The translations under genes were made by a program, and so were the position numbers. From positions 480,001 to 544,000 of the forward strand of contig CAWBKB010000005.1 in NCBI GenBank assembly GCA_963789265.1: a stretch of DNA of 64,000 bases. The letters run 5' to 3'. Below are positions 1 through 64,000 of the stretch, one piece after another. Below the pieces are notes generated by a model. It had not been told where the DNA came from. It saw nothing but the letters and a program-made list of their open reading frames with translations, and ran no database searches. The stretch's first letter is position 1. Every line of letters starts with the position of its first letter. This DNA is from an uncultured delta proteobacterium. GTDB taxonomy: Bacteria; Desulfobacterota; Desulfomonilia; Desulfomonilales; Desulfomonilaceae.

Positions 1-403
1 GAAAAGGACCGTCGTGGCCGTACCCGGTTATGGACACGTAAATCAAACGGGGATTGCGGGCACTGAGGATGTCAAAGTTGAGTCCTAGACGCTCCATGGT
101 TCCGGGTCTGAATCCCTCGACCATGATATCGCAAACATCTACAAGTTTGAGGAAAAGTCTCTTTCCTTCGGGATGCTTGAGGTTCAGAGTCAGGCTCTTT
201 TTATTGCGGTTGACTGCCGCGAAGAACGGAGAATCCTCGCCTCCACCGAGAGCACGAGCGTAGTCGCCGCCCGCGGGGTTTTCCACCTTGATGACTTCCG
301 CCCCCAGGGAGGCAAGTAGCCATGTCATATAAGGACCCGGCAAGTTCATGCTTAGGTCCAGCACTTTGAGATCGGCAAGAGCCCGCAACATTTTGGCCAC
401 CAT
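1..403 (-). CDS. CaiB/BaiF family III CoA-transferase, N-terminal part (runs off window start)
   Basis: Manual minus-strand translation: MVAKMLRALADLKVLDLSMNLPGPYMTWLLASLGAEVIKVENPAGGD...NRNKKSLTLNLK...VEGFRPGTMERLGL...SITGYG, the CoA_transf_3 signature. Not in the ORF track. Confidence 0.88.
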   Translation of the reverse strand, partial: MVAKMLRALADLKVLDLSMNLPGPYMTWLLASLGAEVIKVENPAGGDYARALGGGEDSPFFAAVNRNKKSLTLNLKHPEGKRLFLKLVDVCDIMVEGFRPGTMERLGLNFDILSARNPRLIYVSITGYGHDGPF

Positions 404-476
404 CATTCCAAATTTAGATTACATGCGCCCGATTCTACGCCATTTCAGGCCATTCGGCAAAGCAGATTCCGTTGAA

Positions 477-1544
477 TCATAGGTCAGGCGTGGAAAACGC
501 AGTAAAGAGCGCCTCAACTAATATCTTCACCAGTCCGAAAAGTGTAGCGGCCCAAGCAATGAGGGCCACATAAATGAAATAGTGTGGGATTACTAATAAA
601 GCATCCAAGCCGATCACTTTTGACAAGTGGGCGGTACACGTCGTGTACATCCCCAATGGGAACACGAGGCTCCAATATTGGGGGGTGTAAGACAGTTTCA
701 CACCGCGAAACACGTGTCGCCAAAATTCCAATAAGACTAGAAGCGGTATCCACCAAGTTGCGAAAGCCCATAGGAGAACTGTTGAACCGACAATAAACGG
801 CAGTATAGGTCCTAAAAGTTCCGATCCAAGAGCATTGGAAGCCAACACAGCCCCTGCGAGCGTACTGATCGCGGCAGCACCCATATTAATCCAGTACTGT
901 GGATCAAACTCCTCCGGTTTCAAGGGAAAGAACATAAAGCGATGAAAAATTAGTGTGATAACAATCAAATACAGCATGCAGCCGATAAGATACATGCAAA
1001 ACGAAAAGAATAGAACTATTTTCTCCCAGCCGGCAAAGTACGAAACAATGCGGCCGCTTAATATGGATACCGACTGGGTGCTCACAATTGCAACCAGCCA
1101 CCCCCCGGTGATCCCGTCACCCAGGGTAGGCTTGTCAGCGCGGATCGCAAATGCTGTCATCACGGCATAGATAATGAGAACCCAGAGCCCCGCACCTATC
1201 ACCAAAAGCAGAGCCGCCAAATCTTGGTATCCCATCAAAAGGGTGAACTGCGTTCCAAGTATGCACGTTCCCGCGACCACGGTGAAATACCCCACGCCGC
1301 GCGTGTGGTCGTTCAGGTCAGCCACGAAACGTTCGGGGTAGAAAACCAGGCGGTAGAGATGGATCAGCCAAAGTACTATGTAAAATACGACGTTGAGCCA
1401 GAGCAACGGGAGTGAGAGGAACCCAAAACCGGTTAGATCCGAGGCAATCGAGACGATCCCGGTTGCCATAACCATGGCGAAATAGGCTGGGGGTAGATCG
1501 GCTATTACGGAGTTGAGATTCTCAGTCAATGCTGAATCGGGCAC
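477..1544 (-). CDS. TDT/SLAC1 (tellurite-resistance/C4-dicarboxylate transporter) family membrane protein
   Basis: About 10 hydrophobic segments; PAYFAMVMATGIVS, YWINMGAAAIS and YWSLVFPLGMY motifs; GTG start with upstream GAGG. Confidence 0.85.
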   Translation of the reverse strand: MPDSALTENLNSVIADLPPAYFAMVMATGIVSIASDLTGFGFLSLPLLWLNVVFYIVLWLIHLYRLVFYPERFVADLNDHTRGVGYFTVVAGTCILGTQFTLLMGYQDLAALLLVIGAGLWVLIIYAVMTAFAIRADKPTLGDGITGGWLVAIVSTQSVSILSGRIVSYFAGWEKIVLFFSFCMYLIGCMLYLIVITLIFHRFMFFPLKPEEFDPQYWINMGAAAISTLAGAVLASNALGSELLGPILPFIVGSTVLLWAFATWWIPLLVLLEFWRHVFRGVKLSYTPQYWSLVFPLGMYTTCTAHLSKVIGLDALLVIPHYFIYVALIAWAATLFGLVKILVEALFTAFSTPDL

Positions 1545-1618
1545 ACGATACCTCTGCTGTCAGGCCGCCGTTACGCGACCTTTCAATCTGCACCTTACAG
1601 ATAAGGCCAATCGGCTGC

Positions 1619-2302
1619 TCACAAAAGTTGGGCTTCTCTTCGGCGGAAGACAATGAAACTGCGTGCCAAATACGGGATAGGTACACTCCAAATGTGCACC
1701 AAGCGGCTGAATGGCGAAAAACCTAACAGGGCGAGTGCGGCGAGTATATGAACCTTATATGTCCAGGGAACACTAGCCATCAGATTCGGGTCGGGAGTGA
1801 AGGTCACTATCCCGCGTATCCAGGGTGCGATTGTATACAAAACTTTTGTCCCGTAGCCTCCCCAGAGGGCGTTATAGAGACCTAGGCTAACAACTACGAA
1901 GAGAAGGAAAAGGGTTACGAAGTCGTTGACAGAGGTATGGAGCATGACTCGTTTTCTGGTCAAACGACGCCCCAGCAAAAGGATGAGGCCGACCCACGCC
2001 AGAGGTCCAATAACTATCCCCACGGCAATAGCGACAAATTCATGTATTTTTGCAGTGATGCCAAACATATCGAGGACGTGCTGCGGAGTCAAAAGACCTG
2101 TCAAGTGGCCTAGAAAGGTGATGATTATCCCCCAGTGGAAGATTGTGATCCCGTATTTTAAGCTGTCCTTATCTAGAAGCTCGCTGGATTTAGAGTTCCA
2201 GTTATAAGGATCCGTAAAATAGCGATACGGGTGCCCAAGAACGAATATGGTCAACGCAATGTAAGGAAACGCCACGAATGCCAAAACATTCAAAGTATCC
2301 AT
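1619..2302 (-). CDS. narI: Respiratory nitrate reductase gamma subunit (cytochrome b)
   Basis: FHWGI...GH, HILAAL and PFSRLVHIWSVP motifs; position after narJ. Confidence 0.93.
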   Translation of the reverse strand: MDTLNVLAFVAFPYIALTIFVLGHPYRYFTDPYNWNSKSSELLDKDSLKYGITIFHWGIIITFLGHLTGLLTPQHVLDMFGITAKIHEFVAIAVGIVIGPLAWVGLILLLGRRLTRKRVMLHTSVNDFVTLFLLFVVVSLGLYNALWGGYGTKVLYTIAPWIRGIVTFTPDPNLMASVPWTYKVHILAALALLGFSPFSRLVHIWSVPIPYLARSFIVFRRREAQLL

Positions 2303-2305
2303 ATC

Positions 2306-2836
2306 TTACTCTCCTTCGCCGGTTAGCTCTCGAGCCGTCATTAAAAGCGCTTCAACGAGCCCGGCATAGGAACACCCTTCCTGCTCCCCAAGCCGAGAGG
2401 CTAAGTCGGAAATGTGGGTTTCATATTGTGCGAGTATCTTGAAGCGGGTCTCGCTACTGCAAACAGACAAGAACTCAAGAATCAAAGGGAGATAGTCGGG
2501 CAATTCCTTGGTGGACAACTCATAGCCCGCATCTTTGTAAAGTTGGATCAAACGAACCAGGGCGAACCCCCGCTCCCTGGATTCTCCACATTCGTGAAAT
2601 GTCATATTAAGGCAGGTCGAGGGATTGAGATCGAAGAGCCTCGTATACTCTTCCTGCAACCCAAGTAAAGTTATTGGTTCGACGCATGCTAAAAAATCAT
2701 TGCATTTCGCTTTCACAACCGAGTTGGAAAATCTGCTGACAAGATCGCTCAGCTCCTGATGATCTTCTATGAGTCTCTCATCCGGATAGCTAAGCAAGGC
2801 CGAAAGGACTTTGAAAACGGAACGGGACTCTTCCAT
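2306..2836 (-). CDS. narJ: Nitrate reductase molybdenum-cofactor assembly chaperone
   Basis: LLSYP, QEEYTRLFD and ELPDYLPLILEF motifs. Start placed at ATG 2836 (GGGAG RBS); the longer ORF-track start runs into an intergenic repeat. Confidence 0.88.
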   Translation of the reverse strand: MEESRSVFKVLSALLSYPDERLIEDHQELSDLVSRFSNSVVKAKCNDFLACVEPITLLGLQEEYTRLFDLNPSTCLNMTFHECGESRERGFALVRLIQLYKDAGYELSTKELPDYLPLILEFLSVCSSETRFKILAQYETHISDLASRLGEQEGCSYAGLVEALLMTARELTGEGE

Positions 2837-2890
2837 TGCTCCCGACTCATCCTCTCCAAAAGTAGTAATGGTGCAATCAGTCATTTGACA

Positions 2891-3077
2891 CCGATTCGCT
2901 TTCAAACAAGTGATATGGGCCGATAGCAAACGGCACTGACCTGGCGCCATGATGGCGCTCAGGTCAGTGGCACCCAACATCCGGTCAAGATCGGGTCCTG
3001 GGTGCCACGGATCTGGGCTCTGTCAGATCCGTGCTGTATTTCCTCGATTGTTCACCGTTTGATCGCGCACTGGTATG
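2891..3077 (+). repeat. ~190-bp triple-hairpin dispersed repeat, copy A (inside nar operon)
   Basis: Hairpins CACTGACCTG..CAGGTCAGTG, GCACCCA..TGGGTGC and CACGGATC..GATCCGTG; homologous to 37063-37202 (reverse) and 50831-51035. Confidence 0.8.
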
Positions 3078-3132
3078 ACACCTAATAACTTCGGTAGAGC
3101 AGCACGCGGCCGTCAATTTTGCCAAGGTTAAT

Positions 3133-4557
3133 TCACTGTTCAGGAAAACCCAATGTACCTTGTGCTCGATGCAGGTCTTCCGTATCTTCCCTTTTAACTG
3201 TAGGAATTACGTAGCGATCTTCGCGCTTTGCAATTGAAAGGAGGCGGAACATCTCGTCGGCCGACGCTGACGTCAGCCCTACTTCTTCCAGCACAGATAG
3301 GTCGGGATTACTTTCGACTCGAATGGAACGTCTGTACGCGCGCAGTGCCTGCAGCCTTTTGAGCGCCATTCTCACGGGAGCCTCATCTCCCGCTGTTAGC
3401 AGATTGGCCAGGTAAGTCACGGGAATTCGCATAGCATCAGGTTCCTGTGGCCAGGTCTTGGTTCCTTCCGAGGTTCGCACTAATGGGCTCAAGGGAGGTA
3501 CGTACCAGACCATGGGAAGCGTCCGAAATTCCGGATGAGGAGGGAACGCGAGCTTCCATTTCACTGCCAGTTTGTAAACGGGGGAAGCTTGAGCCGAGGC
3601 AATCCAACTTTCCTGAATTCCGTCCGATAGTGCAGTTCCTATGACATCCGGGTCGTATGGATCCAGCAGCATTTCCAGGTGCGCCTGATAAACCTGCCTA
3701 TCATCGGGCACAGCAGCGGCTGCCTTGATTTTGTCCGCATCGTACAATAGCACGCCGATGTACCTGATACGCCCGACGCACGACTCCGCGCATAGTGTCG
3801 GTAATCCCGCCTCTATTCTTGGGTAACAAAGGAGACATTTCTCTGATCTGCCCGCCCGCCAATTATAATAGACTTTTTTGTACGGGCATCCGGAAACACA
3901 ATAACGCCATCCCCGGCACCGCTCCTGATCCACGAGCACAATCCCATCTTCGTTTCGCTTGTAAAGCGCGCCCGACGGACATGAAGCTATGCAACCTGCA
4001 TTCAAGCAATGCTCACAGATCCTGGGAAGATAGAACATGAATACCTGCTTAAATTGGAGATAAGCCGCATAATCCAGGTTCTTGAAGTTCACGTCCCCGG
4101 GCCCGGTTTTCGTCACTCCGGCCAAATCATCCTCCCAGTTCGGACCCCAAACGATCTCCATGTTGTCGCCGGTGAGCAAAGATTTGGCTCGTGCTGCAGG
4201 CTGGTTTGAGCCTAACGGGCTGGAAACCAGCTTTTCGTAATCATAAGTCCAAGGCTCGTAGTAATCGTCGATATGCGGGAGATCAGGATTGTGGAATATT
4301 TTCACAAACTTCTCGAAGCGCTCACCGGCACGCAGGCGCAGCTTGCTATTTTTCACCTCCCAGCCGCCTCGATGAAGCTCCTGGTTCTCCCATTTCTTGG
4401 GGTAGCCAATGCCTGGCTTGCTCTCCACATTGTTGAACCACATATATTCTGTCCCGACACGGCTGGTCCACACATGCTTGCACGGAATACTGCACGTATG
4501 GCATCCAATGCATTTATCGAGGTTCATGACCATAGCCATCTGAGCTTTAATCTTCAT
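3133..4557 (-). CDS. narH: Respiratory nitrate reductase beta subunit
   Basis: MKIKAQMAMVMNLDKCIGCHTCS, PRICEHCLN, CRGWRYCVSGCPYKK and KCLLCYPR Fe-S motifs. Confidence 0.96.
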   Translation of the reverse strand: MKIKAQMAMVMNLDKCIGCHTCSIPCKHVWTSRVGTEYMWFNNVESKPGIGYPKKWENQELHRGGWEVKNSKLRLRAGERFEKFVKIFHNPDLPHIDDYYEPWTYDYEKLVSSPLGSNQPAARAKSLLTGDNMEIVWGPNWEDDLAGVTKTGPGDVNFKNLDYAAYLQFKQVFMFYLPRICEHCLNAGCIASCPSGALYKRNEDGIVLVDQERCRGWRYCVSGCPYKKVYYNWRAGRSEKCLLCYPRIEAGLPTLCAESCVGRIRYIGVLLYDADKIKAAAAVPDDRQVYQAHLEMLLDPYDPDVIGTALSDGIQESWIASAQASPVYKLAVKWKLAFPPHPEFRTLPMVWYVPPLSPLVRTSEGTKTWPQEPDAMRIPVTYLANLLTAGDEAPVRMALKRLQALRAYRRSIRVESNPDLSVLEEVGLTSASADEMFRLLSIAKREDRYVIPTVKREDTEDLHRAQGTLGFPEQ

Positions 4558-7500
4558 ACCATTCCACCTCGCGCGCTTTGCGCACAACAATTATTGTGTC
4601 TCGTTGAGCGCCTGTAGGTCCGTAATAGTTAAAATCGTAGCTAAATTGCGCGTAGCCCCCAATCATGTGGGTCGGTTTCACCATGATCCTCGTAACACTA
4701 TTGTGCATGCCTCTTGTGTGTTTAGAAAGCCCGGAGCCGGGACTGTCGAATATCCGCTCCTGCGCGTGGTACATCATGGCCTTTCCACGAGGGATTCGGT
4801 GGCTCACTACAGCCCTGGCCAGAACCACTCCATGCACGTTGAAACACTCCAGCCAGTCATTGTCTTCAGCGCTGATTTCGGATGCATCCTCATTGTTGAT
4901 CCATATAGCTTTTCCACCGCGGAAAAGGGTCGTCATGATGTAGTCTTCAGAGTACATGGAGTGTATTGACCATTTTGAGTGAGGGCTCAGATAGTTCAGG
5001 ACAATTTCCTTGCCTCTCTCCCGGTTCACGTCGGTCTCGCCCAGAGCCTTGAGGTCGACCGGCGGACGGAATAGGGGCAAGCCTTCCCCAAAAGTCAGCA
5101 TCCACTCGTGGTCGTGATAAAATTGCGCCCTGCCGGTGAGGGTTCGAAACGGAAGCTTCTCTTCAATATTGATGACAAAAGCGGAATATGTCCTGTGTTC
5201 AGCTTCGATGCCGCTCCAGATGGGAGAAGTTATGACTTTGCGCGGCTGGTCCGTAATATCTGCAAAACTGAATTTTTCGCCCTGTCTTGGCCTGCTCAAG
5301 TGATTGAGACTGAGCCCGGATTTCTTCTCCACCCCTGCCCAGGATTTGACCGCGACGTTTCCATTGGTCTCCGGTGCAAGAGTCAAAATAGCTTGGGCCA
5401 CCTGTTTCCCGGTTTCCAAGCGAGGCATGCCCTGGCTCACTCCAGGCTCTTTAACGATCCCAAGCTTCGCCTTCAATTCAGAATGCTCTTCGGCGCCATT
5501 CCATAATACCCCTTTGACTCCTATGGTCGCGTCAGCGACAAGTGGCCCCATAGAGGTCATCATTTTGTAAACATTAGGAAAGTCTCTGGTTATCACCGAG
5601 AGATTCGGCATGGTCTTTCCTGGAATTGGTTCAGCCTCTCCCTTTTTCCAATCTTTGACGCTGGATTGGGCAATTTCTCCGGGGGAATCGTGAAGCAAGG
5701 GGGTTGCCACCAAGTCTTTCTGCGAGCCAAGATGCTCAGCCGCCAATTCGGAGAATTTTTGCGCGATGGCCTTGAATTGATCCCAATCGGTTTTGGCTTC
5801 CCAGGGAGGATCTATCGCGGGGGTAAATGGATGAATGAATGGATGAAGATCGGTGGTGCTCAGATCGTGAGTCTCGTACCAGGTTGCCGCGGGCAGTGCT
5901 ACATCGGCAAATAGTGCGCTTGTAGACATCCTGAAGTCGAGTGTTACGAGCAGGTCGAGCTTCCCCTCGGGCGCAGGCTCCCTCCAGAAAAGCTCCTCGG
6001 TTCTTTTTTCACTTTCCGAGCCCAACACCGAATTGTCTGTCCCCAGCAGGTGCTTCATGAAATACTCGTGCCCTTTGCCGCTGGAGCCCAGGACATTCGC
6101 ACGCCAGAAAAATTGCACACGAGGGAAATTATCCGGACTGTCCGCGTCTTCGGCAGCGAATTTGACTTCGCCGCTCTTGACCTTTTTCACCACGTTAGCG
6201 ACGATCTCCTCGTCCGATCCGGCTCCTTGCTTGATTGCTTCTCGGCAGAGCTCCAGAGGGTTGCGATCGAATTGCGGATAGAAAGGAAGCCACCCAAGCC
6301 TCGCCGCGATGACGTTGCAATCTGCAGGATGTCGGGGCACTTCTCGGTTTGCCAGCGGTGAGGCCAAGGTTCTGAGGTCCAGCGCATCATACCGCCACTG
6401 ATCGCTTGCAAAATAAAAATAGGACGTCCCGTTCTGCCGCCTTGGCGGACGAATCCAATCCAGTCCGAAGGCCACCGTGGCCCAGCCTGCCATCGGACGG
6501 ACTTTCTCCTGACCGGTGTAATGGGCCCAGCCGCCGCCGCTGACTCCCTGACAGCCACATAACGTGGTGAGATTGAGGATCGTCCTGTACGTCATGTCAC
6601 TGTGGAACCAGTGGTTCGATCCAGAACCCGAGGAGAATCATTGACTTGCCATGGGTTTTCTCGGCATTTTCGGCGAATTCCCGTGCAACGCGTATCGCAT
6701 CTTCCCTGGGCACGCCGGTTATCGACTCCTGCCACGCGGGCGTGTAAGGCACGGCATCGTCGTAACTGCTTGCGACCTGGCCTCCGTGACCTCGATCCAC
6801 ACCGACATGCGCGATCATAAGATCGAAGACCGTAGTAACCAGGATTCCCCGGCCTCCGCGATTAATCTTCTTGACCGGGACGGTTCCGACCTTCACTGCT
6901 GGTCCATCGAACTCGAATAGTGGAAATCCCACTGATACCCAACTTTCGTTATCTTCCGCGAAGCTAAGCAGAGGATCTACATCCGAGCCGGCCACGGAAT
7001 CCTGAGCCCGCAGATTCCATCGGCCTTCTTCATTCCAACGAAAACCTATGCTCCCGTTGGGGACGACGAATTTGCGGCTGTCAGCATCGAAATAAACTGT
7101 CTTCCACTCCGCATTGTTGAGTTCGAGACCCAGATCGGAGGCCCGAAGGAAGCGGTCGGAAACGAACTGCTCCCCCTCTTGCTTCAAGATGACTGCAAAG
7201 GGGAGATCGGTAAATGTTTTGGCGTAGGAAGTGAAGTAGTCTGACTGCCGATCGATGTAGAATTCTCTAAGGATCACAAAGGTCATGGCCATTGCCAGGG
7301 CTGAATCCGTTCCTGCTTTCGCGGGGAGCCAGATGTCTGCAAACTTCACGTATTCTGCATAGTCCGGTGCCACAGCCACTGTTTTGGTCCCTGCGTATCG
7401 TCCTTCCGAGTAAAAATGAGCGTCCGGCGACCGGGTCATGGGGACGTTTGTGCCCCAAACAATGAGATAACCAGCCTGGTACCAATCCGCGCTTTCAGGG

Positions 7501-8241
7501 ACGTCCGTCTGCTCTCCCCATACTTGAGGCGATGCTGCTGGCAAGTCTGAATACCAATCGTAAAAGCTGCACATCGCGCCCCCGATCAGCGAAATGAACC
7601 GCGCCCCCGAGGAATAGCCGACCATCGACATTGCAGGGATCGGCGTAAAACCGAAAATCCTGTCCGGCCCGTATTTCTTGATCGTATAAATGAGCGCTGC
7701 CGCTATCAGAGTGGTTGCCTCGTCCAGACTTGCACGCACGAATCCGCCCTTGCCTCTGGCCCGCTGATAAGTTTTTCTCTTGGCCTCGTCCTCCACAATG
7801 CTCTGCCACGCTGAGACAGGATCAGGCTGAGACTTGAGAGCTTCTCGCCACATTTCCAGCAGAACTGAACGGATATAAGGATATTTAAGTCGGTGCGGGC
7901 TGTACGTATACCACGAGAAAGTGGCTCCTCTCGGACAGCCTCTGGGCTCGTGGTCGGGCAGATCCGGACCGCACCCGGGGTAATCCCTTCTCTGGACTTC
8001 CCACACGATGATCCCGTCTTTGACAAACACGTCCCAGGAGCAGGAGCCCGTGCAGTTAACGCCGTGAGTGGAGCGGACTTTCTTATCGGTCCTGCCATCT
8101 TCTGCGGTAAAAATCTTCCCACTCTCGCTCTCCGCAGAGTACCTCTGCCCAATTCTCCGCAACTTTTTCCGTGCGGCATTGTTGATTTTGATTTACGGGT
8201 CGAAGGAAGTTCAGGAACGACATAGCATTTCTTCTTGGCAT
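4547..8241 (-). CDS. narG: Respiratory nitrate reductase alpha subunit, two apparent frameshifts (~8090, ~6630)
   Basis: Three consecutive pieces join up: EREWEDFYRRRWQ, then STHGVNCTGSCSW...EPRGCPRG...SFYDWYSDLP, then GGGWAHYTGQEK...YYGPTG. No Tat signal seen. Each break is fixed by removing one G. Confidence 0.93.
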
Positions 8242-8368
8242 TGCTTCCCCCAATATTAATTGGCGCTGGAGACTACAGGCTACAATATTGTAAGTGTCGA
8301 GAAAAGACCCCAGATTTATTCGCGGTTGCGTCCCAATCTTTTCTGCGCTACTAAGTTTGATTACAAAA

Positions 8369-8767
8369 TCAGATCCTGTTCTCCGAGATCATCACTCGCT
8401 TTGCAGCTTCAAGCAAAAAAGCGGATCTGGACATGTTGTGTCGCCGAGCATAATCGTCAATCGCCTCCAGCTCATTTTTCGGCAACGTAATGTTAACTCT
8501 TTTGGTCTTGTTATCCGGCACGGTGACGAGGAAGGGTACCGCACCGGCGTTGGCGGAGTCAGACATGATATCGTCCAGAGAACTGGGTGTAGGAATAGGA
8601 TCTCCGTCTTCAATCATACCCTTGATATGGAACTTCAAAACCTCCGAAGCTCTTCTGTGAGCTTCGTCCAGAGATTCTCCTGCGGTAATGCACCCCGGGA
8701 AGTCAGGGAAATCAACCCCAAAATCGCTGCCATTTTCTTTACGAAGCAGCGCTATATAAGTTGCCAT
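8369..8767 (-). CDS. hicB: HicB-family antitoxin with C-terminal ribbon-helix-helix
   Basis: FGVDFPDFPGCITAGESLDEA and KRVNITLP...SRSAFL motifs. Confidence 0.9.
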   Translation of the reverse strand: MATYIALLRKENGSDFGVDFPDFPGCITAGESLDEAHRRASEVLKFHIKGMIEDGDPIPTPSSLDDIMSDSANAGAVPFLVTVPDNKTKRVNITLPKNELEAIDDYARRHNMSRSAFLLEAAKRVMISENRI

Positions 8768-8769
8768 TT

Positions 8770-8987
8770 TTATGTCCTTTTCAGTGCTTTAATATTTTCC
8801 CTGAGTGTAAGCCCTGATTGTCGTCTTATGCTGCTGAGCGTCCCTTCAGGGATGTCTTTAACCGGGTGTGTGACGGTCTCACTCGACCGGGTTTCGTAGG
8901 GTGTTTAAACTGAAGGTGATCGCCTTCCCGGGCGACCTGGAACCAACCGTCGGCCTTGATCCGTTTTATCACTTCCCGACTGTCCAT
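8770..8987 (-). CDS. hicA: HicA-family mRNA interferase toxin, apparent frameshift ~8878
   Basis: MDSREVIKRIKADGWFQVAREGDHLQFKHPTKPGRV continues in another frame as TVTHPVKDIPEGTLSSIRRQSGL. Confidence 0.85.
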
Positions 8988-8993
8988 TAGTTC

Positions 8994-9021
8994 AGTATAC
9001 ACACCTATACACATCATGCAA
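8994..9021 (-). promoter_or_regulatory. sigma70-type promoter of hicAB
   Basis: Minus strand TTGCAT-16 nt-TATACT ending 6 nt before the hicA ATG; GTGTATA repeated twice across the spacer and -10. Confidence 0.55.
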
Positions 9022-9216
9022 GACGCCACAGAGTACGTTCGTGAGAATACCTACCGAAATTCTGCGCACCTCATACTCAACTTGCTCCCCAGGTCGAGAT
9101 TTGAGTAAGTGCACTCCAGATTTCCGTATTTCAGTTTGAGCAAAAGTAGCAAGCCAGAGCAGCTAATGTTAAATAAAAACGCCCATCTTAATAGATAGTT
9201 AGTACACTTTTTTCTC

Positions 9217-9259
9217 TTGACTCTTGCATTGAGCAGCGATAGAATCTGTCGTCAGATTC
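9217..9259 (+). promoter_or_regulatory. sigma70 promoter with overlapping palindromic operator, probably for the TetR regulator
   Basis: TTGACT (9217)-17 nt-TAGAAT (9240); inverted repeat GAATCTG-tcgt-CAGATTC at 9242-9259. Confidence 0.7.
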
Positions 9260-9287
9260 AGAATATTGCCTCTGACGGAGAAGCGAA

Positions 9288-9938
9288 ATGAATAATTTCC
9301 TGTTTGCTGAGGTGAACAGAGAACTTGAAAACCTTCCGCGTCGGGAGCGAGAAAATTTGCGACAGCGCGGGGAAATACTTCAGACTTCTCTGAAACTCTT
9401 CTCTGAGAAGAGGTATCACGACGTCTCCATGCACGAGATCGCGAAGAAAGCTGAATTCGGAATCGGAACCATATATAAATTTTTTGTCAATAAGGAGGAC
9501 TTATACAGGGTCCTGATTATGGAAACCGCAGAAAAATGGCACCATGCCGTCGTACAGGCTCTCGAACAGGAACGAAATCCCCTCCGAGCCATTAAGAGAT
9601 ACATAATCGTCCAACGGGAACTGTTCTTTAGCAATCTGCCGGTTGTGCGCCTGTATTATGCCGAAACCAAAGGGGCGAGTTTCAACGCGAAAGCCGGTTT
9701 CGACCAAGATCTTCTTAAGCTTCGCGACGAACGCATTAGGAAATTGGCCTCAGTTTTTGAGACAGGCATTAAAGAGAACGTTTTCCGGGATGTCGATCCT
9801 TATCACATGGCTTTGGCGCTTCATGGAATCATCGACGCTTTTCTTTTCCGGATGATAGAAGATCCGGCCCGATTTCGAAAAGGGGACGAGCTGTCAGGTG
9901 CCGCAGATATTTTTCTAAGAGGGGCACTGAGCAAATGA
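9288..9938 (+). CDS. TetR/AcrR family transcriptional regulator
   Basis: HTH region SMHEIAKKAEFGIGTIYKFFVNKEDLY; lies upstream of the RND genes. Confidence 0.92.
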   Translation: MNNFLFAEVNRELENLPRRERENLRQRGEILQTSLKLFSEKRYHDVSMHEIAKKAEFGIGTIYKFFVNKEDLYRVLIMETAEKWHHAVVQALEQERNPLRAIKRYIIVQRELFFSNLPVVRLYYAETKGASFNAKAGFDQDLLKLRDERIRKLASVFETGIKENVFRDVDPYHMALALHGIIDAFLFRMIEDPARFRKGDELSGAADIFLRGALSK

Positions 9939-10097
9939 GAGGCCATTTAAGGTAGACCCTATCACCTCACCCCGGAATCCAAGCCAGGGAACGGCGTGAC
10001 GTGTGTCTTCACCATTCCGCATCGGATGGTTTTGGGCTCTTAAACGGGAATCGGACTTGCAAGCATAAGCGGCTTATCATAGGCATTTGCGAGGTCT

Positions 10098-11312
10098 TTG
10101 ATGCAACCTAACGAAAGTTTTTATGGACCTCTTAAATGGGGCGCGATCTTAGTGGTTCTCTTGGGCGGCCTTTTAATTGGCGGCTGCGATCGCCGGCAGC
10201 AGTCCAAGCGGTCCCGTATCCCGGAAGTAGCTACGGTGACGATCCAGCCTCAGCAAGTCCTGCTGACCACCGAACTGCCGGGACGCACGTGTGCGCACCT
10301 TGTTTCAGAAATCCGCCCCCAGGTCAATGGAATCATTAAGAAACGCCTGTTCACGGAGGGCTCCGATGTCGAGGCCGGCCAGCTTCTTTATCAGATCGAT
10401 CCTGCCCCCTTTCAGGCAGCGCTTGACAGTGCGAAGGCTTCACTTGCGAAATCACGAGCCAATATGGCTGTCACTCGGTTGAGGTTCGAACGATACAAAG
10501 AATTACTTGCTGAAAGAGTGGTCAGCCAGCAGGACTATGACGACAGGGAAGCCGCTCTGAAACAGGCCGAAGCCGACATTGAGTATTGCAAGGCCGCGGT
10601 TGAAACGGCTCGCATCAATCTGGACTACACCCGTGTCACAGCTCCCATATTCGGACGTATCGGCAAGTCCAACGTGACAGATGGTGCTCTCGTAACAGCG
10701 TATCAGCTCTTACCTCTGGCAACCATTCAGCAACTGGACCCCATTTACGTGGATGTGACCCAGTCCACTACCGAACTTCTACGCCTAAAGCGCCGCCTGG
10801 AGGGCAATCGCCTTCATCAAAAGGGAACCAACCAGAACACAGTCAAGGCCATCCTGGAAGACGGCACAGAATACCAATTTAAAGGGACCCTTCAGTTTCG
10901 AGATATCACGGTGGATCCCACCACCGGTTCAGTGGTGCTGCGAGCTGTCTTTCCAAATCCTAAAGGGGATCTCTTGCCGGGTATGTTCCTCCGTGAGGTT
11001 GTGAAAGAAGGCACAAATGAGCAGGCCATCCTTGTTCCGCAGCAGGCGGTCTCGCGCGATCCAAAGGGGAATCCAATTACCCTCATTGTGGATGCTGAAG
11101 GCAAAATTCAGCAGCGCATGCTCATTCTCGATCGCGCCATCGGCGATAAGTGGCTCGTTTCGTCAGGTCTTGCATCCGGTGATCGTGTTGTCGTCGAGGG
11201 TATGCAAAAAGTTAAGCCTGGCGCTTCTGCGATAATCATCCCTTTTGATGCCGCACGGAAGGCTGACGCGGAACCTGGCAATATGGCAACGCCGGCTGAG
11301 AAAGCGAATTGA
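10098..11312 (+). CDS. RND efflux periplasmic adaptor (AcrA/MexA family), probable lipoprotein
   Basis: LLIGGC lipobox-like; EIRPQVNGII, LYQIDP, VDPTTGSVVLRAVFPNP motifs. Confidence 0.93.
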   Translation: MMQPNESFYGPLKWGAILVVLLGGLLIGGCDRRQQSKRSRIPEVATVTIQPQQVLLTTELPGRTCAHLVSEIRPQVNGIIKKRLFTEGSDVEAGQLLYQIDPAPFQAALDSAKASLAKSRANMAVTRLRFERYKELLAERVVSQQDYDDREAALKQAEADIEYCKAAVETARINLDYTRVTAPIFGRIGKSNVTDGALVTAYQLLPLATIQQLDPIYVDVTQSTTELLRLKRRLEGNRLHQKGTNQNTVKAILEDGTEYQFKGTLQFRDITVDPTTGSVVLRAVFPNPKGDLLPGMFLREVVKEGTNEQAILVPQQAVSRDPKGNPITLIVDAEGKIQQRMLILDRAIGDKWLVSSGLASGDRVVVEGMQKVKPGASAIIIPFDAARKADAEPGNMATPAEKAN

Positions 11313-11324
11313 CGGAGGTGCTCG

Positions 11325-14300
11325 ATGTTGTCGAGATTCTTTCTGGACCGTCCGGTATTTGCCTGGGTAATTGCCTTGATCATGATGATTGGCGGGGGAT
11401 TGGCAATCTATAAGTTGCCCATATCACAGTATCCACCTATTGCTCCGCCCTCAATTGCCATTGACTCTACCTATCCGGGGGCCTCTGCCGAGACGGTCGA
11501 GAACACCGTGACACAGATCATCGAACAGCAGATGACCGGCCTGGACAATATGCTGTACTTTTCCGCCACCAGCAATTCGGCAGGCAACTCCCGCATCCAG
11601 TTGACTTTTGCTCCGGGAACCGACCCGGACCTCGCTTGGGCTCAAGTCCAGAACAAGCTTCAGCTCGCCACTGCAAGCCTACCGGACGTAGTGCAACGAC
11701 AGGGTGTGGCGGTGAGCAAATCTACCAGGAACTGGTTGATGATCGTGGGCTTGATCTCGGAAGACGGGAGCATGGATGGAAACGACCTGAGAGACTATGC
11801 CCAATCGATCCTATTCAAAGTGCTGGGTCGCGTGCCCGGGGTAGGCGAGGTTCAAGTCTTTGGGTCCCAGTATGCAATGCGCGTCTGGCTGAACCCCGAC
11901 AAGCTGACCGATTACCAGTTGACCGTCGACGACGTCATCACGGCACTTCAGGCCTATAACGTGGAGGTCTCCGCAGGCCAGTTCGGTGGAGCGCCGGCGG
12001 TGGAAGGCCAGCGTTTGAACGTCTCAGTTATTGTGCAAAATCTCCTTAAAACCCCTGAGGAGTTTGCCGCCATCCCCATTCGCGTGAATCCTGACGGCTC
12101 CATAGTGAGGATCAAGGATGTGGGAAGGACAGAATTGGGTGCCGAGTTTTATGATGTCTTGAATTTCTACAACCGCAAGCCTGCGGCAGGCCTGGCCATC
12201 CGGCAGGTTCCCGGCTCGAACGCGCTGGATACGGCCGATGCCATAAAGGCGAAACTGAAGGATATGAGTCGGTACTTCCCGCCGGGCATGAAGGTCGTTT
12301 ACCCTTACGACACCACGCCCTTTATCAAGGTGGCCATCGAAGAGGTGGTCAAAACCCTTTTTGAGGCGATCCTGCTGGTCTTCCTGGTCATGTACCTTTT
12401 CTTGGGAAATATCCGGGCCACCTTGATTCCAACGATCGCTGTGCCGGTAGTGCTCCTGGGGACTTTCGCAGTTTCTGGGGCTTTTCGGGTTCTCCATCAA
12501 CATGCTGACCATGTTTGCCATGGTGCTGGCCATCGGCCTTCTAGTGGATGATGCGATTGTAGTGATAGAGAACGTGGAACGGATCATGCGTGACGAAGGG
12601 CTCTCGCCCAGGGAAGCCACCGCCAAATCCATGGACGAAATCACCAGCGCCCTGATCGGGATAGGGTTAGTGTTATCAGCAGTATTCGGTCCCATGGCGT
12701 TCTTTACCGGCTCGACTGGCGTCATCTATCGTCAGTTTTCCGTCACCATTGTCGCCTCGATGCTCCTGTCAGTGGTTGTAGCCCTGATCTTGACGCCCGT
12801 TCTCTGCGCATCGCTGCTCAAACCGGTGGCAAAAGGGCATGAGCCCTCGGAAAATGCGATCTTTTTCTTACGTCCATTCTTTAGATGGTTTAATCGTACC
12901 TTTTACCGCGCCAGAGATTTTTACTTAAAAGTGGTTGACAATTTTTTTTACAGAAGAGCGCGTTATTTGGCAGTTTTCATTGTGATCGTTGCAGCCATGG
13001 GTTTTCTGTTTCATCGCATGCCAACCGCTTACCTCCCGGATGAAGACCAGGGGGTCCTATATGTCCAGGCAATACTTCAGGCCAACTCGACCCTCGAGCA
13101 GACCCAGCAAGTCCTGGACCGGGTCCAAGAACATTTCCTGGTGGCAGAAAAAGATGCGGTCGAAGCCATAATGACTGTCCCAGGTCGGAGCTTTACCATT
13201 CAGGGACAGAACGTGGGTTTGGCATTTGTCAAGCTCAAGGACTGGAAGCTCCGCGACCGGCCGGATCTGAAGGCCTCGGCTGTCGTCAGAAAGGCCATGA
13301 GAGCCCTTTCAAAAATTCGCAACGCTAGGGTGTTCGTTTTTCCGCCGCCGGCTGTCCTCGAAATGGGCCTATCCAAGGGTTTTGATTTTCAGTTGCAGGA
13401 TCTCGGCGGCTTGGGCCACGCCGCCCTGATGGCGGCCCGCGACAAACTCCTGGCGATGGCTAAGCGGGACCCAAGATTAATCAGGGTTCGGGCTAACGGA
13501 CTCGAAGACGTTCCCGAATACAGGGTCGATGCGGATTGGGAAAAAGCGGGTGCTCTGGGACTTCCCATTACCGCCATTCATAACACCATATCCACGGCCT
13601 TCGGCAGTGATTATGTCAACAACTTTGTTCAAGGGGGACGAGTGAAGCGGGTGTATGTTCAGGCTGACGCTCCCTACCGCATGTTGCCCAGGGATCTGGA
13701 AAAACTCTATGTGCGAAACACCGCGGGAAAGATGGTTCCCTTTTCTTCTTTTGCTTCCGGACACTGGGCTTACGGTGCCCCCCAGTTGGAGCGGTACAAC
13801 GCCTTTCCGTCCATAAACTTATGGGGTGAGCCCGCGCCGGGTAAGAGTTCCGGTGAGGCGATGCGGGCAATGGAAGAGATCGTGCGAAAATTGCCCCGAG
13901 AGATCGGTTATGATTGGACCGGGATATCCTACCAAGAGCGGTTGGCCGGTTCTCAAGCGGCCCCTCTGTACGCATTTTCTGTGCTGGTGATCTTTTTGGT
14001 GCTGGCAGCCCTTTACGAGAGCTGGTCCCTGCCCATTTCGATCATGCTGGCGTTTCCCCTTGGCGTCATCGGCGGCGTGCTGGCCACGTCCTGTCGTGGA
14101 CTACCCAATGATGTCTATTTCCAGCTTGGACTTCTGACTACATTGGGGCTGACCACCAAGAATGCTATCCTGATCGTGGTGTTCGCAAAATCCAAATTGG
14201 AAGAGGGGATGGGATTGATTGAGGCCACTCTGGAGGGGGCTAGATTACGGTTTCGCCCGATCGTCATGACCTCGCTGGCCTTTGGCTTCGGCGTCTTGCC

Positions 14301-14478
14301 GCTTGCCCTGGCCACCGGCGCGGGTGCGGGAGCACAGAAGGCCATCGGGACCTGCGTCCTGGGCGGTATGGCCACCGCAACATCCCTGGCGATTTTATTT
14401 ATTCCGCTCTTTTATGTCGTAATTTACCGGATATCCGGGAAAAATCCGGATGAACTGAAAAGCTCGACTCGGCTGTAG
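11325..14478 (+). CDS. RND efflux permease (AcrB/MexB family), apparent frameshift ~12473
   Basis: FFLDRPVFAWVIA and QYPPIAPP in the first piece; MVLAIGLLVDDAIVVIENVER and RFRPIVMTSLAF in the second. One extra T explains the break. Confidence 0.93.
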
Positions 14479-14687
14479 TAGAGTCTCCAACGCCACACTG
14501 AGGAAATTAATCCAACAATAGCGAAGAGTGCTAAGAAAGTTTAGCATCACCACTCGCATATTTTTTTGAAACTTTGTATGCTTGTACGTGGTCCTACGGA
14601 CCAATAGTTATTGTGACTATAGCCGGGGGGAATATTTTAATTGCGTTGCAGAATTGCTGCACCTCCACGGCAAAAGAGGGGAAGATC

Positions 14688-16275
14688 ATGGCTACGAAAG
14701 AGGTCGTTCTCGCTCGAACTGATGAATTGCAAGATGGGGAGATGAGAGCCTTCTCCTTTGGAGAAAACAAAGTACTGCTGAGCAAAATCGGTGGTGAATT
14801 CTATGCGGTAGGCGGCATTTGCCCTCACTACGGGGCTTCTCTGGACGAAGGTGTATTGCACGATACTACTATTGTCTGCCCCTGGCACCACGCGTCCTAT
14901 GACGCAAAGACCGGGGACTTGCAAGAGCCCCCTTCTCTGGATGCTCTTCCCACCTATGAAGTAACGATCGAAGGACAAAACGTCGTTGTAAAGCTGCCGG
15001 CGGACATTCCGGACAGGCGAGCCCCCGTCATGACCAGACACGACCCTAAAGCGGACACAAGGCTATTTGCCATTGTCGGGGCCGGAGCCGCCGGAAACGC
15101 CGCTGCACAGACCCTCCGCGAAGACGGTTTCAAAGGCCGCATCGTCATGATAACTCACGAAAACCGGGCCCCGTACGATCGCCCGATGTTGAGCAAAGAA
15201 TACATGGAAGGGTCTGCCGACGAAGAATTAGTACCTCTCAGGTCCGAAACGTTCTATACAGATCATGACATAGACTTCATGTTTCAGAGCAGAGTCAGGC
15301 GAGTCGATATTCCCCAAAAGCTTATAACTTTTGAAAATGGTGAAACCCTAGCCTATGATGTCATACTTCTGGCAAGCGGGGGAATCCCCAAGCCATTGGT
15401 GGTGCCAGGCGCCGAGTTGGAAAACATTCGTACCTTGCGCAGTTTCGTCGATTCCAAGGCGATCGTAGGAGCCGCCCAAAAGGCCTCTCACGTCGGAATA
15501 ATCGGATCCGGGTTTATCGGTATGGAAACGGCCCACAGTCTTACCAAACGAAAGATTCCGGTCACGGTCATATCGCCCGAAGAGACGCCGTTTCAAGCCG
15601 TACTCGGAAAAGAAATCGGTAAAATGTTTCAGACGCTGCACGAAAAGGCCGGCGTTCGTTTCAAAATGGGTGCAAAGGTGAGTAGTTTCGAAGGCAACAA
15701 GAAACGTTCAGTCCATTGTCCTTGAAAACGGCGATCGGATTAATGCAGATCTGGTCATCGTGGGGGTTGGGGTTAGGCCTGCTACCGAGTTTCTGCACGG
15801 TATAGACCTGCTCCCCGACGGCAGCCTCGAGGTTGACCGCTATTTCCGAGTTGCCGAAGATGTTTATGCGGCAGGCGATGTAGCTACGTTTCCTTTGCCT
15901 CATTCAGGAGAAAAAGTACGGATCGAACATTGGCGAACGGCTCAACAGCATGGACGAATTGTGGGACATAATATGGCGGGCAAGAAAATCGCCTATACCA
16001 GTGTTCCTTTTTTCTGGACAAACCAGGTGGACCTGTACTTCCGGTACGTTGGATATGTAAAGGAATGGGATGATATCATAATCCACGGAGATGTAGCTTC
16101 ACAAGAGTTCATTGCATATTACGTAAAGAATGACAGAGTATGTGCCGCAGCAGGCAATAACATGGAAAAGGAAATGGCAGCCATTGAATTGCTAATGGTT
16201 CTAAACAAAATGCCGAGCCCTAAAGAGTTGACGGATGGACGGATAAAAATTATAGAATTTTTGAAAACGATATAG
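14688..16275 (+). CDS. Rieske [2Fe-2S] / FAD-dependent pyridine-nucleotide oxidoreductase fusion, apparent frameshift ~15706
   Basis: CPHYG..CPWHH Rieske motif; GAGAAG, GSGFIGME, YAAGD, RIEHW and VPFFW motifs. Confidence 0.88.
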
Positions 16276-16376
16276 AGTCCAGAAATTGAGTACTTCGAAT
16301 TTAGCATGCTCCAGCAAATTACGTACGAATCAGCGGTATAACAGATCGCATTGGGGGATATTCCCTCGTGTAATAA

Positions 16377-16405
16377 TTGACAAGCGTCACGTGACAGTTT
16401 ACAAT
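16377..16405 (+). promoter_or_regulatory. Near-consensus sigma70 promoter of higBA with palindromic operator
   Basis: TTGACA-17 nt-TACAAT; perfect palindrome GTCACGTGAC (16386-16395) in the spacer. Confidence 0.8.
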
Positions 16406-16412
16406 GTATGGC

Positions 16413-16694
16413 ATGATCAAGACGTTTGCCGACAGACGCACGGAAGAATTGTATGCAACCGGGAGGTCGAAGCGATTTCCGACAGAGATCCGGAAGAGGG
16501 CACTGCGCAAGTTGGCTTACGTCGATTTGGCCACGGGGTTGGAGGACTTGAAGATTCCTCCCAGCAATCGGTTGCATGAACTGGAACGGGATCGAAAAGG
16601 CCAGTTTTCCATCTCCATAAACGATCAATGGCGCATATGCTTTCGTTTTATTGATGGCGAGGCGTACGACGTAGAAATCACGGACTATCACTGA
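16413..16694 (+). CDS. higB: HigB (RelE/ParE superfamily) toxin
   Basis: MIKTF...PPSNRLHEL..DRKGQFSISINDQWRICFRF...VEITDYH. Confidence 0.92.
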   Translation: MIKTFADRRTEELYATGRSKRFPTEIRKRALRKLAYVDLATGLEDLKIPPSNRLHELERDRKGQFSISINDQWRICFRFIDGEAYDVEITDYH

Positions 16695-16706
16695 GGCAGC
16701 TATACC

Positions 16707-17021
16707 ATGAGCATTGCTAACAATAGAGAAAGAACGGTGCGACCGACCCATCCAGGCGAAATGCTCCGGGAAGATTTCCTGCCAGATTATCGGCTCACCG
16801 TGACGAGTTTTGCCAAGGCGCTGGGTGTATCGCGTCAGACTGTCAATGAGTTGCTCCGAGAGCGTAGGGCGGTGAGCCCAGAGATGGCTTTGAGGCTCGC
16901 GCGCCTGTTCGGGAACTCGCCTGAGTTTTGGTTGAATGCTCAGCGGGCTGTTGATCTCTGGGAAGCTAAGCGAAATATTAAAGCGAAAATTGAGCGCATT
17001 ACGCCATTGGACGCCGCGTAA
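16707..17021 (+). CDS. higA: HigA antitoxin (HTH)
   Basis: PTHPGEMLREDFL...MALRLARLFGNSPEFWLNAQ. Confidence 0.92.
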   Translation: MSIANNRERTVRPTHPGEMLREDFLPDYRLTVTSFAKALGVSRQTVNELLRERRAVSPEMALRLARLFGNSPEFWLNAQRAVDLWEAKRNIKAKIERITPLDAA

Positions 17022-17119
17022 GCCCGTCCTGAATGTCCTCTGGCGACGGGTTGACCGCCTCACACACTGGGCTGGTTTGGTTAGGCCCCGCAATTATTCC
17101 TGACCAAATGGAGGACACA

Positions 17120-17540
17120 ATGAAGGTCTTGTTCGCGGTCGGCTTCGGTCCCATCGTGCCTCACGTGGATGCCGGGCAGGTATTTTACAAGGATGTTCTC
17201 GGATTACCGTTGAAAGCGAATGGCTCTTATCTGCACTCTTCAGATATTGAAGGAGTAAAAGAATTCGCTTTGTGGCCTCTGTCAGAAGCCGCGCAATCCT
17301 GCTTCGGGACCGACAAATGGCCGGAGGAGTACCGGTGCGCAAGGATGGCTCGAATTCGATGTGGATGATATTAGCCAGTCAACTAAAGAATCGGAGGCCA
17401 AAGGTTACAGATTGCTGGTCTCCGCCCGAAAAGAGCCTTGGGGCCAGACTGTGACTCGGCTGCTCGGGCCGGAGGGGTTGCTGGTGGGGATCTGCCATGC
17501 GCCGTGGTTCCGTGGTGAGGGAAAGTCGCCGCTGGATTAA
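17120..17540 (+). CDS. VOC/glyoxalase family protein, apparent frameshift ~17335
   Basis: FYKDVLGLPL...FALWPLSEAAQSCFG continues in another frame as QGWLEFDVDD...EPWGQTVTRLLGPEGLLVG; GGAGG RBS. Confidence 0.75.
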
Positions 17541-17769
17541 TGTCATCGAATGACCATGTCAATTTTCACTACAAGGGCATGAGCCAATGATTAATTATCC
17601 TTTCCATGTTTGGGGAGACGGATTGGAACAGCGAGGAGGGTTGTGGCTGACATTCACATTCTTAAACGCGTACTAATGCCATGAAATGACCGATGATGAA
17701 GTCAGAGAGGCCCTTGAGGGAAGAAGGGCAGCTTTGCAAGAGATGTGACGAGAAAGGAAAAGCAGCCGC

Positions 17770-19833
17770 ATGCCAAGAGATATCCCGGTTGGTAACGGAA
17801 AACTTCTTGTGTGTTTCGACAGTGACTACTGCATTCGGGACCTGTATTTCCCCCATGTGGGTAAAGAAAACCATGTCGGCGGCAACTATTCCCGATTCGG
17901 TGTGTGGGTTGACGGTCGATTTTCGTGGGTGGGAAAAGCTTGGAAACTTGATTTGCGCTATGTGAGCGATACTTTGATAACGGACGTAAGTTTGTACAAT
18001 CCATCTCTGGCGATTATTCTCCGATGTAATGATGCGGTCGATTTTCATGAATCCGTTTTTTTAAGAAAGGTACATGTTGAGAACCTCGATGCAAAGAAGA
18101 GAGAAGTACGCCTTTTTTTCTCCAACGATTTCAGCATATCGGGCAATGATGTTGGAGACACCGCCGCATTTGATCCCAAAACAGGGGGGATAGTTCATTA
18201 CAAGGATGACACATACTTTCTTATCAATGGCAGAAGCGAACAATCGAACGGACTTGCCGGTTTTGCTGTTGGTCAAAAAGGAGTCGGGGCCCTGGAAGGA
18301 ACTTACCGCGATGCAGAAGACGGGGTGCTTTCCAAGAATCCCATTGCTCAAGGGGCAGTGGACTCTGTCGTTTCCGTTAGTCTCGAAATCGAAGGCAACT
18401 CCAGCGGTACAGCGTTTTTCTGGCTTTGCGCAGGCCAAAAATGGGAAGAAGTCCGCTTGATTGACGCGATTGTAAAAGAGAAACAGCCTGAAAGCATGAT
18501 TTCACGGACCTCGGATTACTGGCGTCTCTGGGTACGCAAAGAAAACCCTCGTCTAGAGCACTTGCCTGAAGAGATTGGCGAGCTTTATCGGCGCAGCCTG
18601 TTGATTCTGAGGACCCAGATTGACTGGCAGGGCGGTATCATCGCCGCCAACGACTCGGATGTCATCAAGTTCAACCGCGACACTTACTCATATATATGGC
18701 CAAGGGATGGGGCTTTAGTGGCGAATGCTCTCGATCAGGCGGGGTTCCCGGAGCTTTCCGAGAAGTTTTATCGTTTTGCTGCGGACGTGATTGAAGAGGG
18801 GGGATACCTTCTTCACAAGTATAACCCGGATGGGACACTCGCCTCTTCATGGCACCCATGGTTGAGTGAAGGCCATCCTCAATTGCCAATACAAGAAGAT
18901 GAAACAGCGCTTGTGGTTTGGGCTCTGTGGCACCATTTCGTTTATCGCCGTGACGTTGAATTCATAAAACCGTTCTATAAATCTTTCATCAAGAAGGCTG
19001 CGGATTTTATGTGTGATTACAGAGACAAAGATACCGGGCTGCCCGCGGCTTCTTACGATATATGGGAGGAACGGCATGGAGTTTTCAGCTTTACAGTGGC
19101 GGCGGTCTTCAGCGGAATCACGGCTGCCTCTTTATTCTGCACGGCATTTGGCGAAAAAGATATAGCCGAACATTACATGCGAGTGGCAGCGGAGATTCGA
19201 GACGGAGCTTCGAACCATCTGTGGCGTCCGGAGTTGAATCGCTTCTGTAGAATGATTTCCCGGAACAGCCACGGCGAAATCGAGTTTGATCCGACAAGGG
19301 ATGCAAGCGTGGCAGGTCTCTTTGCCTTTGGCCTTTATTCCTCCACCGACCCTAGAATACTTTCGACAATGGAGGATCTCAGAGAAAAATTGTGGATTAA
19401 AACCCAGGTGGGCGGAATGGCCCGGTATGAAGGAGATAATTATCACCGTGCGAGCAATGATTTACCAGGGAACCCCTGGTTTATATGCACGCTGTGGCTG
19501 GCAGATTTTCTCGCGGAAAGGGCGGAGACTGAAGCGGACGTCGCTTCAGCTATTGAGCTGATGAAGTGGGTGACTGAACATGCACTTCCCTCGGGTGTGT
19601 TGGCAGAGCAAGTGCATCCGCTTACCGGCGAACCCTTGTCGGTGTCACCCCTGACTTGGAGCCACGCCACATTTGTTGCCACAGCTCATCGAGTGTTGCG
19701 GCACCTCGGAAGAATCAAGGTATGCCCCGAATGCGGATCGACATTGACCGATCCTAGGCCAAAGGAGCATTGGCTTGACAGGCTTTATGCTGATACGTGC
19801 GATACGATCTACGGCTTTTGTCAAGTGAGATAG
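17770..19833 (+). CDS. Glycoside hydrolase family 15 (glucoamylase/trehalase-like)
   Basis: YSYIWPRDGA, QEDET, DIWEER and LAEQV..PLTWSHA motifs. Confidence 0.9.
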   Translation: MPRDIPVGNGKLLVCFDSDYCIRDLYFPHVGKENHVGGNYSRFGVWVDGRFSWVGKAWKLDLRYVSDTLITDVSLYNPSLAIILRCNDAVDFHESVFLRKVHVENLDAKKREVRLFFSNDFSISGNDVGDTAAFDPKTGGIVHYKDDTYFLINGRSEQSNGLAGFAVGQKGVGALEGTYRDAEDGVLSKNPIAQGAVDSVVSVSLEIEGNSSGTAFFWLCAGQKWEEVRLIDAIVKEKQPESMISRTSDYWRLWVRKENPRLEHLPEEIGELYRRSLLILRTQIDWQGGIIAANDSDVIKFNRDTYSYIWPRDGALVANALDQAGFPELSEKFYRFAADVIEEGGYLLHKYNPDGTLASSWHPWLSEGHPQLPIQEDETALVVWALWHHFVYRRDVEFIKPFYKSFIKKAADFMCDYRDKDTGLPAASYDIWEERHGVFSFTVAAVFSGITAASLFCTAFGEKDIAEHYMRVAAEIRDGASNHLWRPELNRFCRMISRNSHGEIEFDPTRDASVAGLFAFGLYSSTDPRILSTMEDLREKLWIKTQVGGMARYEGDNYHRASNDLPGNPWFICTLWLADFLAERAETEADVASAIELMKWVTEHALPSGVLAEQVHPLTGEPLSVSPLTWSHATFVATAHRVLRHLGRIKVCPECGSTLTDPRPKEHWLDRLYADTCDTIYGFCQVR

Positions 19834-19893
19834 CTAACATCTCACTTTTAGTTTGAATGCAGACTCTATTGAGCAGCCCTTTGTGAGGACAAT

Positions 19894-20887
19894 ATGGCCG
19901 TGCCTGACCAAGCAACTGTTTTAGCCGGCGATATCGGCGGAACCAAGACCAATCTTGGTCTGTTTGCCTGTGGAGAAGATCGCCCGACTCTCCTGGTGAT
20001 GGAATCGTACTCAAGCCCTCACTCAACCGGTTTGTCCGAATTGATCGCACGATTTGTGGAAGCTCACTCCGGGTCGATTTCTTCAGCCTGCTTCGGGATT
20101 GCCGGTCCTGTTATAGACGGCCGGTGCAGGACCACCAATCTTCCGTGGGAAGTGTCCGAAGCCGAAATAAGTCAGAATTTCGGCTGGAATAAGGTCCGTC
20201 TCGTTAACGATCTGGCCGCCACAGCGATGGCTATCCCCCTTCTCCAAGGCCGCCAACTGTTCGCATTGAATGAAGGCCGGGCCCAAAAGGGGAACATCGG
20301 GCTTGCGGCCCCCGGAACCGGGCTGGGGATTTCCCTCCTGGTGTTCGCGAACGGGAAGGTTCACGCCGTATCTTCAGAGGGGGGACACGTAGATTTTGCG
20401 CCTAGAAATGAAACTGAAATCGACCTGTGGCGGCACCTTAGACAGAGCCACGATCACGTCAGCGTGGAGCGGGTTGCCTCCGGACCCGGGATCTTTGGTA
20501 TTTATTCGTGGCTCAAGGCTCGGGATGGGTACGAAGAACCCGAATGGTTCGCTGAGAAAATGAAAATGCACGATCCGTCTGCGGTCATATCCGAAGCGGC
20601 CCTGGAGGAGAAATTGGAACCGTGCGTCAGGACCTTGAAGCTGTTCGTATCGGGTACTCGGCTCAACCGCAGGTAATTTGGCCCTAACCGGAATGACCAC
20701 CGGAGGCATGTACATTGGCGGGGGCATCGCCCCGCGAATTCTTCCTTTACTTGAAGAAGGGGACTTCATCAAAGCGTTTACCGACAAGGGACGATTCAAG
20801 GACTTACTGTCCACGATACCGGTGCACGTGATTCTTAACGACAAAGCAGCCTTGCTGGGCGCAGCCTGGTGTGCCTCAGAAAAATAG
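19894..20887 (+). CDS. glk: Glucokinase, apparent frameshift ~20652
   Basis: LAGDIGGTKT, TNLPW, LVND, APGTGLG and SEGGH; downstream piece GGMYIGGGIAPRI...AALLGAA. Confidence 0.9.
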
Positions 20888-21038
20888 GAATTTTCATAGG
20901 ATTGGCAGAGTGTCAGTTGAAACGAAAGTTATGATTGCTCCGATGCTGAGAGGCTTGGCCGGTAGGAATGCCGGCTTCAGCAAATGCTCACAGAAGTCCG
21001 GAACGGGTCGAAATGGAGGCACGAAGGTCGTTAGAGTT

Positions 21039-21181
21039 CTGGTTCCCAATCCCGCGTCTCGCGGGACCGCCTGGGAATCCCGCGGCACGCGGGACTATGC
21101 CCGCAAGTTGCCTTTATTTCGGCATCATGGTCGAGGCAGAGCCTCGAAGGCAGGCATTCCCAGGCAGAGCCTGTGAACGAG
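21039..21181. repeat. REP-like palindromic intergenic element
   Basis: GTTCCCA...TGGGAAT arms with two TCCCGCG-n3-CGCGGGA hairpins, GAGGCAGAGCCTC and GCATTCCCAGGCAGAGCCTGTGAACGAG. Confidence 0.55.
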
Positions 21182-21323
21182 AAATCCTGAGCGCAGCGTC
21201 ACGATTTCGGGCCGATTTTCAATTTTGAGCCAGTTTCTCGGCGCCGATAACAAAAAGTCCGGTGACGATTACGAAAATTGTGTCCTCGCCATCTTATTGG
21301 TTGGGCTCCCTGAGAGGTGTAAC

Positions 21324-22886
21324 ATGGGATTGGATCGTGAAAGCATCGATAGATACGTCGATATAGCCGTCAAAGGCCAGGCCCCGGATCTGAAAATTCC
21401 ACATGAGGCCTGTGTCGTGAATCATCAGGTCGAGCCATGCTCAATAGTGATTTTCGGCGCCACAGGAGACTTGACCACGCGAAAGCTTGGCCCTTCCCTC
21501 TATAATCTTTATTTAATCGGGGGGTTTCCTGCATCGTTTGTGGTCCTGGGATCGGCCCGTTCCGAAATGTCGGATGAACAATTCCGCGATCGGCTTAAAG
21601 AAGGGATAGCCGACACGGATCTTTCGAGATGGGACGATTTTGCTTCGCACCTCTATTACCATCGTATCGATCTACGCTCCGTGGATTCCTTTAAAGAGCT
21701 TTTCAGTACTCTCAAGAAAATTGAAGGCGAACACAATACGGAGGCCAATAGGATATTTTACCTGGCCATACCCCCTTCGGCTTATGGGAGTGTAGCCGGC
21801 ATGCTTGGAAAGGTGGGACTCTCCAAGGAGCGCGCGGACGGGAATGGGTGGAGTCGCATCGTCGTCGAAAAGCCATTCGGGAGTGATCTGAAATCCGCCC
21901 AAAAGTTGAATCGAGAACTGCACGAATATTTCGACGAACGGCAGATCTTCCGTATCGATCATTATCTGGCTAAAGAAACGGTTCAAAATGTCTTGATGTT
22001 TCGTTTTGCCAACACCATTTTCGAGCCGTTATGGAACAGAATGTTTATAGATCGCGTACACATCAATGCGCTCGAATCAATCGGAGTGGAAAAAAGAGCC
22101 GGTTACTATGAAGAATCCGGAGTACTGCGGGATATGTTTCAAAATCACATGATGCAACTTCTGGCTGTAACCGCGATGGAACCCCCGGCTCTTTTTGAAG
22201 CGGACCAGGTCAGGGATGAGCATGTGAAGGTATTCCGGTCGCTCAGACCGCTTCCTGCTGCCAATCCTTCGAAGGATCTCATCCTTGGACAATACGGCCC
22301 GGGCACTATCGAAGGCCGGCAGGTTCCGGGCTATCGCGAGGAATCCGACGTAAATCCTGATTCGCTCACCCCTACTTACGCCATGATGCAGGTATTCGTT
22401 GACAACTGGCGGTGGCAGGACGTTCCTTTCTATCTGACGTCAGGCAAAAGGCTCGCGAAGAAACTGACGGATATAGTTATCCATTTCAAGAAAGTGCCTC
22501 ATTTGCTCTTCCAAAACGTTTTTAACGAAGCCATAACGGCCAATCTTTTGACGCTGGCAATACAGCCGGAAGAAAGAATCAATATTACCTTTGAGACCAA
22601 GAATCCCGGCGCTCAGGTTTGCTTGCGATCTGTAACCATGGATTTCAATTACAAAGAAAGTTATACGGGCCCTGTACTCGACGCGTATGAAAAGGCGCTC
22701 ATTGATTGCATGCAGGGAGACCAGATGCTCTTTTGGAGGCAAGATGCCGTGGAACTATGCTGGGCTTTTTATGACCCTGTCCTGGAAGAATGTGAAGGTT
22801 GCGAGGACTTGGCCGACCGGGTGCTGCCTTACGAAGCCGGGAGCTGGGGACCGGATGCTGCAAAGGTTTGGAACACCGGCGTATGA
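21324..22886 (+). CDS. zwf: Glucose-6-phosphate 1-dehydrogenase
   Basis: IFGATGDL, EKPFG, RIDHYLAKE, RDMFQNH. Start placed at ATG 21324 after GAGAGG. Confidence 0.95.
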   Translation: MGLDRESIDRYVDIAVKGQAPDLKIPHEACVVNHQVEPCSIVIFGATGDLTTRKLGPSLYNLYLIGGFPASFVVLGSARSEMSDEQFRDRLKEGIADTDLSRWDDFASHLYYHRIDLRSVDSFKELFSTLKKIEGEHNTEANRIFYLAIPPSAYGSVAGMLGKVGLSKERADGNGWSRIVVEKPFGSDLKSAQKLNRELHEYFDERQIFRIDHYLAKETVQNVLMFRFANTIFEPLWNRMFIDRVHINALESIGVEKRAGYYEESGVLRDMFQNHMMQLLAVTAMEPPALFEADQVRDEHVKVFRSLRPLPAANPSKDLILGQYGPGTIEGRQVPGYREESDVNPDSLTPTYAMMQVFVDNWRWQDVPFYLTSGKRLAKKLTDIVIHFKKVPHLLFQNVFNEAITANLLTLAIQPEERINITFETKNPGAQVCLRSVTMDFNYKESYTGPVLDAYEKALIDCMQGDQMLFWRQDAVELCWAFYDPVLEECEGCEDLADRVLPYEAGSWGPDAAKVWNTGV

Positions 22887-22919
22887 CTTCGCTTAATTAT
22901 TATAGATAGGAGGTTCATC

Positions 22920-24941
22920 GTGAATAAAGGATTGGATGAACTTTGCATAAACACGCTTCGGTTTCTGGCGGTAGATGCCGTCCAAAAGGCTGAATCGGGG
23001 CACCCCGGCGCGCCGCTTGGTTCAGCAGCCATGGCCTACGCTCTGTGGGATCGGTTTCTCCGATATGATCCACACGATCCTAAATGGCCAAATAGAGATC
23101 GTTATGTTCTTTCCGCGGGGCACGGTTGCGCCTTACTCTATGCATTGCTGCACGTGACGGGCTTCGATCTGCCTTTGGAGGAATTAAAACAATTTCGTCA
23201 GTGGGGAAGCCGCACACCAGGCCACCCGGAATACTGGAAAGCGCCCGGCATTGAGGCCACCACAGGACCTTTGGGCCAGGGATTCGGAAACGCGGTGGGT
23301 ATGGCGATTGCCGAAGAGGCTCTAGCGGCCAGGTTTAATCGACCCGATTATCAAATCATTAATCACTTCACTTACGTCCAAGCAAGTGACGGTGACTTGA
23401 TGGAAGGAGTTGCTTCTGAAGCGGCTTCGCTCGCCGGACATCTGCGTCTTGGGAAATTGATCGTCCTATATGATGACAATAAAATCACGATTGAAGGTGG
23501 AACCGACCTGGCGTTCACCGAAGATCGTAGAGCCCGATTTGCCGCCTACGGATGGCACTCTCAACAAGTGACCGATGGGAATGATGTCGAGGCAGTCGCG
23601 GCCGCGATTGAAGAGGCCCGCCGAAACACGGACCGTCCCTCGTTCATTGACGTTCACACGCACATTGGATATGGCAGCCCCCACAAACAGGATACCGCGT
23701 CGGCCCATGGCGAGCCGCTCGGTGAAGAGGAAGTCCGCTTGACAAAGCAGCGTCTGGACTGGCCGCTGGCCCCCCCCTTCTACATTCCTGAAGAAGCTCT
23801 CAAACATTTTCAGACTGCCGCGAAACGTGGTGAAACGCTCCATGCCAAGTGGGAAGCCCTTTTCAAGGACTATTCTCGCGAACATCCTGATCTTGCAACT
23901 GAATTAGAGAGAAGAATGCAGAGCAAACTTCCCGAGAACTGGGATCGCGATTTCCCCACATTCAGTTCCGACGAAGGTTCCATTGCTACAAGAAGGGCTT
24001 CGGGAAAGATTCTCAACTCGTTCGCCCCGTATCTGCCGGAACTGATGGGAGGATCTGCCGATCTTTCCCCGAGCACTAATACGATCATGGATAATACCGG
24101 AAATTTTGAAGCAGACGATCGCTCTGGCCGCAATATGCATTTCGGGGTCCGCGAGCATGGCATGGGAGCCGTAATTAACGGCATGGCCCTTCATAAAGGA
24201 TTGATTCCCTACGGCGCGACTTTTCTTATCTTCAGCGACTACATGCGCCCTCCAATGCGCCTTGCGGCAATGAGTGAGCTGGGAGTGATCTACGTCTTTA
24301 CGCACGACAGCATTGGCCTTGGCCAGGACGGGCCTACGCATCAACCGGTTGAACAATTGCTGGGACTTCGTGCCGTTCCGAACATGGTCGTAATACGGCC
24401 GGCCGATGCCAACGAAACCGCTGCGGCCTGGAAGATCGCCATTGAGCGCCGAACGGGTCCGGTGGCTTTAGTGTTAACTCGTCAGAATGTGCCTATACTG
24501 GACCTGGCCATCTATCCGGAGATTCCGACAGGCGTTCCTCACGGAGGGTATATCCTCGTCGAAGGGTCTGACAAGAGCGAACCGGATGTGGTGCTGGTAG
24601 CCTCTGGCTCGGAAGTACACGTAATACTGGGCGCGAGGGAAAAGTTGCTGGCCGATGGCGTGTCGGCCCGGGTAGTCAGCCTACCGAGTTGGAATCTTTT
24701 CGAGAAACAAACTCAAGCATATCGAAATCAGGTTTTCCCTCCTGGAATCCCTATTCTCTCGGTGGAGGCAGGGGTTTCACTTGGATGGAAGCCATATATA
24801 GGCGACGGGGTCGGTGCTGCTATTGGAGTGGATCGTTTTGGTGCTTCGGCTCCTGGCGACGTAGTCATGCGCGAATACGGCTTCACACCGGAAAATGTCC
24901 AAAAGCATACTTTGGACCTGTTGAAACAAAGGAAGCGCTGA
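22920..24941 (+). CDS. tkt: Transketolase
   Basis: [40 protein letters not shown]. Confidence 0.96.
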
Positions 24942-24942
24942 C

Positions 24943-25401
24943 ATGGCAAAGATAGGTATAGCTGCTGATCACGGTGGATTCGCTTTGAAAGAAGAGGTCC
25001 GCGCGGCGCTGCAAACAGCCGGCCACACCGTGGAAGATTTCGGAGCTTACGAGATGCGAAATGACGATGACTACCCGGATTTCGTGATTCCTCTGGCTAA
25101 GGCCGTCGCGGCCGGACAAGTTCACCGTGGGCTCGCAATTTGCGGGAGCGGGGTGGGCGCGGCCATAGCTGCAAACAAGATTCCCGGTGTGCGGGCTGCA
25201 CTGATACACGAGACGTTTTCCGCTCATCAGGGGGTGGAAGACGACAATATGAATGTTATGTGCCTCGGAGGGCGAGTTATTGCTTTTGCTATGGCTATGG
25301 AATTGATTCACTCATTTCTCGACGCGGAATTTACAAGTGCCGAGCGCCACAAACGGCGGCTCGCAAAAGTGGCGTCTTTGGAAGGAGAGGAGAAAAGGTA
25401 A
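24943..25401 (+). CDS. rpiB: Ribose-5-phosphate isomerase B
   Basis: IAADHGG, DYPD, ICGSGVG, ANKIPGVRAA, RHKRRL. Confidence 0.93.
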   Translation: MAKIGIAADHGGFALKEEVRAALQTAGHTVEDFGAYEMRNDDDYPDFVIPLAKAVAAGQVHRGLAICGSGVGAAIAANKIPGVRAALIHETFSAHQGVEDDNMNVMCLGGRVIAFAMAMELIHSFLDAEFTSAERHKRRLAKVASLEGEEKR

Positions 25402-28226
25402 TGCCCATGAATCCATTGTTGAAGATACAGGACTTTGGCCAAAGTATTTGGCTGGATTTTATTCGCAGACACATGCTGATCTCCGGGGAGCTGACTGCAC
25501 TTATAGAAGAAGACGGCCTTCGTGGGGTCACTTCCAATCCTGCCATATTTGAAAAAGCTATTTCAGGAAGCAACGATTATTTGACAGCAATCGGATCGCT
25601 TGCTCAGGAAGGCAAGAGTAGTGATGAGATTTACGAAACGCTTGCAATCGAAGATGTTCAGCAAACAGCAGACGCTTTCCGGCCTGTTTTTGATGATTCC
25701 GGCGGGCAGTATGGTTTTGTAAGTCTCGAAGTTTCACCTCGCCTGGCCCGCGACACGCCAGGTACTATAAAGGAAGCGCACTACTGGTGGAACGCCTTGG
25801 ACCGTCCAAACGTATTCATAAAAGTGCCCGCTACCAAAGAGGGTTTACCTGCAATTCAACAGCTTATCAGTGAAGGAATCAATGTCAACGTAACCCTCCT
25901 CTTCGGCTTGGAACGGTACCGCGCGGTAACGGAAGCCTACATAGCCGGTTTGGAACAACGCGCGGCAGCCGGGCACCCCGTAGACCGTATTGCGTCGGTG
26001 GCCAGCTTCTTCCTCAGCCGTATCGACCTGCTGGTTGACCCTCTCCTGGAAAAAGTAATGAAACAAGGGGGAGAGCGAGGGAAAATCGCAGATTCCTTGC
26101 CTGGGGAAACGGCCATTGCCAGCGCCAAAATTGCCTATCAGATTTACAAGGAAGTATTTTCGACCGAACGATTTCAAAAACTAGCCGACAAGGGGGCCCG
26201 CGCTCAGCCGGTCTTGTGGGCAAGTACCAGCACAAAGAACCCCGCGTACAGCGATGTGAAATACGTGGAGGCCTTGATTGGCCCGAATACCATCAATACG
26301 CTTCCGCTGGAAACCTTGAATGCGTATCGCGACCATGGGAATCCAGCCTCCCGTCTCGAGTTGGCGGTGGACAAGGCGAGAAAGGTTTTGGACATGCTGC
26401 CGCAAGTGGGCGTCGATTTGATGGAAGTGACCCAACAACTCGAGGATGAAGGCATCGACAAATTCGTCAAGCCGTTTGACCGCTTAATGAAGGCATTGGA
26501 AGAGAAGCGGAAAGAAGCTCTATCCGAACCGGTGGATGCTCAGGAGTTGCATCTCGGCCAGTACAAGGGGGACGTGGAAAACCGCATGTACAAATTGGAA
26601 AACGCTGACTTCGGACAGAGACTGTGGCGGAAAGACCCGAGTCTATGGAAACAGGATTCCGAAGTCCAAAAGATGATCTGCAACTCTATGGGCTGGCTCC
26701 ATGTTGCAGAAAAAATGGTGGAGCATGTGCCGCAACTCCAGGAATTTGCAACCCAAATGGCTGAAACCGGATTCCGGCATGTGGTTCACATGGGGATGGG
26801 CGGGAGCAGCCTGGCTCCACTTGTGTTTCAGGAGTCGCTTCCCACAGGAAAACACGGCCTGACGTTGACGGTCCTTGATACCACCGATCCCGCTACCATA
26901 CTTAAAGTCGAACGGGAGATTCCACTCAAGGACACGCTTTTTGTAGTGGCAACCAAGTCCGGGACAACAGCCGAGCCTCTGGCCTTTGGAGACTATTTTT
27001 ATGACAAGGTCAGGTCCCTCAAAGGGGGGCGAGCGGGAGAAAACTTTGTCGCGATTACCGATCCTGGATCCCCGCTTGTCGATATCGCAATGCAGCGCAA
27101 TTTTCGTCACATATTTCTTAATTTTGAAGACATAGGAGGCCGCTATTCCGCCCTATCCTATTTCGGCCTTTTGCCTGCCGCGCTCAAGGGGATCGACGTA
27201 GGCGAATTACTGGAACGGACATTGAGGATGGCTCGTGCATGCGCCTCTGCCGTTCCACTCCCCGAAAATCCTGGTCTGGCTCTTGGCACGTCAATTGGAG
27301 AACTGGCCACTCTCGGACTCGATAAACTCACATTTTTAGCCTCGGAAGGACTTTCCACGCTGGGACTGTGGCTGGAACAATTGCTCGCCGAAAGCACAGG
27401 CAAAGAAGGCAAAGGAGTACTGCCTGTTGCTGGTGAACCTGTCGGAGAACCATCAACTTACGGTAATGACAGAATCTTTGTATATCTCAAATTGGATGAC
27501 CGGAAAGAGGAATCTCTCGAAGAAATGGTCTTGAAACTGACCTCAGCGGGTCGACCCGTAATAACAATACGTCTCAAGGATTTGCTCGATCTGGGGCAGG
27601 AATTCCTGCGATGGGAGATTGCTACAGCGACGACCGGCAGTATTCTGGGTATCAATCCGTTTGACCAACCCAATGTTCAGGAGAGTAAAGATAATACAAA
27701 CAGGCTGCTAAAAGAGGTCGAGAAAGCGGGAAAATTACCGCAGGCCGAGCCGGCCCTGGTGGACGGGCCGTTGCAGTTGTTCGCGAACGAGAATGCGTCC
27801 GACGCCAAGAACCTGTTCTCAAAACTTTTTAGTGGTGCGCAACCGGGGGATTATATTGCGCTTCAAGCTTATCTCTCTGAAGATCCTAACGTCAATGCTG
27901 CGCTTCAGGACTTGCGTATTCTACTGCGCGATCGCCTTCGTGTGGCCACAACACTAGGTTACGGGCCTCGTTTCCTTCATTCCACCGGCCAATATCATAA
28001 AGGAGGTCCTAACTGTGGCCTTTTTTTACAATTGACATCGGAAGACCAGGAAGACGTGCCCGTTCCGGGGCGTCAGTACACTTTCGGGCTTCTGAAAAGG
28101 GCTCAGGCTTTGGGTGACCTGGAAGCCCTGCGCAAGCATAATCGTCGGGCCGTAAGGATTGATCTGGGCAAGAACGTGCTCGAAGGACTCGCGGTCCTTA
28201 AGAGTGCTGTGGAATCGTCGATTTAA
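25401..28226 (+). CDS. Bifunctional transaldolase / phosphoglucose isomerase
   Basis: N-terminal GQSIWLD, GVTSNP, IKVPAT, WASTSTK; C-terminal GMGGSSL, TKSGTT, IGGRYS, QLLAESTGK, NPFDQPNV. Confidence 0.93.
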   Translation: MPMNPLLKIQDFGQSIWLDFIRRHMLISGELTALIEEDGLRGVTSNPAIFEKAISGSNDYLTAIGSLAQEGKSSDEIYETLAIEDVQQTADAFRPVFDDSGGQYGFVSLEVSPRLARDTPGTIKEAHYWWNALDRPNVFIKVPATKEGLPAIQQLISEGINVNVTLLFGLERYRAVTEAYIAGLEQRAAAGHPVDRIASVASFFLSRIDLLVDPLLEKVMKQGGERGKIADSLPGETAIASAKIAYQIYKEVFSTERFQKLADKGARAQPVLWASTSTKNPAYSDVKYVEALIGPNTINTLPLETLNAYRDHGNPASRLELAVDKARKVLDMLPQVGVDLMEVTQQLEDEGIDKFVKPFDRLMKALEEKRKEALSEPVDAQELHLGQYKGDVENRMYKLENADFGQRLWRKDPSLWKQDSEVQKMICNSMGWLHVAEKMVEHVPQLQEFATQMAETGFRHVVHMGMGGSSLAPLVFQESLPTGKHGLTLTVLDTTDPATILKVEREIPLKDTLFVVATKSGTTAEPLAFGDYFYDKVRSLKGGRAGENFVAITDPGSPLVDIAMQRNFRHIFLNFEDIGGRYSALSYFGLLPAALKGIDVGELLERTLRMARACASAVPLPENPGLALGTSIGELATLGLDKLTFLASEGLSTLGLWLEQLLAESTGKEGKGVLPVAGEPVGEPSTYGNDRIFVYLKLDDRKEESLEEMVLKLTSAGRPVITIRLKDLLDLGQEFLRWEIATATTGSILGINPFDQPNVQESKDNTNRLLKEVEKAGKLPQAEPALVDGPLQLFANENASDAKNLFSKLFSGAQPGDYIALQAYLSEDPNVNAALQDLRILLRDRLRVATTLGYGPRFLHSTGQYHKGGPNCGLFLQLTSEDQEDVPVPGRQYTFGLLKRAQALGDLEALRKHNRRAVRIDLGKNVLEGLAVLKSAVESSI

Positions 28227-28295
28227 TATGTTCATTCCCGGTACAAACAATTTACGTTGCCGCGCTTGTCGCAAAATATTCAAGAGAGAATTGCT

Positions 28296-28925
28296 ATGAC
28301 AAAGTCTGGTCGAATTAACACGTTATTCTCGGATATCGGCGGTGTGCTCCTTACCAATGGCTGGGACCGGGATGCAAGGCTTCGCGCTAGCGAGAAATTC
28401 CAGTTGAACCATGATGAATTCTCTGAACGCCATTCTATGACCTTTGATACGTACGAAGAAGGAAAGTTAAGCCTGGACGAATATCTGAAGAGGGTGGTGT
28501 TCTATGAGCCGCAACCTTTCACGGCGCAAGACTTCAAAAAGTTTATGTTAGAACAATCCCAACCGATTGAAGCAATGATTAATCTTGTCCGCAGATTGAA
28601 GGTCCATCACGAGCTGAAAACAGTGGCTGTGAGCAATGAAGGCAGAGAATTGACCGAATATCGCATTAAGGAATTCAGATTAAATGAATTTGTCGACGCA
28701 TTTATTTCATCATGCTTCGTTCATTATCGCAAACCGGACGAAGATATCTTTCGCATTGCCTTGGATGTTTCTCAAGCGTGTCCCGAAGAGGTAGCATACC
28801 TCGACGATCGGAAAATGTTCGTGGAGGTCGCACAAAGTTTCGGGATCCGAGGAATTCATCATACGGGGTACGAATCAACTCTAGCGGCGCTCGAGGACCT
28901 GGGCCTGGGATTGCCGACGGAGTGA
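28296..28925 (+). CDS. HAD-family phosphatase (YihX-like)
   Basis: DIGGVL, VSNEG, RKPD and YLDD motifs. Confidence 0.85.
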   Translation: MTKSGRINTLFSDIGGVLLTNGWDRDARLRASEKFQLNHDEFSERHSMTFDTYEEGKLSLDEYLKRVVFYEPQPFTAQDFKKFMLEQSQPIEAMINLVRRLKVHHELKTVAVSNEGRELTEYRIKEFRLNEFVDAFISSCFVHYRKPDEDIFRIALDVSQACPEEVAYLDDRKMFVEVAQSFGIRGIHHTGYESTLAALEDLGLGLPTE

Positions 28926-28966
28926 CGTCACAACAATGACAATGCAGCAACATTGGGGGTCACAAA

Positions 28967-30380
28967 ATGAATACCTCTTGCAATATCGGTATGATCGGAC
29001 TCGGGGTTATGGGACGCAATTTTGCGCTGAACATGGCAGATCATGGCTTTGCTGTGGCGGGTTACAACAGACATCTCGACAAGGTTGCTCTCCTTGAGAA
29101 GGAAGCAGAAGGGCGAACCGTTATCGGCGCCAAGTCCGAGGAAGATCTTGCCAAAGCCGTGCAAAAGCCTCGTGCAGTCATGATGATGGTTCCAGCGGGG
29201 AATGCTGTGGACCAGGTAATTCGCGATCTTTTGCCGCATTTAGAGCCGGGGGACCTGATAATAGACGGGGGAAACTCGCATTACAAGGACACCGACATTC
29301 GCGGAGCGGCGTTGGCCGATAAGGGAATAAATTTTCTCGGGGTCGGGATTTCCGGCGGTGAAAAAGGGGCACGGTTTGGACCCAGCATGATGCCTGGCGG
29401 GAAACTGGAAGCATACGAAAGAGTGCGGCCCATCTTTGAGGCAGCGGCAGCCAAAGTGAACGGGGACCCGTGCGTCACCTATTTGGGGCCCCGTTCGGCC
29501 GGTCATTATGTGAAAGTCGTCCACAATGGAATCGAATACGGATTGATGCAACTTATTTCAGAAACCTACCACCTGATGAAGTATCTCCTGGGTTTGGACG
29601 ATGATGAACTTCACAATGTTTATTATGAGTGGAATCAAGGGGAACTGGAATGTTTCCTGTTGGAAATCACGCATCAAATCTTCAGCTATAAAGACGAAAA
29701 AACGGGTCGGCGACTCGTCGATGAAATCCTGGACGAAGCCAAACAAAAGGGGACGGGAAAGTGGACCTCCCAGGACGCTATGGATCTTCAGGTGCCGGTG
29801 CCCACAATCGACATGGCCGTGGCGATGCGGGATCTATCCATGTACAAAGATGAAAGGGGAACCGCCTCGAAACAGTTGTCCGGCCCGGAATCGAGGTTTG
29901 ACGGCGACAAGAAAGCTTTTATCCAGCGGCTTCACAATGCGCTATACATAGGAATGATTGCAACATACTCCCAAGGAATGGCGCTTCTCAAGACCGCGTC
30001 CCGGGCCTACGATTATGGATTGAGTCTTCCGGAGGTAGCTCGAATCTGGCGGGGGGGCTGCATAATTCGAGCACGTTTGCTGGAAGACATTCGCTTGGCA
30101 TTGAAGTCTCAGCCGGACTTGCCCAACCTGATGTTGGATCCCAAGCTCTCGCAAACAATCGTCCAGCGGCAAGAAGACTTGCGTTACGTAGCACGGATTG
30201 CCCTGGAATCGGGAATTCCGGCGCCCGGACTCATGGCATCTTTGGCTTATTTTGATGGTTACCGTAGCGCCTGGTTGCCTGCCAACCTGATTCAGGCTCA
30301 GCGTGACTATTCTTGGCTCTCACACGTATGAACGGATAGACGAAAAAGGGGTCTTCCATACCCAATGGGATCAAGGCTGA
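28967..30380 (+). CDS. gnd: NADP-dependent 6-phosphogluconate dehydrogenase, apparent frameshift ~30311
   Basis: IGLGVMG, HNGIEY, QKGTGKWT, NLIQAQRDY; the tail GSHTYERIDEKGVFHTQW lies in another frame. Confidence 0.94.
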
Positions 30381-30484
30381 GTCCGTGGAGCGGTATCGAC
30401 GGCGACCGACCGAATATTCATGCCCCAATTGTAGGGCAAAGTGCAAAAACCTGAATTGAGCGAGATCAGAGAAAGGGACAAAAC

Positions 30485-32134
30485 ATGTCGCAGGGAATCG
30501 GTACTTCACTGGCGGGGAAGCGTGGCATCGATGTGCTGCATGACGCGGAAATCAATAAATCCATAGCCTTCAGCGAAGCAGAGCGCGAGGCCCTGGGCCT
30601 GACCGGGCTCTTGCCCGCAGGCGTCGACACTGAAGAAGTTCAGCTTCGTCGAGTCATGCAGCAGTTGGGGACCAAGCCCACTGACTTGGAGCGATACATC
30701 TTTTTGATCGGGCTGCTTGATACTGATGAGACGCTCTTTTACAGAGTACTAATGTCCGATCCTGCTCGATTCTTGCCTATTGTTTACGACCCGACAGTCG
30801 GCGAGGCGTGTCTCAAGTTCGGTCATATCTTCCGGCGTCCCCGAGGCATGTATCTGTCGCTTCTGCACAAGGGACGGATCAAGAGTGTTCTGCGTAATTG
30901 GCCGAAAACGGACGTTCGAGTAATATGCGCCTCCTCAGGCGGCAGGATCCTCGGTCTTGGCGACCTTGGGGCCAATGGCATGGGCATTCCCATCGGCAAG
31001 CTTCAGCTTTATACCGCCTGCGCCGCCGTGCCGCCTCAGGTGCTTTTGCCGATTCATATAGACTGCGGCACGACTAATGAAGCACTGATTCACGATCCCC
31101 TGTACCTGGGCTTGCGTCAGCCTCGCGTTCCGACCTCTGAATTGGATGAATTTGTTGATGAATTCGTGACGGCCGTGCAGGAAGTTTTCCCGGGATGCTG
31201 CGTCCATTTCGAAGATTGGGCCGGGGTCGATGCGATGCGTCTTCTCGCGCACTATCGAGACCGGGTGTGCTGTTACAATGACGATATTCAAGGCACCGCT
31301 GGTGTGGCTCTTGCGGGGTTGCTCAGCGCCTTGCGAGTGACCGGCGGGAAGCTGCGCGATCAGCGCATCCTATTTCTTGGGGCAGGATCGGCCGGCATAG
31401 GGATTGCCGATCTGATCGCATCTGCCATGGTATTGGAAGGGCTGACGGACGATCAAGCCCGGTCGCGCATTTCGCTTTTCGACATTAACGGTCTGCTTGA
31501 GTCAAACCGGACTGACCTATTCGATTTCCAGAAACCCTACGCCCATCCGCACGAGAAGTCTCACGATTTCCTTGCCGTCATCGAGTCCCTCAAGCCCACC
31601 GCGATAATTGGTGTCAGCACCCAAGGCAAAGCATTTACCAGGCAGGTTGTTGAGACCATGACTCGCCTCAACAAAAGGCCGATCATCTTTGCCCTTTCCA
31701 ATCCCACGGATCACGCAGAATGCACTGCCGAAGAAGCCTACAAATGGTCTGAGGGCCGATCGCTTTATGCTGCAGGGGTTCCGTTCCCACCGGTCCGCTT
31801 CCATGATAAAACTCTGATCCCCGGTCAGGGTAACAATCTGTACATCTTCCCGGCCGTAGGGCTGGCGATTTACGCGGCAAAGCCAAAGCGTGTAACCGAC
31901 GAAATGTTCATTGCGGCTGCACGTGCAGTTGCCGAACAGGTGACTGAGGCAGAGTTGGATGCCGGTTTGCTGTATCCGCCACAGACCGACATCCTGAAGA
32001 CGGAAATCGCTACTGCTGCGAAGGTTTGCGAAGTCATTTTCGCTCGGGGACTGGCAGGTGTTGCGCAGCCGAGCGATTTGAGATCGTTTCTCGAATCCCA
32101 GCTCTACAAACCCGAATACCGACCTCTCACGTGA
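30485..32134 (+). CDS. NAD(P)-dependent malic enzyme
   Basis: GRILGLGDLG, FED, NDDIQGT, GAGSAG, IFALSNP, GQGNN. Confidence 0.92.
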   Translation: MSQGIGTSLAGKRGIDVLHDAEINKSIAFSEAEREALGLTGLLPAGVDTEEVQLRRVMQQLGTKPTDLERYIFLIGLLDTDETLFYRVLMSDPARFLPIVYDPTVGEACLKFGHIFRRPRGMYLSLLHKGRIKSVLRNWPKTDVRVICASSGGRILGLGDLGANGMGIPIGKLQLYTACAAVPPQVLLPIHIDCGTTNEALIHDPLYLGLRQPRVPTSELDEFVDEFVTAVQEVFPGCCVHFEDWAGVDAMRLLAHYRDRVCCYNDDIQGTAGVALAGLLSALRVTGGKLRDQRILFLGAGSAGIGIADLIASAMVLEGLTDDQARSRISLFDINGLLESNRTDLFDFQKPYAHPHEKSHDFLAVIESLKPTAIIGVSTQGKAFTRQVVETMTRLNKRPIIFALSNPTDHAECTAEEAYKWSEGRSLYAAGVPFPPVRFHDKTLIPGQGNNLYIFPAVGLAIYAAKPKRVTDEMFIAAARAVAEQVTEAELDAGLLYPPQTDILKTEIATAAKVCEVIFARGLAGVAQPSDLRSFLESQLYKPEYRPLT

Positions 32135-32269
32135 GCCCATTGGGGTTTCGCTGTCCCCGCGCTAACAAACCGACGAGCTGACGGTGGACTTTGTTGTCTG
32201 CTCCTCGTCGGGGAAGTCTAAACAGACGCGAAGGACTGGCCTTCGGAGCTAAGTCCCCTGGAGGAAATC

Positions 32270-33670
32270 ATGACGGAGTTCCGTACCGAGACAGATAGCC
32301 TGGGCGAGGTCCGAGTCCCGGCGGACAAATTGTGGGGCGCGCAGACACAGCGTTCACTTGAACACTTCAGCATCGGTGACGATCTTATGCCGAGGGAATT
32401 GATCGAGGCGTACGCCATCTTGAAAAAGGCGGCGGCCGTGGCCAACCATCGAGGCGGTAGGCTCACATCACAGCAAAAAGATCTCATAATTCAGGTTTGC
32501 GACGAGATCCTCTCGGGAAAGCATCGAGATCAGTTTCCGCTCCATGTCTGGATGACAGGCAGCGGTACGCAGTTCAACATGAATGTCAATGAAGTGATCT
32601 CGAACCGATGCTGTCAGATCGCAGGCAAGCCACTAGGCAGCAAAACCCCGATCCATCCGAACGATCATGTGAATATGTCGCAGTCGTCAAACGACACGTT
32701 TCCATCGGCCATGTACATCGCGGCCGGCGTTGGAACAAAGCAAAGGCTTTGGCCGTCGGTGAAGGCCCTGCGAGACTCTGTCTTTGCCAAGGCCGAGTTG
32801 TGGAAAGACATCGTCAAAATCGGCCGGACCCATTTGCAGGATGCGACGCCGTTAACCTTGGGACAGGAATGGTCGGGTTATACCGGCATGCTGGACGAGA
32901 ACCTTCAACACACTGAGAACAGCCTTACAGGGGTCTGGAACCTCGCCCTTGGCGGCACGGCAGTGGGGACCGGCCTTAATGCCGCGCCGGGTTTTGCCGA
33001 GCAAGCCGCCGCGGAAATCGCACGTCTGACAGAGCTGCCCTACGTCAGCGCACCAAACAAATTTACCGTGCAAGGTGCGCACGATGCTTTGGTAATGCTC
33101 TCCGGCGCGCTCCGCAGCCTCGCCGCTTCCCTGTACAAGATTGCCAATGACATTCGCTTGTTGAGCTGCGGGCCGCGCTGTGGTTTTTATGAACTGAAGA
33201 TACCGGAGAACGAACCGGGCTCCTCGATAATGCCGGGCAAAGTGAATCCAACCCAATGCGAAGCACTTGCCATGATCGCTGTGCAGGTCATGTCAAACGA
33301 TGTTGCTGTGGGGTTCGGTAATGCTTCGGGCTACCTGGAAATGAATGTGTATAAACCTCTGATCATATCAAACATCATGCAGTCGATCCGCATCCTCACT
33401 GACGGTTGTCACAACTTCCGAACCTTTTTAGTTGAGGGCACTGAACCGAACTTAAAGCAGATCGATCGGTTTGTCCGGCAGTCGCTGATGCTGGTCACTG
33501 CCCTATCCCCGGCAATCGGCTACGACAAAGCCTCGGAGATTGCCCATTACGCAAACGAGCACGGCATGACGCTGAAAGAGGCGGCGCTGAAACTGGGTTA
33601 CGTGAATGAGACGGATTACGATCGAATCGTCGATCCCAAAAAGATGGTTTATCCCTATGTCGCGGATTAG
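32270..33670 (+). CDS. fumC: Class II fumarate hydratase
   Basis: [33 protein letters not shown]. Confidence 0.95.
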
Positions 33671-33703
33671 CAAACCGCTAAATTAGAAAATTGGAAGGAG
33701 GAT

Positions 33704-34268
33704 ATGAAAATGGACGAAATAGTAAAGATTCTCGGCTTCGCGGGGAGCTTACGCAAAGGTTCTTACAACCGGTCTCTTTTGCGAGCCGCTGGGGAACTTG
33801 TTCCAAAAGGTGCCAAACTTGACACATTCGATCTCGAAGGTATGCCTCTCTTCAACCAAGACTTGGAAGACCAGCCAACCGAAAAGGTTAAGGAGTTTAA
33901 GGCAAGAATTAGAGCCGCGGACGCAATTCTGATTGCCACCCCTGAGTATAACTACTCGATCCCCGGCGTCCTGAAGAATGCCATCGACTGCGCTTCCAGA
34001 CCTTACGGAGACAATGCGTTCGAACATAAGCCGATCGCCATTATGGGGGCCTCGATCGGCATGGCGGGAACCGCCCGAGCTCAGGTCCCATTTGCGCCAA
34101 TCCTTTGTATTTTTGACTTGTTTTGCGTTGAATCAGCCGGAGGTAATGGTCTCATTTGCCCAAGACAAGATTGACAAAGACGGTAACGTCACTGATGAGA
34201 CAACGCGAGAGAAGATCAAAGAATTGTTGGAAGGCCTCGTGGCCTGGACGCAGAGACTCAAAGGATAG
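33704..34268 (+). CDS. NADPH-dependent FMN reductase (ChrR/YieF-like), apparent frameshift ~34085
   Basis: GSLRKGSYN, TPEYNYSIPGVLKNAID, GTARAQ, then HLRQ..NQPEV in another frame. Confidence 0.88.
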
Positions 34269-34551
34269 CGCTCAAATTGGCACGACCATGCGAATGAATG
34301 GCTTTGAGAGTATGGTATGGATCTGTCTTCGAAACCGCAGAGCAAACCAGGCTTCGCGTCTTCAATTAGAAGGATCTGTAACTGCATCGGAGAATCCCGG
34401 GCTCAGATTACTTGATAACTTTACATGATCCTCTGCGGGCTCAACGCCCTCCGCGGTGAATGACTGCCTTTGCATAATCGTGATCGCTACCGTCAGCGAA
34501 ATTGACATATACATAAATGATCAGAATTGCTTTTCCGAACGGAAGAACTAT

Positions 34552-35313
34552 ATGACTCACTTCGAGTTAGTTATCGTAGGCGTTGCGGCAGTCGCAGGAG
34601 GTGTTGTAAATGCGCTAGCCGGTGGAGGCACCCTCATCACTTTTCCGATGCTTATTGCGGTAGGAATTCCGGCGGTGGCTGCTAATATTACGAACACGGT
34701 TGCACTTTGCCCCGGGTATCTTGGGGGTACACTTGCACAGCTCAGAGACCTCAGCGGGTCCAAGCAAAAGTTGTATCTATTTGGCCCCGCGGGTGCACTT
34801 GGTGGTATCGTAGGGGGTATTTTGCTCCTAAATACAGGAGAGGCGACGTTTCGCACATTGGTTCCATACCTGATTCTTCTGGCTGCAGGACTCTTAGTCA
34901 TCGAAGGTCCGGTTCGTAGATGGCATGTGGTGCGAGCGGGTCGAAGTGAAGGTCAACACGGGCATGACCTATGGAAAGTGTATCCAGTCTTTCTGGCCTC
35001 GATTTACGGGGGATACTTCGGTGGGGGTTTAAGTGTCATTGTGCTTGCGATCCTTGCACTCGTGTCACAAGAATCGCTCACACGGCTTAATGCTTTAAAG
35101 CAAGTGATCGCATTGTGCGTAAACCTTGCAGTGGCCATTTTCTTCCTCTTTTCAGGTAAGGTGATATGGTCGGCCACCGTCGTCATGGCTGCTGGAGCTT
35201 TGGCAGGCGGAGCGGCCGGAGGATTGCTGGCAGGTTGGGTTCGACCTTCAGTGCTGCGAGGCATTGTAGTGGTGTTCGGGGTAGCAATCTCAATCGTGTA
35301 TTTCGTTCGATAG
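34552..35313 (+). CDS. TauE/SafE family (sulfite exporter-like) membrane protein
   Basis: NALAGGGTLITFP, ANITNT, YGGYFGGG. Confidence 0.85.
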   Translation: MTHFELVIVGVAAVAGGVVNALAGGGTLITFPMLIAVGIPAVAANITNTVALCPGYLGGTLAQLRDLSGSKQKLYLFGPAGALGGIVGGILLLNTGEATFRTLVPYLILLAAGLLVIEGPVRRWHVVRAGRSEGQHGHDLWKVYPVFLASIYGGYFGGGLSVIVLAILALVSQESLTRLNALKQVIALCVNLAVAIFFLFSGKVIWSATVVMAAGALAGGAAGGLLAGWVRPSVLRGIVVVFGVAISIVYFVR

Positions 35314-35400
35314 GAACTTACCGATTGAATAGGATCCTTGACGAAGTTCCAGAGCAGGCTTGCGCTGGAACGGGTGCTCCTCTAAAGCGATGACTTTGAT

Positions 35401-36147
35401 ATGGTCACTAACATGATTAACTATGCTGTGCCCGACAGTGCAGTCACGCATGCAGGCCGGGACTTGGTGCTCGAAACCAGGAATCTCTCTAGAGCTGTCG
35501 CGGACAAGGTGCTGATAAACGATATCAGTGTGCAGGTGCAGCGGGGCGAGGTACTAGCGGTAGTTGGGCCAAGCGGGGCGGGTAAATCGTCCTTCCTGCG
35601 GCTGCTTAATCGCCTCGATGAGCCAACGAGCGGTACCGTGCTTCTCGACGGCCGGGACTATAACGAGATAACGCCGCGAGAGCTGCGGCGTCGCGTTGGG
35701 ATGGTAATGCAGTCGGCCTATCTATTTCCGGGCACGGTCACGGACAATTTGCGCTTCGGCCCGAGCCAACGCGGCAAAGACGTGGCCGCCTCGGAGATAG
35801 ATTCCCTGCTGGAACACGTCGGGCTGGAAGGGTTTGCCGACAGAGATGTGTTGTATCTGTCGGGAGGCGAAGCCCAGCGAGTTTCACTGGCACGAACTCT
35901 GGCCAACCAACCTGAAGTGCTGTTGCTGGACGAGCCAACTTCGGCTTTGGATGCCCGGGCAGAACGCGAGATTGAAGCGCTGCTAGCCCGCATCCTCAAC
36001 GAGCAACATTTGACGGCCCTGATGGTCACCCACGATACCGCGCAGGCAGCTCGCATCGGCAACCGCGCGATATTAATCCAGTCCGGCCGGCTGATCTGCG
36101 ACGGCACTGTCCCAGAGGTGCTCCATGCTGAATCAACTCTTCCATGA
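35401..36147 (+). CDS. ABC transporter ATP-binding protein (FetA/YbbL-like)
   Basis: GPSGAGKS, LSGGEAQR, LLLDEPT. Confidence 0.88.
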   Translation: MVTNMINYAVPDSAVTHAGRDLVLETRNLSRAVADKVLINDISVQVQRGEVLAVVGPSGAGKSSFLRLLNRLDEPTSGTVLLDGRDYNEITPRELRRRVGMVMQSAYLFPGTVTDNLRFGPSQRGKDVAASEIDSLLEHVGLEGFADRDVLYLSGGEAQRVSLARTLANQPEVLLLDEPTSALDARAEREIEALLARILNEQHLTALMVTHDTAQAARIGNRAILIQSGRLICDGTVPEVLHAESTLP

Positions 36148-36926
36148 TCCGATTACGTTACGGGCCGCGCAAGTGATCGGTGCAGCCGCGTTTGCTCTGG
36201 TGGTCGCGTTTTGGGCACGCAGGCAGGGCATACATCTGCAACGCGAGGCGGCGATTGCGCTGGCGCGTGGCATCATCCAGATCATCATCGTCGGTCTGTT
36301 GCTGGTGCTTGTCTTGCGCGACGCCCGGTGGCTCAGCGCGTTTGTGCTTTTGGGGATGATGCTGGCCGGGGCGGTCATCGCCGCACGGCGGACAAAGCAC
36401 ATCCCGGGCATCCTGCAGGTGACGACCCGTTCGATCCTGCTGGGTGCGGGGCTAGTCATCAGCGTCATGGTCGTTTCTAGGAGTCATTGATCGGTCGCCC
36501 GCGACTCTAATCCCGGTTGGAAGCATGCTGATCGCCAACGCTATGAATACTACGGCACTGGCGCTAGATCGCTTTAGGGGAGAGGTTGAAGCGCACGCCG
36601 GGCAGATCGAAGCCGGACTGGCACTGGGCGCGGCCCCGAATGTGGTGGTAGGGCCGTATGTGCGGGCTGCAGTGCAGGCCGGCATGATTCCCAGCGTCAA
36701 CAATTTGCGTTCGCTGGGTATAGTGTGGATTCCCGGGGTGATGGCCGGTATGGTGCTCGCGGGCAGCAACCCCATTGTTGCAGCAAGCTACCAGTTTGTA
36801 GTTGTTGCCATGCTTTTCGCTACGGCCGGGGCCACCGCCCTCCTGTGCGCATTGTTCGTGCGAGAGCACGCGTTTTCTGCCGCGGAACAACTGACGCTTC
36901 GGATAAGGGAGAACGAATCCAAGTAG
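36125..36926 (+). CDS. UPF0014 / FetB (YbbM)-like ABC permease, apparent frameshift ~36475
   Basis: ARGIIQI; IPVGSMLIANAM, IEAGLALGA, LGIVWIPGVMAG, AASYQ. Confidence 0.82.
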
Positions 36927-37062
36927 AACAAATGTCGAAATAATGGTCATTCGTGGCCACAACGCAGAACTCTGTTAAGCCTGTGCTGCATCGTTTTCAA
37001 CTTCGGTCGGATCGCCTGGCCCAGCACTGGGCGAGCGGTCAGTATCTCTTGCCGTTGCATCT

Positions 37063-37202
37063 GATACCGGCGCGCGATCAAACGGTGAACAATCAAGGAA
37101 ATAGAGCACGGATCTGACAAAGCCTCCCGCGGGACGTGGGTTGGCGCCCAAGTCAGCGCCGTTTGCGATCGGTCTATTCTCACTTGTTTGAAAGCGAATC
37201 GA
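37063..37202 (-). repeat. Internally deleted copy C of the ~190-bp repeat
   Basis: Reverse complement matches both ends of copy A (GCGCGATCAAACGGTGAACAATC and CACTTGTTTGAAAGCGAATCG) but lacks the central hairpins. Confidence 0.78.
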
Positions 37203-37267
37203 TACGAGAGGCTTTTCTTAATCGATTCGCTGCCTGTAGCGCATGTGGTCCTGGACAAGGGGAAGCT

Positions 37268-39159
37268 ATGATCAGCAGACGCGATTTCTTGACATTAGCA
37301 GGATCGGCAGCAGCCTCGCTGGCAATCTCTTCTAAAGTTCAGGGCCGAGGCGCATCGAAAGACTCCGAACCCCATGCTGCACCGAAAACTCGAGTATTTT
37401 CCGGCAGCAAGCCAGGGACTGCGTTTACGAAATACGTCGATCCTCTCCCGATAATGCAGGTGATGCCTAATGCCGGGATAAGGGATCAATATCGGATAGC
37501 GATGAAGCAGTTCGCCCAAAGAATCCATCGAGATCTACCCCCAACCACGCTTTGGGGCTTCGGCGCAGTGGGCTATCGCCCCTCTGTCCCGGCAGCCACT
37601 ATCGAGGTCCAAATAAACAAGCCGGTAAAAGTGCGATGGATTAACGATTTGCCCCGCACTCACTTGTTAGCCGCAGCCGTGGACCATACCATCCACGGCG
37701 CAGAAAGGAAATTTCCAGAGGTGCGGTCGGTCGTGCACTTACATGGTGGCGCCACCGCACCTGATAGCGATGGCTACCCGGAGCATTGGTATTCGTCCGC
37801 CGGTGGCAGGATGGATGGCAAGATTGGGGATAATTACTTAGATTACACTTATCATAACGGCCAGTTGGCCACCGCCCTCTGGTACCATGAGCACGCCCTG
37901 GGGATAACTCGCCTGAATATCATAGTGGGACTGGCCGGTTTGTATATTCTCCGGGACAATAGCGACACCGGGGGACCTCCCGCGGCAAACTCCAGCAATC
38001 CTCATCCGGGGGAAAACACTCTGGGCCTGCCCGGGCCTGCTCCCGGCCACGGCACTGGACTCTTTTACGAGATTCCTCTGGTAATTCAAGACCTGGCCTT
38101 GAATGCCGACGGGTCTCTTGCTTACCCTACCAAAGGGGTTAACCCGGAAATTCATCCCCAGTGGGTGCAGGATTTCTTCGGGGACGTGATATGTGTAAAC
38201 GGCAAGGCCTGGCCCTACATCCAAGTAGAGCCCCGACGGTACCGCTTCCGTATATTGAACGCCTGCAACTCACGTGTCTTAGATCTGACCTTGGATTCCG
38301 GCCAGCCAGTCTATCATATCGGTTCGGATGGCGGCTTTTTGCCTCAAGTGGCGGAATGCCACCGTCTCCGGATTGCCCCCGCGGAACGGCACGACATCGT
38401 GATTGACTTCACTGGATTAGCCGGGGCCGCCATAACCCTGCTGAATCATGGTAGGACGCCGTTCTTTGAAGGCGAGCCTCCAAATCCGCAGACTACCGGT
38501 CAGATTATGCAATTCCGGGTGGCTAAAAGTGCACAAAGTACGGACCATAGCCTGCCTCCACCATCCATCCCGTTGCCCGCTTGCGCTGATCTCAGATCGT
38601 TGGTGACCCCGGCCATGCTTAAGAAACACCCGGCGAGCTTTCCTGAATGTAATTCAAGGGCCGCACGGACCAATCATGCTGACGCTCAGCAACCAACGGT
38701 GGATGGACAAAATCACGGAGACTCCCCGGGTCGGTTCCGTTGAGATTTGGGAGATCATGAATCTCGCTAGAGACCTTCACCCTATCCACCTTCACCTCAT
38801 TCAGTTTCAACTCCTTAACCGGCAAGCGTTTGACGTAAAGGCGTACAAAAAAGGCTTTGGCCCACCAGCGCACTCCATTGCCGGTTCCCGACCCTACTCC
38901 TTTTCTTCACGGCAAACCGATGGCCCCTACTCCCGAGGAATCCGGATGGAAGGACACTATCGTCCACAATACCGGGCAAGTGACCCGGATTGTGACCAGA
39001 TGGGCACCCCAAACGGCCCCACTATTCGGGCCGGGAAGCCATATCCCCGGGGTCAACCAATATCCTTTTGACCCCACTCAGGGGAAATATGTTTGGCACT
39101 GCCATAACCTGCAGCATGAGGATAATGAGATGATGCGCCCTTTCAAGGTTTTGCCCTGA
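37268..39159 (+). CDS. Tat-exported multicopper oxidase (CotA/bilirubin-oxidase type), two apparent frameshifts (~38630, ~38865)
   Basis: SRRDFL Tat motif; copper motifs HLHG, WYHEH, HPIHLH and WHCHNLQHEDNEMM spread over three frames. Confidence 0.88.
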
Positions 39160-39238
39160 GACGATCAATAAGGCCATGAAACTCTGCGGTGTAAATACGC
39201 AAAATGAAGACCGGCAGGCGCTCCGCCTTGCGCGGCAC

Positions 39239-39802
39239 TTACTTATTTTCGAGATCCAAAAAGAGGTACAGGGCTGCGATCATTACCGAACAGGTGACCT
39301 TGCCGGATCTTATGTAATCCCTGATTTGATCCAGGGGAACGAGAACAGTTTCAATTTCTTCGGTCTCATCGGGATTCAAATGGCCCGTAGGAGTAGCGTT
39401 TCTGGCCAAATAAACATAGAAACGGTTTGTGAAGATCGCGGGCATGGGGTGCATCCAACCAAGGAACTCCAGCGTGTCGGCCCGGTATCCCGTCTCTTCC
39501 TCCAGTTCCTCACGTGCGCTCTGCTCAGGCGCCTGGCCGTCCTTGACCAGCCCCCCGGGAGGCTCAAGAGAAAGCTCGCCGGTTCCGTGGCGGAATTGCT
39601 TGACCATGACGACCTGATTATCCGGAGTCACAGCCACAACCGCGGCCCAGTCCGGAGATTCTAAAACTTGGAATTCGTGAATCTGCCCTGTTCGTGGGGA
39701 CTTGTTCTTGTGAATGTGAACTGAAAAGAGCCCGTATTCCTTATCTTCACGGCTGTCCACCAATTCCCATGATAGGCGCGGGGTCTCGGTGCCTTTGTCC
39801 AT
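39239..39802 (-). CDS. NUDIX hydrolase (ADP-ribose pyrophosphatase-like)
   Basis: Nudix box GGLVKDGQAPEQSAREELEEETGY. Confidence 0.9.
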   Translation of the reverse strand: MDKGTETPRLSWELVDSREDKEYGLFSVHIHKNKSPRTGQIHEFQVLESPDWAAVVAVTPDNQVVMVKQFRHGTGELSLEPPGGLVKDGQAPEQSAREELEEETGYRADTLEFLGWMHPMPAIFTNRFYVYLARNATPTGHLNPDETEEIETVLVPLDQIRDYIRSGKVTCSVMIAALYLFLDLENK

Positions 39803-39855
39803 ATAAGCCTCCGGTGATGATTATGAGGAATGCACTGAAATTATTACAGTGAAGC

Positions 39856-40595
39856 TCAATGCGCTGCACCATCAGCACTCGAAGTCCGAGGTTTCCGCGC
39901 TTTCCTTTTCATGCCCCACGGGCACACCCTTATACAGACTCCGCAAATAGGACTTTCGATAAAGGGCAGTCTGATAAATTCCTGGCTGACCTTCGCCACG
40001 CAGCGCTCGAAATAAATTGCTTCATTGCGATCGGAGTAATGCCAATCGGTGTTTACGTTTTTAATGGCCCGGGCCGGGCAAGCCTTCGAGCAGGCCAAGC
40101 ACTTACCGCATCGGTTCTTTATCGGCTTATCCGGGGCGAGGAGAGCATCAGTGAGAATCGTAGCCAACCTGACACGCGGCCCGTACTCCGGATTCACAAG
40201 CAAAAGGCTCTTTCCTTGCCAGCCCAGGCCCGCGGCAACGGCTACCGCTTTGTGAGATATATACGAGCGCCAATTCGTCTTATCCAGCACCTGAGATGCG
40301 GGAATCGGGAGAGCTTGGCTCCGGCCCGCTGTAGGAACTGGGAGACACGCACGGCGACGTCGTCGAGCAGCGCGTTTACTTTAAGATAATGCTGCTGGTA
40401 AAGCGGTGTAGGGGAATCGACAATGGGATCTATGATGCCGTCTGCCAGCCTCACCGCGATGCTCACGGCCCTTTCATAGCCTAGCAGAAGGTGTTGAGGT
40501 TCTGTCTCGAGACCTTCGAGCAGAGCCAGATCAGCCACGCCGACAACATCCGCGCCGCACGTGCGGGCAAACTTTTTAAGCCCAGAGCTATTCAA
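39856..40595 (-). CDS. QueG/reductive-dehalogenase-like 2x[4Fe-4S] protein, apparent frameshift ~40312
   Basis: GADVVGVA, SHKAVAVAAGLGWQGKS, GPRVRLATILTD, CGKCLACSKACP, CGVCIRVCPW; TTG start after AGGAGG. Confidence 0.75.
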
Positions 40596-40939
40596 TCTTG
40601 TCTCCTCCTGGCTCCTGTGCTCCTGATGCAACTTTTGCGACAATCGCAAAGATTCAGCATACGAGATCGGATGTAATCCGGTTGGGCCCAGACATTCCAG
40701 CCGTATGCGCTGTCCTTCTGCACGTCAGAGCACAACTCCGTTCGGAGTCATGCCCAAGGACCTAATACAATTGTCAAAGCGATATAAAAGGATGTTTGGC
40801 AAGAAGTACGCGCCGTACCTCGATATTCTTCTAAAATAAGGCGCCGAAGCATTTTCTGCAAGAGAGTAATCGGCGCCTGCATTTTGGGGAAGGTCCGGCT
40901 CTAGGAAGGAAAGAGCGTCTACCCTATCGGTGCTATCAA

Positions 40940-41398
40940 TCACCCATACGACGGGATGACCTCCTTGAGGCTCCCCTCAGAGATGAATGCTTCATAGTTG
41001 TGGATCAGTCTCTGGACAACTGCTCCGGCCAGCCGTTTGTAGAACATCATTCCGCTTGCGGGGTCTTTATCAAATATCTTGTTCAGGTTTCTGTTTTCGA
41101 TTTTCATTATCGTGCTGGGGGCCGCACACTCCGCGGTGGCTGTGTACACGAGCCGGTCTACCAAGCCAGTCCATCCGAAGGCCTCGCCCTCGACGTTAAC
41201 CGTATAGCTTATCTCCGATTTTTTTCCGATGAACAGACGTACCATTCCCCCGACCAGGATGTAAAAATTTTCGGCTGGCGTTCCTGCCTCAAATATTAAT
41301 TTGCCTGGCTCGTAAGACTCTTCGGTCATGATTTTGGAAATCTCGTTCACAATCTCAGGGCTCAAGTCCTTGAAAAGGTCGGCTTTTTGGATAATCAT
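40940..41398 (-). CDS. Stand-alone cyclic-nucleotide-binding domain protein
   Basis: LFKDL, IFEAG..FYILVGGMV, GEAFGW..YTATA; no HTH. Confidence 0.8.
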   Translation of the reverse strand: MIIQKADLFKDLSPEIVNEISKIMTEESYEPGKLIFEAGTPAENFYILVGGMVRLFIGKKSEISYTVNVEGEAFGWTGLVDRLVYTATAECAAPSTIMKIENRNLNKIFDKDPASGMMFYKRLAGAVVQRLIHNYEAFISEGSLKEVIPSYG

Positions 41399-41669
41399 GG
41401 CTTCTCCTTTCTGTTAGGAAGACATGTTTGAAATCCCGCCGGCTCCAACTATCTCCGCAACTTCGTCGCATTCTGTGCTTTTCGTCTATGTTTCGTGGTG
41501 TTCCTCCTCTTCTTCCAGTCTTCTTAAGACTGACTATCCCGAAGTTCTCATAGTGGCCTCCAAAATGAACCCACAGCCGTCACAGAAGCACGTATGTAAA
41601 GAACAATCAGCTCATGTAACTATTGTTACCGGCCGTGACATGGGAGTCAATCAGAACTTTCTTCCACCG

Positions 41670-41816
41670 GTATTCCTTCAGTTACGCGGGGAATCTTCTG
41701 GCTCCTGTCATTGCGAGGAGTGAAACGACGAAGCAATCTAAGCGCCGTTTGAAGGAAGAGATTGCTTCGCTTCGCTCGCAATGACAATCCTTTGCCGCAC
41801 GTAAGTGAATGGATAC
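41670..41816. mobile_element. MITE, copy 1 (147 bp)
   Basis: Subterminal inverted repeats TTCAGTTACG/CGTAAGTGAA; direct repeat TTCCACCG on both flanks; internal TGTCATTGCGAG..GCAATCT / AGATTGC..CTCGCAATGACA palindrome. Confidence 0.8.
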
Positions 41817-41833
41817 TTCCACCGGGATTTGGA

Positions 41834-43036
41834 TCAAGCTTTAGCGTTCCTTCCAGCAGCAAACAGTATCGGAAGGGAAATCAGTTGAGCCACTACGGAA
41901 AACTCTACGAGAGCAGGGAGCGAGATATCGTACAGGACGCCCATCAGAGCACTTCCACCAAACCAGAACAGGCCGAATGCCATATTGAATATGCCAAAGG
42001 CAAATCCCAATCGGTCGGTTGGGACCAAATCCGCAATAGCGGCCCTCATGACCGATGACTGCGCGCCCATTCCTACTCCCCATAAGGCCATGCCGACGAG
42101 TGCAGAATAATACCCGCCCAGAAAGACAAATGGGGCAAAAAAAGATGAAAAAAAGACCGCGGCAACCAACGAGGGAAGGCCGATACGATCGAAAATACTA
42201 CCGAAAAAAAGAGAAGCCAGGACATGAACACCCATCGCCACGGCATAAAATATCGGAATCGAACCGTCCGAGACTATGGCCATTTTCTTAAAGTGAAAGG
42301 CAATGAGGGAAAAGTCGGCATACCCGGCTGCCACAAACCCGATAGCAATTACGTAGATCCAAAACTTTCGAGAAAGGGCCTTTCCTTCCAACTCTACCGA
42401 GGTGGATCCAATGTCTTCTGGGGTCGGGTACAAACGTGCTGCCACAACCAGCAGGCTCAAAGCTATGAGGGCGGGAACTAACAGTACACCGAAGCTGGTT
42501 TGATAGGTACCCTTGAAATGTAGGACAGCCGCTACTACCAATGGGCCGATTACAGCTCCAGTCTGGTCCAGAGCCTGGTGAAGACCGAAACCCCATCCTC
42601 GGCCGATCTTTTGTGATGCGAGAGATAACATCACATCGCGCGTAGGGGTCCTGATCCCTTTGCCAATGCGTTCCGTCACGATTAGAGCTGCTGCAGTCGG
42701 CCAATGCCCGGCCAATGCCAGAAGAGGCACCGCCAACAAGTTCATGGCGTACCCGAACAGCACTATGGTCCAGTATCTCTTTGTTTTGTCGGTTAAATAA
42801 CCTGATGCGAGGCGCAGGCCATACCCTAGCAACTCCCCGAATCCCGCTACCACTCCCACTACTGTTGCGCTTGCACCTAGCATCTCCAGGAAAGGACCGG
42901 TGATGCTCCTGGCGCCTTCGTATGTGAAATCGGAAAAGAGGCTTATTATCCCGAGCAAGACTACGAACTTAATCGCGGTGGACTTGGAAATGTCGGATAA
43001 TACGGCTGGTGCGCGTGATGAAGTTTCGATGGCCAT
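41834..43036 (-). CDS. MFS transporter
   Basis: About 12 hydrophobic segments; SGYLTDKTKRY, ERIGKGIRTP, GFGLHQALDQTGA, GSIFDRIG. Confidence 0.9.
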   Translation of the reverse strand: MAIETSSRAPAVLSDISKSTAIKFVVLLGIISLFSDFTYEGARSITGPFLEMLGASATVVGVVAGFGELLGYGLRLASGYLTDKTKRYWTIVLFGYAMNLLAVPLLALAGHWPTAAALIVTERIGKGIRTPTRDVMLSLASQKIGRGWGFGLHQALDQTGAVIGPLVVAAVLHFKGTYQTSFGVLLVPALIALSLLVVAARLYPTPEDIGSTSVELEGKALSRKFWIYVIAIGFVAAGYADFSLIAFHFKKMAIVSDGSIPIFYAVAMGVHVLASLFFGSIFDRIGLPSLVAAVFFSSFFAPFVFLGGYYSALVGMALWGVGMGAQSSVMRAAIADLVPTDRLGFAFGIFNMAFGLFWFGGSALMGVLYDISLPALVEFSVVAQLISLPILFAAGRNAKA

Positions 43037-43138
43037 CTGGTCTCCATACCTCTGGTATTGCCAAGGGTTCGTATTACAAATCTAGCACAGCGGTAAGAGA
43101 TTCAATAAGATTTAAGACGGCCAGTTGGGCGTACAGAA

Positions 43139-45286
43139 TCAAACCAGCGTCTGAATCGCTAGGATCAACAATAGACTCATCAGAACGTATCCCGCGTATG
43201 CGTTTACACGTGCTGAATGCATGCGCACCAGGACTGTTGCCAACCATCGGGCCAATCGCAGAACAGGATTGACGGCCAATCTGTCCATTACATACGTTTC
43301 CTCGCGTCCATTTCTTATCGCGGTTCGGAAATGCCCGGCAATGCTCTCCTTTGCATTTTCAACCAGCGACGGGCGGAAGATGGAGTCGAAGATCACGCGT
43401 ACAGGATTGGAAAATCCGGTGGCAGTGTAGGTCATCTCAGGTAGCAGCCGACGAATTCCGCCATCCCAGACGGCTTGGCGTTTAACCGACCGCCCTCTGA
43501 AGAGCAGCCGGAACACTAAAACACTTGCCCCCAGGAGGAACGCTAATACGACCAGGGTGTAAGATGTAGACATCGCAAAGACGACCGGGTTGCTCTTCGA
43601 ACCCCGATGCAAAATCACCAGCCCTCGGCCCGGCAAGATTTCTCGGCCCACCTGCGCGCCCAAGTCATGAAATTCAGATACAAAAGCTTTGTTAAAACTG
43701 GGATTCCTATGAGCTGCGGAGAGAAAAAATGGCGGTACTAATTCATCGGCTACACTTTGATGTACCACAGGAGTGACGACGCGATCTATGACAGGAATTA
43801 TGAAGGTGGGTAAAATTCCAAACAGAAGGCATGCTGTGGCCAAGAAACCCATGGGAATCGACGTACAGCGCTTGGTTTCAGTCGCGGATTCCGCTTCTCT
43901 CGACCTGGCCATCCCCAAAAAACTCATGCCAAATGCTTTGACAAAGCAGGTGACCGCCAATGCAGCGGTAAGCGCCAATGTGGCACCGCACAAAGCGAAT
44001 GCGATCTTGACCCCTGCGGAGGAAAGCACAGAACTCTGAAGAAGCGTTTGCAGCGTCAGCCACTCAGTCACAAATCCGTTGAAAGGAGGAAGAGCTGCTA
44101 TCGAAAGCGCCCCAATCAGAAAGAAGACTGCCGTCCGCGGCATTCTCTTGATCAGCCCTCCCAGCCGATTCATGTCCCTGGTCCCGGCGTTTACATCCAC
44201 GGCGCCGGCACCGATAAACAAGAGCGCCTTGTACAGAGAGTGATTGAGCATGTGATAAAGCCCGACGATGAAAGCGATCCCGGCCAGCGCGGAATGCCCA
44301 TAGGAAATGAAGATGAACCCTGCACCGAGGCAGGCCGTGATTATGCCCATGTTTTCAATGGAACTGTGCGCCAGCATCTTCTTCATGTCGTTTTCGATAG
44401 TGGCGTAAAGGATGCCAATCAGTGCGGATAGGCTTCCGACAACCAGGACTATAAGCCCTTGCCCGACATGGCTAACGGGAAGCAGATCCATGTTCACGCG
44501 CACAATTCCATAGATACCCAGATTGAGAATGATGCCCGACAAGATCGCAGACACATTCGCAGGAGCAGCAGGGTGGGCTCTGGGCAGCCATGTGGAGGAG
44601 GGAATAAGGCCCGCTTTTACGCCAAAGCCGAAGAACGAAAGGAGAAAGATTGCCCATCTGGCGAATTCTCCGAGCCCGCTTGATGCGCTCTTCAGCGATG
44701 CAAAATCGAAGCTCCCCGACGCCCCCGTCAGCAGGAGAAGCCCGAGCGCCGCTGCAACTGTCCCGCCCTCGCTCATGGCCAACATCAAGAGGCCTGAACG
44801 GGTGACTTCCTCGCGTTCATGCTCATAGTTCACGAGCAGATACGAGAGAATGGTCATCACTTCCCAGGCGATCAAGAATGAGACAACGTCTCCGGCAACC
44901 AAGGTCAGGACGATGGATGCAAAAAGCAAGTGATAGAAAACGCCGAACGTTTTTAGACTATATCGGCCCCGATACTTTTCCATGTATTCGGCCGAGAAAA
45001 TCGAAATCGGTAAGTATACGAGCGCAGCAATGAAAATGAACAAGGACGAAATGCGATCCATGTTGAGATCGATTGTCCCGAAATATGGCAGATTCCAGAG
45101 ACCGGCATGAAAAGAGTATCCGAATAAAAGCACTCCGCCGCTGGCTGTTAAGGCTATGACTGAGGCTATGGACCCCACCGCTGCAAGCACCGGCAGGTTC
45201 ATTCGGTCCGGAAGTATAGCGGCGAGAATGGCCCCGATTCCGCATGTGGCCAAAAAGAGAAGAAAAAGGTGGCACGTATCAATCAT
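43139..45286 (-). CDS. HyfB-like antiporter-type membrane subunit (Ehr complex)
   Basis: WEVMT, KAGLIP..WLPRAHPAAP, LAHSSIEN, NHSLYK, LPPFNGFVTEW; ATGA overlap with the upstream gene. Confidence 0.9.
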   Translation of the reverse strand: MIDTCHLFLLFLATCGIGAILAAILPDRMNLPVLAAVGSIASVIALTASGGVLLFGYSFHAGLWNLPYFGTIDLNMDRISSLFIFIAALVYLPISIFSAEYMEKYRGRYSLKTFGVFYHLLFASIVLTLVAGDVVSFLIAWEVMTILSYLLVNYEHEREEVTRSGLLMLAMSEGGTVAAALGLLLLTGASGSFDFASLKSASSGLGEFARWAIFLLSFFGFGVKAGLIPSSTWLPRAHPAAPANVSAILSGIILNLGIYGIVRVNMDLLPVSHVGQGLIVLVVGSLSALIGILYATIENDMKKMLAHSSIENMGIITACLGAGFIFISYGHSALAGIAFIVGLYHMLNHSLYKALLFIGAGAVDVNAGTRDMNRLGGLIKRMPRTAVFFLIGALSIAALPPFNGFVTEWLTLQTLLQSSVLSSAGVKIAFALCGATLALTAALAVTCFVKAFGMSFLGMARSREAESATETKRCTSIPMGFLATACLLFGILPTFIIPVIDRVVTPVVHQSVADELVPPFFLSAAHRNPSFNKAFVSEFHDLGAQVGREILPGRGLVILHRGSKSNPVVFAMSTSYTLVVLAFLLGASVLVFRLLFRGRSVKRQAVWDGGIRRLLPEMTYTATGFSNPVRVIFDSIFRPSLVENAKESIAGHFRTAIRNGREETYVMDRLAVNPVLRLARWLATVLVRMHSARVNAYAGYVLMSLLLILAIQTLV

Positions 45287-46053
45287 TCCACAATCCTCCG
45301 TTGGATCGATGCAACGGGCTCTGCCACAGCCCCGGCTCGGCGTCCTGCTGCCACGAGTAATCCGTGAATCAACGCGAGAGGCGGCGGCGGGCAGCCGGGA
45401 ATCTCGACATCCACCGGAATCTCTTCGGCCACTCCAGCGCCGCAGGTGAAGCTCGGTCCAAAGACTCCTCCGGAGAGCGCACATGTGCCTACCGCAATTA
45501 CCTTTTTGGGCGTGGGCACAGCATTGTACGCTCTTTGCAACGGGAGCCGCATGTTATCCGTCACCGGACCGGCAACCAGCAATACGTCCGCTTGCCTGGG
45601 GGTCGGAGTCATGAAGAAGCCCAGCCTGTGGACGTTGTAGTAGGGCTTGCCGAGCTGTTCAATCTCGCTCAAGCATGCCCGGCAAGCTCCCGCGTCGAGC
45701 ACACGTACGTGCATAGAACGAGCAAAGGGCTTGCCCAGCCTACGTGACGAATCGGTCTCATCGGCGAGAGAAACTGCCCATTCATAACCCCACTCGCGAT
45801 CGAGAGGCTCAGACAGCCCACGCGAACACCGAAAACACTGAATGCAATGCCGGTAATCCACGGAGATTCGCTCCTCCGTAAGCCGGATAGCTTTCGTGGG
45901 ACATACGGGGACGACCGAAGACTGCGTTCCTGCTCCCCCGGTCAACATGCCGCAAGGCCGCCCGGGAGAAACGCCGGCAGCGGTCTCGACAGAGTCCGGA
46001 TATAACGTCGTCTTGGTCCCCGTGCGCAGTCCCATTAAAACCCATTTGGACAT
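45283..46053 (-). CDS. HyfI/NuoB-like small subunit with N-terminal ferredoxin-like segment
   Basis: CPTKAI..CIQCFRC; DAGACRAC, PRQADVLLVAG, GTCALSGG, PGCPP. Confidence 0.88.
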   Translation of the reverse strand: MSKWVLMGLRTGTKTTLYPDSVETAAGVSPGRPCGMLTGGAGTQSSVVPVCPTKAIRLTEERISVDYRHCIQCFRCSRGLSEPLDREWGYEWAVSLADETDSSRRLGKPFARSMHVRVLDAGACRACLSEIEQLGKPYYNVHRLGFFMTPTPRQADVLLVAGPVTDNMRLPLQRAYNAVPTPKKVIAVGTCALSGGVFGPSFTCGAGVAEEIPVDVEIPGCPPPPLALIHGLLVAAGRRAGAVAEPVASIQRRIVE

Positions 46054-46067
46054 GTCTCACTCTCCTC

Positions 46068-47675
46068 CTAACGGTCACATTCTGCGTTCGAAAGTCCGAA
46101 TGTGGCCATAATGATGGGGAAGTCCTGAAAGGCGAAATTTTCGGCCGCCCAATGGAATCCATGCCAATTCGTGAACGACGGCGTTGTGACTCGATATCGC
46201 CCAATTCTTCCGTCGTCTCGGATACTCAACCAATGGAAGGCTGCTCCCAGCGGGGCTTCCACCCATGCCAGGCATTCACCGGCAACAATCTCAAAATCCG
46301 AGGACATAACATCCCCCTGAGGAAGCGAAGAGGCTATTTGTCGCACGATACGCGCCGATTCTTCCGCCTCACTGAATAGGACGCGGAGACGAGCATAGCC
46401 GTCCCCCTCGGATTCGACCGGTGTCCTGAATTCCAGCCCGGCATTGTAAAACCCGTAAGGCAATACCTTGCGCATATCGCGTGAAACTCCGGATCCTCTG
46501 GCAATAGGCCCCACAAGCCCGTATGAAACCGCGTTTTGAAGTGAAACCGTACCCACTTCCTCGAGGCGGTCCAAAAAGCTGCTGGAAAAACGTAACTTTT
46601 CCTGTAAGGCCTTTAATTTGTCTGCGACACGTTCGACCGACTGGCTCAAGTTTCGGCACTGATCTCCGCTCAGATCCAGCGACATCCCGCCCGGAATGCT
46701 GGTGCCGAACAAATAGCGGTGCCCCGCAATCACGCATGAAAGCCGAAGTAGCTCTTCTTCCAGAATGCCGGCCTGACTTGTGGCGACGGCCAGAGCTGTA
46801 GAACCGCAGATGCCTGTTATAGCGCCTACGTGGTGGCGCAAACGCTCCAATTCCGCCAAAAGCACACGTAAGGCTTGGCCGCGGGCAGGTGGTTGAACGC
46901 CGCAGATTTGTTCCACTGCCTGACAAAAAGCAAGCGCGTGGGCAAACGCCGAAGTCCCTGAAAAACGCTCGGCCATCAAAAGGACATGCTCAATAGGCTG
47001 CCCCTCTGCCAGTTTTTCGAGTCCACGATACTTGTAGAAAAAGCGTGGGGTGGTACGAACGACATCCTCGCCAACCGTTTCCAGGAAGAACTGAGCAGAC
47101 TCCGCGTAGTCGGAATAAACCGGCCCTATGGGCATCATAAAGGCTCCGGGGGCTTGAAGGATCTGCAAAGGCCGCCATTCCGGGTCCACTTCTTTATGGG
47201 GATATGGCACGGATGGGTCGAAATCCGACCTCATAGGGTTGACTCCTTCCGGCCATTCCTCGTGCAACACAAAATCCCCGAGCCTTGGATGGCCCTCGAA
47301 GGTGAGTCCAAAAAGGTCTTCCACTTCTCGCTCATGCCAATCCGCCGCATGAACGTGCGCGCTGATACTGGGAATAACCGTGTTTGTTTTGGGCTGGTGA
47401 AGCAGTACATGAATCTGACCACACTCGGGATCTCCATAGAAAACATAGCGGAGAAACCAGTGAGAAGAATTCTCTTGGACAATCAATGTGGCAAAGGTGT
47501 ACTTGGCATGAGAAACAAGCAGTCCGCACACTTCCTGCAACTCACCTGGGCCGCATTCAATCAGGACCGAGAGCTTCTGTGTGTCGACGTTTACCTTCAC
47601 TTCTCCTGTCCAGCGCGTCTCCAGGACCTTGAGTAATTTCTCCGGCTTCAGTGCGCAGTTAGATGAACATGGCAT
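46068..47675 (-). CDS. HyfG/HycE-like large subunit (NuoC+D fold) lacking NiFe cysteines (Ehr type)
   Basis: WHEREVEDLFGL.FEGHP, YKYRGLEK, ELERLRHH, GDGYAR, VEAPLG. The CxxC positions read ERFSGTS and GLSNAECDR. Confidence 0.9.
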   Translation of the reverse strand: MPCSSNCALKPEKLLKVLETRWTGEVKVNVDTQKLSVLIECGPGELQEVCGLLVSHAKYTFATLIVQENSSHWFLRYVFYGDPECGQIHVLLHQPKTNTVIPSISAHVHAADWHEREVEDLFGLTFEGHPRLGDFVLHEEWPEGVNPMRSDFDPSVPYPHKEVDPEWRPLQILQAPGAFMMPIGPVYSDYAESAQFFLETVGEDVVRTTPRFFYKYRGLEKLAEGQPIEHVLLMAERFSGTSAFAHALAFCQAVEQICGVQPPARGQALRVLLAELERLRHHVGAITGICGSTALAVATSQAGILEEELLRLSCVIAGHRYLFGTSIPGGMSLDLSGDQCRNLSQSVERVADKLKALQEKLRFSSSFLDRLEEVGTVSLQNAVSYGLVGPIARGSGVSRDMRKVLPYGFYNAGLEFRTPVESEGDGYARLRVLFSEAEESARIVRQIASSLPQGDVMSSDFEIVAGECLAWVEAPLGAAFHWLSIRDDGRIGRYRVTTPSFTNWHGFHWAAENFAFQDFPIIMATFGLSNAECDR

Positions 47676-47682
47676 TATGCGG

Positions 47683-49131
47683 TCACCTCCCCAGTGCATT
47701 TGCCGCCTGGCGTAAGAGCTCAAGAAGCGGCCCGGGAATATAAAGTCCGAACAGACAAACCGGGATTGCCGCCAGCGACAGACATGCAGCGTAACTCTTT
47801 GGCAACGCGGGCCATCCGGGGCGAGGCATAGGCTTTCCGAATACCATGCGGGAGACGTGAAACATGATTCCACAGAAGGCTATAACTACAAAGAGAGCCA
47901 GCATGCCCGTGATTAAGTATTGGCCGGTGGAAACTCCCGCTTTTAAGATGGTGAGTTCGCTTAAAAAGACAGCAAAGGGAGGAGCCCCTGAAATCGCCAG
48001 TGCCCCCAGGAGAAGTGACACGCCAACCAGGGGCGATTCCCGAATAAGGCCTTGTACCGAGTTAATGTCGCGCGCGCCGGCGATTCTGAGCGCGGCACCG
48101 GCGGCAAAGAAACAGAAAGATTTTGCAACTGTATGGGTAACCATCTGATAGATGGCGCCAAAATCGGCGGCAGCTCCGCCCAGGCCAACGGCCACCAAAA
48201 TAATGCCCATGTGTTTTATGGTAGAAAACGCGAAAAGGCGTTTATATTCTTTTACTTGAATCAACAGGAAGGCCGCGAAACCGGTTGACACCAAACCGAA
48301 AATCAAAATCCATTTCTCGGGGGTGCCACCTGAAATCGCTTGTACGGCCGGTGTTACTCTCAATATGGCGTAAAGAGCAGTGGAAGTCTCCACACCGGAA
48401 AGAAGCGCGCAAACCGGCGACGGCGCCTGGCTGTGAGCATCAGGAAGCCAGGTGTGGAGAGGAACCAAACCGGCCTTGGTTCCGAATCCGATAAGGATGA
48501 ACAGGAATCCTGTCTGCAGCATTGCCGGAGGCATTTTCGGCGCGGCTGCAACCAGGCCCGACCAAGTCAAAGGCCCCCCTCCCGAGAGGGTCATGCCCCA
48601 ATATAGAATCAAGATCCCGAAAAGTGCGAGTGCGGCCCCCATGCACGTGAGCACAGCATATTTCCACGCGGCTTCAACAGCCTCGGGGGTGTTCGGAAAG
48701 CTGACAAGAAATACCGACAAAAGCGTGGTTAGCTCGACCGCGATCCAAACCAGCGTGACATGCGACAAGACTGGAACAGCCAGCATCGAAACAAGGAAAA
48801 GGTTGTAGCGCCAATAATAGCGTCGCGCCCTTTCAGCTCCGTTGGATCCAACTGTCTTTCCGATGTATCCCCACGAAAAAACGGCGGCTGTGAGTCCGAC
48901 AAAGGAAACCAGCAACAGGAGCAACCCACCCAAGGCATCGCATGCGATCCATCCTTTTATTGCCACAACATTGTGGCCGGCAGAGGTTTTCAGAGCTGCA
49001 TGCAAAGAGGCGATGAAAACCACCACAGTCCCCAGGATGGTAGTCAAAGGTGCAAGGCTACGAACTTTTGTCGGAATCCAAGAAAGGGCTGCAGCAACAA
49101 CAGGTACCAGAAGGATGTATATGAGTTCCAT
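47683..49131 (-). CDS. HyfF-like membrane subunit
   Basis: WIAVELTT, EAAWKY, GTKAGLVPLHTWLPDAHSQAP, KRLFAFS. Confidence 0.9.
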   Translation of the reverse strand: MELIYILLVPVVAAALSWIPTKVRSLAPLTTILGTVVVFIASLHAALKTSAGHNVVAIKGWIACDALGGLLLLLVSFVGLTAAVFSWGYIGKTVGSNGAERARRYYWRYNLFLVSMLAVPVLSHVTLVWIAVELTTLLSVFLVSFPNTPEAVEAAWKYAVLTCMGAALALFGILILYWGMTLSGGGPLTWSGLVAAAPKMPPAMLQTGFLFILIGFGTKAGLVPLHTWLPDAHSQAPSPVCALLSGVETSTALYAILRVTPAVQAISGGTPEKWILIFGLVSTGFAAFLLIQVKEYKRLFAFSTIKHMGIILVAVGLGGAAADFGAIYQMVTHTVAKSFCFFAAGAALRIAGARDINSVQGLIRESPLVGVSLLLGALAISGAPPFAVFLSELTILKAGVSTGQYLITGMLALFVVIAFCGIMFHVSRMVFGKPMPRPGWPALPKSYAACLSLAAIPVCLFGLYIPGPLLELLRQAANALGR

Positions 49132-49137
49132 AAGTTG

Positions 49138-49824
49138 CTATTCCTCTATCAGGGCGGCCATCTCGCCTACCGCGGTGGTTCCGATGTGTTCGTGGACCTT
49201 CATAATAAGGATTCCCATTACCCTTGCGATGATGAGTAACTCAAAAGCGGCAGCCAGTTCGGCTATAAGCGGAAGATTCGGGGCAATCGAAATACCGGCG
49301 AAAAATGCCCCGTTCTCCATGGACAGAAGGGCGATTACCTGTGGAACCGCCTCACGCCTCACAGTCATCGCGTAGGCTCCCAGGAGTAGACCTGCCAGAC
49401 CGATGGGCAGGTTAACCGAAGCAGCTCCTCCAGCCGGGGCCGCTTTAAGGAGGGGCACTGAAACGAAATAGGCGAAAACAACTAGGACGAGCGAAATTAA
49501 TAGGGATGTGGGGATATTCAAAGCCTGGGAGATCTCTCGGCGAGAGCGAAGTTCATTTCCCAGCCTTCCTAACAAGAGCCAGGGAAGCAATGCGACCTTG
49601 ACGGCAAGAGTTATTCCGCCGACTACAAAAAGTTCGTTCGAGCCGTTTTGGTACCCCAGGAGAAATGCAGATGCCGCGAGAAGCGCAGCCTGAATCACGA
49701 ATGTCCTAAGACACGCGAGAACCTGCCGCGTGGCAATGAGACCAAAGGCCGTCAAAAGGAAGAGAGCCGCGGCAAGCGCATTTAACTCGGTCAATGGAAG
49801 AATTGTGGTGTTTGTGCCAGGCAT
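49138..49824 (-). CDS. HyfE-like membrane subunit
   Basis: Hydrophobic; KVALLP, QVIALLSMENG, IAEL; AGGAGG RBS. Confidence 0.85.
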   Translation of the reverse strand: MPGTNTTILPLTELNALAAALFLLTAFGLIATRQVLACLRTFVIQAALLAASAFLLGYQNGSNELFVVGGITLAVKVALLPWLLLGRLGNELRSRREISQALNIPTSLLISLVLVVFAYFVSVPLLKAAPAGGAASVNLPIGLAGLLLGAYAMTVRREAVPQVIALLSMENGAFFAGISIAPNLPLIAELAAAFELLIIARVMGILIMKVHEHIGTTAVGEMAALIEE

Positions 49825-49835
49825 GCCGGTCCCTC

Positions 49836-50787
49836 CTAAAATTGCAGCAGTCGCGTGATTACGGCAGCGACGGATGTTACAAAAGCGGCGCCGAGAAATT
49901 CCGGAATTCTGAAAAGTCTCAGTTTGGCAAGCGAGGATTCGATGGCGACCAAAACCAGGACAAATGCCAGGATTTTTGTCAAGATTAGCGGAACTGCCAG
50001 CAACAACTCTCCGACAGATTGTCCGTGAGCAAGACCCCAGGGACTGACCAGCACGTTGAGGAATATGCATAGAAGTACAAAGAACTTCATGCATCCCCCC
50101 CATTTCATCAAAGCGGCGCCTCGGCCAGAATACTCCAGTCCCTTGGACTCATCCACCATGGCTAGCTCGAAATGGCCGGAAGGGCTGTCTACAGGGATGC
50201 TTCCGGTTTCAGCGATGATCAGCATCAGGAACGACAGAACCACCAGCACATGCGCGGGTTCAAAGAAATTCGCCATAGGCGTGACCCAGTGTTTTTGAAC
50301 GATGTATGGAATGGTGGAACCTGCAACGAATGAGACGGTGAAGAAAACAATCATGAACACCGGTTCGGCTAAAAATCCCACCATCCTAGTACCGGCTGGC
50401 CCCCATTGGACCGTACGGGTTTGCAGTATCAATGGCCGCAAGCGTCGCAAAAAAGCCACCGAGAGCTAGAATAAAGCCACCTCCCAGCATGTCTGCCATG
50501 AAAGCGAAGAAGAGCGGGTAGCTCGTGAGGACAGGTATGAGCAGCGTCACGAAGATCGGCGTGACAAATACTATGTACGGGGTGACGCGAAAAATCCAAG
50601 AAGAGTGCTCGGATACGACTTCGTCTTTGTGAAAGAGCTTCCATATATCAAAGTACGGCTGAAAAACGCTGGGGCCTCGCTTGGACTGGATTCGCTCTTT
50701 AAGGCGACCAAGCACTCCCTTTACGAGAGGGGCAAAAGCCATTACCACGAGCACCTGCATTAAATTAAACAGGATTTTCTGGGCCAT
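49836..50787 (-). CDS. HyfC/HycD (NuoH-like) membrane subunit, apparent frameshift ~50392
   Basis: QSKRGPSVFQPYFDIWKLFHK...GPMGASR, then AEP, ETGSIPVD, ELAMVDE..EYSG, ESSLAKLRLFR. Confidence 0.88.
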
Positions 50788-50830
50788 GCGTTTACCTCCT
50801 GTCGCCATAGCCGCTTGTTAACAAGTCATG

Positions 50831-51035
50831 TCGAATCGCTTTCAAGCGAGTGATATTGGTTAGCTATCGAATAAGAGATAACCGGCAAATGGAGAATTGC
50901 ACTGACCTGAGCACCATCATGGTGCTCAGGTCAGTGGCACCCAACATCCATTCACGAGGTGCTGGGTGCCACGGATCGAGGCTTTGTGAGATCCGTGCTG
51001 TATTTATCGCTTGATAACGAACCAATATCACTGCT
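50831..51035 (+). repeat. Copy B of the triple-hairpin repeat, inside the riboswitch-1 leader
   Basis: Same three hairpins as copy A; framed by inverted repeat AGTGATATTGGTT/AACCAATATCACT. Confidence 0.8.
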
Positions 51036-51060
51036 CGAATACTCCCTATATAAGTCGAGA

Positions 51061-51097
51061 AAAACAAAAGACCCGCACCAGCAAAGCTGTGCGGGCT
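51061..51097 (-). terminator. Second intrinsic-terminator-like hairpin in the Ehr leader
   Basis: Minus strand CCCGCACAGC-TTT-GCTGGTGCGGG followed by TCTTTTGTTTTT. Confidence 0.5.
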
Positions 51098-51108
51098 ACG
51101 TTTAAACT

Positions 51109-51138
51109 AAAAACCCACCCAGCTTACACGGGGTGGGG
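51109..51138 (-). terminator. Riboswitch-1 terminator
   Basis: Minus strand CCCACCC-loop-GGGTGGG-TTTTT. Confidence 0.7.
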
Positions 51139-51175
51139 TAAGATCTATCTCTTAAGAGACTCCTACCCCATAGCG

Positions 51176-51233
51176 GTAGGAGTCATAAGCTCATAGGAAA
51201 AATCCCGGAGCAGTTCAGGCAGACTCCATTGCC
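51176..51233 (-). ncRNA. Fluoride (crcB) riboswitch 1, upstream of Ehr operon
   Basis: Minus strand GGCAATGGAGTCTGCCTGAACTGCTC...GAGCTTATGACTCCTAC fits the consensus (P1, GGAGU/ACUCC pseudoknot). TTGACA at 51274-51279 upstream. Confidence 0.88.
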
Positions 51234-51341
51234 TTCAATAGTGTCGCGCATAATTACAAAACAAATGCACCCTTGTCAAGCATGCTGAGAGCAACCAAGC
51301 GATCTGTTTCCTAAGTGCAGTCCTGTGTCATTTTTTAGGGT

Positions 51342-51410
51342 TAAGATTGCTTCGCTGCGCTCGCAATGACAGGTCCCCGAATGTCCTTGCGAGCGCAGCG
51401 AAGCAATCTT
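51342..51410. repeat. Free palindrome related to the MITE core
   Basis: AAGATTGCTTCGCTGCGCTCGCAATGACA...TGTCCTTGCGAGCGCAGCGAAGCAATCTT; arms in the opposite order, no terminal repeats. Confidence 0.7.
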
Positions 51411-51507
51411 AACTTTGATGCGGACTCATATTTATGCCATCGCGTACTACACCCCCTTGAGCCACCCGAGAGATGACTGCAAGGTTGCCGGCTCCACAAG
51501 TGCTGTA

Positions 51508-52254
51508 CTACAAATCGAGCACAGCGGACAGCGTCTCAGTCAGTTCCATAAAATCCGTTTGCATCTCCTTCGCCGGATCTCTCGCTTCACCAGCCGAATA
51601 AGTATAGCCAAAGTGTTTGTTGATGGCGAACGCTCTGTCTTTGCAATAAGCTTCAAGGGAAGGTTTGGTCATGCTGCCAATCAGGTACGCCCCAATTGAA
51701 CCACCCCATCTGAAATGGGGCCCGTCTCCTCCGCTGTCACCAACGATCACTACTTGATTCGGCCCTATCCCCGAAGAATTCATTACGGATTGGGTATTCT
51801 TGGGCTTGTCTTCAATTTCATTGACCCAATACATGTAACGAGGGGCTTCCGACTCTCCCAAAAAACGGATTAGAGGATTGGAGGCCACAAATGGAACATC
51901 AGGGATGAGATTCCGGGCAAGCATCCGCTGGAAATAGCCTTGCGGTCCGGTGGTATTAATCATGAAAAGAATGCCATGATCCCGGCACCATTGGATGAAA
52001 TCAGGGACGCCGCGATACGTAGCGAAGTTAGCGTCGAGATAAGCATCCATCTGATCTACCGTAATGGGAGCAGGAATCAGGGCCGAGATTTGTTGGGTGG
52101 CCTGGGTCAGAGAAATCTTGTTGCCCGTATACTCGGTAAAGATTTTAGATAGCTTTGGTTCCAGATCCGGATAGGTAAATGAAATCGGATCGAATGGACC
52201 GGATGGCGCCAAACATTGGTTCCAATCCGATGAAACGAGAGCCTGGTACTTCAT
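51508..52254 (-). CDS. HAD-superfamily-like hydrolase
   Basis: SSDWNQ (motif I-like), INTT, DKPK and GDSGGD; AAGGAAGG upstream of ATG 52254. Confidence 0.7.
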   Translation of the reverse strand: MKYQALVSSDWNQCLAPSGPFDPISFTYPDLEPKLSKIFTEYTGNKISLTQATQQISALIPAPITVDQMDAYLDANFATYRGVPDFIQWCRDHGILFMINTTGPQGYFQRMLARNLIPDVPFVASNPLIRFLGESEAPRYMYWVNEIEDKPKNTQSVMNSSGIGPNQVVIVGDSGGDGPHFRWGGSIGAYLIGSMTKPSLEAYCKDRAFAINKHFGYTYSAGEARDPAKEMQTDFMELTETLSAVLDL

Positions 52255-52427
52255 TTCTCTTATCCTTCCTTTCTCCTCAGATAAATTGCAACCGCTTCCC
52301 CGCCACCGCCGTGTCGCCAAGCCCAACGAAACTTATCGTGGGTAATGTACAGCGCGAAGAACATCTCGGTTATTTTCTCAGTTCGAAGATTCGGCAGGCC
52401 CAGCGGGGAATCACTCCAGCTTCTGCC

Positions 52428-53936
52428 CTAATTTCGCTCATAGTCCCTTCTGAATGTCCTCTTGTAAAGGTCTTCGCCATAGGCGGTCTGCAACGGCTCT
52501 CCTTCGATTAGCCGAAAAGTTCGTGTCCCGTCGGTTCGCCTTTCTGCTCGTAAGAAAAGGGCGTTGTTCACTTTCTTGTCAAAAAAATCGCGGGCGAATT
52601 CATACAAATGCGTGACAAAGAAAACCTTGATGTTTTTCTCCAATAATGCGCTGACTATCTGCCTTGCGATCTCCGAGCCTTCTCTTGTATTGGTTGCTGC
52701 AAACGATTCATTGAAAAGCACCAGGGAATTTGACGTTATCATGTCTGCAATATCACTCATCCTGCTCAGTTCTTCGTCAAATTTCCCGCTTTTCATGGTA
52801 GGATCTTCTTCCCTCTTGTAGTGCGTGAAAAGGCCACTGCAAATATTGGCACAGAAAGATTCAGCCGGCACAAACATGCCGCATTGCATCATCAATTGGG
52901 ACAAACCTATGCTTCGCAAAAAAGTCGATTTGCCGCCCTGGTTGGCCCCTGTAATGATCACGAGGTCTTTGTTCTCTGCGTTCACATCGTTACCAACGAT
53001 ATCTCGCTTCATGGTAAGGGCCAAACAGACATCGTATAAGCCCTTAAAGGAATGTCTGCGTTCGCCGGCAGCCACCGGTACGGGAAAAGATATTGGCTCC
53101 CCCATTTGGGCAAGCTGTTCAGATAGATTTAAACAGCCGATGTAAAAGGCCAATTCGACTCGTAACATTTCAAAAAAACTATCAATATGATCGGCAGATT
53201 GAGCAAGTGCGTTGGCAACCAGTCTGATCCCCCTGTTTCTTAATTCCGCCACTGCGTTGGCACCGGCTTCATCCCGATCGGCGACATAATAGGTGTAAAC
53301 GGGAGCGCTTTCGCCAAAGATCCGCTCCAACCAACTTTGTCTTTTATCCAGTGGCTTGCGAAGCACGTAATTGGTGCCTTCGTTGCCTTTTCCTAATTCG
53401 GCACTGATCAAAACCCCCTGGCGAAATTTCAATTCCTTTAAATAATTTTCGACAATGGCGAAATATTCATCATCAAGTTCTCTTTTGATCATCGCGAAAA
53501 ACGTGGTAAAGCCTTCTGACTCAAATTTTTCTGCATGCTCGTCGGCAATATTCTTTAGCTTTTTGAGCAAGCCCACAAACATTTGCAGCATTTCTATCGC
53601 GCTATGCAGGAGACTCGAGGGAAGTTTGCTGAAAAAGCCCATCCAACTTCTTCTCTTGTTTTCAATTGATTCAATCGGGAGTTGATAGATGTCCCTGACA
53701 ATAGCCGAATTTTTCAGGCAATCCTTGAGTATGTTTTGGCGATAAATCAATGTATCCGGATCGGCTGAACCGCACAATACAGCGCTCTTTGCCACTTCAA
53801 ACAAGAATTTGTCACCAAGTGCCACGGCATGGAACATCGTGTTCAATTCCAGGTCCTGTGTTAGCGTTTGTTCATTCGACGGCAATTCCTGCTTCAGGTC
53901 GAAATCTCGATCTTTATACATAAGGAAAGCCTTCAT
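52428..53936 (-). CDS. MutS domain V-only ATPase (second of pair)
   Basis: ITGANQGGKSTFLRS, MQCGMFVPA, LFNESFAAT, FVTH; ATGA overlap with partner. Confidence 0.88.
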   Translation of the reverse strand: MKAFLMYKDRDFDLKQELPSNEQTLTQDLELNTMFHAVALGDKFLFEVAKSAVLCGSADPDTLIYRQNILKDCLKNSAIVRDIYQLPIESIENKRRSWMGFFSKLPSSLLHSAIEMLQMFVGLLKKLKNIADEHAEKFESEGFTTFFAMIKRELDDEYFAIVENYLKELKFRQGVLISAELGKGNEGTNYVLRKPLDKRQSWLERIFGESAPVYTYYVADRDEAGANAVAELRNRGIRLVANALAQSADHIDSFFEMLRVELAFYIGCLNLSEQLAQMGEPISFPVPVAAGERRHSFKGLYDVCLALTMKRDIVGNDVNAENKDLVIITGANQGGKSTFLRSIGLSQLMMQCGMFVPAESFCANICSGLFTHYKREEDPTMKSGKFDEELSRMSDIADMITSNSLVLFNESFAATNTREGSEIARQIVSALLEKNIKVFFVTHLYEFARDFFDKKVNNALFLRAERRTDGTRTFRLIEGEPLQTAYGEDLYKRTFRRDYERN

Positions 53937-55468
53937 GATTTTATGCGTTCCTTTAAACAACCATAAGTGATGCGATGCTTCTCGGCGATGGATAGCGCGT
54001 ATGAAAGCCCGTCAGCAGGCCTTCTCACAATTTTATATGTTCGCAATGCAGGATTTTCCGGGACAACCGTGCTGACCATGCTGACGGTTTGTTCGCCCAA
54101 AGAAGCCAATTCGTCGATGAATGTCACCCAAACGCACAAGGAGCCTAATTCCATTATTCTTTCCATTACCTTCTTGCTCAAGAAAACTGCGTCTTGTAAT
54201 GTTGCGGAAGTGAATATTTCATTTAGTATCAGAACGCTGTTCGGCGTGGCCCGGTTTAGAATATCGTGAACCCTGACCAGGTCTTCTTGCAGTTTGCCGC
54301 GGAGATTCCTGATATCTTCGCGCCTCTCAAAATGCGTAAAGATCCTGTCAAACAGAAAGAGTCGTGCTTTCTTGCCCGGCACTGGACAGCCCAAGACGGC
54401 TAGATAATGTAGCTGCCCGAAAGTGCGGCCAAAGGTTGTCTTACCTCCCTGGTTCGGACCGGATACCACAAATATGCGTTCCTTACCTTTCAGGTAAAAA
54501 TCATTACAGACGACGGACGAATTCTCGGTAAGGAGCTTATGCGCCAGGGCTAAATCAAATCCTTCATGATCATAAACTTCCTTGTCCGTACCGGAAAGCT
54601 GCGGGTAACAGAATTTCAACCCGGTCAACCTGAGCTTTTCGATATACTTTAAGTAGGCAACATAAAATTGTATTTCCCGGTCAAAGACGGCTATAGTTTG
54701 GTCCAGATAACCGCGGTTATGTTCGCAATAATTATCGAGATTTAGAAACACTTCGGGATATAATTTGGCTACGAAGTCTAATATTGCCGCTTCAACATGA
54801 TTCATGCCCGACCACATTGGGGGCTTGGTCTTGTAATTTTTTACGTCACCCTGTTTAAATTTTTCGAATGTTTTTTCCACCTCGACGCTGTAATCAATCT
54901 CAGATTCATACTTGCGCACCTTGACAGAGTTATCCTTAACGAGCATGCAATATTTTACCGTTGATAATTCGGCTTTAAGCTTTTTCGTTTCCGCCAGTAG
55001 TGACCCAAAGCCACCGGAGTTGACATAGTTCGTCGCGTATTCGCGGAACATCAAAAGGCCTCGTGATTTCAAATTGGCAAGGTTCAGATCGCGTACCAGG
55101 CTAGTAACGGCCTCGCAATAAATTTCTACTGCCTCCAAAAACCATCCTTCTTTATGGTACTTGTAGTGAAGCTTATCTTCCAGGGAAAGGTATCGATGCA
55201 TTGTAGTCATTTTGAGCGCAAATGATTCTATATTTTCCAGCAGAATTTCGTTTTCAAGGTCCTGTGCTATTTCTTGGCGGTACTTGATGGCATCGATACC
55301 ATTTAACGAAGTGTAAAAAAGCGGTTTTAAATTGTATGTCTCCTTACCGGCCGTAATTGCATCCACAATCTGATCGAGATTCAAATCAACAAAGAAGGCA
55401 GGCGCCTCAAGGATTTCCTCTTTTGCGCCGTCTTCAGGTCTTTCAAATAGTATGCTGTGGAAAGTCAT
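53933..55468 (-). CDS. MutS domain V-only ATPase (first of pair)
   Basis: VSGPNQGGKTTF, GCPVPG, IFTHF, LNEIFTSAT, SYALSIA. Confidence 0.88.
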   Translation of the reverse strand: MTFHSILFERPEDGAKEEILEAPAFFVDLNLDQIVDAITAGKETYNLKPLFYTSLNGIDAIKYRQEIAQDLENEILLENIESFALKMTTMHRYLSLEDKLHYKYHKEGWFLEAVEIYCEAVTSLVRDLNLANLKSRGLLMFREYATNYVNSGGFGSLLAETKKLKAELSTVKYCMLVKDNSVKVRKYESEIDYSVEVEKTFEKFKQGDVKNYKTKPPMWSGMNHVEAAILDFVAKLYPEVFLNLDNYCEHNRGYLDQTIAVFDREIQFYVAYLKYIEKLRLTGLKFCYPQLSGTDKEVYDHEGFDLALAHKLLTENSSVVCNDFYLKGKERIFVVSGPNQGGKTTFGRTFGQLHYLAVLGCPVPGKKARLFLFDRIFTHFERREDIRNLRGKLQEDLVRVHDILNRATPNSVLILNEIFTSATLQDAVFLSKKVMERIMELGSLCVWVTFIDELASLGEQTVSMVSTVVPENPALRTYKIVRRPADGLSYALSIAEKHRITYGCLKERIKS

Positions 55469-55539
55469 AGCAAACACCCAGGGACACTTGCCATCCCGTT
55501 TGCCTTCGGCATTGAATTGTAGCTTGCTCCAATGAAACC

Positions 55540-55562
55540 AAAAAACCCACCTTGCGGTGGGA
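55540..55562 (-). terminator. Riboswitch-2 terminator
   Basis: Minus strand CCCACC-GCAA-GGTGGG-TTTTTT. Confidence 0.78.
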
Positions 55563-55598
55563 GAGTCTTTATTGCACGACCCGCCGCAATGTTCTCGC

Positions 55599-55645
55599 GG
55601 CAGGAGTCATCAGCCTGTCAGGCGGTTTGGGGGAACTCCATCCCC
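55599..55645 (-). ncRNA. Fluoride (crcB) riboswitch 2, upstream of MutS pair
   Basis: Minus strand GGGGATGGAGTTCCCCCAAACCGCCTGACAGGCTGATGACTCCTGCC, close to consensus. Confidence 0.93.
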
Positions 55646-55763
55646 TCACGTTTCTTTCTTTCCCTACTTCTCTACTTTTTACAAAGTCAAGGGCCTCACG
55701 GAAATCGCCGCGGCTATATCATAAGTCAGACTGTCGGGTTTTTCGAAACTGGTTTACAAGATT

Positions 55764-56180
55764 CTACCGGCGCCCAGTCGCCACTACCTCCGCAACTTCT
55801 CTGAGCTTCCCTATCAGCAAGGCCGTCCTAGGATCGAGGTAATCCGCCAAGCCGGGCGGAACCTCCCCGTATCTGCGAAGACGAGAGCCTTCAAGCTCCG
55901 AAAGCGAGACCCAAAGTACCGAGCACGAACTCAAGATCATTTTCTCTGCAATGTGAACCGAACCGTCCAGGTTCAACGTGTCCCGCATTTCTCTAAGGAT
56001 AGTTTGCATGTCCTCCACGAGTTCTGAAATTGTTCGTCCTTGTTCGGACGAAAGGCTGTTCCGAACCTCGTACAGGGTAGACCTGACCTTCTTGCCCGTT
56101 GCCCATTCATCGAACTGGCAGAGAGCCTTGTCCAAGAGGTACAGTGTTGTCGAGATTCCGCGAATATGGTTTTCACTCAT
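55764..56180 (-). CDS. Hypothetical helical protein (138 aa)
   Basis: Clean ORF co-oriented 44 nt after eno; LRRYGEV motif near the C-terminus. Confidence 0.7.
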   Translation of the reverse strand: MSENHIRGISTTLYLLDKALCQFDEWATGKKVRSTLYEVRNSLSSEQGRTISELVEDMQTILREMRDTLNLDGSVHIAEKMILSSCSVLWVSLSELEGSRLRRYGEVPPGLADYLDPRTALLIGKLREVAEVVATGRR

Positions 56181-56224
56181 GGGTAAGATCTTCTCTTTCC
56201 CGGCGAATTTTCCACGCTACGGCC

Positions 56225-57502
56225 TTATTTAGGCAGCGGCGACTCGAAAACAGCCGCCTTGCCTAGTTCCGCCTCAATCTCTAGGAGCCGGTTGTATTTT
56301 GCGATTCGCTCACTGCGACTCGTTGACCCGCTCTTAAGTTGTCCGCCACCCATTGCAACGGCAAAGTCAGCCAAAAAGGTATCTTCGGTTTCGCCGGAAC
56401 GATGGGAAATCACATATCCCCAGCCGGCCTTGTGACACAGTTGAATTGCTTCAATCGTTTCGGTAACTGTACCAATTTGATTCAGCTTGATCAGCGCTGC
56501 ATTGGTGGTCTTTTCCTTAATGCCGCGGGCAATGAACCGTGTATTGGTCACATAGATGTCGTCGCCCACGATCTGAACCTGCTCGCCGAGCACGGCCGTA
56601 TGCTCGCGAAATCCTTCCCAATCATTCTCTGCAAGACCGTCTTCAATTGAAACTATTGGATACTTTTCAACCCAGGATTTGTAGAGATCCGTCATTTCCG
56701 AGCTGCTCTTTTTGCCCTGACCTGATTTGCTCAGGTTATATAGGCCGTCCTCAAAGAAAGAACTGGCTGCCGGATCAAGCGCCAGGGCTATGTCCTTGCC
56801 CGGTTTAAAGCCTGCTGCCTCTATAGCCTCGAGAATTACCTGGCACGCCTCATCGTTGCTTTTGAGATTGGGTGCGAACCCGCCCTCGTCGCCGACGCTC
56901 GTTGTATATCCTTTGCCCTTGAGAATTTTCTTCAGGGCGTGGAAACTCTCGGCACTGTAACGCAGGGCTTCAGCGAATGTTGGAGCGCCAATCGGCGTTA
57001 CCATGAACTCCTGAAAATCCACGCTATTGTCCGCATGCTTTCCGCCATTCAGTATATTATTCTGGGGTACGGGGATTTTCACAGTCCCGGGACCTCCCAG
57101 GTAAGCATACAAAGGGAGGCCGGAGACCACGGCCGCCGCACGAGCCGCCGCCATAGAAACACCCAGAATGGCATTGGCCCCGAGCTTGCTTTTAGTGGGC
57201 GTCCCGTCCAGTTCGATCATTACTCGGTCAAGCTCTGCTTGCCGTGTCGACGGAAGGCCGACTACCGCCGGAGCGATTATCCGGTTCACATTATCTACGG
57301 CCTTGAGAACACCTTTGCCACCGTACCGCTTCTGATCTTTGTCGCGCAATTCAAGTGCCTCGTTCTCCCCCGTGGAAGCCCCTGAAGGGACAGAAGCCGA
57401 AGCCGTTACTCCGTTGCTCAACTCCACAAAAACACGGATCGTCGGGTTTCCACGAGAGTCGAGAACCTCCAGTGCCCTAACAGAAACGATCTTGTCATCC
57501 AT
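56225..57502 (-). CDS. eno: Enolase
   Basis: [39 protein letters not shown]. Confidence 0.97.
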
Positions 57503-57534
57503 AACCGTGTCCTTTCTTCAATTGTTGACATTAA

Positions 57535-57683
57535 GTACCAATTCACTTACGCGGAGAAGCTTCTGTCACTTGTCATTGCGAGGAGTCCAGCGACGAAGCA
57601 ATCTAAACGGCGTCTAACGGAAGAGATTGCTTCGCTTTGCTCGCAATGACAATCTTTCACCGCTCGTAAGTGAAAATGCGTGC
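57535..57683. mobile_element. MITE, copy 2 (149 bp)
   Basis: TTCACTTACG/CGTAAGTGAA inverted repeats spanning 133 bp as in copy 1; direct repeat GACATTAA on both flanks. Confidence 0.8.
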
Positions 57684-57687
57684 GACA

Positions 57688-58428
57688 TTAAGCGGTATTT
57701 GTTTCTCCCATGATCGACAGCAAAAGTCTCCACCCGCTGCACCAACCAACCGCGCTTATCAAAGCGGCTGAATCTTCCTCGGTTTGGCTGCCCTGGAACT
57801 CGAACTGGAACGACCGTGCATATTTTACGAGGTGGTCAAATATGTATGGCACCGAGGACCGGTGGACAGACATTTCACCAGCCAATCTCGAGGATTCGTC
57901 TTCAATCAGGTGCTGCCTGCATCTCAGAGTTGAGGCCGTGCCGGCGCATCTTCCGCAAATGGTGTCGCGCCAATAGGGTTCGGTTCTTTTGGCCAACCGG
58001 AGCAGTTCGCCCAGATCTCGCCCTTGTCGAACGATTTTCTCTTTTACGATTCCTTTGCTGTGAGGGCCGTATCCCTCCTCACACATTAAGCATGGGCCCT
58101 TATCCCCGAGCCGTCTTCTCAATCGCCCATGTTGTGCCGGTCCGTTCAACTGGAAAGCATTCAAAGCGGCTCTCATAAGATCCTCATATAGAAGAGCGGG
58201 GCCGTGCATGTACCCGCTACGAAAGGACGCTTCCACGATCATCCAACCCCACGCATGGCGCTCGCAGAAACCCCAGGCTTTGCGCATACGCTGCCGCGTC
58301 GAGGGGTTCATGATGCTTCCCTGAATAAACCACCAGAGAAAGTGAATTTCCCCGGGCGAGAGCCGGAAAGCATCCGGAGGCGACAACTGCAACGCAGTAC
58401 CTGTGGTACGAATGTGGGTGTGCTGCAT
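57688..58428 (-). CDS. Hypothetical protein with CxxH/CxxC motifs (start uncertain)
   Basis: GFCERHAW, CLMC, CGRC, CRQH; the ORF-track N-terminal extension runs across a REP element. Confidence 0.65.
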   Translation of the reverse strand: MQHTHIRTTGTALQLSPPDAFRLSPGEIHFLWWFIQGSIMNPSTRQRMRKAWGFCERHAWGWMIVEASFRSGYMHGPALLYEDLMRAALNAFQLNGPAQHGRLRRRLGDKGPCLMCEEGYGPHSKGIVKEKIVRQGRDLGELLRLAKRTEPYWRDTICGRCAGTASTLRCRQHLIEDESSRLAGEMSVHRSSVPYIFDHLVKYARSFQFEFQGSQTEEDSAALISAVGWCSGWRLLLSIMGETNTA

Positions 58429-58522
58429 TATTTTCTTGCGGCTGAGCACAATCGGTTCCTTTGCAATAGTCTCGGAAGTATTGTCGGCATACGTGATGCA
58501 TGTTGGCGCCCAATTTAATTTG

Positions 58523-58576
58523 GTGGGACAGGCTTCCAGCCTGTCGCTGATGGACGGGCAGGATGCCCGTCCCCAC
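58523..58576. repeat. REP-like doublet
   Basis: GTGG-GACAGGCT-TCC-AGCCTGTC and GGACGGGCA-GGA-TGCCCGTCC-CCAC; related half copy at 60776-60799. Confidence 0.65.
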
Positions 58577-58698
58577 TGCATGGTGCTCGTTGCCCACAGA
58601 TCATTTTCTCTTTCCGTGATTACTTTCGAGAATCTCTTTACATCCCTACCGATTATTCGGTCGACGTTCCGAACCACAAAATAGGATCATTTGTCCGT

Positions 58699-60525
58699 TT
58701 ATTTCTGACTTTCTTCACAGATCCCGGTCAAGGCATGTGCAGCGGATTCCAACCGCGCCACTTCATCGAGGATTGCTTCGGCATGTTCCTTCCTCTTGGT
58801 ATACGCGGCCTGAATAGCTCCGTGCGTGGCTGCAATGGTTTCTTCAAAACGTTGATCCAGTGATAAGGCGAAGCCGCGAAACGCGTTGTTAAGGTTTTGC
58901 AAGGTCGCCCATCGAAGGTTTTCCACGTTCTGCCGAACCAGCGCGTCAATCTGTCTGCCCAGGCGCTTCTTGAGTCTGCTGATACGAAGAGACGCCGGCA
59001 GGAGTCTATCAAGGGCCTCTTCCGGAATCACAATTGGCAGAGTGGGTACCCGCTTCCTGAGCACCCAGTGAGGCCGCCGCTTCACCTCAAACGCTTCGGA
59101 GCTTTCCGGAGCATGATATGGGATGTTAAACAGCTCTGCCGCGGCTTTACGAATCGCTTGGATCAACTCGTCTGCTCGCTGCTGGTGCGGACGCAATGTT
59201 TCCGTCACATGCCGGCCAAATCCTTGAGTCACATCCTCGGCCGAACCTTGGAAGAATGAGGTTACCTCCTCTGCCAGAGCATCCATAACAGTCGCTTCCT
59301 TCACTTCCCCGTCTTTCATGGCTGAGAAAGATGCCTCCACTACGCTCTCAAGGTGATCTACGGACGTTTGCCGGAGCGCTTCGGCCTGCTGCTCCAGTGA
59401 TTCCAGCGTACGTTTTCTGTCACCGGTCAACAAATCTTGCGCGGCGACTCGCTGGCCTTCCGCATTTTTCAGCTCTCTTTCGAAGACTTGTAAGCGGCTT
59501 TCCAGGTCATCCAGGGGCATTTGCAGGGTACGGATCGCCAGCCGGAGTCTCATCACAACTTCTTCAAGAGCGTCGGTAACTTTTCGTCCCACGGCTTCAC
59601 GCAAAGCGTTCGCCTTTTCGGAAACGAGAAAACATATCAGATGGTCTTCGACCTCATTTAAGCCGCTCTGGGTCCATAAGTCGGCATCTCCGAAAAGCTT
59701 GGCGTCGAGACCGCGGCGTGAAGATACACAGAAAATCGGATGATCGTTTGTCACCTGAAGTTTTTCGGTGAGCACTTTCTTGAAAAAAGCTAAAGCGGTT
59801 TCTCTTTCATGCCCATTGAGGTAATCCACCTTGTTAAAGATGAAAAAGAGACGGGAAACTCTGGATCGGACCGCTTTCAGAAACTCGGCTTCCACTTCTG
59901 TGAGGGGCGGGTCCGCCGAGACGACAAATAGTGCCGCGTCGCACTGGGGAAGAAAACTGAGAGTAGCTTCCGTATTGTGCGTAAAAGTGGACCCAATCCC
60001 AGGGGTATCAATCAAAACGACGCCATGTTGGAGAATGGCAGCGGGGTGAAAGATCTCCACCTGAAGAACTCCAAGTCGGTTTTTCGGGTTGCCCTCTTCG
60101 GTGACAAAGCTTTGTAAGATTTCGGCAAGCTGTTCGGAGGTTTTTCCGGCAAATTCCTTCACGGGTCTTTCGTCCAGGTAGCAGACCCGGATTTTTCGCT
60201 CGGGACCATATTCCACAAAAGTTGGGATGGCCGTTAACGGCACAACGGAAGTCGGCAAAAGCGCCTCGCCAAGAAAGGCGTTTAGAAGTGTGCTCTTGCC
60301 ACGCTTGAATTGTCCCAATACTGCCAGGTGGAAGCGCCCTTCTTCCAGACACGTGCGGAGGGCGAGTAATCTCTCCCGGTCGCCGTAGAACTGACTTCCG
60401 AGAGATTCCACAATTCTTAACGCTTCGCCGAGGAGTAGCTGGAAATCGATTATAGCTCGGGAATCTTGCTCGTCCGGGCAAGTTAGCGTTTCTAAAGCGG
60501 AATTCTCGCCTATCTCGGATCTCAC
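58699..60525 (-). CDS. Bacterial dynamin-like GTPase
   Basis: G1 GQFKRGKS, G2 VVPLT, G3 DTPG, G4 NKVD, long helical C-terminal stalk; GTG start with AGGAGG. Confidence 0.9.
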   Translation of the reverse strand: MRSEIGENSALETLTCPDEQDSRAIIDFQLLLGEALRIVESLGSQFYGDRERLLALRTCLEEGRFHLAVLGQFKRGKSTLLNAFLGEALLPTSVVPLTAIPTFVEYGPERKIRVCYLDERPVKEFAGKTSEQLAEILQSFVTEEGNPKNRLGVLQVEIFHPAAILQHGVVLIDTPGIGSTFTHNTEATLSFLPQCDAALFVVSADPPLTEVEAEFLKAVRSRVSRLFFIFNKVDYLNGHERETALAFFKKVLTEKLQVTNDHPIFCVSSRRGLDAKLFGDADLWTQSGLNEVEDHLICFLVSEKANALREAVGRKVTDALEEVVMRLRLAIRTLQMPLDDLESRLQVFERELKNAEGQRVAAQDLLTGDRKRTLESLEQQAEALRQTSVDHLESVVEASFSAMKDGEVKEATVMDALAEEVTSFFQGSAEDVTQGFGRHVTETLRPHQQRADELIQAIRKAAAELFNIPYHAPESSEAFEVKRRPHWVLRKRVPTLPIVIPEEALDRLLPASLRISRLKKRLGRQIDALVRQNVENLRWATLQNLNNAFRGFALSLDQRFEETIAATHGAIQAAYTKRKEHAEAILDEVARLESAAHALTGICEESQK

Positions 60526-60586
60526 GATAAGCCCTCCTGTTTGTACCTTTCAATCAGCGGAGTTCCACGGATAGACGGTTGAAAAT

Positions 60587-60609
60587 AAAAAACCCACCTT
60601 TTGGTGGGT
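60587..60609 (-). terminator. Riboswitch-3 terminator
   Basis: Minus strand ACCCACC-AAAA-GGTGGGT-TTTTT. Confidence 0.78.
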
Positions 60610-60646
60610 ATCCGCAGGACCGGTCTCCCACCGCGAAGTCTCCGAC

Positions 60647-60693
60647 GGCAGGAGTCATCAGCCCGTGACGAGCATTTGGGGGACTCCATCCCC
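60647..60693 (-). ncRNA. Fluoride (crcB) riboswitch 3, upstream of dynamin-like gene
   Basis: Minus strand GGGGATGGAGTCCCCCAAATGCTCGTCACGGGCTGATGACTCCTGCC; TTGACT-17 nt-TACAAA upstream. Confidence 0.9.
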
Positions 60694-60830
60694 TTTTAGC
60701 CATTTCCTATTTTGTATAGCCACGGTTGTGAAAAGTCAAGGCGCAAACTTTGGGCGAATGCAAGCATTCACGTACGTGGGGCAGGCTTTCCAACCTGCCT
60801 CACACGATTGCTTACCGGCGAATAATCGGT

Positions 60831-62922
60831 TCAGATCAGCGGCCTCCTCATCAGAAGCTCAAGCGCTCGCCGGGCTGTAGCGGCGAGTCCCGGCTCCTCG
60901 GCCTCGAGAGCCAGCAATTGGCGGAGGTGATCCGCAGTCCGCAGGATCAGCATTGCCAGATCTCCCTCATCGGCCCCGATGTTGGCCGTAAGTTGAGCCC
61001 AATCCACGTCTTCAGCCCACAGAAATACGGAAGCGGCCGGCCAAAACATTATGGTTGGTGTGTCGAAGCCCTTGGCAGCCATGAACTGGGCCAGAGGCTG
61101 CAATTTTTGCATTGTGTGGCGAAATCTCTTCCAGAGCGGCCGGGTTTGGTCCCATAGTTCCCTGCTTATGAGAATCTCTTTGTCCTTATCCAACACGAAC
61201 GGCGCAATTAGTGCGGCAAGTTCCTGGGGACCCAGCCCGGCAAATTCACCCTGCCTTATCAGTTCCGCTATCAAAAGAGGATGATCCAACCTCAATTGCG
61301 CAGCCCATCTGCCGTCATAGGTTGGAACCCCGGCTTCGTCTAAGTAATTCAGTTTCTGCGAGCAAACTTGCATGCCTTTGAAATTCCCTGAGCAATCTGG
61401 AATGAACTTTGGCTGCTTGACGTGGATTCTCCCGGAAAGCGGCAAAAGACAGGCCGAGCAGTTTTCTGACACCGGCCGGGTCGTGTGAGAGCAAAAGGTT
61501 GAGCGTCATTGAGAAATTGACTGCAATTCTGGATTGTAAGGGCTCCGGGTCGGAAAATATCAATTCCTTTACGAGGCCGATGTTCAAAAATTTGCCTGGT
61601 ACCACAAGAGTGTAGCCCGCATTGTCCATGCCTCGCCTTCCGGCGCGACCTGTCATCTGGTGGAGGTCGGTCGCGGTCATATCCACGAACGTTCTGCCGT
61701 TGAAACGGTCGCTCTGCACTAGGACAACGGTTCGGGCAGGAAAATTGACACCCGCCGCCACTGTAGATGTGGAAAAGATTGCCTCCAAGTGCCCGGAGAC
61801 CATCATTTTTTCGATCAGAAGACGCCAGCCTGGGAGTTGACCGGCATGATGTGAACCGGCCCGACAGTGTAGCAGACGGCTGAGCTGCCTATGTCGTGCC
61901 AATTCCGGATAGCCGGCGAGTTGGTCTTTGACCGCCTGGGCGAACCCCCCGTCCTCCGGCTTCAATGGCGCCGGAAGAAGGGCCTGGAGTGCGCTGTCGC
62001 AGTCCGATCTGGATTTCAGGAAAATAATTGCCGGAAGAAGGTTAAATTCCCTCAGAGTCCCGACAATCCCGTTTATCTCTGGAGGTCTTGCTGCCTGGAC
62101 TCTCTTTCTCCCCTTTTCGGCCTTTGCATACGCTGCAACTTTCGGAAAGATTCTGGTGCCTCGCAAAAACGGGGTGAGTTCTCCGCCTGGGGTCCTGAAA
62201 AGCACGTGAAGAGGAACCGGCCGGATCTTCGAATAGACCACCGAGCAGGTTTTATTTCTAATATGAGTCAGCCACCGGGCAATGGTGCCTGCGTTGGAAA
62301 CAGTGGCTGAGAGCATTAGGAGCCTTACTCTGGCCGGCAGATAGATAAGGACTTCTTCCCAAACCACTCCTCTATCAATGTCGCCCAGGTAATGGGCTTC
62401 ATCCAGGATTACCAGGTCAACGTCGATGTCGGTGCCCGTCTGCATGGCATCATAGAGTTGATTGCGAAGGATCTCCGTTGTGCCGACAATCACGGGTGCG
62501 TCAGCATTCTCCTTGCGATCGCCGGTGAGAATTCCGACGCGGTCGCGGCCGAAGGTTTCCCCGAATTCCTCGTATTTGGCGTTGGACAGGGCTTTCAGAG
62601 GAGTCGCATACCATGTCCGGCAATTCCGCGAGAGAAACTCTTTCGTAGTTTCCAGCGCGATCCAGGTTTTCCCCGAACCGGTCGGCGCGCTCACCAGAAC
62701 ATCGCTCTTACTAACCTTTCGGATGGCTTCGTTCTGGAAAGGATCCGGGATAAAAGGAGAAGGTTCGGGCTTTCCTATGTCCTCCAGGAGACGCTCGGCT
62801 TCCTCATGAACGCGGTGAATCAGGGGTTCTTGAGGGGCGCTCTTGACTCCTCCTCGATGTCCCTCGAAAAAGATTGCTTTCTTGCGAAATGACTTTTTGT
62901 GTTTATGTTGAAACGATCTCAT
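60831..62922 (-). CDS. Ski2/HelY-like DEAH-box helicase, apparent frameshift ~61355
   Basis: APTGSGKT, TPLKALSN, DEAH, LSAT, HHAG, QMTGRAGRRG; the C-terminal piece continues in another frame. Confidence 0.88.
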
Positions 62923-63476
62923 TGCTGAACCGAAGGCTACCCCAAGCCTAGCCGGAAGACAAGTCGGCCCGACGCGGCATCAAAAAATTCAGGCCGGGGA
63001 AGACAAGCCGAACTTGATCTTGACCCCGGTCAAAGGCTAAGGTACGTTGAGAATGTACTTTTTGTATTTGCTTATATGAGATTTTCATCCTCTTCTCGCG
63101 CCGTGCTTTGAACGCTCCAGAGTATTGGGATATTGTCCGGAGGAAGCGGTAAGGACAAGATACATGTTTTTAAAAACGCTTTCGAAATTGTCCTGTCAGC
63201 ACTTGAAACTGGACGTTGTGAGGCAAGACTCATCTTCGATTCCTCTATAACTTTTGTCCACAAAGTGGGACCAAAGTTTTGCCGGGAGGTCACACAAATG
63301 CGCCGGCAAACACGTAATTCGCCCGCAAATGGGGGTTACCGTTGCCTCGGCCGGCCATTCGGAACGCGTTGGGGCTGCGCGATTCACCGTACAGGATATT
63401 TTTCGGAATCGAGAAATTTCCTGCGGTATAGTAATGCGCGTTCGAAGACGCGTTGCCTGTAGGCAAGGGCGTAGTA

Positions 63477-64000
63477 ATGCTTAAAGAGAAAATTCTCGTG
63501 GTCGATGACGAGGAAGACATACTGGAACTGGTCCGATACAATCTTGCCAAAGAAGGATACCAGGTGAAGTGTGTCACCTCAGGCGAACAGGCTCTGCAAG
63601 AAGCCAAGGACGGCTTTCCCGATGTGATTTTACTTGACCTGATGCTCCCGGGTCTGGACGGATTGGATGTGTGCCGGCGGTTGAAGAGTGACCCCGTAAC
63701 GAACAGCATCCCGATAATTATGCTAACGGCCAAAGATGAAGACGCAGACATTGTGACAGGCCTTGAATTGGGTGCAGAGGACTATGTTACCAAACCGTTC
63801 AGCCCCCACGTACTACTGGCTCGCCTAAAGGCTTGTCTCCGGCGCAGACGTCAAGAAAGGTCGGATGAAACGGGCGCTCTCAGGGTAGGAGACTTGTCAA
63901 TTAATCCCACGCGGCATGAAGTTTTGGTAAAGGGCAAACCAGCCTTGCTCACTCCGACGGAATTCAGAATTCTCCAATTTCTGGCCACCCGTTCCGGTTG
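63477..64000 (+). CDS. OmpR/PhoB-family response regulator (runs off window end)
   Basis: Manual translation: MLKEKILVVDDEEDILELV...LLDLMLPGLDG...PIIMLTAK...DYVTKPFSP...LTPTEFRIL. Confidence 0.9.
   Translation, partial: MLKEKILVVDDEEDILELVRYNLAKEGYQVKCVTSGEQALQEAKDGFPDVILLDLMLPGLDGLDVCRRLKSDPVTNSIPIIMLTAKDEDADIVTGLELGAEDYVTKPFSPHVLLARLKACLRRRRQERSDETGALRVGDLSINPTRHEVLVKGKPALLTPTEFRILQFLATRSG

Follow-up and report, generated by a model that had tools for sequence, protein, structure and literature searches.

Three fluoride riboswitch-headed gene units in a Desulfomonilaceae genome without a recognisable CrcB or CLC-F exporter

When a 64,000-nt stretch of DNA (the window) from an uncultured, sediment-type delta proteobacterium (Desulfomonilaceae, Desulfobacterota; GCA_963789265.1, contig CAWBKB010000005.1, positions 480,001 to 544,000 of the forward strand) was analysed, three consecutive minus-strand units were observed, each with a fluoride aptamer and an intrinsic terminator at its head. 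We consider it probable that this island is a fluoride-inducible regulon of three independent transcription-attenuation units, which supply accessory stress functions and not canonical exporters. The three-aptamer island had been observed in an earlier note on this DNA and was confirmed here; the interpretation offered there, one multi-component stress system possibly including a non-canonical exporter, was partly supported. Newly described are a lineage without a known exporter and a survey of the MFS transporter family found in the island.

A cmscan of the whole window gave exactly three matches above the gathering score (34 bits), all to RF01734, all on the minus strand (as are all features below) and all covering the full model (1-64). 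Aptamer 3 (60642..60702; 41.9 bits, E 3.1e-08) heads the dynamin unit, aptamer 2 (55594..55654; 56.1 bits, E 7.2e-13) the MutS-MutS-HAD unit and aptamer 1 (51170..51242; 48.1 bits, E 3.1e-10), which has a longer P3, the Ehr-MFS unit. These scores are well above the Rfam threshold, and the aptamer positions proposed earlier (51176-51233, 55599-55645 and 60647-60693) are the cores of the matches. The gene order proposed with them agrees with Pfam and NCBIfam domain matches in all three units. The same three sites were the only RF01734 matches found in the 6.06-Mb genome, with scores computed for 150 of 624 first-look candidates, and the only ones in the whole genome with the strict core pattern.

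Competing hairpins were found by folding after every one of the three aptamers. The terminators of riboswitch 3 (60583..60609; ACCCACC-AAAA-GGTGGGT and a T-run) and riboswitch 2 (55540..55561; CCCACC-GCAA-GGTGGG and a T-run) both begin 33 nt past the aptamer, with the stem sites at 60609-60592 and 55561-55546, respectively, and in riboswitch 3 an upstream GGUGGG strand could, judging from sequence and fold, pair with the terminator 5' arm as an antiterminator. The leader of the aptamer 1 unit (~360 nt) contains two successive terminator-like hairpins with T-runs (51060..51138; sequence and fold), the terminator reading CCCACCCC...GGGUGGG UUUUU at about 51137-51109. Promoter-like sites are present at 55746-55718 for the aptamer 2 unit and at 51279-51250 (TTGACA-18-AATTAT with a TG) for the aptamer 1 unit. 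At the sequence level the attenuation logic is visible, and fluoride binding by the three aptamers is predicted. Binding of fluoride would hold the 3' strand of each aptamer in the pseudoknot; the freed G-rich strand would then pair with the terminator 5' arm (CCCACC), and RNA polymerase would read through. The aptamer class and the terminator-based ON logic are the same as in the canonical units, crcB/Fluc and eriC-F/CLC-F, reportedly described by Baker in 2012.

The earlier claim that the window has no CrcB or CLC-F was borne out, no CLC of any kind being present there, and was extended to the assembly, in which no Fluc or CLC-F was recognisable. CrcB gave no match in the whole assembly, either with the PF02537 profile (positive in 11 of 14 named genomes in a control search) or by tblastn with four CrcB proteins. 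Three CLC genes lie elsewhere in the genome (four match places, one gene being split in two frames), and all have GREGP. Since CLC-F proteins have Thr or Val at the GREGP-type position and Asn or Met in helix D, according to the available text of Brammer 2014 (PMC4113899), a CLC-F identity was rejected for these genes by this one sequence marker from one paper. Five CLCs of other genomes, with GPEDP, GPADP or GAEAP, fall outside both classes used. A 120-aa crcB could be missing from an assembly that is 95.6% complete and 6% contaminated, and a canonical exporter might have been missed if crcB lay in the unassembled 4-5% or if a CLC exported fluoride despite its canonical motif. The split CLC gene and at least two frameshifted genes in or near the island indicate that assembly quality is imperfect. 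However, a search of 41 relatives, many with a completeness of 99-100%, found CrcB in just one, and no CLC gene tested in the source genome or the relatives carried the CLC-F mark or lay behind an aptamer, and we regard a missed exporter as very unlikely. Two relatives, G010 (100% complete) and G016 (99%), have neither CrcB nor any CLC. Because the source genome and nearly all sampled relatives lack Fluc/CrcB and CLC-F, fluoride must leave by another route. In the available text of a review (PMC11139923), only two bacterial exporter families are named, one or other of which is present in over 85% of the genomes surveyed, and genomes without them tend to be those of reduced symbionts. In contrast, a 6-Mb free-living-type genome here has three aptamers and neither exporter.

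The unit behind aptamer 1 encodes, in order, NuoH/HyfC-, HyfE-, HyfF-, NuoC/D-, NuoB- and HyfB-like subunits, followed by MFS_1. Ehr complexes are energy-converting hydrogenase-related complexes. The NuoH/HyfC-like membrane subunit (49836..50808; PF00146 on both pieces) occupies two frames, the gene being split by one extra G near 50393 (a single-base gap against the intact same-genus gene), which could reflect faulty assembly or a genuine defect. Next are a HyfE-like membrane subunit (49138..49824; NF008556, 50.8 bits, under the cut-off), whose start was placed from a 227-aa homologue of G012, and a HyfF/Mrp-antiporter-like subunit of 482 aa (47683..49131; PF00361, 170 bits). They are followed by a fused NuoC/NuoD (HycE-like) large subunit without NiFe ligands (46068..47675; PF00329, PF00346 and PF00374), a NuoB/HycG-like small subunit with an N-terminal 4Fe-4S ferredoxin-like extension (45283..46053; PF01058, 87.6 bits; Cys patterns) and a HyfB/Mrp-antiporter-like subunit (43139..45286; NF005086, 566.6 bits, under the cut-off of 667; PF00361). 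The conserved MFS transporter (400 aa; 41834..43036; PF07690) is the final gene. A cNMP-binding protein downstream (40940..41398; PF00027), 61% identical to the gene after MFS-ChrB_N in locus L065, is a possible further member.

The subunits (HyfB-, HyfC-, HyfE- and HyfF-like, NuoC/D-like and NuoB-like) are those of Ehr complexes and E. coli Hyf/FHL-2, and the earlier label Ehr is correct. Unlike those complexes, the large subunit has RFSGTSAFAH and SNAECDR at the positions of the expected cysteine motifs, the NuoB-like subunit has its ferredoxin-like extension, the operon is without formate dehydrogenase, and the genes of the complex stand behind a riboswitch and ahead of the MFS gene. The Cys ligands are missing in the source genome, G001 and G012. 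A NiFe hydrogenase ('hydrogenlyase') identity was ruled out as the large subunit is without NiFe cysteines. This complex-I/Mrp-like membrane module would handle protons or sodium. In relatives, a Na_H_Exchanger-USP pair precedes the MFS gene in the operon slot filled here by the Ehr module.

The AlphaFold2 model of the MFS protein (mean pLDDT 81.7) has a predicted 12-helix MFS fold like that of OxlT, an oxalate:formate exchanger and anion transporter, which is the closest solved fold (PDB 8hpk; TM 0.76, Foldseek E 1e-10) but only 15% identical. VMAT, MCT and NorA score nearly as well, thus the fold match names no substrate. By sequence, no relative was found in the PDB at E 0.01 or better. The family comprises at least 593 species loci with 54-66% identity across phyla. 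With our own covariance model, 33 of 80 species loci were found to have a fluoride aptamer no more than 8 kb away, the other 47 having none within the DNA examined at each. A scan of 75 loci gave RF01734 matches at the gathering score in 30 of them (38 matches in 1.02 Mb), compared with 34 matches in the genomes of 41 relatives (~190 Mb, a sum of rounded sizes). The MFS gene lies downstream of a same-strand aptamer in 11 of the 15 relatives whose aptamer loci were examined. ChrB_N genes adjoin the MFS gene at 8 of the 80 loci.

In the phylum sample, CrcB was present in 12 of 57 MFS-bearing genomes versus 113 of 244 MFS-less ones (odds ratio 0.31; Fisher p 5e-4, with related genomes treated as independent). 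CrcB was missing from 30 of 50 MFS-bearing genomes drawn from many phyla, and 15 of those 30 were without CLC; none of the readable CLC sequences of the 30 had the CLC-F mark. The MFS gene is co-operonic with crcB in three loci (L137, L116 and L140, the last from an unpublished genome) and is a neighbour of crcB in six phylum genomes (G166, G240, G247, G261, G350 and G377; two are weak crcB-like fragments). The MFS protein is no simple stand-in for CrcB. Four relatives that are 96-100% complete (G009, G010, G013 and G015) have a fluoride aptamer and lack both CrcB and MFS, hence the lineage is able to do without MFS.

The MFS protein would be the most likely exit route for fluoride, the alternative being that the pH gradient is controlled in a way that lets HF escape by diffusion. 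It is our best candidate for a non-canonical exporter, and direct transport of F-/HF is put forward as a tentative and rather doubtful assignment. The exporter suggested in the earlier note has gained comparative support as regards MFS, and it stays a hypothesis. MFS is co-operonic with crcB in some genomes and missing from some exporter-less relatives. A chance a little short of even is given to there being no dedicated exporter at all, with tolerance coming from pH-gradient management and enzyme supply. The Ehr complex (in relatives, the Na+/H+ exchanger) would lower the inside-alkaline pH gradient, letting HF diffuse outwards. Metabolism would be sustained by the additional enolase and the phosphoryl-transfer proteins, and the MFS protein would carry something else, for example phosphate, a metal complex or an organic anion. 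This is favoured by the operons shared with crcB, by PHO4 phosphate-transporter genes adjoining MFS in L065 and L069, and by the aptamer-bearing relatives without CrcB and MFS (G010 and G015 also without CLC), in which only Na_H_Exchanger with or without USP stands behind the aptamer. The available text of PMC11139923 ranks Na+/H+ antiporters second in frequency among riboswitch-linked genes and describes acidification of the cell interior as a fluoride adaptation. However, the depletion of CrcB among MFS-bearing genomes speaks against it, and the identity across phyla argues for a single narrow common substrate. In at least five loci (L082, L088, L089, L113 and L127; own covariance model), an aptamer lies <150 nt upstream of the MFS start and would gate it directly, as in exporters.

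The unit behind aptamer 3 contains a dynamin-like GTPase (608 aa; 58699..60525; PF00350 Dynamin_N, 100 bits), a DUF6062-like protein, a second enolase and a small protein. A same-strand fluoride aptamer lies upstream of this GTPase subfamily in 28 of 30 loci examined. The Cys-rich DUF6062-like partner (about 246 aa; 57688..58428, the listed ORF extending to 58677 across a dispersed repeat) had no match in a Pfam search and was assigned by a profile-profile match (probability 95.9%, E 6e-9, 188 columns) to DUF6062 proteins that adjoin dynamin genes in other phyla; in relatives the corresponding ORFs encode 242-260 aa. The second enolase (425 aa; 56225..57502; TIGR01060, 643 bits, cut-off 300) is 60% identical to a paralogue on contig C3, on which no aptamer was found. 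The small protein (138 aa; 55764..56180), recognised by conservation in relatives, had no Pfam match; homologues occur in relatives' fluoride islands and, by record title, in those of Chloroflexi/Chloroflexota and Anaerolineae MAGs and of one Spirochaetia MAG. The GTPase, its partner and the small protein would preserve membrane or envelope integrity. Out-titration of fluoride inhibition is established for enolase in general, and the extra copy would act in this way.

The unit behind aptamer 2 encodes two MutS-domain-V ATPases, both without a mismatch-binding domain: A (514 aa; 53933..55477; PF00488 only, 67.5 bits) and B (510 aa; 52428..53960; PF00488, 86.6 bits), 27% identical to A and matching the KamC reactivase ATPase model NF052383 at 83.9 bits, under the cut-off of 300. 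The HAD-like protein (51508..52326, start probably near 52254; TIGR01488 HAD-IB, 24.2 bits, under the cut-off of 45) has homologues 68-88% identical in relatives' fluoride operons. The three proteins would probably serve phosphoryl-transfer chemistry poisoned by metal-fluoride complexes. Enolase, HAD, 'formate hydrogen lyase' and mutS had already been listed as riboswitch-associated (PMC11139923; Weinberg 2010, PMC2864571; partial texts).

The gene set recurs elsewhere, which goes against the refutation proposed in the earlier note: the same three-switch island is present in G001 of the same genus, and in many phyla fluoride aptamers again head its modules (dynamin-like GTPase, MutS pair, enolase, HAD, Ehr and MFS). 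One functionally integrated system of three units, as claimed earlier, is conjectural, since the modules are shuffled among relatives and often single (dyn alone, dyn-MFS-HAD, hyp138-MutS-MutS-MFS, Ehr-MFS). We give even chances to three independent mobile fluoride modules standing side by side by chance, each acting alone. The many orders fit this, and the G+C of the MutS-MutS-HAD unit (45-46% versus 52% for the genome) and the 74% identity of ATPase A to its Firmicute homologue (Neomoorella stamsii, L082) suggest a separate acquisition. However, the same modules are repeatedly clustered within a few kb in unrelated phyla (e.g. L108, L082, L136 and L065), and control by the same ligand would make them one regulon even if not one machine.

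The available text on the E. cloacae FRM operon (ppaC-uspA-eno-gpmA-crcB-orf5249; Liu 2017, PMC5533749) describes riboswitch-controlled fluoride resistance in which a multi-gene operon, probably horizontally acquired, combines an extra enolase with stress and phosphoryl-transfer genes, in likeness to our island; induction of the extra enolase by fluoride is documented in that strain. Unlike that operon, which has CrcB, the island has three separate aptamers in an assembly where CrcB was not found, and its members include the dynamin-like GTPase, MutS-like pair, Ehr and MFS. The words MFS, dynamin and MutS are absent from the available text of the review PMC11139923. The island suggests two unstudied components of the fluoride response, a widely conserved MFS transporter and a dynamin-like GTPase.

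When the whole window was searched with cmscan (Rfam 15), three matches above gathering score were observed in all, each to the fluoride riboswitch family RF01734 (cut-off 34 bits). All three are on the minus strand, cover model positions 1-64 and head the units of the same number: aptamer 1 at 51170-51242 (48.1 bits), aptamer 2 at 55594-55654 (56.1 bits) and aptamer 3 at 60642-60702 (41.9 bits). The three aptamers claimed in the earlier note were confirmed, their coordinates being the cores of these matches, all above the cut-off. The same three were the only RF01734 matches found in the assembly (6.06 Mb, 9 contigs, 95.6% complete, 6% contamination; 150 scored of 624 first-look candidates) and also the genome's only sites for a strict core pattern built for this analysis. 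In relatives this pattern recovered 27 of 28 known sites and, outside the class, only 21 of 38 Rfam-reported sites; it was then replaced by Rfam scans, a pseudoknot-aware scan (33 of the 38 sites recovered, about 7 false hits per 6 Mb) and a covariance model made from 40 Rfam-reported aptamers.

A hairpin and T-run were found 3' of every aptamer, all on the minus strand. The intrinsic terminators of riboswitch 3 and riboswitch 2 are at 60609-60592 and 55561-55546, and that of riboswitch 1 was placed at about 51137-51109 from sequence and fold. The alternative hairpins use the ACUCCU strand. In the RNA folds, the aptamer 3' strand ACUCCUGCCG pairs with a G-rich strand further downstream (GCGGCGGG in unit 2, GGUGGG in unit 3), which complements the terminator 5' arm CCCACC. 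The pairing read from the sequence indicates that the platforms follow the usual three-hairpin ON-switch logic; we infer ligand control, in which fluoride would relieve termination at each unit. A promoter-like TTGACA-18-AATTAT lies upstream of aptamer 1, and the unit 1 leader (~360 nt) has two terminator-like hairpins 3' of that aptamer. This leader also holds a long inverted repeat, nearly perfect (GGTGCCACTGACCTGAGCACC...GGTGCTCAGGTCAGTGCA), at 50880-50960, between the riboswitch 1 terminators and the first Ehr gene.

Unit 3 begins with a 608-aa protein (58699-60525, minus strand) that matches PF00350 Dynamin_N with 100 bits over profile positions 1-167 of 168, shows the P-loop GQFKRGKS in translation and is predicted to carry a bacterial dynamin-type GTPase domain. 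The start of its Cys-rich partner (minus strand) was set at about 58428, since roughly the first 83 codons of the ORF as listed coincide with a dispersed repeat and the relatives' ORFs are 242-260 aa long; the full 329-aa ORF was rejected as the true length because of the same overlap. The repeat copy occupies 58452-58641, between the two genes; it belongs to a short dispersed repeat with a core of about 55-135 nt, for which a 281-nt query gave 116 blastn matches, about 73-94% identical, spread over the contigs of the genome. The partner had no direct Pfam match, PF19538 included, at an E-value of 5 or better. When its family profile was compared with four dynamin-adjacent proteins of other phyla, which are tblastn-related to a PF19538 member at locus L071, hhalign gave a probability of 95.9% (E-value 6e-9, 188 columns), and on this profile comparison the partner is probably a distant DUF6062 protein. 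The predicted complex of the GTPase and this protein scored 0.00, below the mark, and was counted neither way.

The unit continues with an enolase (56225-57502, minus strand; TIGR01060, 643 bits against a cut-off of 300), the second copy in the genome (a paralogue on contig C3 is 60% identical), and ends with a 138-aa protein on the minus strand without assigned family. Just upstream of the island, a DEAD/DSHCT (HelY-like) helicase is present in two overlapping minus-strand ORFs (60831-61472 and 61315-62922), an apparent frameshift.

The first genes of unit 2 (minus strand) encode two MutS-domain-V proteins, MutS-A (514 aa) and MutS-B (510 aa), which share 27% identity. A MutS1 or MutS2 mismatch-repair identity was ruled out for both, as Pfam reported PF00488 (domain V) alone, with no domain I, connector or core and no Smr; the MutS equivalog models scored 59-88 bits against cut-offs of 400-642. 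The HAD-IB-like protein of the unit is matched weakly (TIGR01488, 24.2 bits against a cut-off of 45; Pfam HAD/HAD_2, E-values 0.06-0.17). The MutS-MutS-HAD unit (51508-55477) was probably acquired separately, since G+C is 44.8-46.5% in the unit and about 52% in the genome, and since a homologue in Neomoorella stamsii, a Firmicute, shares 74% identity with the first MutS. The same low G+C and Firmicute-like MutS also favour a rival view of the island, in which the three units are separable modules.

In unit 1, the Ehr subunits are encoded on the minus strand in the order NuoH/HyfC-like, HyfE-like, HyfF-like, fused NuoC/D (HycE-like), NuoB-like and HyfB-like, and Pfam reported PF00146, PF00361 (twice), PF01058, PF00329 and PF00346. 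NiFe large subunits hold four Cys ligands in an N-terminal RxCGxCxxxH and a C-terminal DPCxxCxxH/R motif. At these two positions the large subunit has RFSGTSAFAH and SNAECDR, with three of four Cys lost, and the loss is also seen in the same-genus genome G001 and in the relative G012. The NuoB-like subunit was read as having a ferredoxin-like N-terminus and as keeping its cluster cysteines. No formate dehydrogenase domain was found by Pfam among the ORFs of 41834-50808. A group 4 [NiFe] hydrogenase or formate hydrogenlyase was rejected on the lost ligands and on the lack of a formate dehydrogenase in the operon. With the expected subunit set and a large subunit without metal ligands, the module is assigned as an Ehr-type complex, predicted to be a complex-I/Mrp-like ion-translocating unit. 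'Formate hydrogen lyase' is listed among riboswitch-linked genes (Weinberg 2010, PMC2864571; review PMC11139923). As judged from these motifs, that label is chemically wrong at least for this operon, and a common annotation is corrected, since a NiFe hydrogenase is excluded for what is called a riboswitch-linked 'formate hydrogen lyase' here. The HyfC/NuoH-like gene is in two frames owing to one extra G near 50393 (CAGCCGGTAC against CAGCC-GTAC in G001), which is an artefact of assembly or else a genuine frameshift.

The last gene of unit 1 encodes a 400-aa MFS transporter (41834-43036, minus strand; PF07690, 82.1 bits against a cut-off of 33.4). It is followed by a cNMP-binding gene (40940-41398, minus strand), which is 61% identical to the gene after the MFS gene at locus L065 and may be part of the unit. 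A NUDIX hydrolase (39239-39802) and a 4Fe-4S ferredoxin (39856-40290) come after it on the minus strand.

The earlier note had recognised neither Fluc (CrcB) nor CLC-F in view, and this now extends to the whole assembly. A six-frame search of the assembly gave no match to PF02537 (CrcB), the same search being positive in 11 of 14 named control genomes, and tblastn of the assembly with four CrcB proteins from other loci gave none. Three CLC genes (PF00654) were found on other contigs; one of them, outside the window at G000:C1:236647-237634, is split in two frames by an apparent frameshift. All read GSGGS(V/A)GREGP, with GHGVPE, GSGVPE or GHGTDA upstream, and none is behind an aptamer. Passages of Brammer 2014 (PMC4113899) describe CLC-F proteins as retaining the gating Glu of helix F, with an adjacent Thr or Val as the strict mark, and as having the helix-D Ser replaced by Asn or Met. 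A CLC-F among the three was rejected, as they carry Pro at the Thr/Val mark and are not behind aptamers.

Among 41 relatives (same genus, family and class), a fluoride aptamer was found in 26 and CrcB in one. No CLC was found in G010 (100% complete), G016 (99% complete), G015, G023 or G007, and the CLCs of G006, G009, G013 and G014 read GREGP. Review PMC11139923 names Fluc and CLC-F as the sole bacterial exporters and puts one or the other in >85% of surveyed genomes, those with neither tending to be reduced symbionts. Here a large genome of free-living type, and most of its family, have up to three fluoride riboswitches and neither exporter.

The gene set recurs elsewhere, as the earlier note required of a real system. 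G001 has the same three-aptamer island with its order unchanged, and in the neighbourhood survey the modules were found behind fluoride aptamers in many phyla. Two genes of the G001 island are not in the window: a FlK-like gene (fluoroacetyl-CoA thioesterase family, PF22636) right after aptamer 2 (L038:13790-14215) and, between MutS-B and HAD, a second DUF6062-like paralogue (L038:9894-10637). Of 15 relatives from which 19 aptamer loci were fetched, 11 had the MFS gene (62-95% identical) on the strand of an aptamer and downstream of it. The genes beside the MFS gene vary (Na_H_Exchanger-USP-MFS; dyn-...-MFS; hyp138-MutS-MutS-...-MFS; and, in G012, Ehr-MFS). No homologue of the relatives' Na+/H+ exchanger was found in this genome, and the Ehr module sits before the MFS gene in its place; the module would handle H+ or Na+, as does the exchanger. 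The dynamin-like gene came first behind the aptamer in 10 of the 19 loci, and in five of nine examined in the class's other family.

A profile of the transporter family (A1, 15 members) gave at least 593 species loci in GTDB representative genomes, from which 80 loci of many phyla (54-88% identity) were kept; identity is 54-66% across bacterial phyla and Methanobacteria. When 75 of these loci (1,021,387 bases) were scanned with Rfam at the gathering score, 38 RF01734 hits were observed in 30 loci, an enrichment of about 200-fold over the baseline of 34 hits in the 41 relatives' genomes (roughly 190 Mb, a sum of rounded sizes). Four of the riboswitch-positive loci are from relatives that the relatives' count already includes. 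With the covariance model, 33 of the 80 loci were aptamer-positive and no aptamer was found in the other 47. The model placed an aptamer <150 nt upstream of the MFS start at L082 (the cultured N. stamsii; 7863-7937, 38.9 bits), L127 (282-356, 35.2), L089 (7859-7937, 29.5), L088 (7839-7917, 25.7) and L113 (6249-6326, 22.0), the lower scores being due to a longer linker. The MFS gene also directly follows a long-linker aptamer at L087 (7845-7907) and L135 (7875-7937). The long-linker aptamers show a covarying ATGAGGC...GCCTCT pseudoknot and may form a subclass; none was detected at the Rfam gathering score, and they were found by the covariance model or the pseudoknot-aware scan.

At least one of crcB, dynamin-like, MutS-like, enolase, Na_H exchanger, PPase, hyp329 (the DUF6062-like partner) and hyp138 (the 138-aa protein) flanks the MFS gene in 33 of the 80 loci. 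Operons read with Pfam include rs-dyn-x-x-NaH-USP-PHO4-MFS-ChrB_N-cNMP (L065; rs, fluoride riboswitch), rs-NaH-x-eno-PPase-MFS (L136, Methanobacterium), rs-crcB-MFS (L137, Gemmatimonadaceae; likewise L140, an unpublished genome) and MFS-eno-PPase-Metallophos-dyn (L108, Niastella vici). CrcB was found in 20 of 50 MFS-bearing genomes. Among the 30 without it, 15 had no CLC, and in the other 15 no readable CLC (one fragment was unreadable) had the Thr/Val mark of CLC-F; five of their CLCs read GPEDP, GPADP or GAEAP. In an evenly drawn phylum sample of 301 genomes, CrcB was present in 12 of 57 MFS-bearing genomes and 113 of 244 others (odds ratio 0.31, Fisher p 5e-4, kinship ignored). Where both occur, MFS and crcB are often adjacent (G166, G240, G247, G261, G350 and G377), those of G261 and G377 being only weak crcB-like fragments. 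Within +-1.5 kb of 30 MFS genes of the sample, an aptamer was found in only three, plus one weak match, because the flank is too short for a gene that is usually last in a long operon.

The AlphaFold2 model of the window's transporter (mean pLDDT 81.7) has 12 long helices, and its top 500 Foldseek matches are MFS structures. The nearest fold is that of the anion exchanger OxlT (TM 0.76), with VMAT, MCT and NorA scoring nearly equal. The model is that of a Major facilitator superfamily protein with a predicted 12-helix two-domain fold. With the MFS profile as query, no PDB sequence matched at an E-value of 0.01 or better, and an ESM Atlas look-up of a homologue returned 'MFS transporter' clusters only. 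Nothing relevant joining a fluoride riboswitch and a major facilitator was found in the literature; the gene lists of Baker 2012 or McIlwain 2021 may already name MFS genes.

As the fluoride exit route we tentatively favour this transporter, acting by direct F-/HF transport, because it is under aptamer control, as exporters are, is narrowly conserved and is depleted where CrcB is present, and because its fold is anion-transporter-like and ChrB_N is sometimes adjacent. The operons shared with crcB and the 47 of 80 loci without an aptamer speak against it. A serious rival is that there is no dedicated exporter and fluoride is tolerated through pH-gradient control, because four near-complete relatives (G009, G010, G013 and G015) have a fluoride aptamer, but neither CrcB nor the MFS gene.

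The dynamin-like subfamily (profile A5, 11 members) was found in 53 of the 301 phylum genomes. For 28 of the best 30 loci (+-1.5 kb), the covariance model placed a same-strand fluoride aptamer upstream of the gene (39.6-62.7 bits), the exceptions being L168 and L174. CrcB was present in 13 of the 53 carriers and 112 of 248 others (odds ratio 0.39, p 0.006, kinship ignored). In one family of the phylum (G223, G283 and G368), crcB shares the strand of the dynamin-like gene and immediately precedes it. At L192, L180 and L184, loci of phylum genomes, back-to-back aptamers on opposite strands were observed, one leading to the dynamin-like gene and the other to a divergent unit; in the genome of L192 (G240) crcB is on the divergent side. 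No paper was found that joins the fluoride riboswitch with dynamin or with Desulfomonile; the gene lists of Baker 2012 or McIlwain 2021 may already name dynamin genes.

The second enolase would compensate for fluoride inhibition of enolase, a role documented in E. cloacae FRM, whose enolase transcripts rise 176-fold (PMC5533749). The dynamin-like GTPase and its partner would protect the membrane, and the MutS-like pair and the HAD-like protein may deal with phosphoryl-transfer chemistry poisoned by metal-fluoride complexes.

With its aptamers and terminators, its gene content, a genome without recognisable canonical exporters and modules that recur behind aptamers across phyla, the island is probably a fluoride riboswitch regulon. 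The finding is real and more than a list of known associations, and the Baker 2012 supplement may already tabulate some of the genes. Engineered organofluorine degradation and synthesis are limited by fluoride tolerance, and new tolerance genes are therefore of practical value. Bacterial fluoride resistance is currently explained by two exporter families; the MFS family is aptamer-linked in a third of the surveyed species loci and depleted from CrcB-bearing genomes. Whether fluoride has another exit route is now a directly testable question, with the MFS family, the Na+/H+ exchangers and the Ehr module as candidates. It is possible, although we would not yet expect it, that the MFS family is a third prokaryotic fluoride exporter family or an obligate export helper for lineages such as Desulfomonilaceae, which have fluoride riboswitches without Fluc or CLC-F, and that the riboswitch-gated dynamin-like GTPase and its DUF6062 partner form another arm of this response, one that protects the membrane.

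Follow-up and report, generated by a model that had tools for sequence, protein, structure and literature searches.

Why does a gene for a dynamin-like GTPase lie directly behind an RNA that senses fluoride? Fluoride resistance has so far been explained by export (Fluc/CrcB, CLC-F), by pH homeostasis, by extra copies of the inhibited enzymes and by a few unexplained riboswitch-linked genes, and we know of no experiments on any member of the GTPase family in question. The locus that raises the question is part of a 64,000-nucleotide stretch of a contig from an uncultured delta proteobacterium of the Desulfomonilaceae (the window), in which Rfam finds three matches to the fluoride riboswitch model RF01734, all on the minus strand. 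These three are the entire set of the 6.06-Mb genome and all of them fall within one island. The interval 58699-60740 that an earlier note had singled out corresponds to the GTPase gene together with its leader, which are made up as follows.

60713..60739, minus strand: possible sigma-70-like promoter (TTGACT, 15-nt spacer, TATACA), weak, recognised by eye
60642..60702, minus strand: fluoride riboswitch aptamer, RF01734 (41.9 bits, gathering score 34; E 3.1e-08; model matched over its whole length, 1-64)
60625..60633, minus strand: candidate switching segment CGGUGGGAG, from fold and sequence
60582..60609, minus strand: intrinsic terminator, from a hairpin scan and the fold: ACCCACC-AAAA-GGUGGGU hairpin (60609-60592, 7 pairs) and, behind it, a U run
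60533..60538, minus strand: Shine-Dalgarno sequence AGGAGG, from the sequence, 7 nt ahead of the GTG start at 60525
58699..60525, minus strand: dynamin-like GTPase, 608 aa, GTG start (PF00350)

The aptamer is confirmed as a genuine fluoride riboswitch heading the dynamin-like gene, as the earlier note had read it. It scores 59.2 bits under a separately built model (60702-60642), it lies on the same strand in the 5' leader of the GTPase gene, 117 nt from the start codon, and an orthologous aptamer occupies the equivalent place in a homologous locus (L001). As the genome has only three such riboswitches, the pairing with this GTPase gene goes far beyond chance. The candidate promoter ends about 10 nt ahead of the aptamer and was not called by the consensus scan, which demands a spacer of 16-18 nt.

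Between aptamer and gene the leader contains what an expression platform requires, namely the terminator and a second possible partner for the aptamer 3' strand. In the ligand-free minimum-energy fold, CGGUGGGAG pairs with the aptamer 3' strand CUCCUGCCG; its GGUGGG recurs in the terminator, and going by the sequence its alternative partner would be the terminator 5' arm. From these pairings we infer the switching logic, including its ON direction. Without fluoride, the aptamer 3' strand would pair with CGGUGGGAG, the terminator would form and transcription would stop, whereas with fluoride the aptamer would retain its 3' strand, the freed GGUGGG would pair with the terminator 5' arm and the polymerase would proceed into the GTPase gene, and probably also into the genes for a cysteine-rich protein, a second enolase and a 138-aa protein that follow it. 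The GTPase gene is almost certainly regulated by fluoride. Among the sequencing runs listed as holding the window stretch there was no RNA run, all three being DNA soil-metagenome runs from one study.

The availability of homologous loci from many phyla allowed us to assess how well the link between switch and gene is conserved. Of 65 such loci, found by protein, seven were unassessable, and in 46 of the other 58 the riboswitch lies directly upstream, on the same strand and at most 327 nt from the aligned start. In four more (L035, L040, L041 and L055) it lies further upstream at the head of the operon, two contain candidates below the threshold (L054, 31.3 bits; L057, 26.5 bits), and it is absent from the remaining six. 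In a sample of 122 genomes from the window genome's class, where a riboswitch was counted if it lay within 600 nt upstream of a gene head, 47 of 53 gene heads of this GTPase family have one and 47 of the 91 riboswitches over the cut-off head a gene of the family, counts which, like the others given here, span related, non-independent genomes, many of them fragmented MAGs. In this class, no other gene stands first behind a fluoride riboswitch as often as that of the dynamin-like GTPase. A second sample, comprising 121 genomes from the order of a Methanolinea carrier (methanogens), gave a riboswitch at 18 of 20 gene heads, with 17 of 58 riboswitches heading such a gene. The scan upstream of homologs suggested in the earlier note, which would have taken its reading as refuted if they rarely carried the riboswitch, thus returned the opposite result in the loci, in the class and in the methanogens alike.

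The link is also specific. The class sample contains 75 PF00350 matches, 24 of which belong outside this GTPase family, and none of these 24 has a riboswitch anywhere on its contig; in the window genome, the riboswitch-gated gene is the only strong PF00350 match and the five weaker ones are far from any riboswitch. The members lacking the switch, of which the class sample has six, include a subclade at about 65% identity and are scattered within the family in a tree made by a quick method, in which many forks are unsettled and the window genome's other PF00350 proteins sit on very long branches. Furthermore, the link is kept where the expression platform differs: a terminator-like hairpin followed by a T run separates aptamer and gene in 28 of the 46 directly switched loci, and in the remaining 18 the start codon is close to the aptamer.

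The same observations bear on the possibility that the pairing is meaningless, the dynamin serving in defence or housekeeping and the riboswitch controlling other genes close by. PADLOC gives weak matches to components of a dynamin defence system, LeoBC (E 3.1e-19) and LeoA (E 2e-16), which would be in keeping with such a neighbour. The Leo ‘dynamins’ system needs several genes, however, and a single dynamin gene is present here and not a Leo-type set; aptamer, terminator and Shine-Dalgarno sequence stand directly ahead of it on the same strand, and a link that recurs across phyla, in bacteria and archaea alike and with either type of expression platform, contradicts an accidental neighbourhood, which we therefore consider extremely unlikely.

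What kind of GTPase is being switched? Over profile positions 1-167 of 168, the protein matches Dynamin_N (PF00350) with an E-value of 2e-28 and 100 bits against a cut-off of 27. The earlier note's description of 608 residues with intact G1-G4 motifs and a helical stalk holds: G1 (GQFKRGKST, 71-79), G2 (T98), G3 (DTPG, 173-176) and G4 (NKVD, 231-234), assigned by the usual motif definitions (P-loop, Thr, DxxG, N/TKxD), are at least 90% conserved and nearly invariant among 40 aligned relatives, and the AlphaFold2 model (pLDDT 81.3, pTM 0.70) places a G domain at about 62-285, followed by neck and trunk with long helices at 289-335, 338-402, 410-465 and 511-607. For this predicted model, IniA (6j72) is the closest structure over the full length (Z 25.2, with 516 of 561 residues aligned), with Nostoc BDLP (2j69) at Z 22.1 over 542 residues, and Foldseek returned E-values of 5.9e-22 (BDLP, the top match) and 2.7e-21. 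By sequence, Nostoc BDLP (2j68) is matched over residues 53-366 (E 2.1e-26) and IniA with an E-value of 2.7e-16. The predicted fold thus has the architecture of the BDLP/IniA/mitofusin type, in which two helical bundles, neck and trunk, come after the G domain and fold back.

How such a protein would reach the membrane is suggested by the tip of the predicted trunk. The GTPase has no transmembrane stretch, its 19-residue hydropathy peaking at 1.34. The loop at 466-503, located where a membrane-binding element is expected, contains four aromatic, six basic and six proline residues and no hydrophobic stretch; it includes the motif IPY..AP....FE..R.PYWV, conserved among the 40 aligned relatives, and its modelled confidence falls below a pLDDT of 50 at 478-494. 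As this tip is not markedly hydrophobic, membrane binding through the loop is a guess by analogy. We think it probable that membrane remodelling is the biochemical activity of the GTPase.

The genes behind the GTPase, up to the neighbouring riboswitch, are the following.

57688..58449, minus strand: cysteine-rich protein, about 253 aa, the next gene downstream, with a putative start taken from the alignment with L001
56225..57502, minus strand: second enolase copy (Enolase_C, E 2e-117)
55764..56180, minus strand: 138-aa protein without a family (ORF), the last gene before the next riboswitch
55654-55594, minus strand: neighbouring fluoride riboswitch (Rfam)

Relatives of the cysteine-rich protein, with the conserved motifs CERH, CLMCE and CGxC...RCRxH, adjoin the GTPase in 14 of the 65 loci (tblastn), all of them close kin. 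Up to an E-value of 10 the protein gave only noise in Pfam, it had no match in NCBIfam or PADLOC, and DUF6062 was not matched; a prediction of its complex with the GTPase, made without control runs, scored 0.00, a value that speaks neither for nor against an interaction. The 138-aa protein likewise has relatives in 14 of the 65 loci, yielded only noise in Pfam to E 10 and matched nothing in NCBIfam or PADLOC. The enolase is probably on the same transcript as the GTPase, and an enolase lies downstream on the strand of the GTPase in about 22 of the 65 loci.

Across the loci, the commonest companions are enolase, Na+/H+ antiporter with Usp, MFS transporters, MutS-like ATPases and phosphatases. 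These would fit any role in fluoride stress and therefore do not single out membrane repair. The GTPase gene itself occurs singly in the window, as it does in most loci, and what is encoded directly downstream varies by lineage: an enolase, a cysteine-rich protein, a toroid protein resembling prenyltransferases or a small TPR-like protein.

Membrane proteins are frequent in the same islands (a Na_H_Exchanger cluster at 15 loci, MFS at 13 and CrcB at 5) and a Hyf-like complex is encoded behind the neighbouring riboswitch in the window, as would be expected if the GTPase inserted, clustered or stabilised co-regulated transporters or a respiratory-type complex. The earlier note had likewise proposed that it helps to assemble the co-regulated membrane complex. 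This did not hold up in the comparison, where Hyf/complex-I-like genes occur in two of the 65 loci (L023 and L043), no membrane partner is constant, and several loci have only soluble proteins, or no gene on the same strand, behind the GTPase, and we regard such a helper function as quite improbable.

In the class sample, CrcB was found in four of the 122 genomes, and none of these four has the GTPase gene. A mutual exclusion of the two was considered and dropped, as it is not significant (expected overlap about 1.6) and the two share an operon in other phyla. Separately, the window genome has four matches to CLC genes (CLC-F or other CLCs) and may therefore have an exporter.

The companion enolase raises a different question, namely whether the cell simply compensates for an inhibited enzyme. 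Metal-fluoride-GDP complexes mimic the transition state and trap GTPases, so that fluoride might freeze the protein and the cell might make more of it to sustain an everyday membrane function. The fold matches do include GDP.AlF4- structures of the dynamin family and of Era (6djq, 7c1o). The gene shares its transcript, or at least its locus, with a second copy of enolase, the enzyme for which such compensation is the textbook example, and many bacteria make additional copies of fluoride-inhibited enzymes (PMC12700350). Enolase, however, has a housekeeping copy elsewhere in the window genome (on contig C3), whereas the GTPase family has no constitutive copy there and 47 of its 53 genes in the class are gated. 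The GTPase function thus seems to be wanted only under fluoride, and we consider compensation unlikely.

A further possibility is that the GTPase pinches off vesicles in order to discard damaged membrane or cargo under fluoride. The closest full-length fold match, IniA, mediates membrane fission (PMC6715688), and dynamin-like proteins are described as mediating the secretion of extracellular vesicles in M. tuberculosis (PMC10240201). Against this, no conserved cargo or vesicle-related partner lies beside the gene and its downstream neighbour changes with the lineage, and we judge vesicle shedding about as improbable as the helper function discussed above.

The reading that we prefer, and for which we see roughly as much chance of being right as wrong, is that a fluoride-ON transcriptional riboswitch gates a stand-alone GTPase of the IniA/BDLP type which preserves the membrane under fluoride stress. 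After read-through, the GTPase would dock on the cytoplasmic membrane from within the cell via its conserved aromatic/basic tip loop, and GTP-driven pairing of G domains would tether, fuse or pinch off damaged membrane, so that the membrane might stay tight at a time when fluoride is poisoning energy metabolism and favouring damage to the envelope. As to the earlier note's other suggestion, that membrane remodelling may counter HF permeation, the data give no sign that favours an altered HF permeability over the repair or upkeep of membrane integrity. For the role on its own, membrane maintenance under fluoride stress, our confidence comes close to the midpoint without passing it. More tentatively still, and somewhat against our expectation, single dynamin-like GTPases may be a primary, export-independent, membrane-based determinant of fluoride tolerance common to bacteria and methanogenic archaea; in a bolder form, the GDP-metal-fluoride complex, by which other GTPases are frozen, would be the working state, locking the protein onto the membrane.

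The literature searched on riboswitches and dynamins agrees with the earlier note that no role of such a GTPase in the fluoride response has been described. Dynamin-like GTPases are absent from the riboswitch-associated genes named in the accessible part of the review PMC11139923 and from Weinberg 2010 (PMC2864571; main text and eight supplementary files), and the pairing was not found in the remaining literature searched, a body of work that the original gene census (Baker 2012) lay outside. Titles on fluoride riboswitches and GTPases, by which that literature was mostly judged, revealed nothing on the pairing, the two terms meeting only in references or methods where passages were looked at, and by title nothing relevant appeared among the matches listed for fluoride or riboswitch transcriptomes of Desulfomonile. 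Our findings point to a widespread and apparently undescribed part of the fluoride response.

The close tie between GTPase and switch, in methanogens as well as in several bacterial phyla, suggests that the membrane itself either suffers from fluoride or helps to withstand it, an idea absent from the literature searched. Tolerance based on this GTPase, if true, would matter most in anaerobes such as those of the window genome's class, given that CrcB occurs there in so few genomes (4/122) and that half of the fluoride riboswitches drive a GTPase gene. Natural triggers are known for few bacterial dynamins, and these proteins would gain a defined chemical inducer and with it a simple assay, in which growth and membrane integrity are followed with NaF. 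The pairing is also relevant to the toxicity of fluoride in soils and sediments that are anaerobic, and to the engineering of microbes that tolerate the fluoride released from organofluorine breakdown.

Among known systems, IniA of Mycobacterium (6j72, 6j73) belongs to the iniBAC operon and responds to drugs via protein regulators. It resembles the GTPase in size (606 against 608 aa), in having no transmembrane segment and in being turned on by chemical stress, but the two share only about 18% identity, iniB and iniC partners are missing here, and the trigger would be fluoride read directly by RNA instead of the drug treatment that induces IniA (PMC6715688). The BDLP of Nostoc punctiforme (2j68, 2j69, 2w6d), the best sequence match, likewise arranges G domain, neck and trunk in this order. 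It binds membranes through a hydrophobic paddle, whereas the tip of the GTPase is a loop rich in proline, aromatic and basic residues without a hydrophobic stretch; we know of no link between BDLP and fluoride. DynA of Bacillus subtilis and DLP1/DLP2 of Campylobacter (5owv) share the dynamin-family G domain, and DynA and paired bacterial dynamins protect the membrane against pore-formers and phages (PMC12998192). DynA is a two-headed fusion, whereas the GTPase is encoded by a singleton gene with one G domain; assignment to the DynA equivalog was rejected (NF052648, 76.8 bits where the cut-off is 1600; a single G domain in 608 aa against two heads in about 1190 aa). Membership in LeoA was likewise rejected (NF041922, 18 bits against a cut-off of 325), the PADLOC scores of 67.6 bits for LeoBC and 58.2 bits for LeoA reflecting a family-level likeness only. 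Most bacterial DLP genes are paired (PMC6104087), and there is no second PF00350 gene near the GTPase. With the classical fluoride-riboswitch units (crcB/Fluc, CLC-F, Na+/H+ antiporter, enolase, pyrophosphatase, HAD, formate hydrogenlyase and MutS-like genes), finally, the locus has in common the aptamer family and, as far as its leader indicates, the ON logic of the terminator, and the GTPase shares its islands with enolase, Na+/H+ antiporter, Usp, MFS, CrcB, DUF190 and MutS-like genes.

The genome (6.06 Mb, 9 contigs, 95.6% complete) has three matches to the fluoride riboswitch RF01734, all of them in the window, and one of these precedes the gene of a dynamin-family GTPase. The features of the island are as follows.

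60702-60642, minus strand: fluoride riboswitch RF01734 (Rfam, 41.9 bits; gathering score 34)
60633-60625, minus strand: segment CGGUGGGAG, after this aptamer
60609-60582, minus strand: 7-pair hairpin ACCCACC-AAAA-GGUGGGU with a U run, between aptamer and GTPase gene
60538-60533, minus strand: AGGAGG ahead of the GTPase gene
60525, minus strand: GTG start of the GTPase gene
60525-58699, minus strand: dynamin-family GTPase, 608 aa (PF00350, E 2e-28, 100 bits against a cut-off of 27)
58449-57688, minus strand: cysteine-rich protein, ~253 aa, first gene 3' of the GTPase (no Pfam, NCBIfam or PADLOC match)
57502-56225, minus strand: second enolase, following the cysteine-rich protein gene
55764-56180, minus strand: 138-aa protein assigned to no family, after the enolase and before the next riboswitch
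55654-55594, minus strand: fluoride riboswitch RF01734 (Rfam, 56.1 bits)
51242-51170, minus strand: fluoride riboswitch RF01734 (Rfam, 48.1 bits)

In the ligand-free minimum-energy fold of the GTPase leader, the aptamer 3' strand CUCCUGCCG is paired with CGGUGGGAG and the terminator is formed. Since GGUGGG is present two times in this leader, its first copy could compete for the terminator 5' arm whenever the aptamer keeps its own 3' strand. Such competition for the terminator is the usual ON design, and from the leader sequence we infer ON switching here. A TTGACT-15 nt-TATACA motif, read by eye and not called by a consensus promoter scan, ends about 10 nt 5' of the aptamer, and no terminator-like site was found at the end of the GTPase gene. 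The riboswitch at 55654-55594 has a terminator (CCCACC-GCAA-GGTGGG plus T run, 55546-55561, minus strand) near-identical to that of the GTPase leader, suggesting that expression platforms were duplicated along with the aptamers in the window.

Scanning species-representative genomes from peptide words of the query yielded 65 loci, a sample of relatives only, which extend from Desulfomonilaceae to Planctomycetota, Bacillota, Acidobacteriota, Chloroflexota and Methanolinea, with identity down to 31%. Rfam placed an aptamer directly 5' of the GTPase gene in 7 of 10 diverse loci, and a covariance model built from 17 aptamers was then applied to all 65. Leaving out three loci with a C-terminal fragment only and four with less than 150 nt upstream, 58 were assessable: 46 have an aptamer on the GTPase strand, 25 to 327 nt 5' of the aligned start, and four (L035, L040, L041 and L055, the last at 40.8 bits by Rfam) have one further upstream, at the operon head. 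Two hold sub-threshold candidates (L054, 31.3 bits; L057, 26.5 bits), and in the remaining six (L016, L020, L027, L046, L053, L056) no aptamer was found, nor in those of the six that were rescanned with filters off. In a Pirellulales genome, the sole riboswitch is the one ahead of the GTPase-family gene. In the Holophagaceae locus L035 (1984-7863), one riboswitch, 5' of the first gene, heads three tandem dynamin-like genes of 702, 585 and 638 aa; the alignment shows the second to have lost its P-loop region.

Of the 46 loci with a direct link, 28 carry a hairpin with a T run in the stretch that separates aptamer from gene. No such hairpin was found in the remaining 18, among them Planctomycetota and Methanolinea, whose coding region begins near the aptamer, suggesting translational control. 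The link between riboswitch and GTPase is thus kept while the read-out mechanism changes.

The pairing was also counted in whole-genome samples, which do not depend on the peptide words of the query. Among 122 genomes of the class, the window's own included, there were 91 riboswitch matches above cut-off in 62 genomes and 53 GTPase-family gene heads in 48 genomes (E no worse than 1e-20). A same-strand riboswitch lay at most 600 nt upstream of 47 of these 53 heads (28/34 at 300 bits or more, and all 19 of the distant ones); seen from the riboswitches, 47 of the 91 head a GTPase-family gene. As a control, 45 of the 75 PF00350 matches in the class sample (E no worse than 1e-8) had a riboswitch within 1 kb upstream; of the 30 that did not, six are switch-less members of the GTPase family and the other 24, mostly tandem sets unmatched by the window protein, lie on contigs that hold no riboswitch at all. 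Among 121 archaeal genomes, from the order of a Methanolinea carrier, an aptamer lay within 1 kb of 18 of 20 gene heads (one of these aptamers being below cut-off); one of the two heads without an aptamer is at a contig start, and 17 of 58 riboswitches head the GTPase-family gene. One of the conditions under which the earlier note would have abandoned the link, that homologs rarely carry the riboswitch, is contradicted by the counts for loci, class genes and archaeal genes alike, which include related, non-independent genomes and many fragmented ones. That the GTPase is regulated by fluoride we regard as nearly certain, and a meaningless neighbourhood of riboswitch and GTPase as scarcely credible.

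Clustered at 50% identity, the GTPase family has 1796 cluster representatives with E values of 1e-30 or better. In a quick tree with many weak forks, switch-less members are scattered inside the family, and very long branches lead to the remaining PF00350 proteins of the window's genome. One subclade at ~63-65% identity (class genomes G043, G045, G046 and G066; loci L016 and L020) lacks the riboswitch and shows an alignment break near residue 510; G045 has one gated and one ungated copy. This subclade may be a paralogue escaped from fluoride control.

By sequence, the closest solved structure is Nostoc BDLP (2j68, E 2.1e-26), followed by the Campylobacter DLP pair and IniA. DynA equivalog identity (76.8 bits against 1600) and LeoA-family membership (18 bits against 325) were rejected. 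G1 (GQFKRGKST), T98, DTPG and NKVD are almost invariant in 40 relatives, and an AlphaFold2 model from their alignment (pLDDT 81.3, pTM 0.70) matches IniA 6j72 over almost its full length (Z 25.2, 516 residues aligned, rmsd 8.6) and BDLP 2j69 (Z 22.1, 542 aligned). No transmembrane stretch was found (top 19-residue hydropathy 1.34); the trunk tip, 466-503, a low-confidence region of the model, carries a conserved loop, IPY..AP....FE..R.PYWV, rich in proline, aromatic and basic residues. As fold and motifs are those of an IniA/BDLP-type mechanochemical GTPase, its activity is probably membrane remodelling.

The surroundings of the gene are a classical fluoride island. Clustering all ORFs of the 65 loci and scanning cluster representatives against Pfam, we found enolase same-strand 3' of the GTPase in about 22 loci, Planctomycetota, Bacillota and Methanolinea among them, a Na+/H+ exchanger in 15 (with Usp in 11) and MFS in 13, besides CrcB, DUF190, MutS-like pairs, histidine phosphatase and HAD-like proteins. 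In the window, a MutS-domain-V pair and a HAD-like gene follow the riboswitch at 55654-55594, and a Hyf/complex-I-like membrane complex the one at 51242-51170; another enolase copy of the genome lies on contig C3. Two genes appear split, in each case probably by a frameshift or, for the first, an assembly error: a Ski2-like helicase 5' of the GTPase unit (60831-62922, minus strand; 535-aa ORF with DEAD and Helicase_C, 213-aa ORF with DSHCT, overlapping at 61315-61472), which is a single 733-aa ORF in L002 and L010, and a NADH-dehydrogenase subunit-1/HyfC-like gene behind the riboswitch at 51242-51170 (49836-50808, minus strand; two overlapping ORFs, PF00146 positions 4-131 and 138-287).

The gene right after the GTPase varies by lineage: cysteine-rich protein, prenyltransferase-like protein, TPR-like protein or enolase. 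The cysteine-rich protein, with invariant motifs CERH, CLMCE and CGxC...RCRxH, probably binds metal and adjoins the fluoride-switched GTPase in 14/65 loci, close kin only; L007 has two tandem copies. The 138-aa protein is conserved within fluoride islands (14/65 loci), usually after enolase. A prenyltransferase-like alpha-alpha toroid protein (PF00432, ~290 aa) occurs in seven loci, directly 3' of the GTPase in L042, L050, L058 and L059, directly 5' in L054 and further downstream in L045 and L057, and may act as a partner in the lineages concerned; a TPR-like protein of ~108 aa follows the GTPase in five Planctomycetota-type loci. None of these partners is shared by all 65 loci, and the GTPase therefore seems to stand as an independent unit. 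The earlier suggestion that it helps assemble the co-regulated membrane complex is not supported, a Hyf-like complex lying alongside in only 2/65 loci, and a broader role as helper of co-regulated membrane proteins, for which a constant partner is likewise missing, seems improbable.

CrcB/Fluc (PF02537) is sparse in this class, above cut-off in 4/122 class genomes against 11/14 control genomes, whereas riboswitches occur in 62/122; in the others, fluoride export may fall to CLC-F or to the riboswitch-linked MFS, or may be absent. In the window's genome CrcB was not found, and none of the CLC genes present is near a riboswitch. As to physiological role we lean tentatively, with close to an even chance of being right, towards a protein that keeps the membrane intact under fluoride stress. 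Two reasons speak for this: its nearest analogues guard membranes and are induced by stress, and in S. mutans extensive damage by fluoride to membrane and wall has been reported (PMC12700350). Among those analogues, IniA is described as induced by drug treatment and mediating fission (PMC6715688), and DynA as clustering on exposure to pore-formers and phages (PMC12998192). It is unlikely that induction compensates the dosage of a fluoride-poisoned GTPase, as the genome is without a constitutive copy of the family, and less likely still that the protein serves to shed vesicles.

We found no account of a fluoride riboswitch paired with a dynamin in the searched literature, although a listing in the Baker 2012 census or McIlwain 2021 is possible. 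No title on fluoride riboswitches and GTPases concerned the pairing, and co-occurrence was incidental in the passages checked. The riboswitch-linked genes listed in a 2024 review (PMC11139923) are those of exporters, Na+/H+ antiporters, pyrophosphatase, HAD, enolase, formate hydrogenlyase and chorismate mutase; 'dynamin' and 'GTPase' are both missing from the passages searched there, as they are from the text and 8 supplementary files of Weinberg 2010 (PMC2864571). What is joined here is two known kinds of system, the fluoride-riboswitch regulon and the stress-induced bacterial dynamin.
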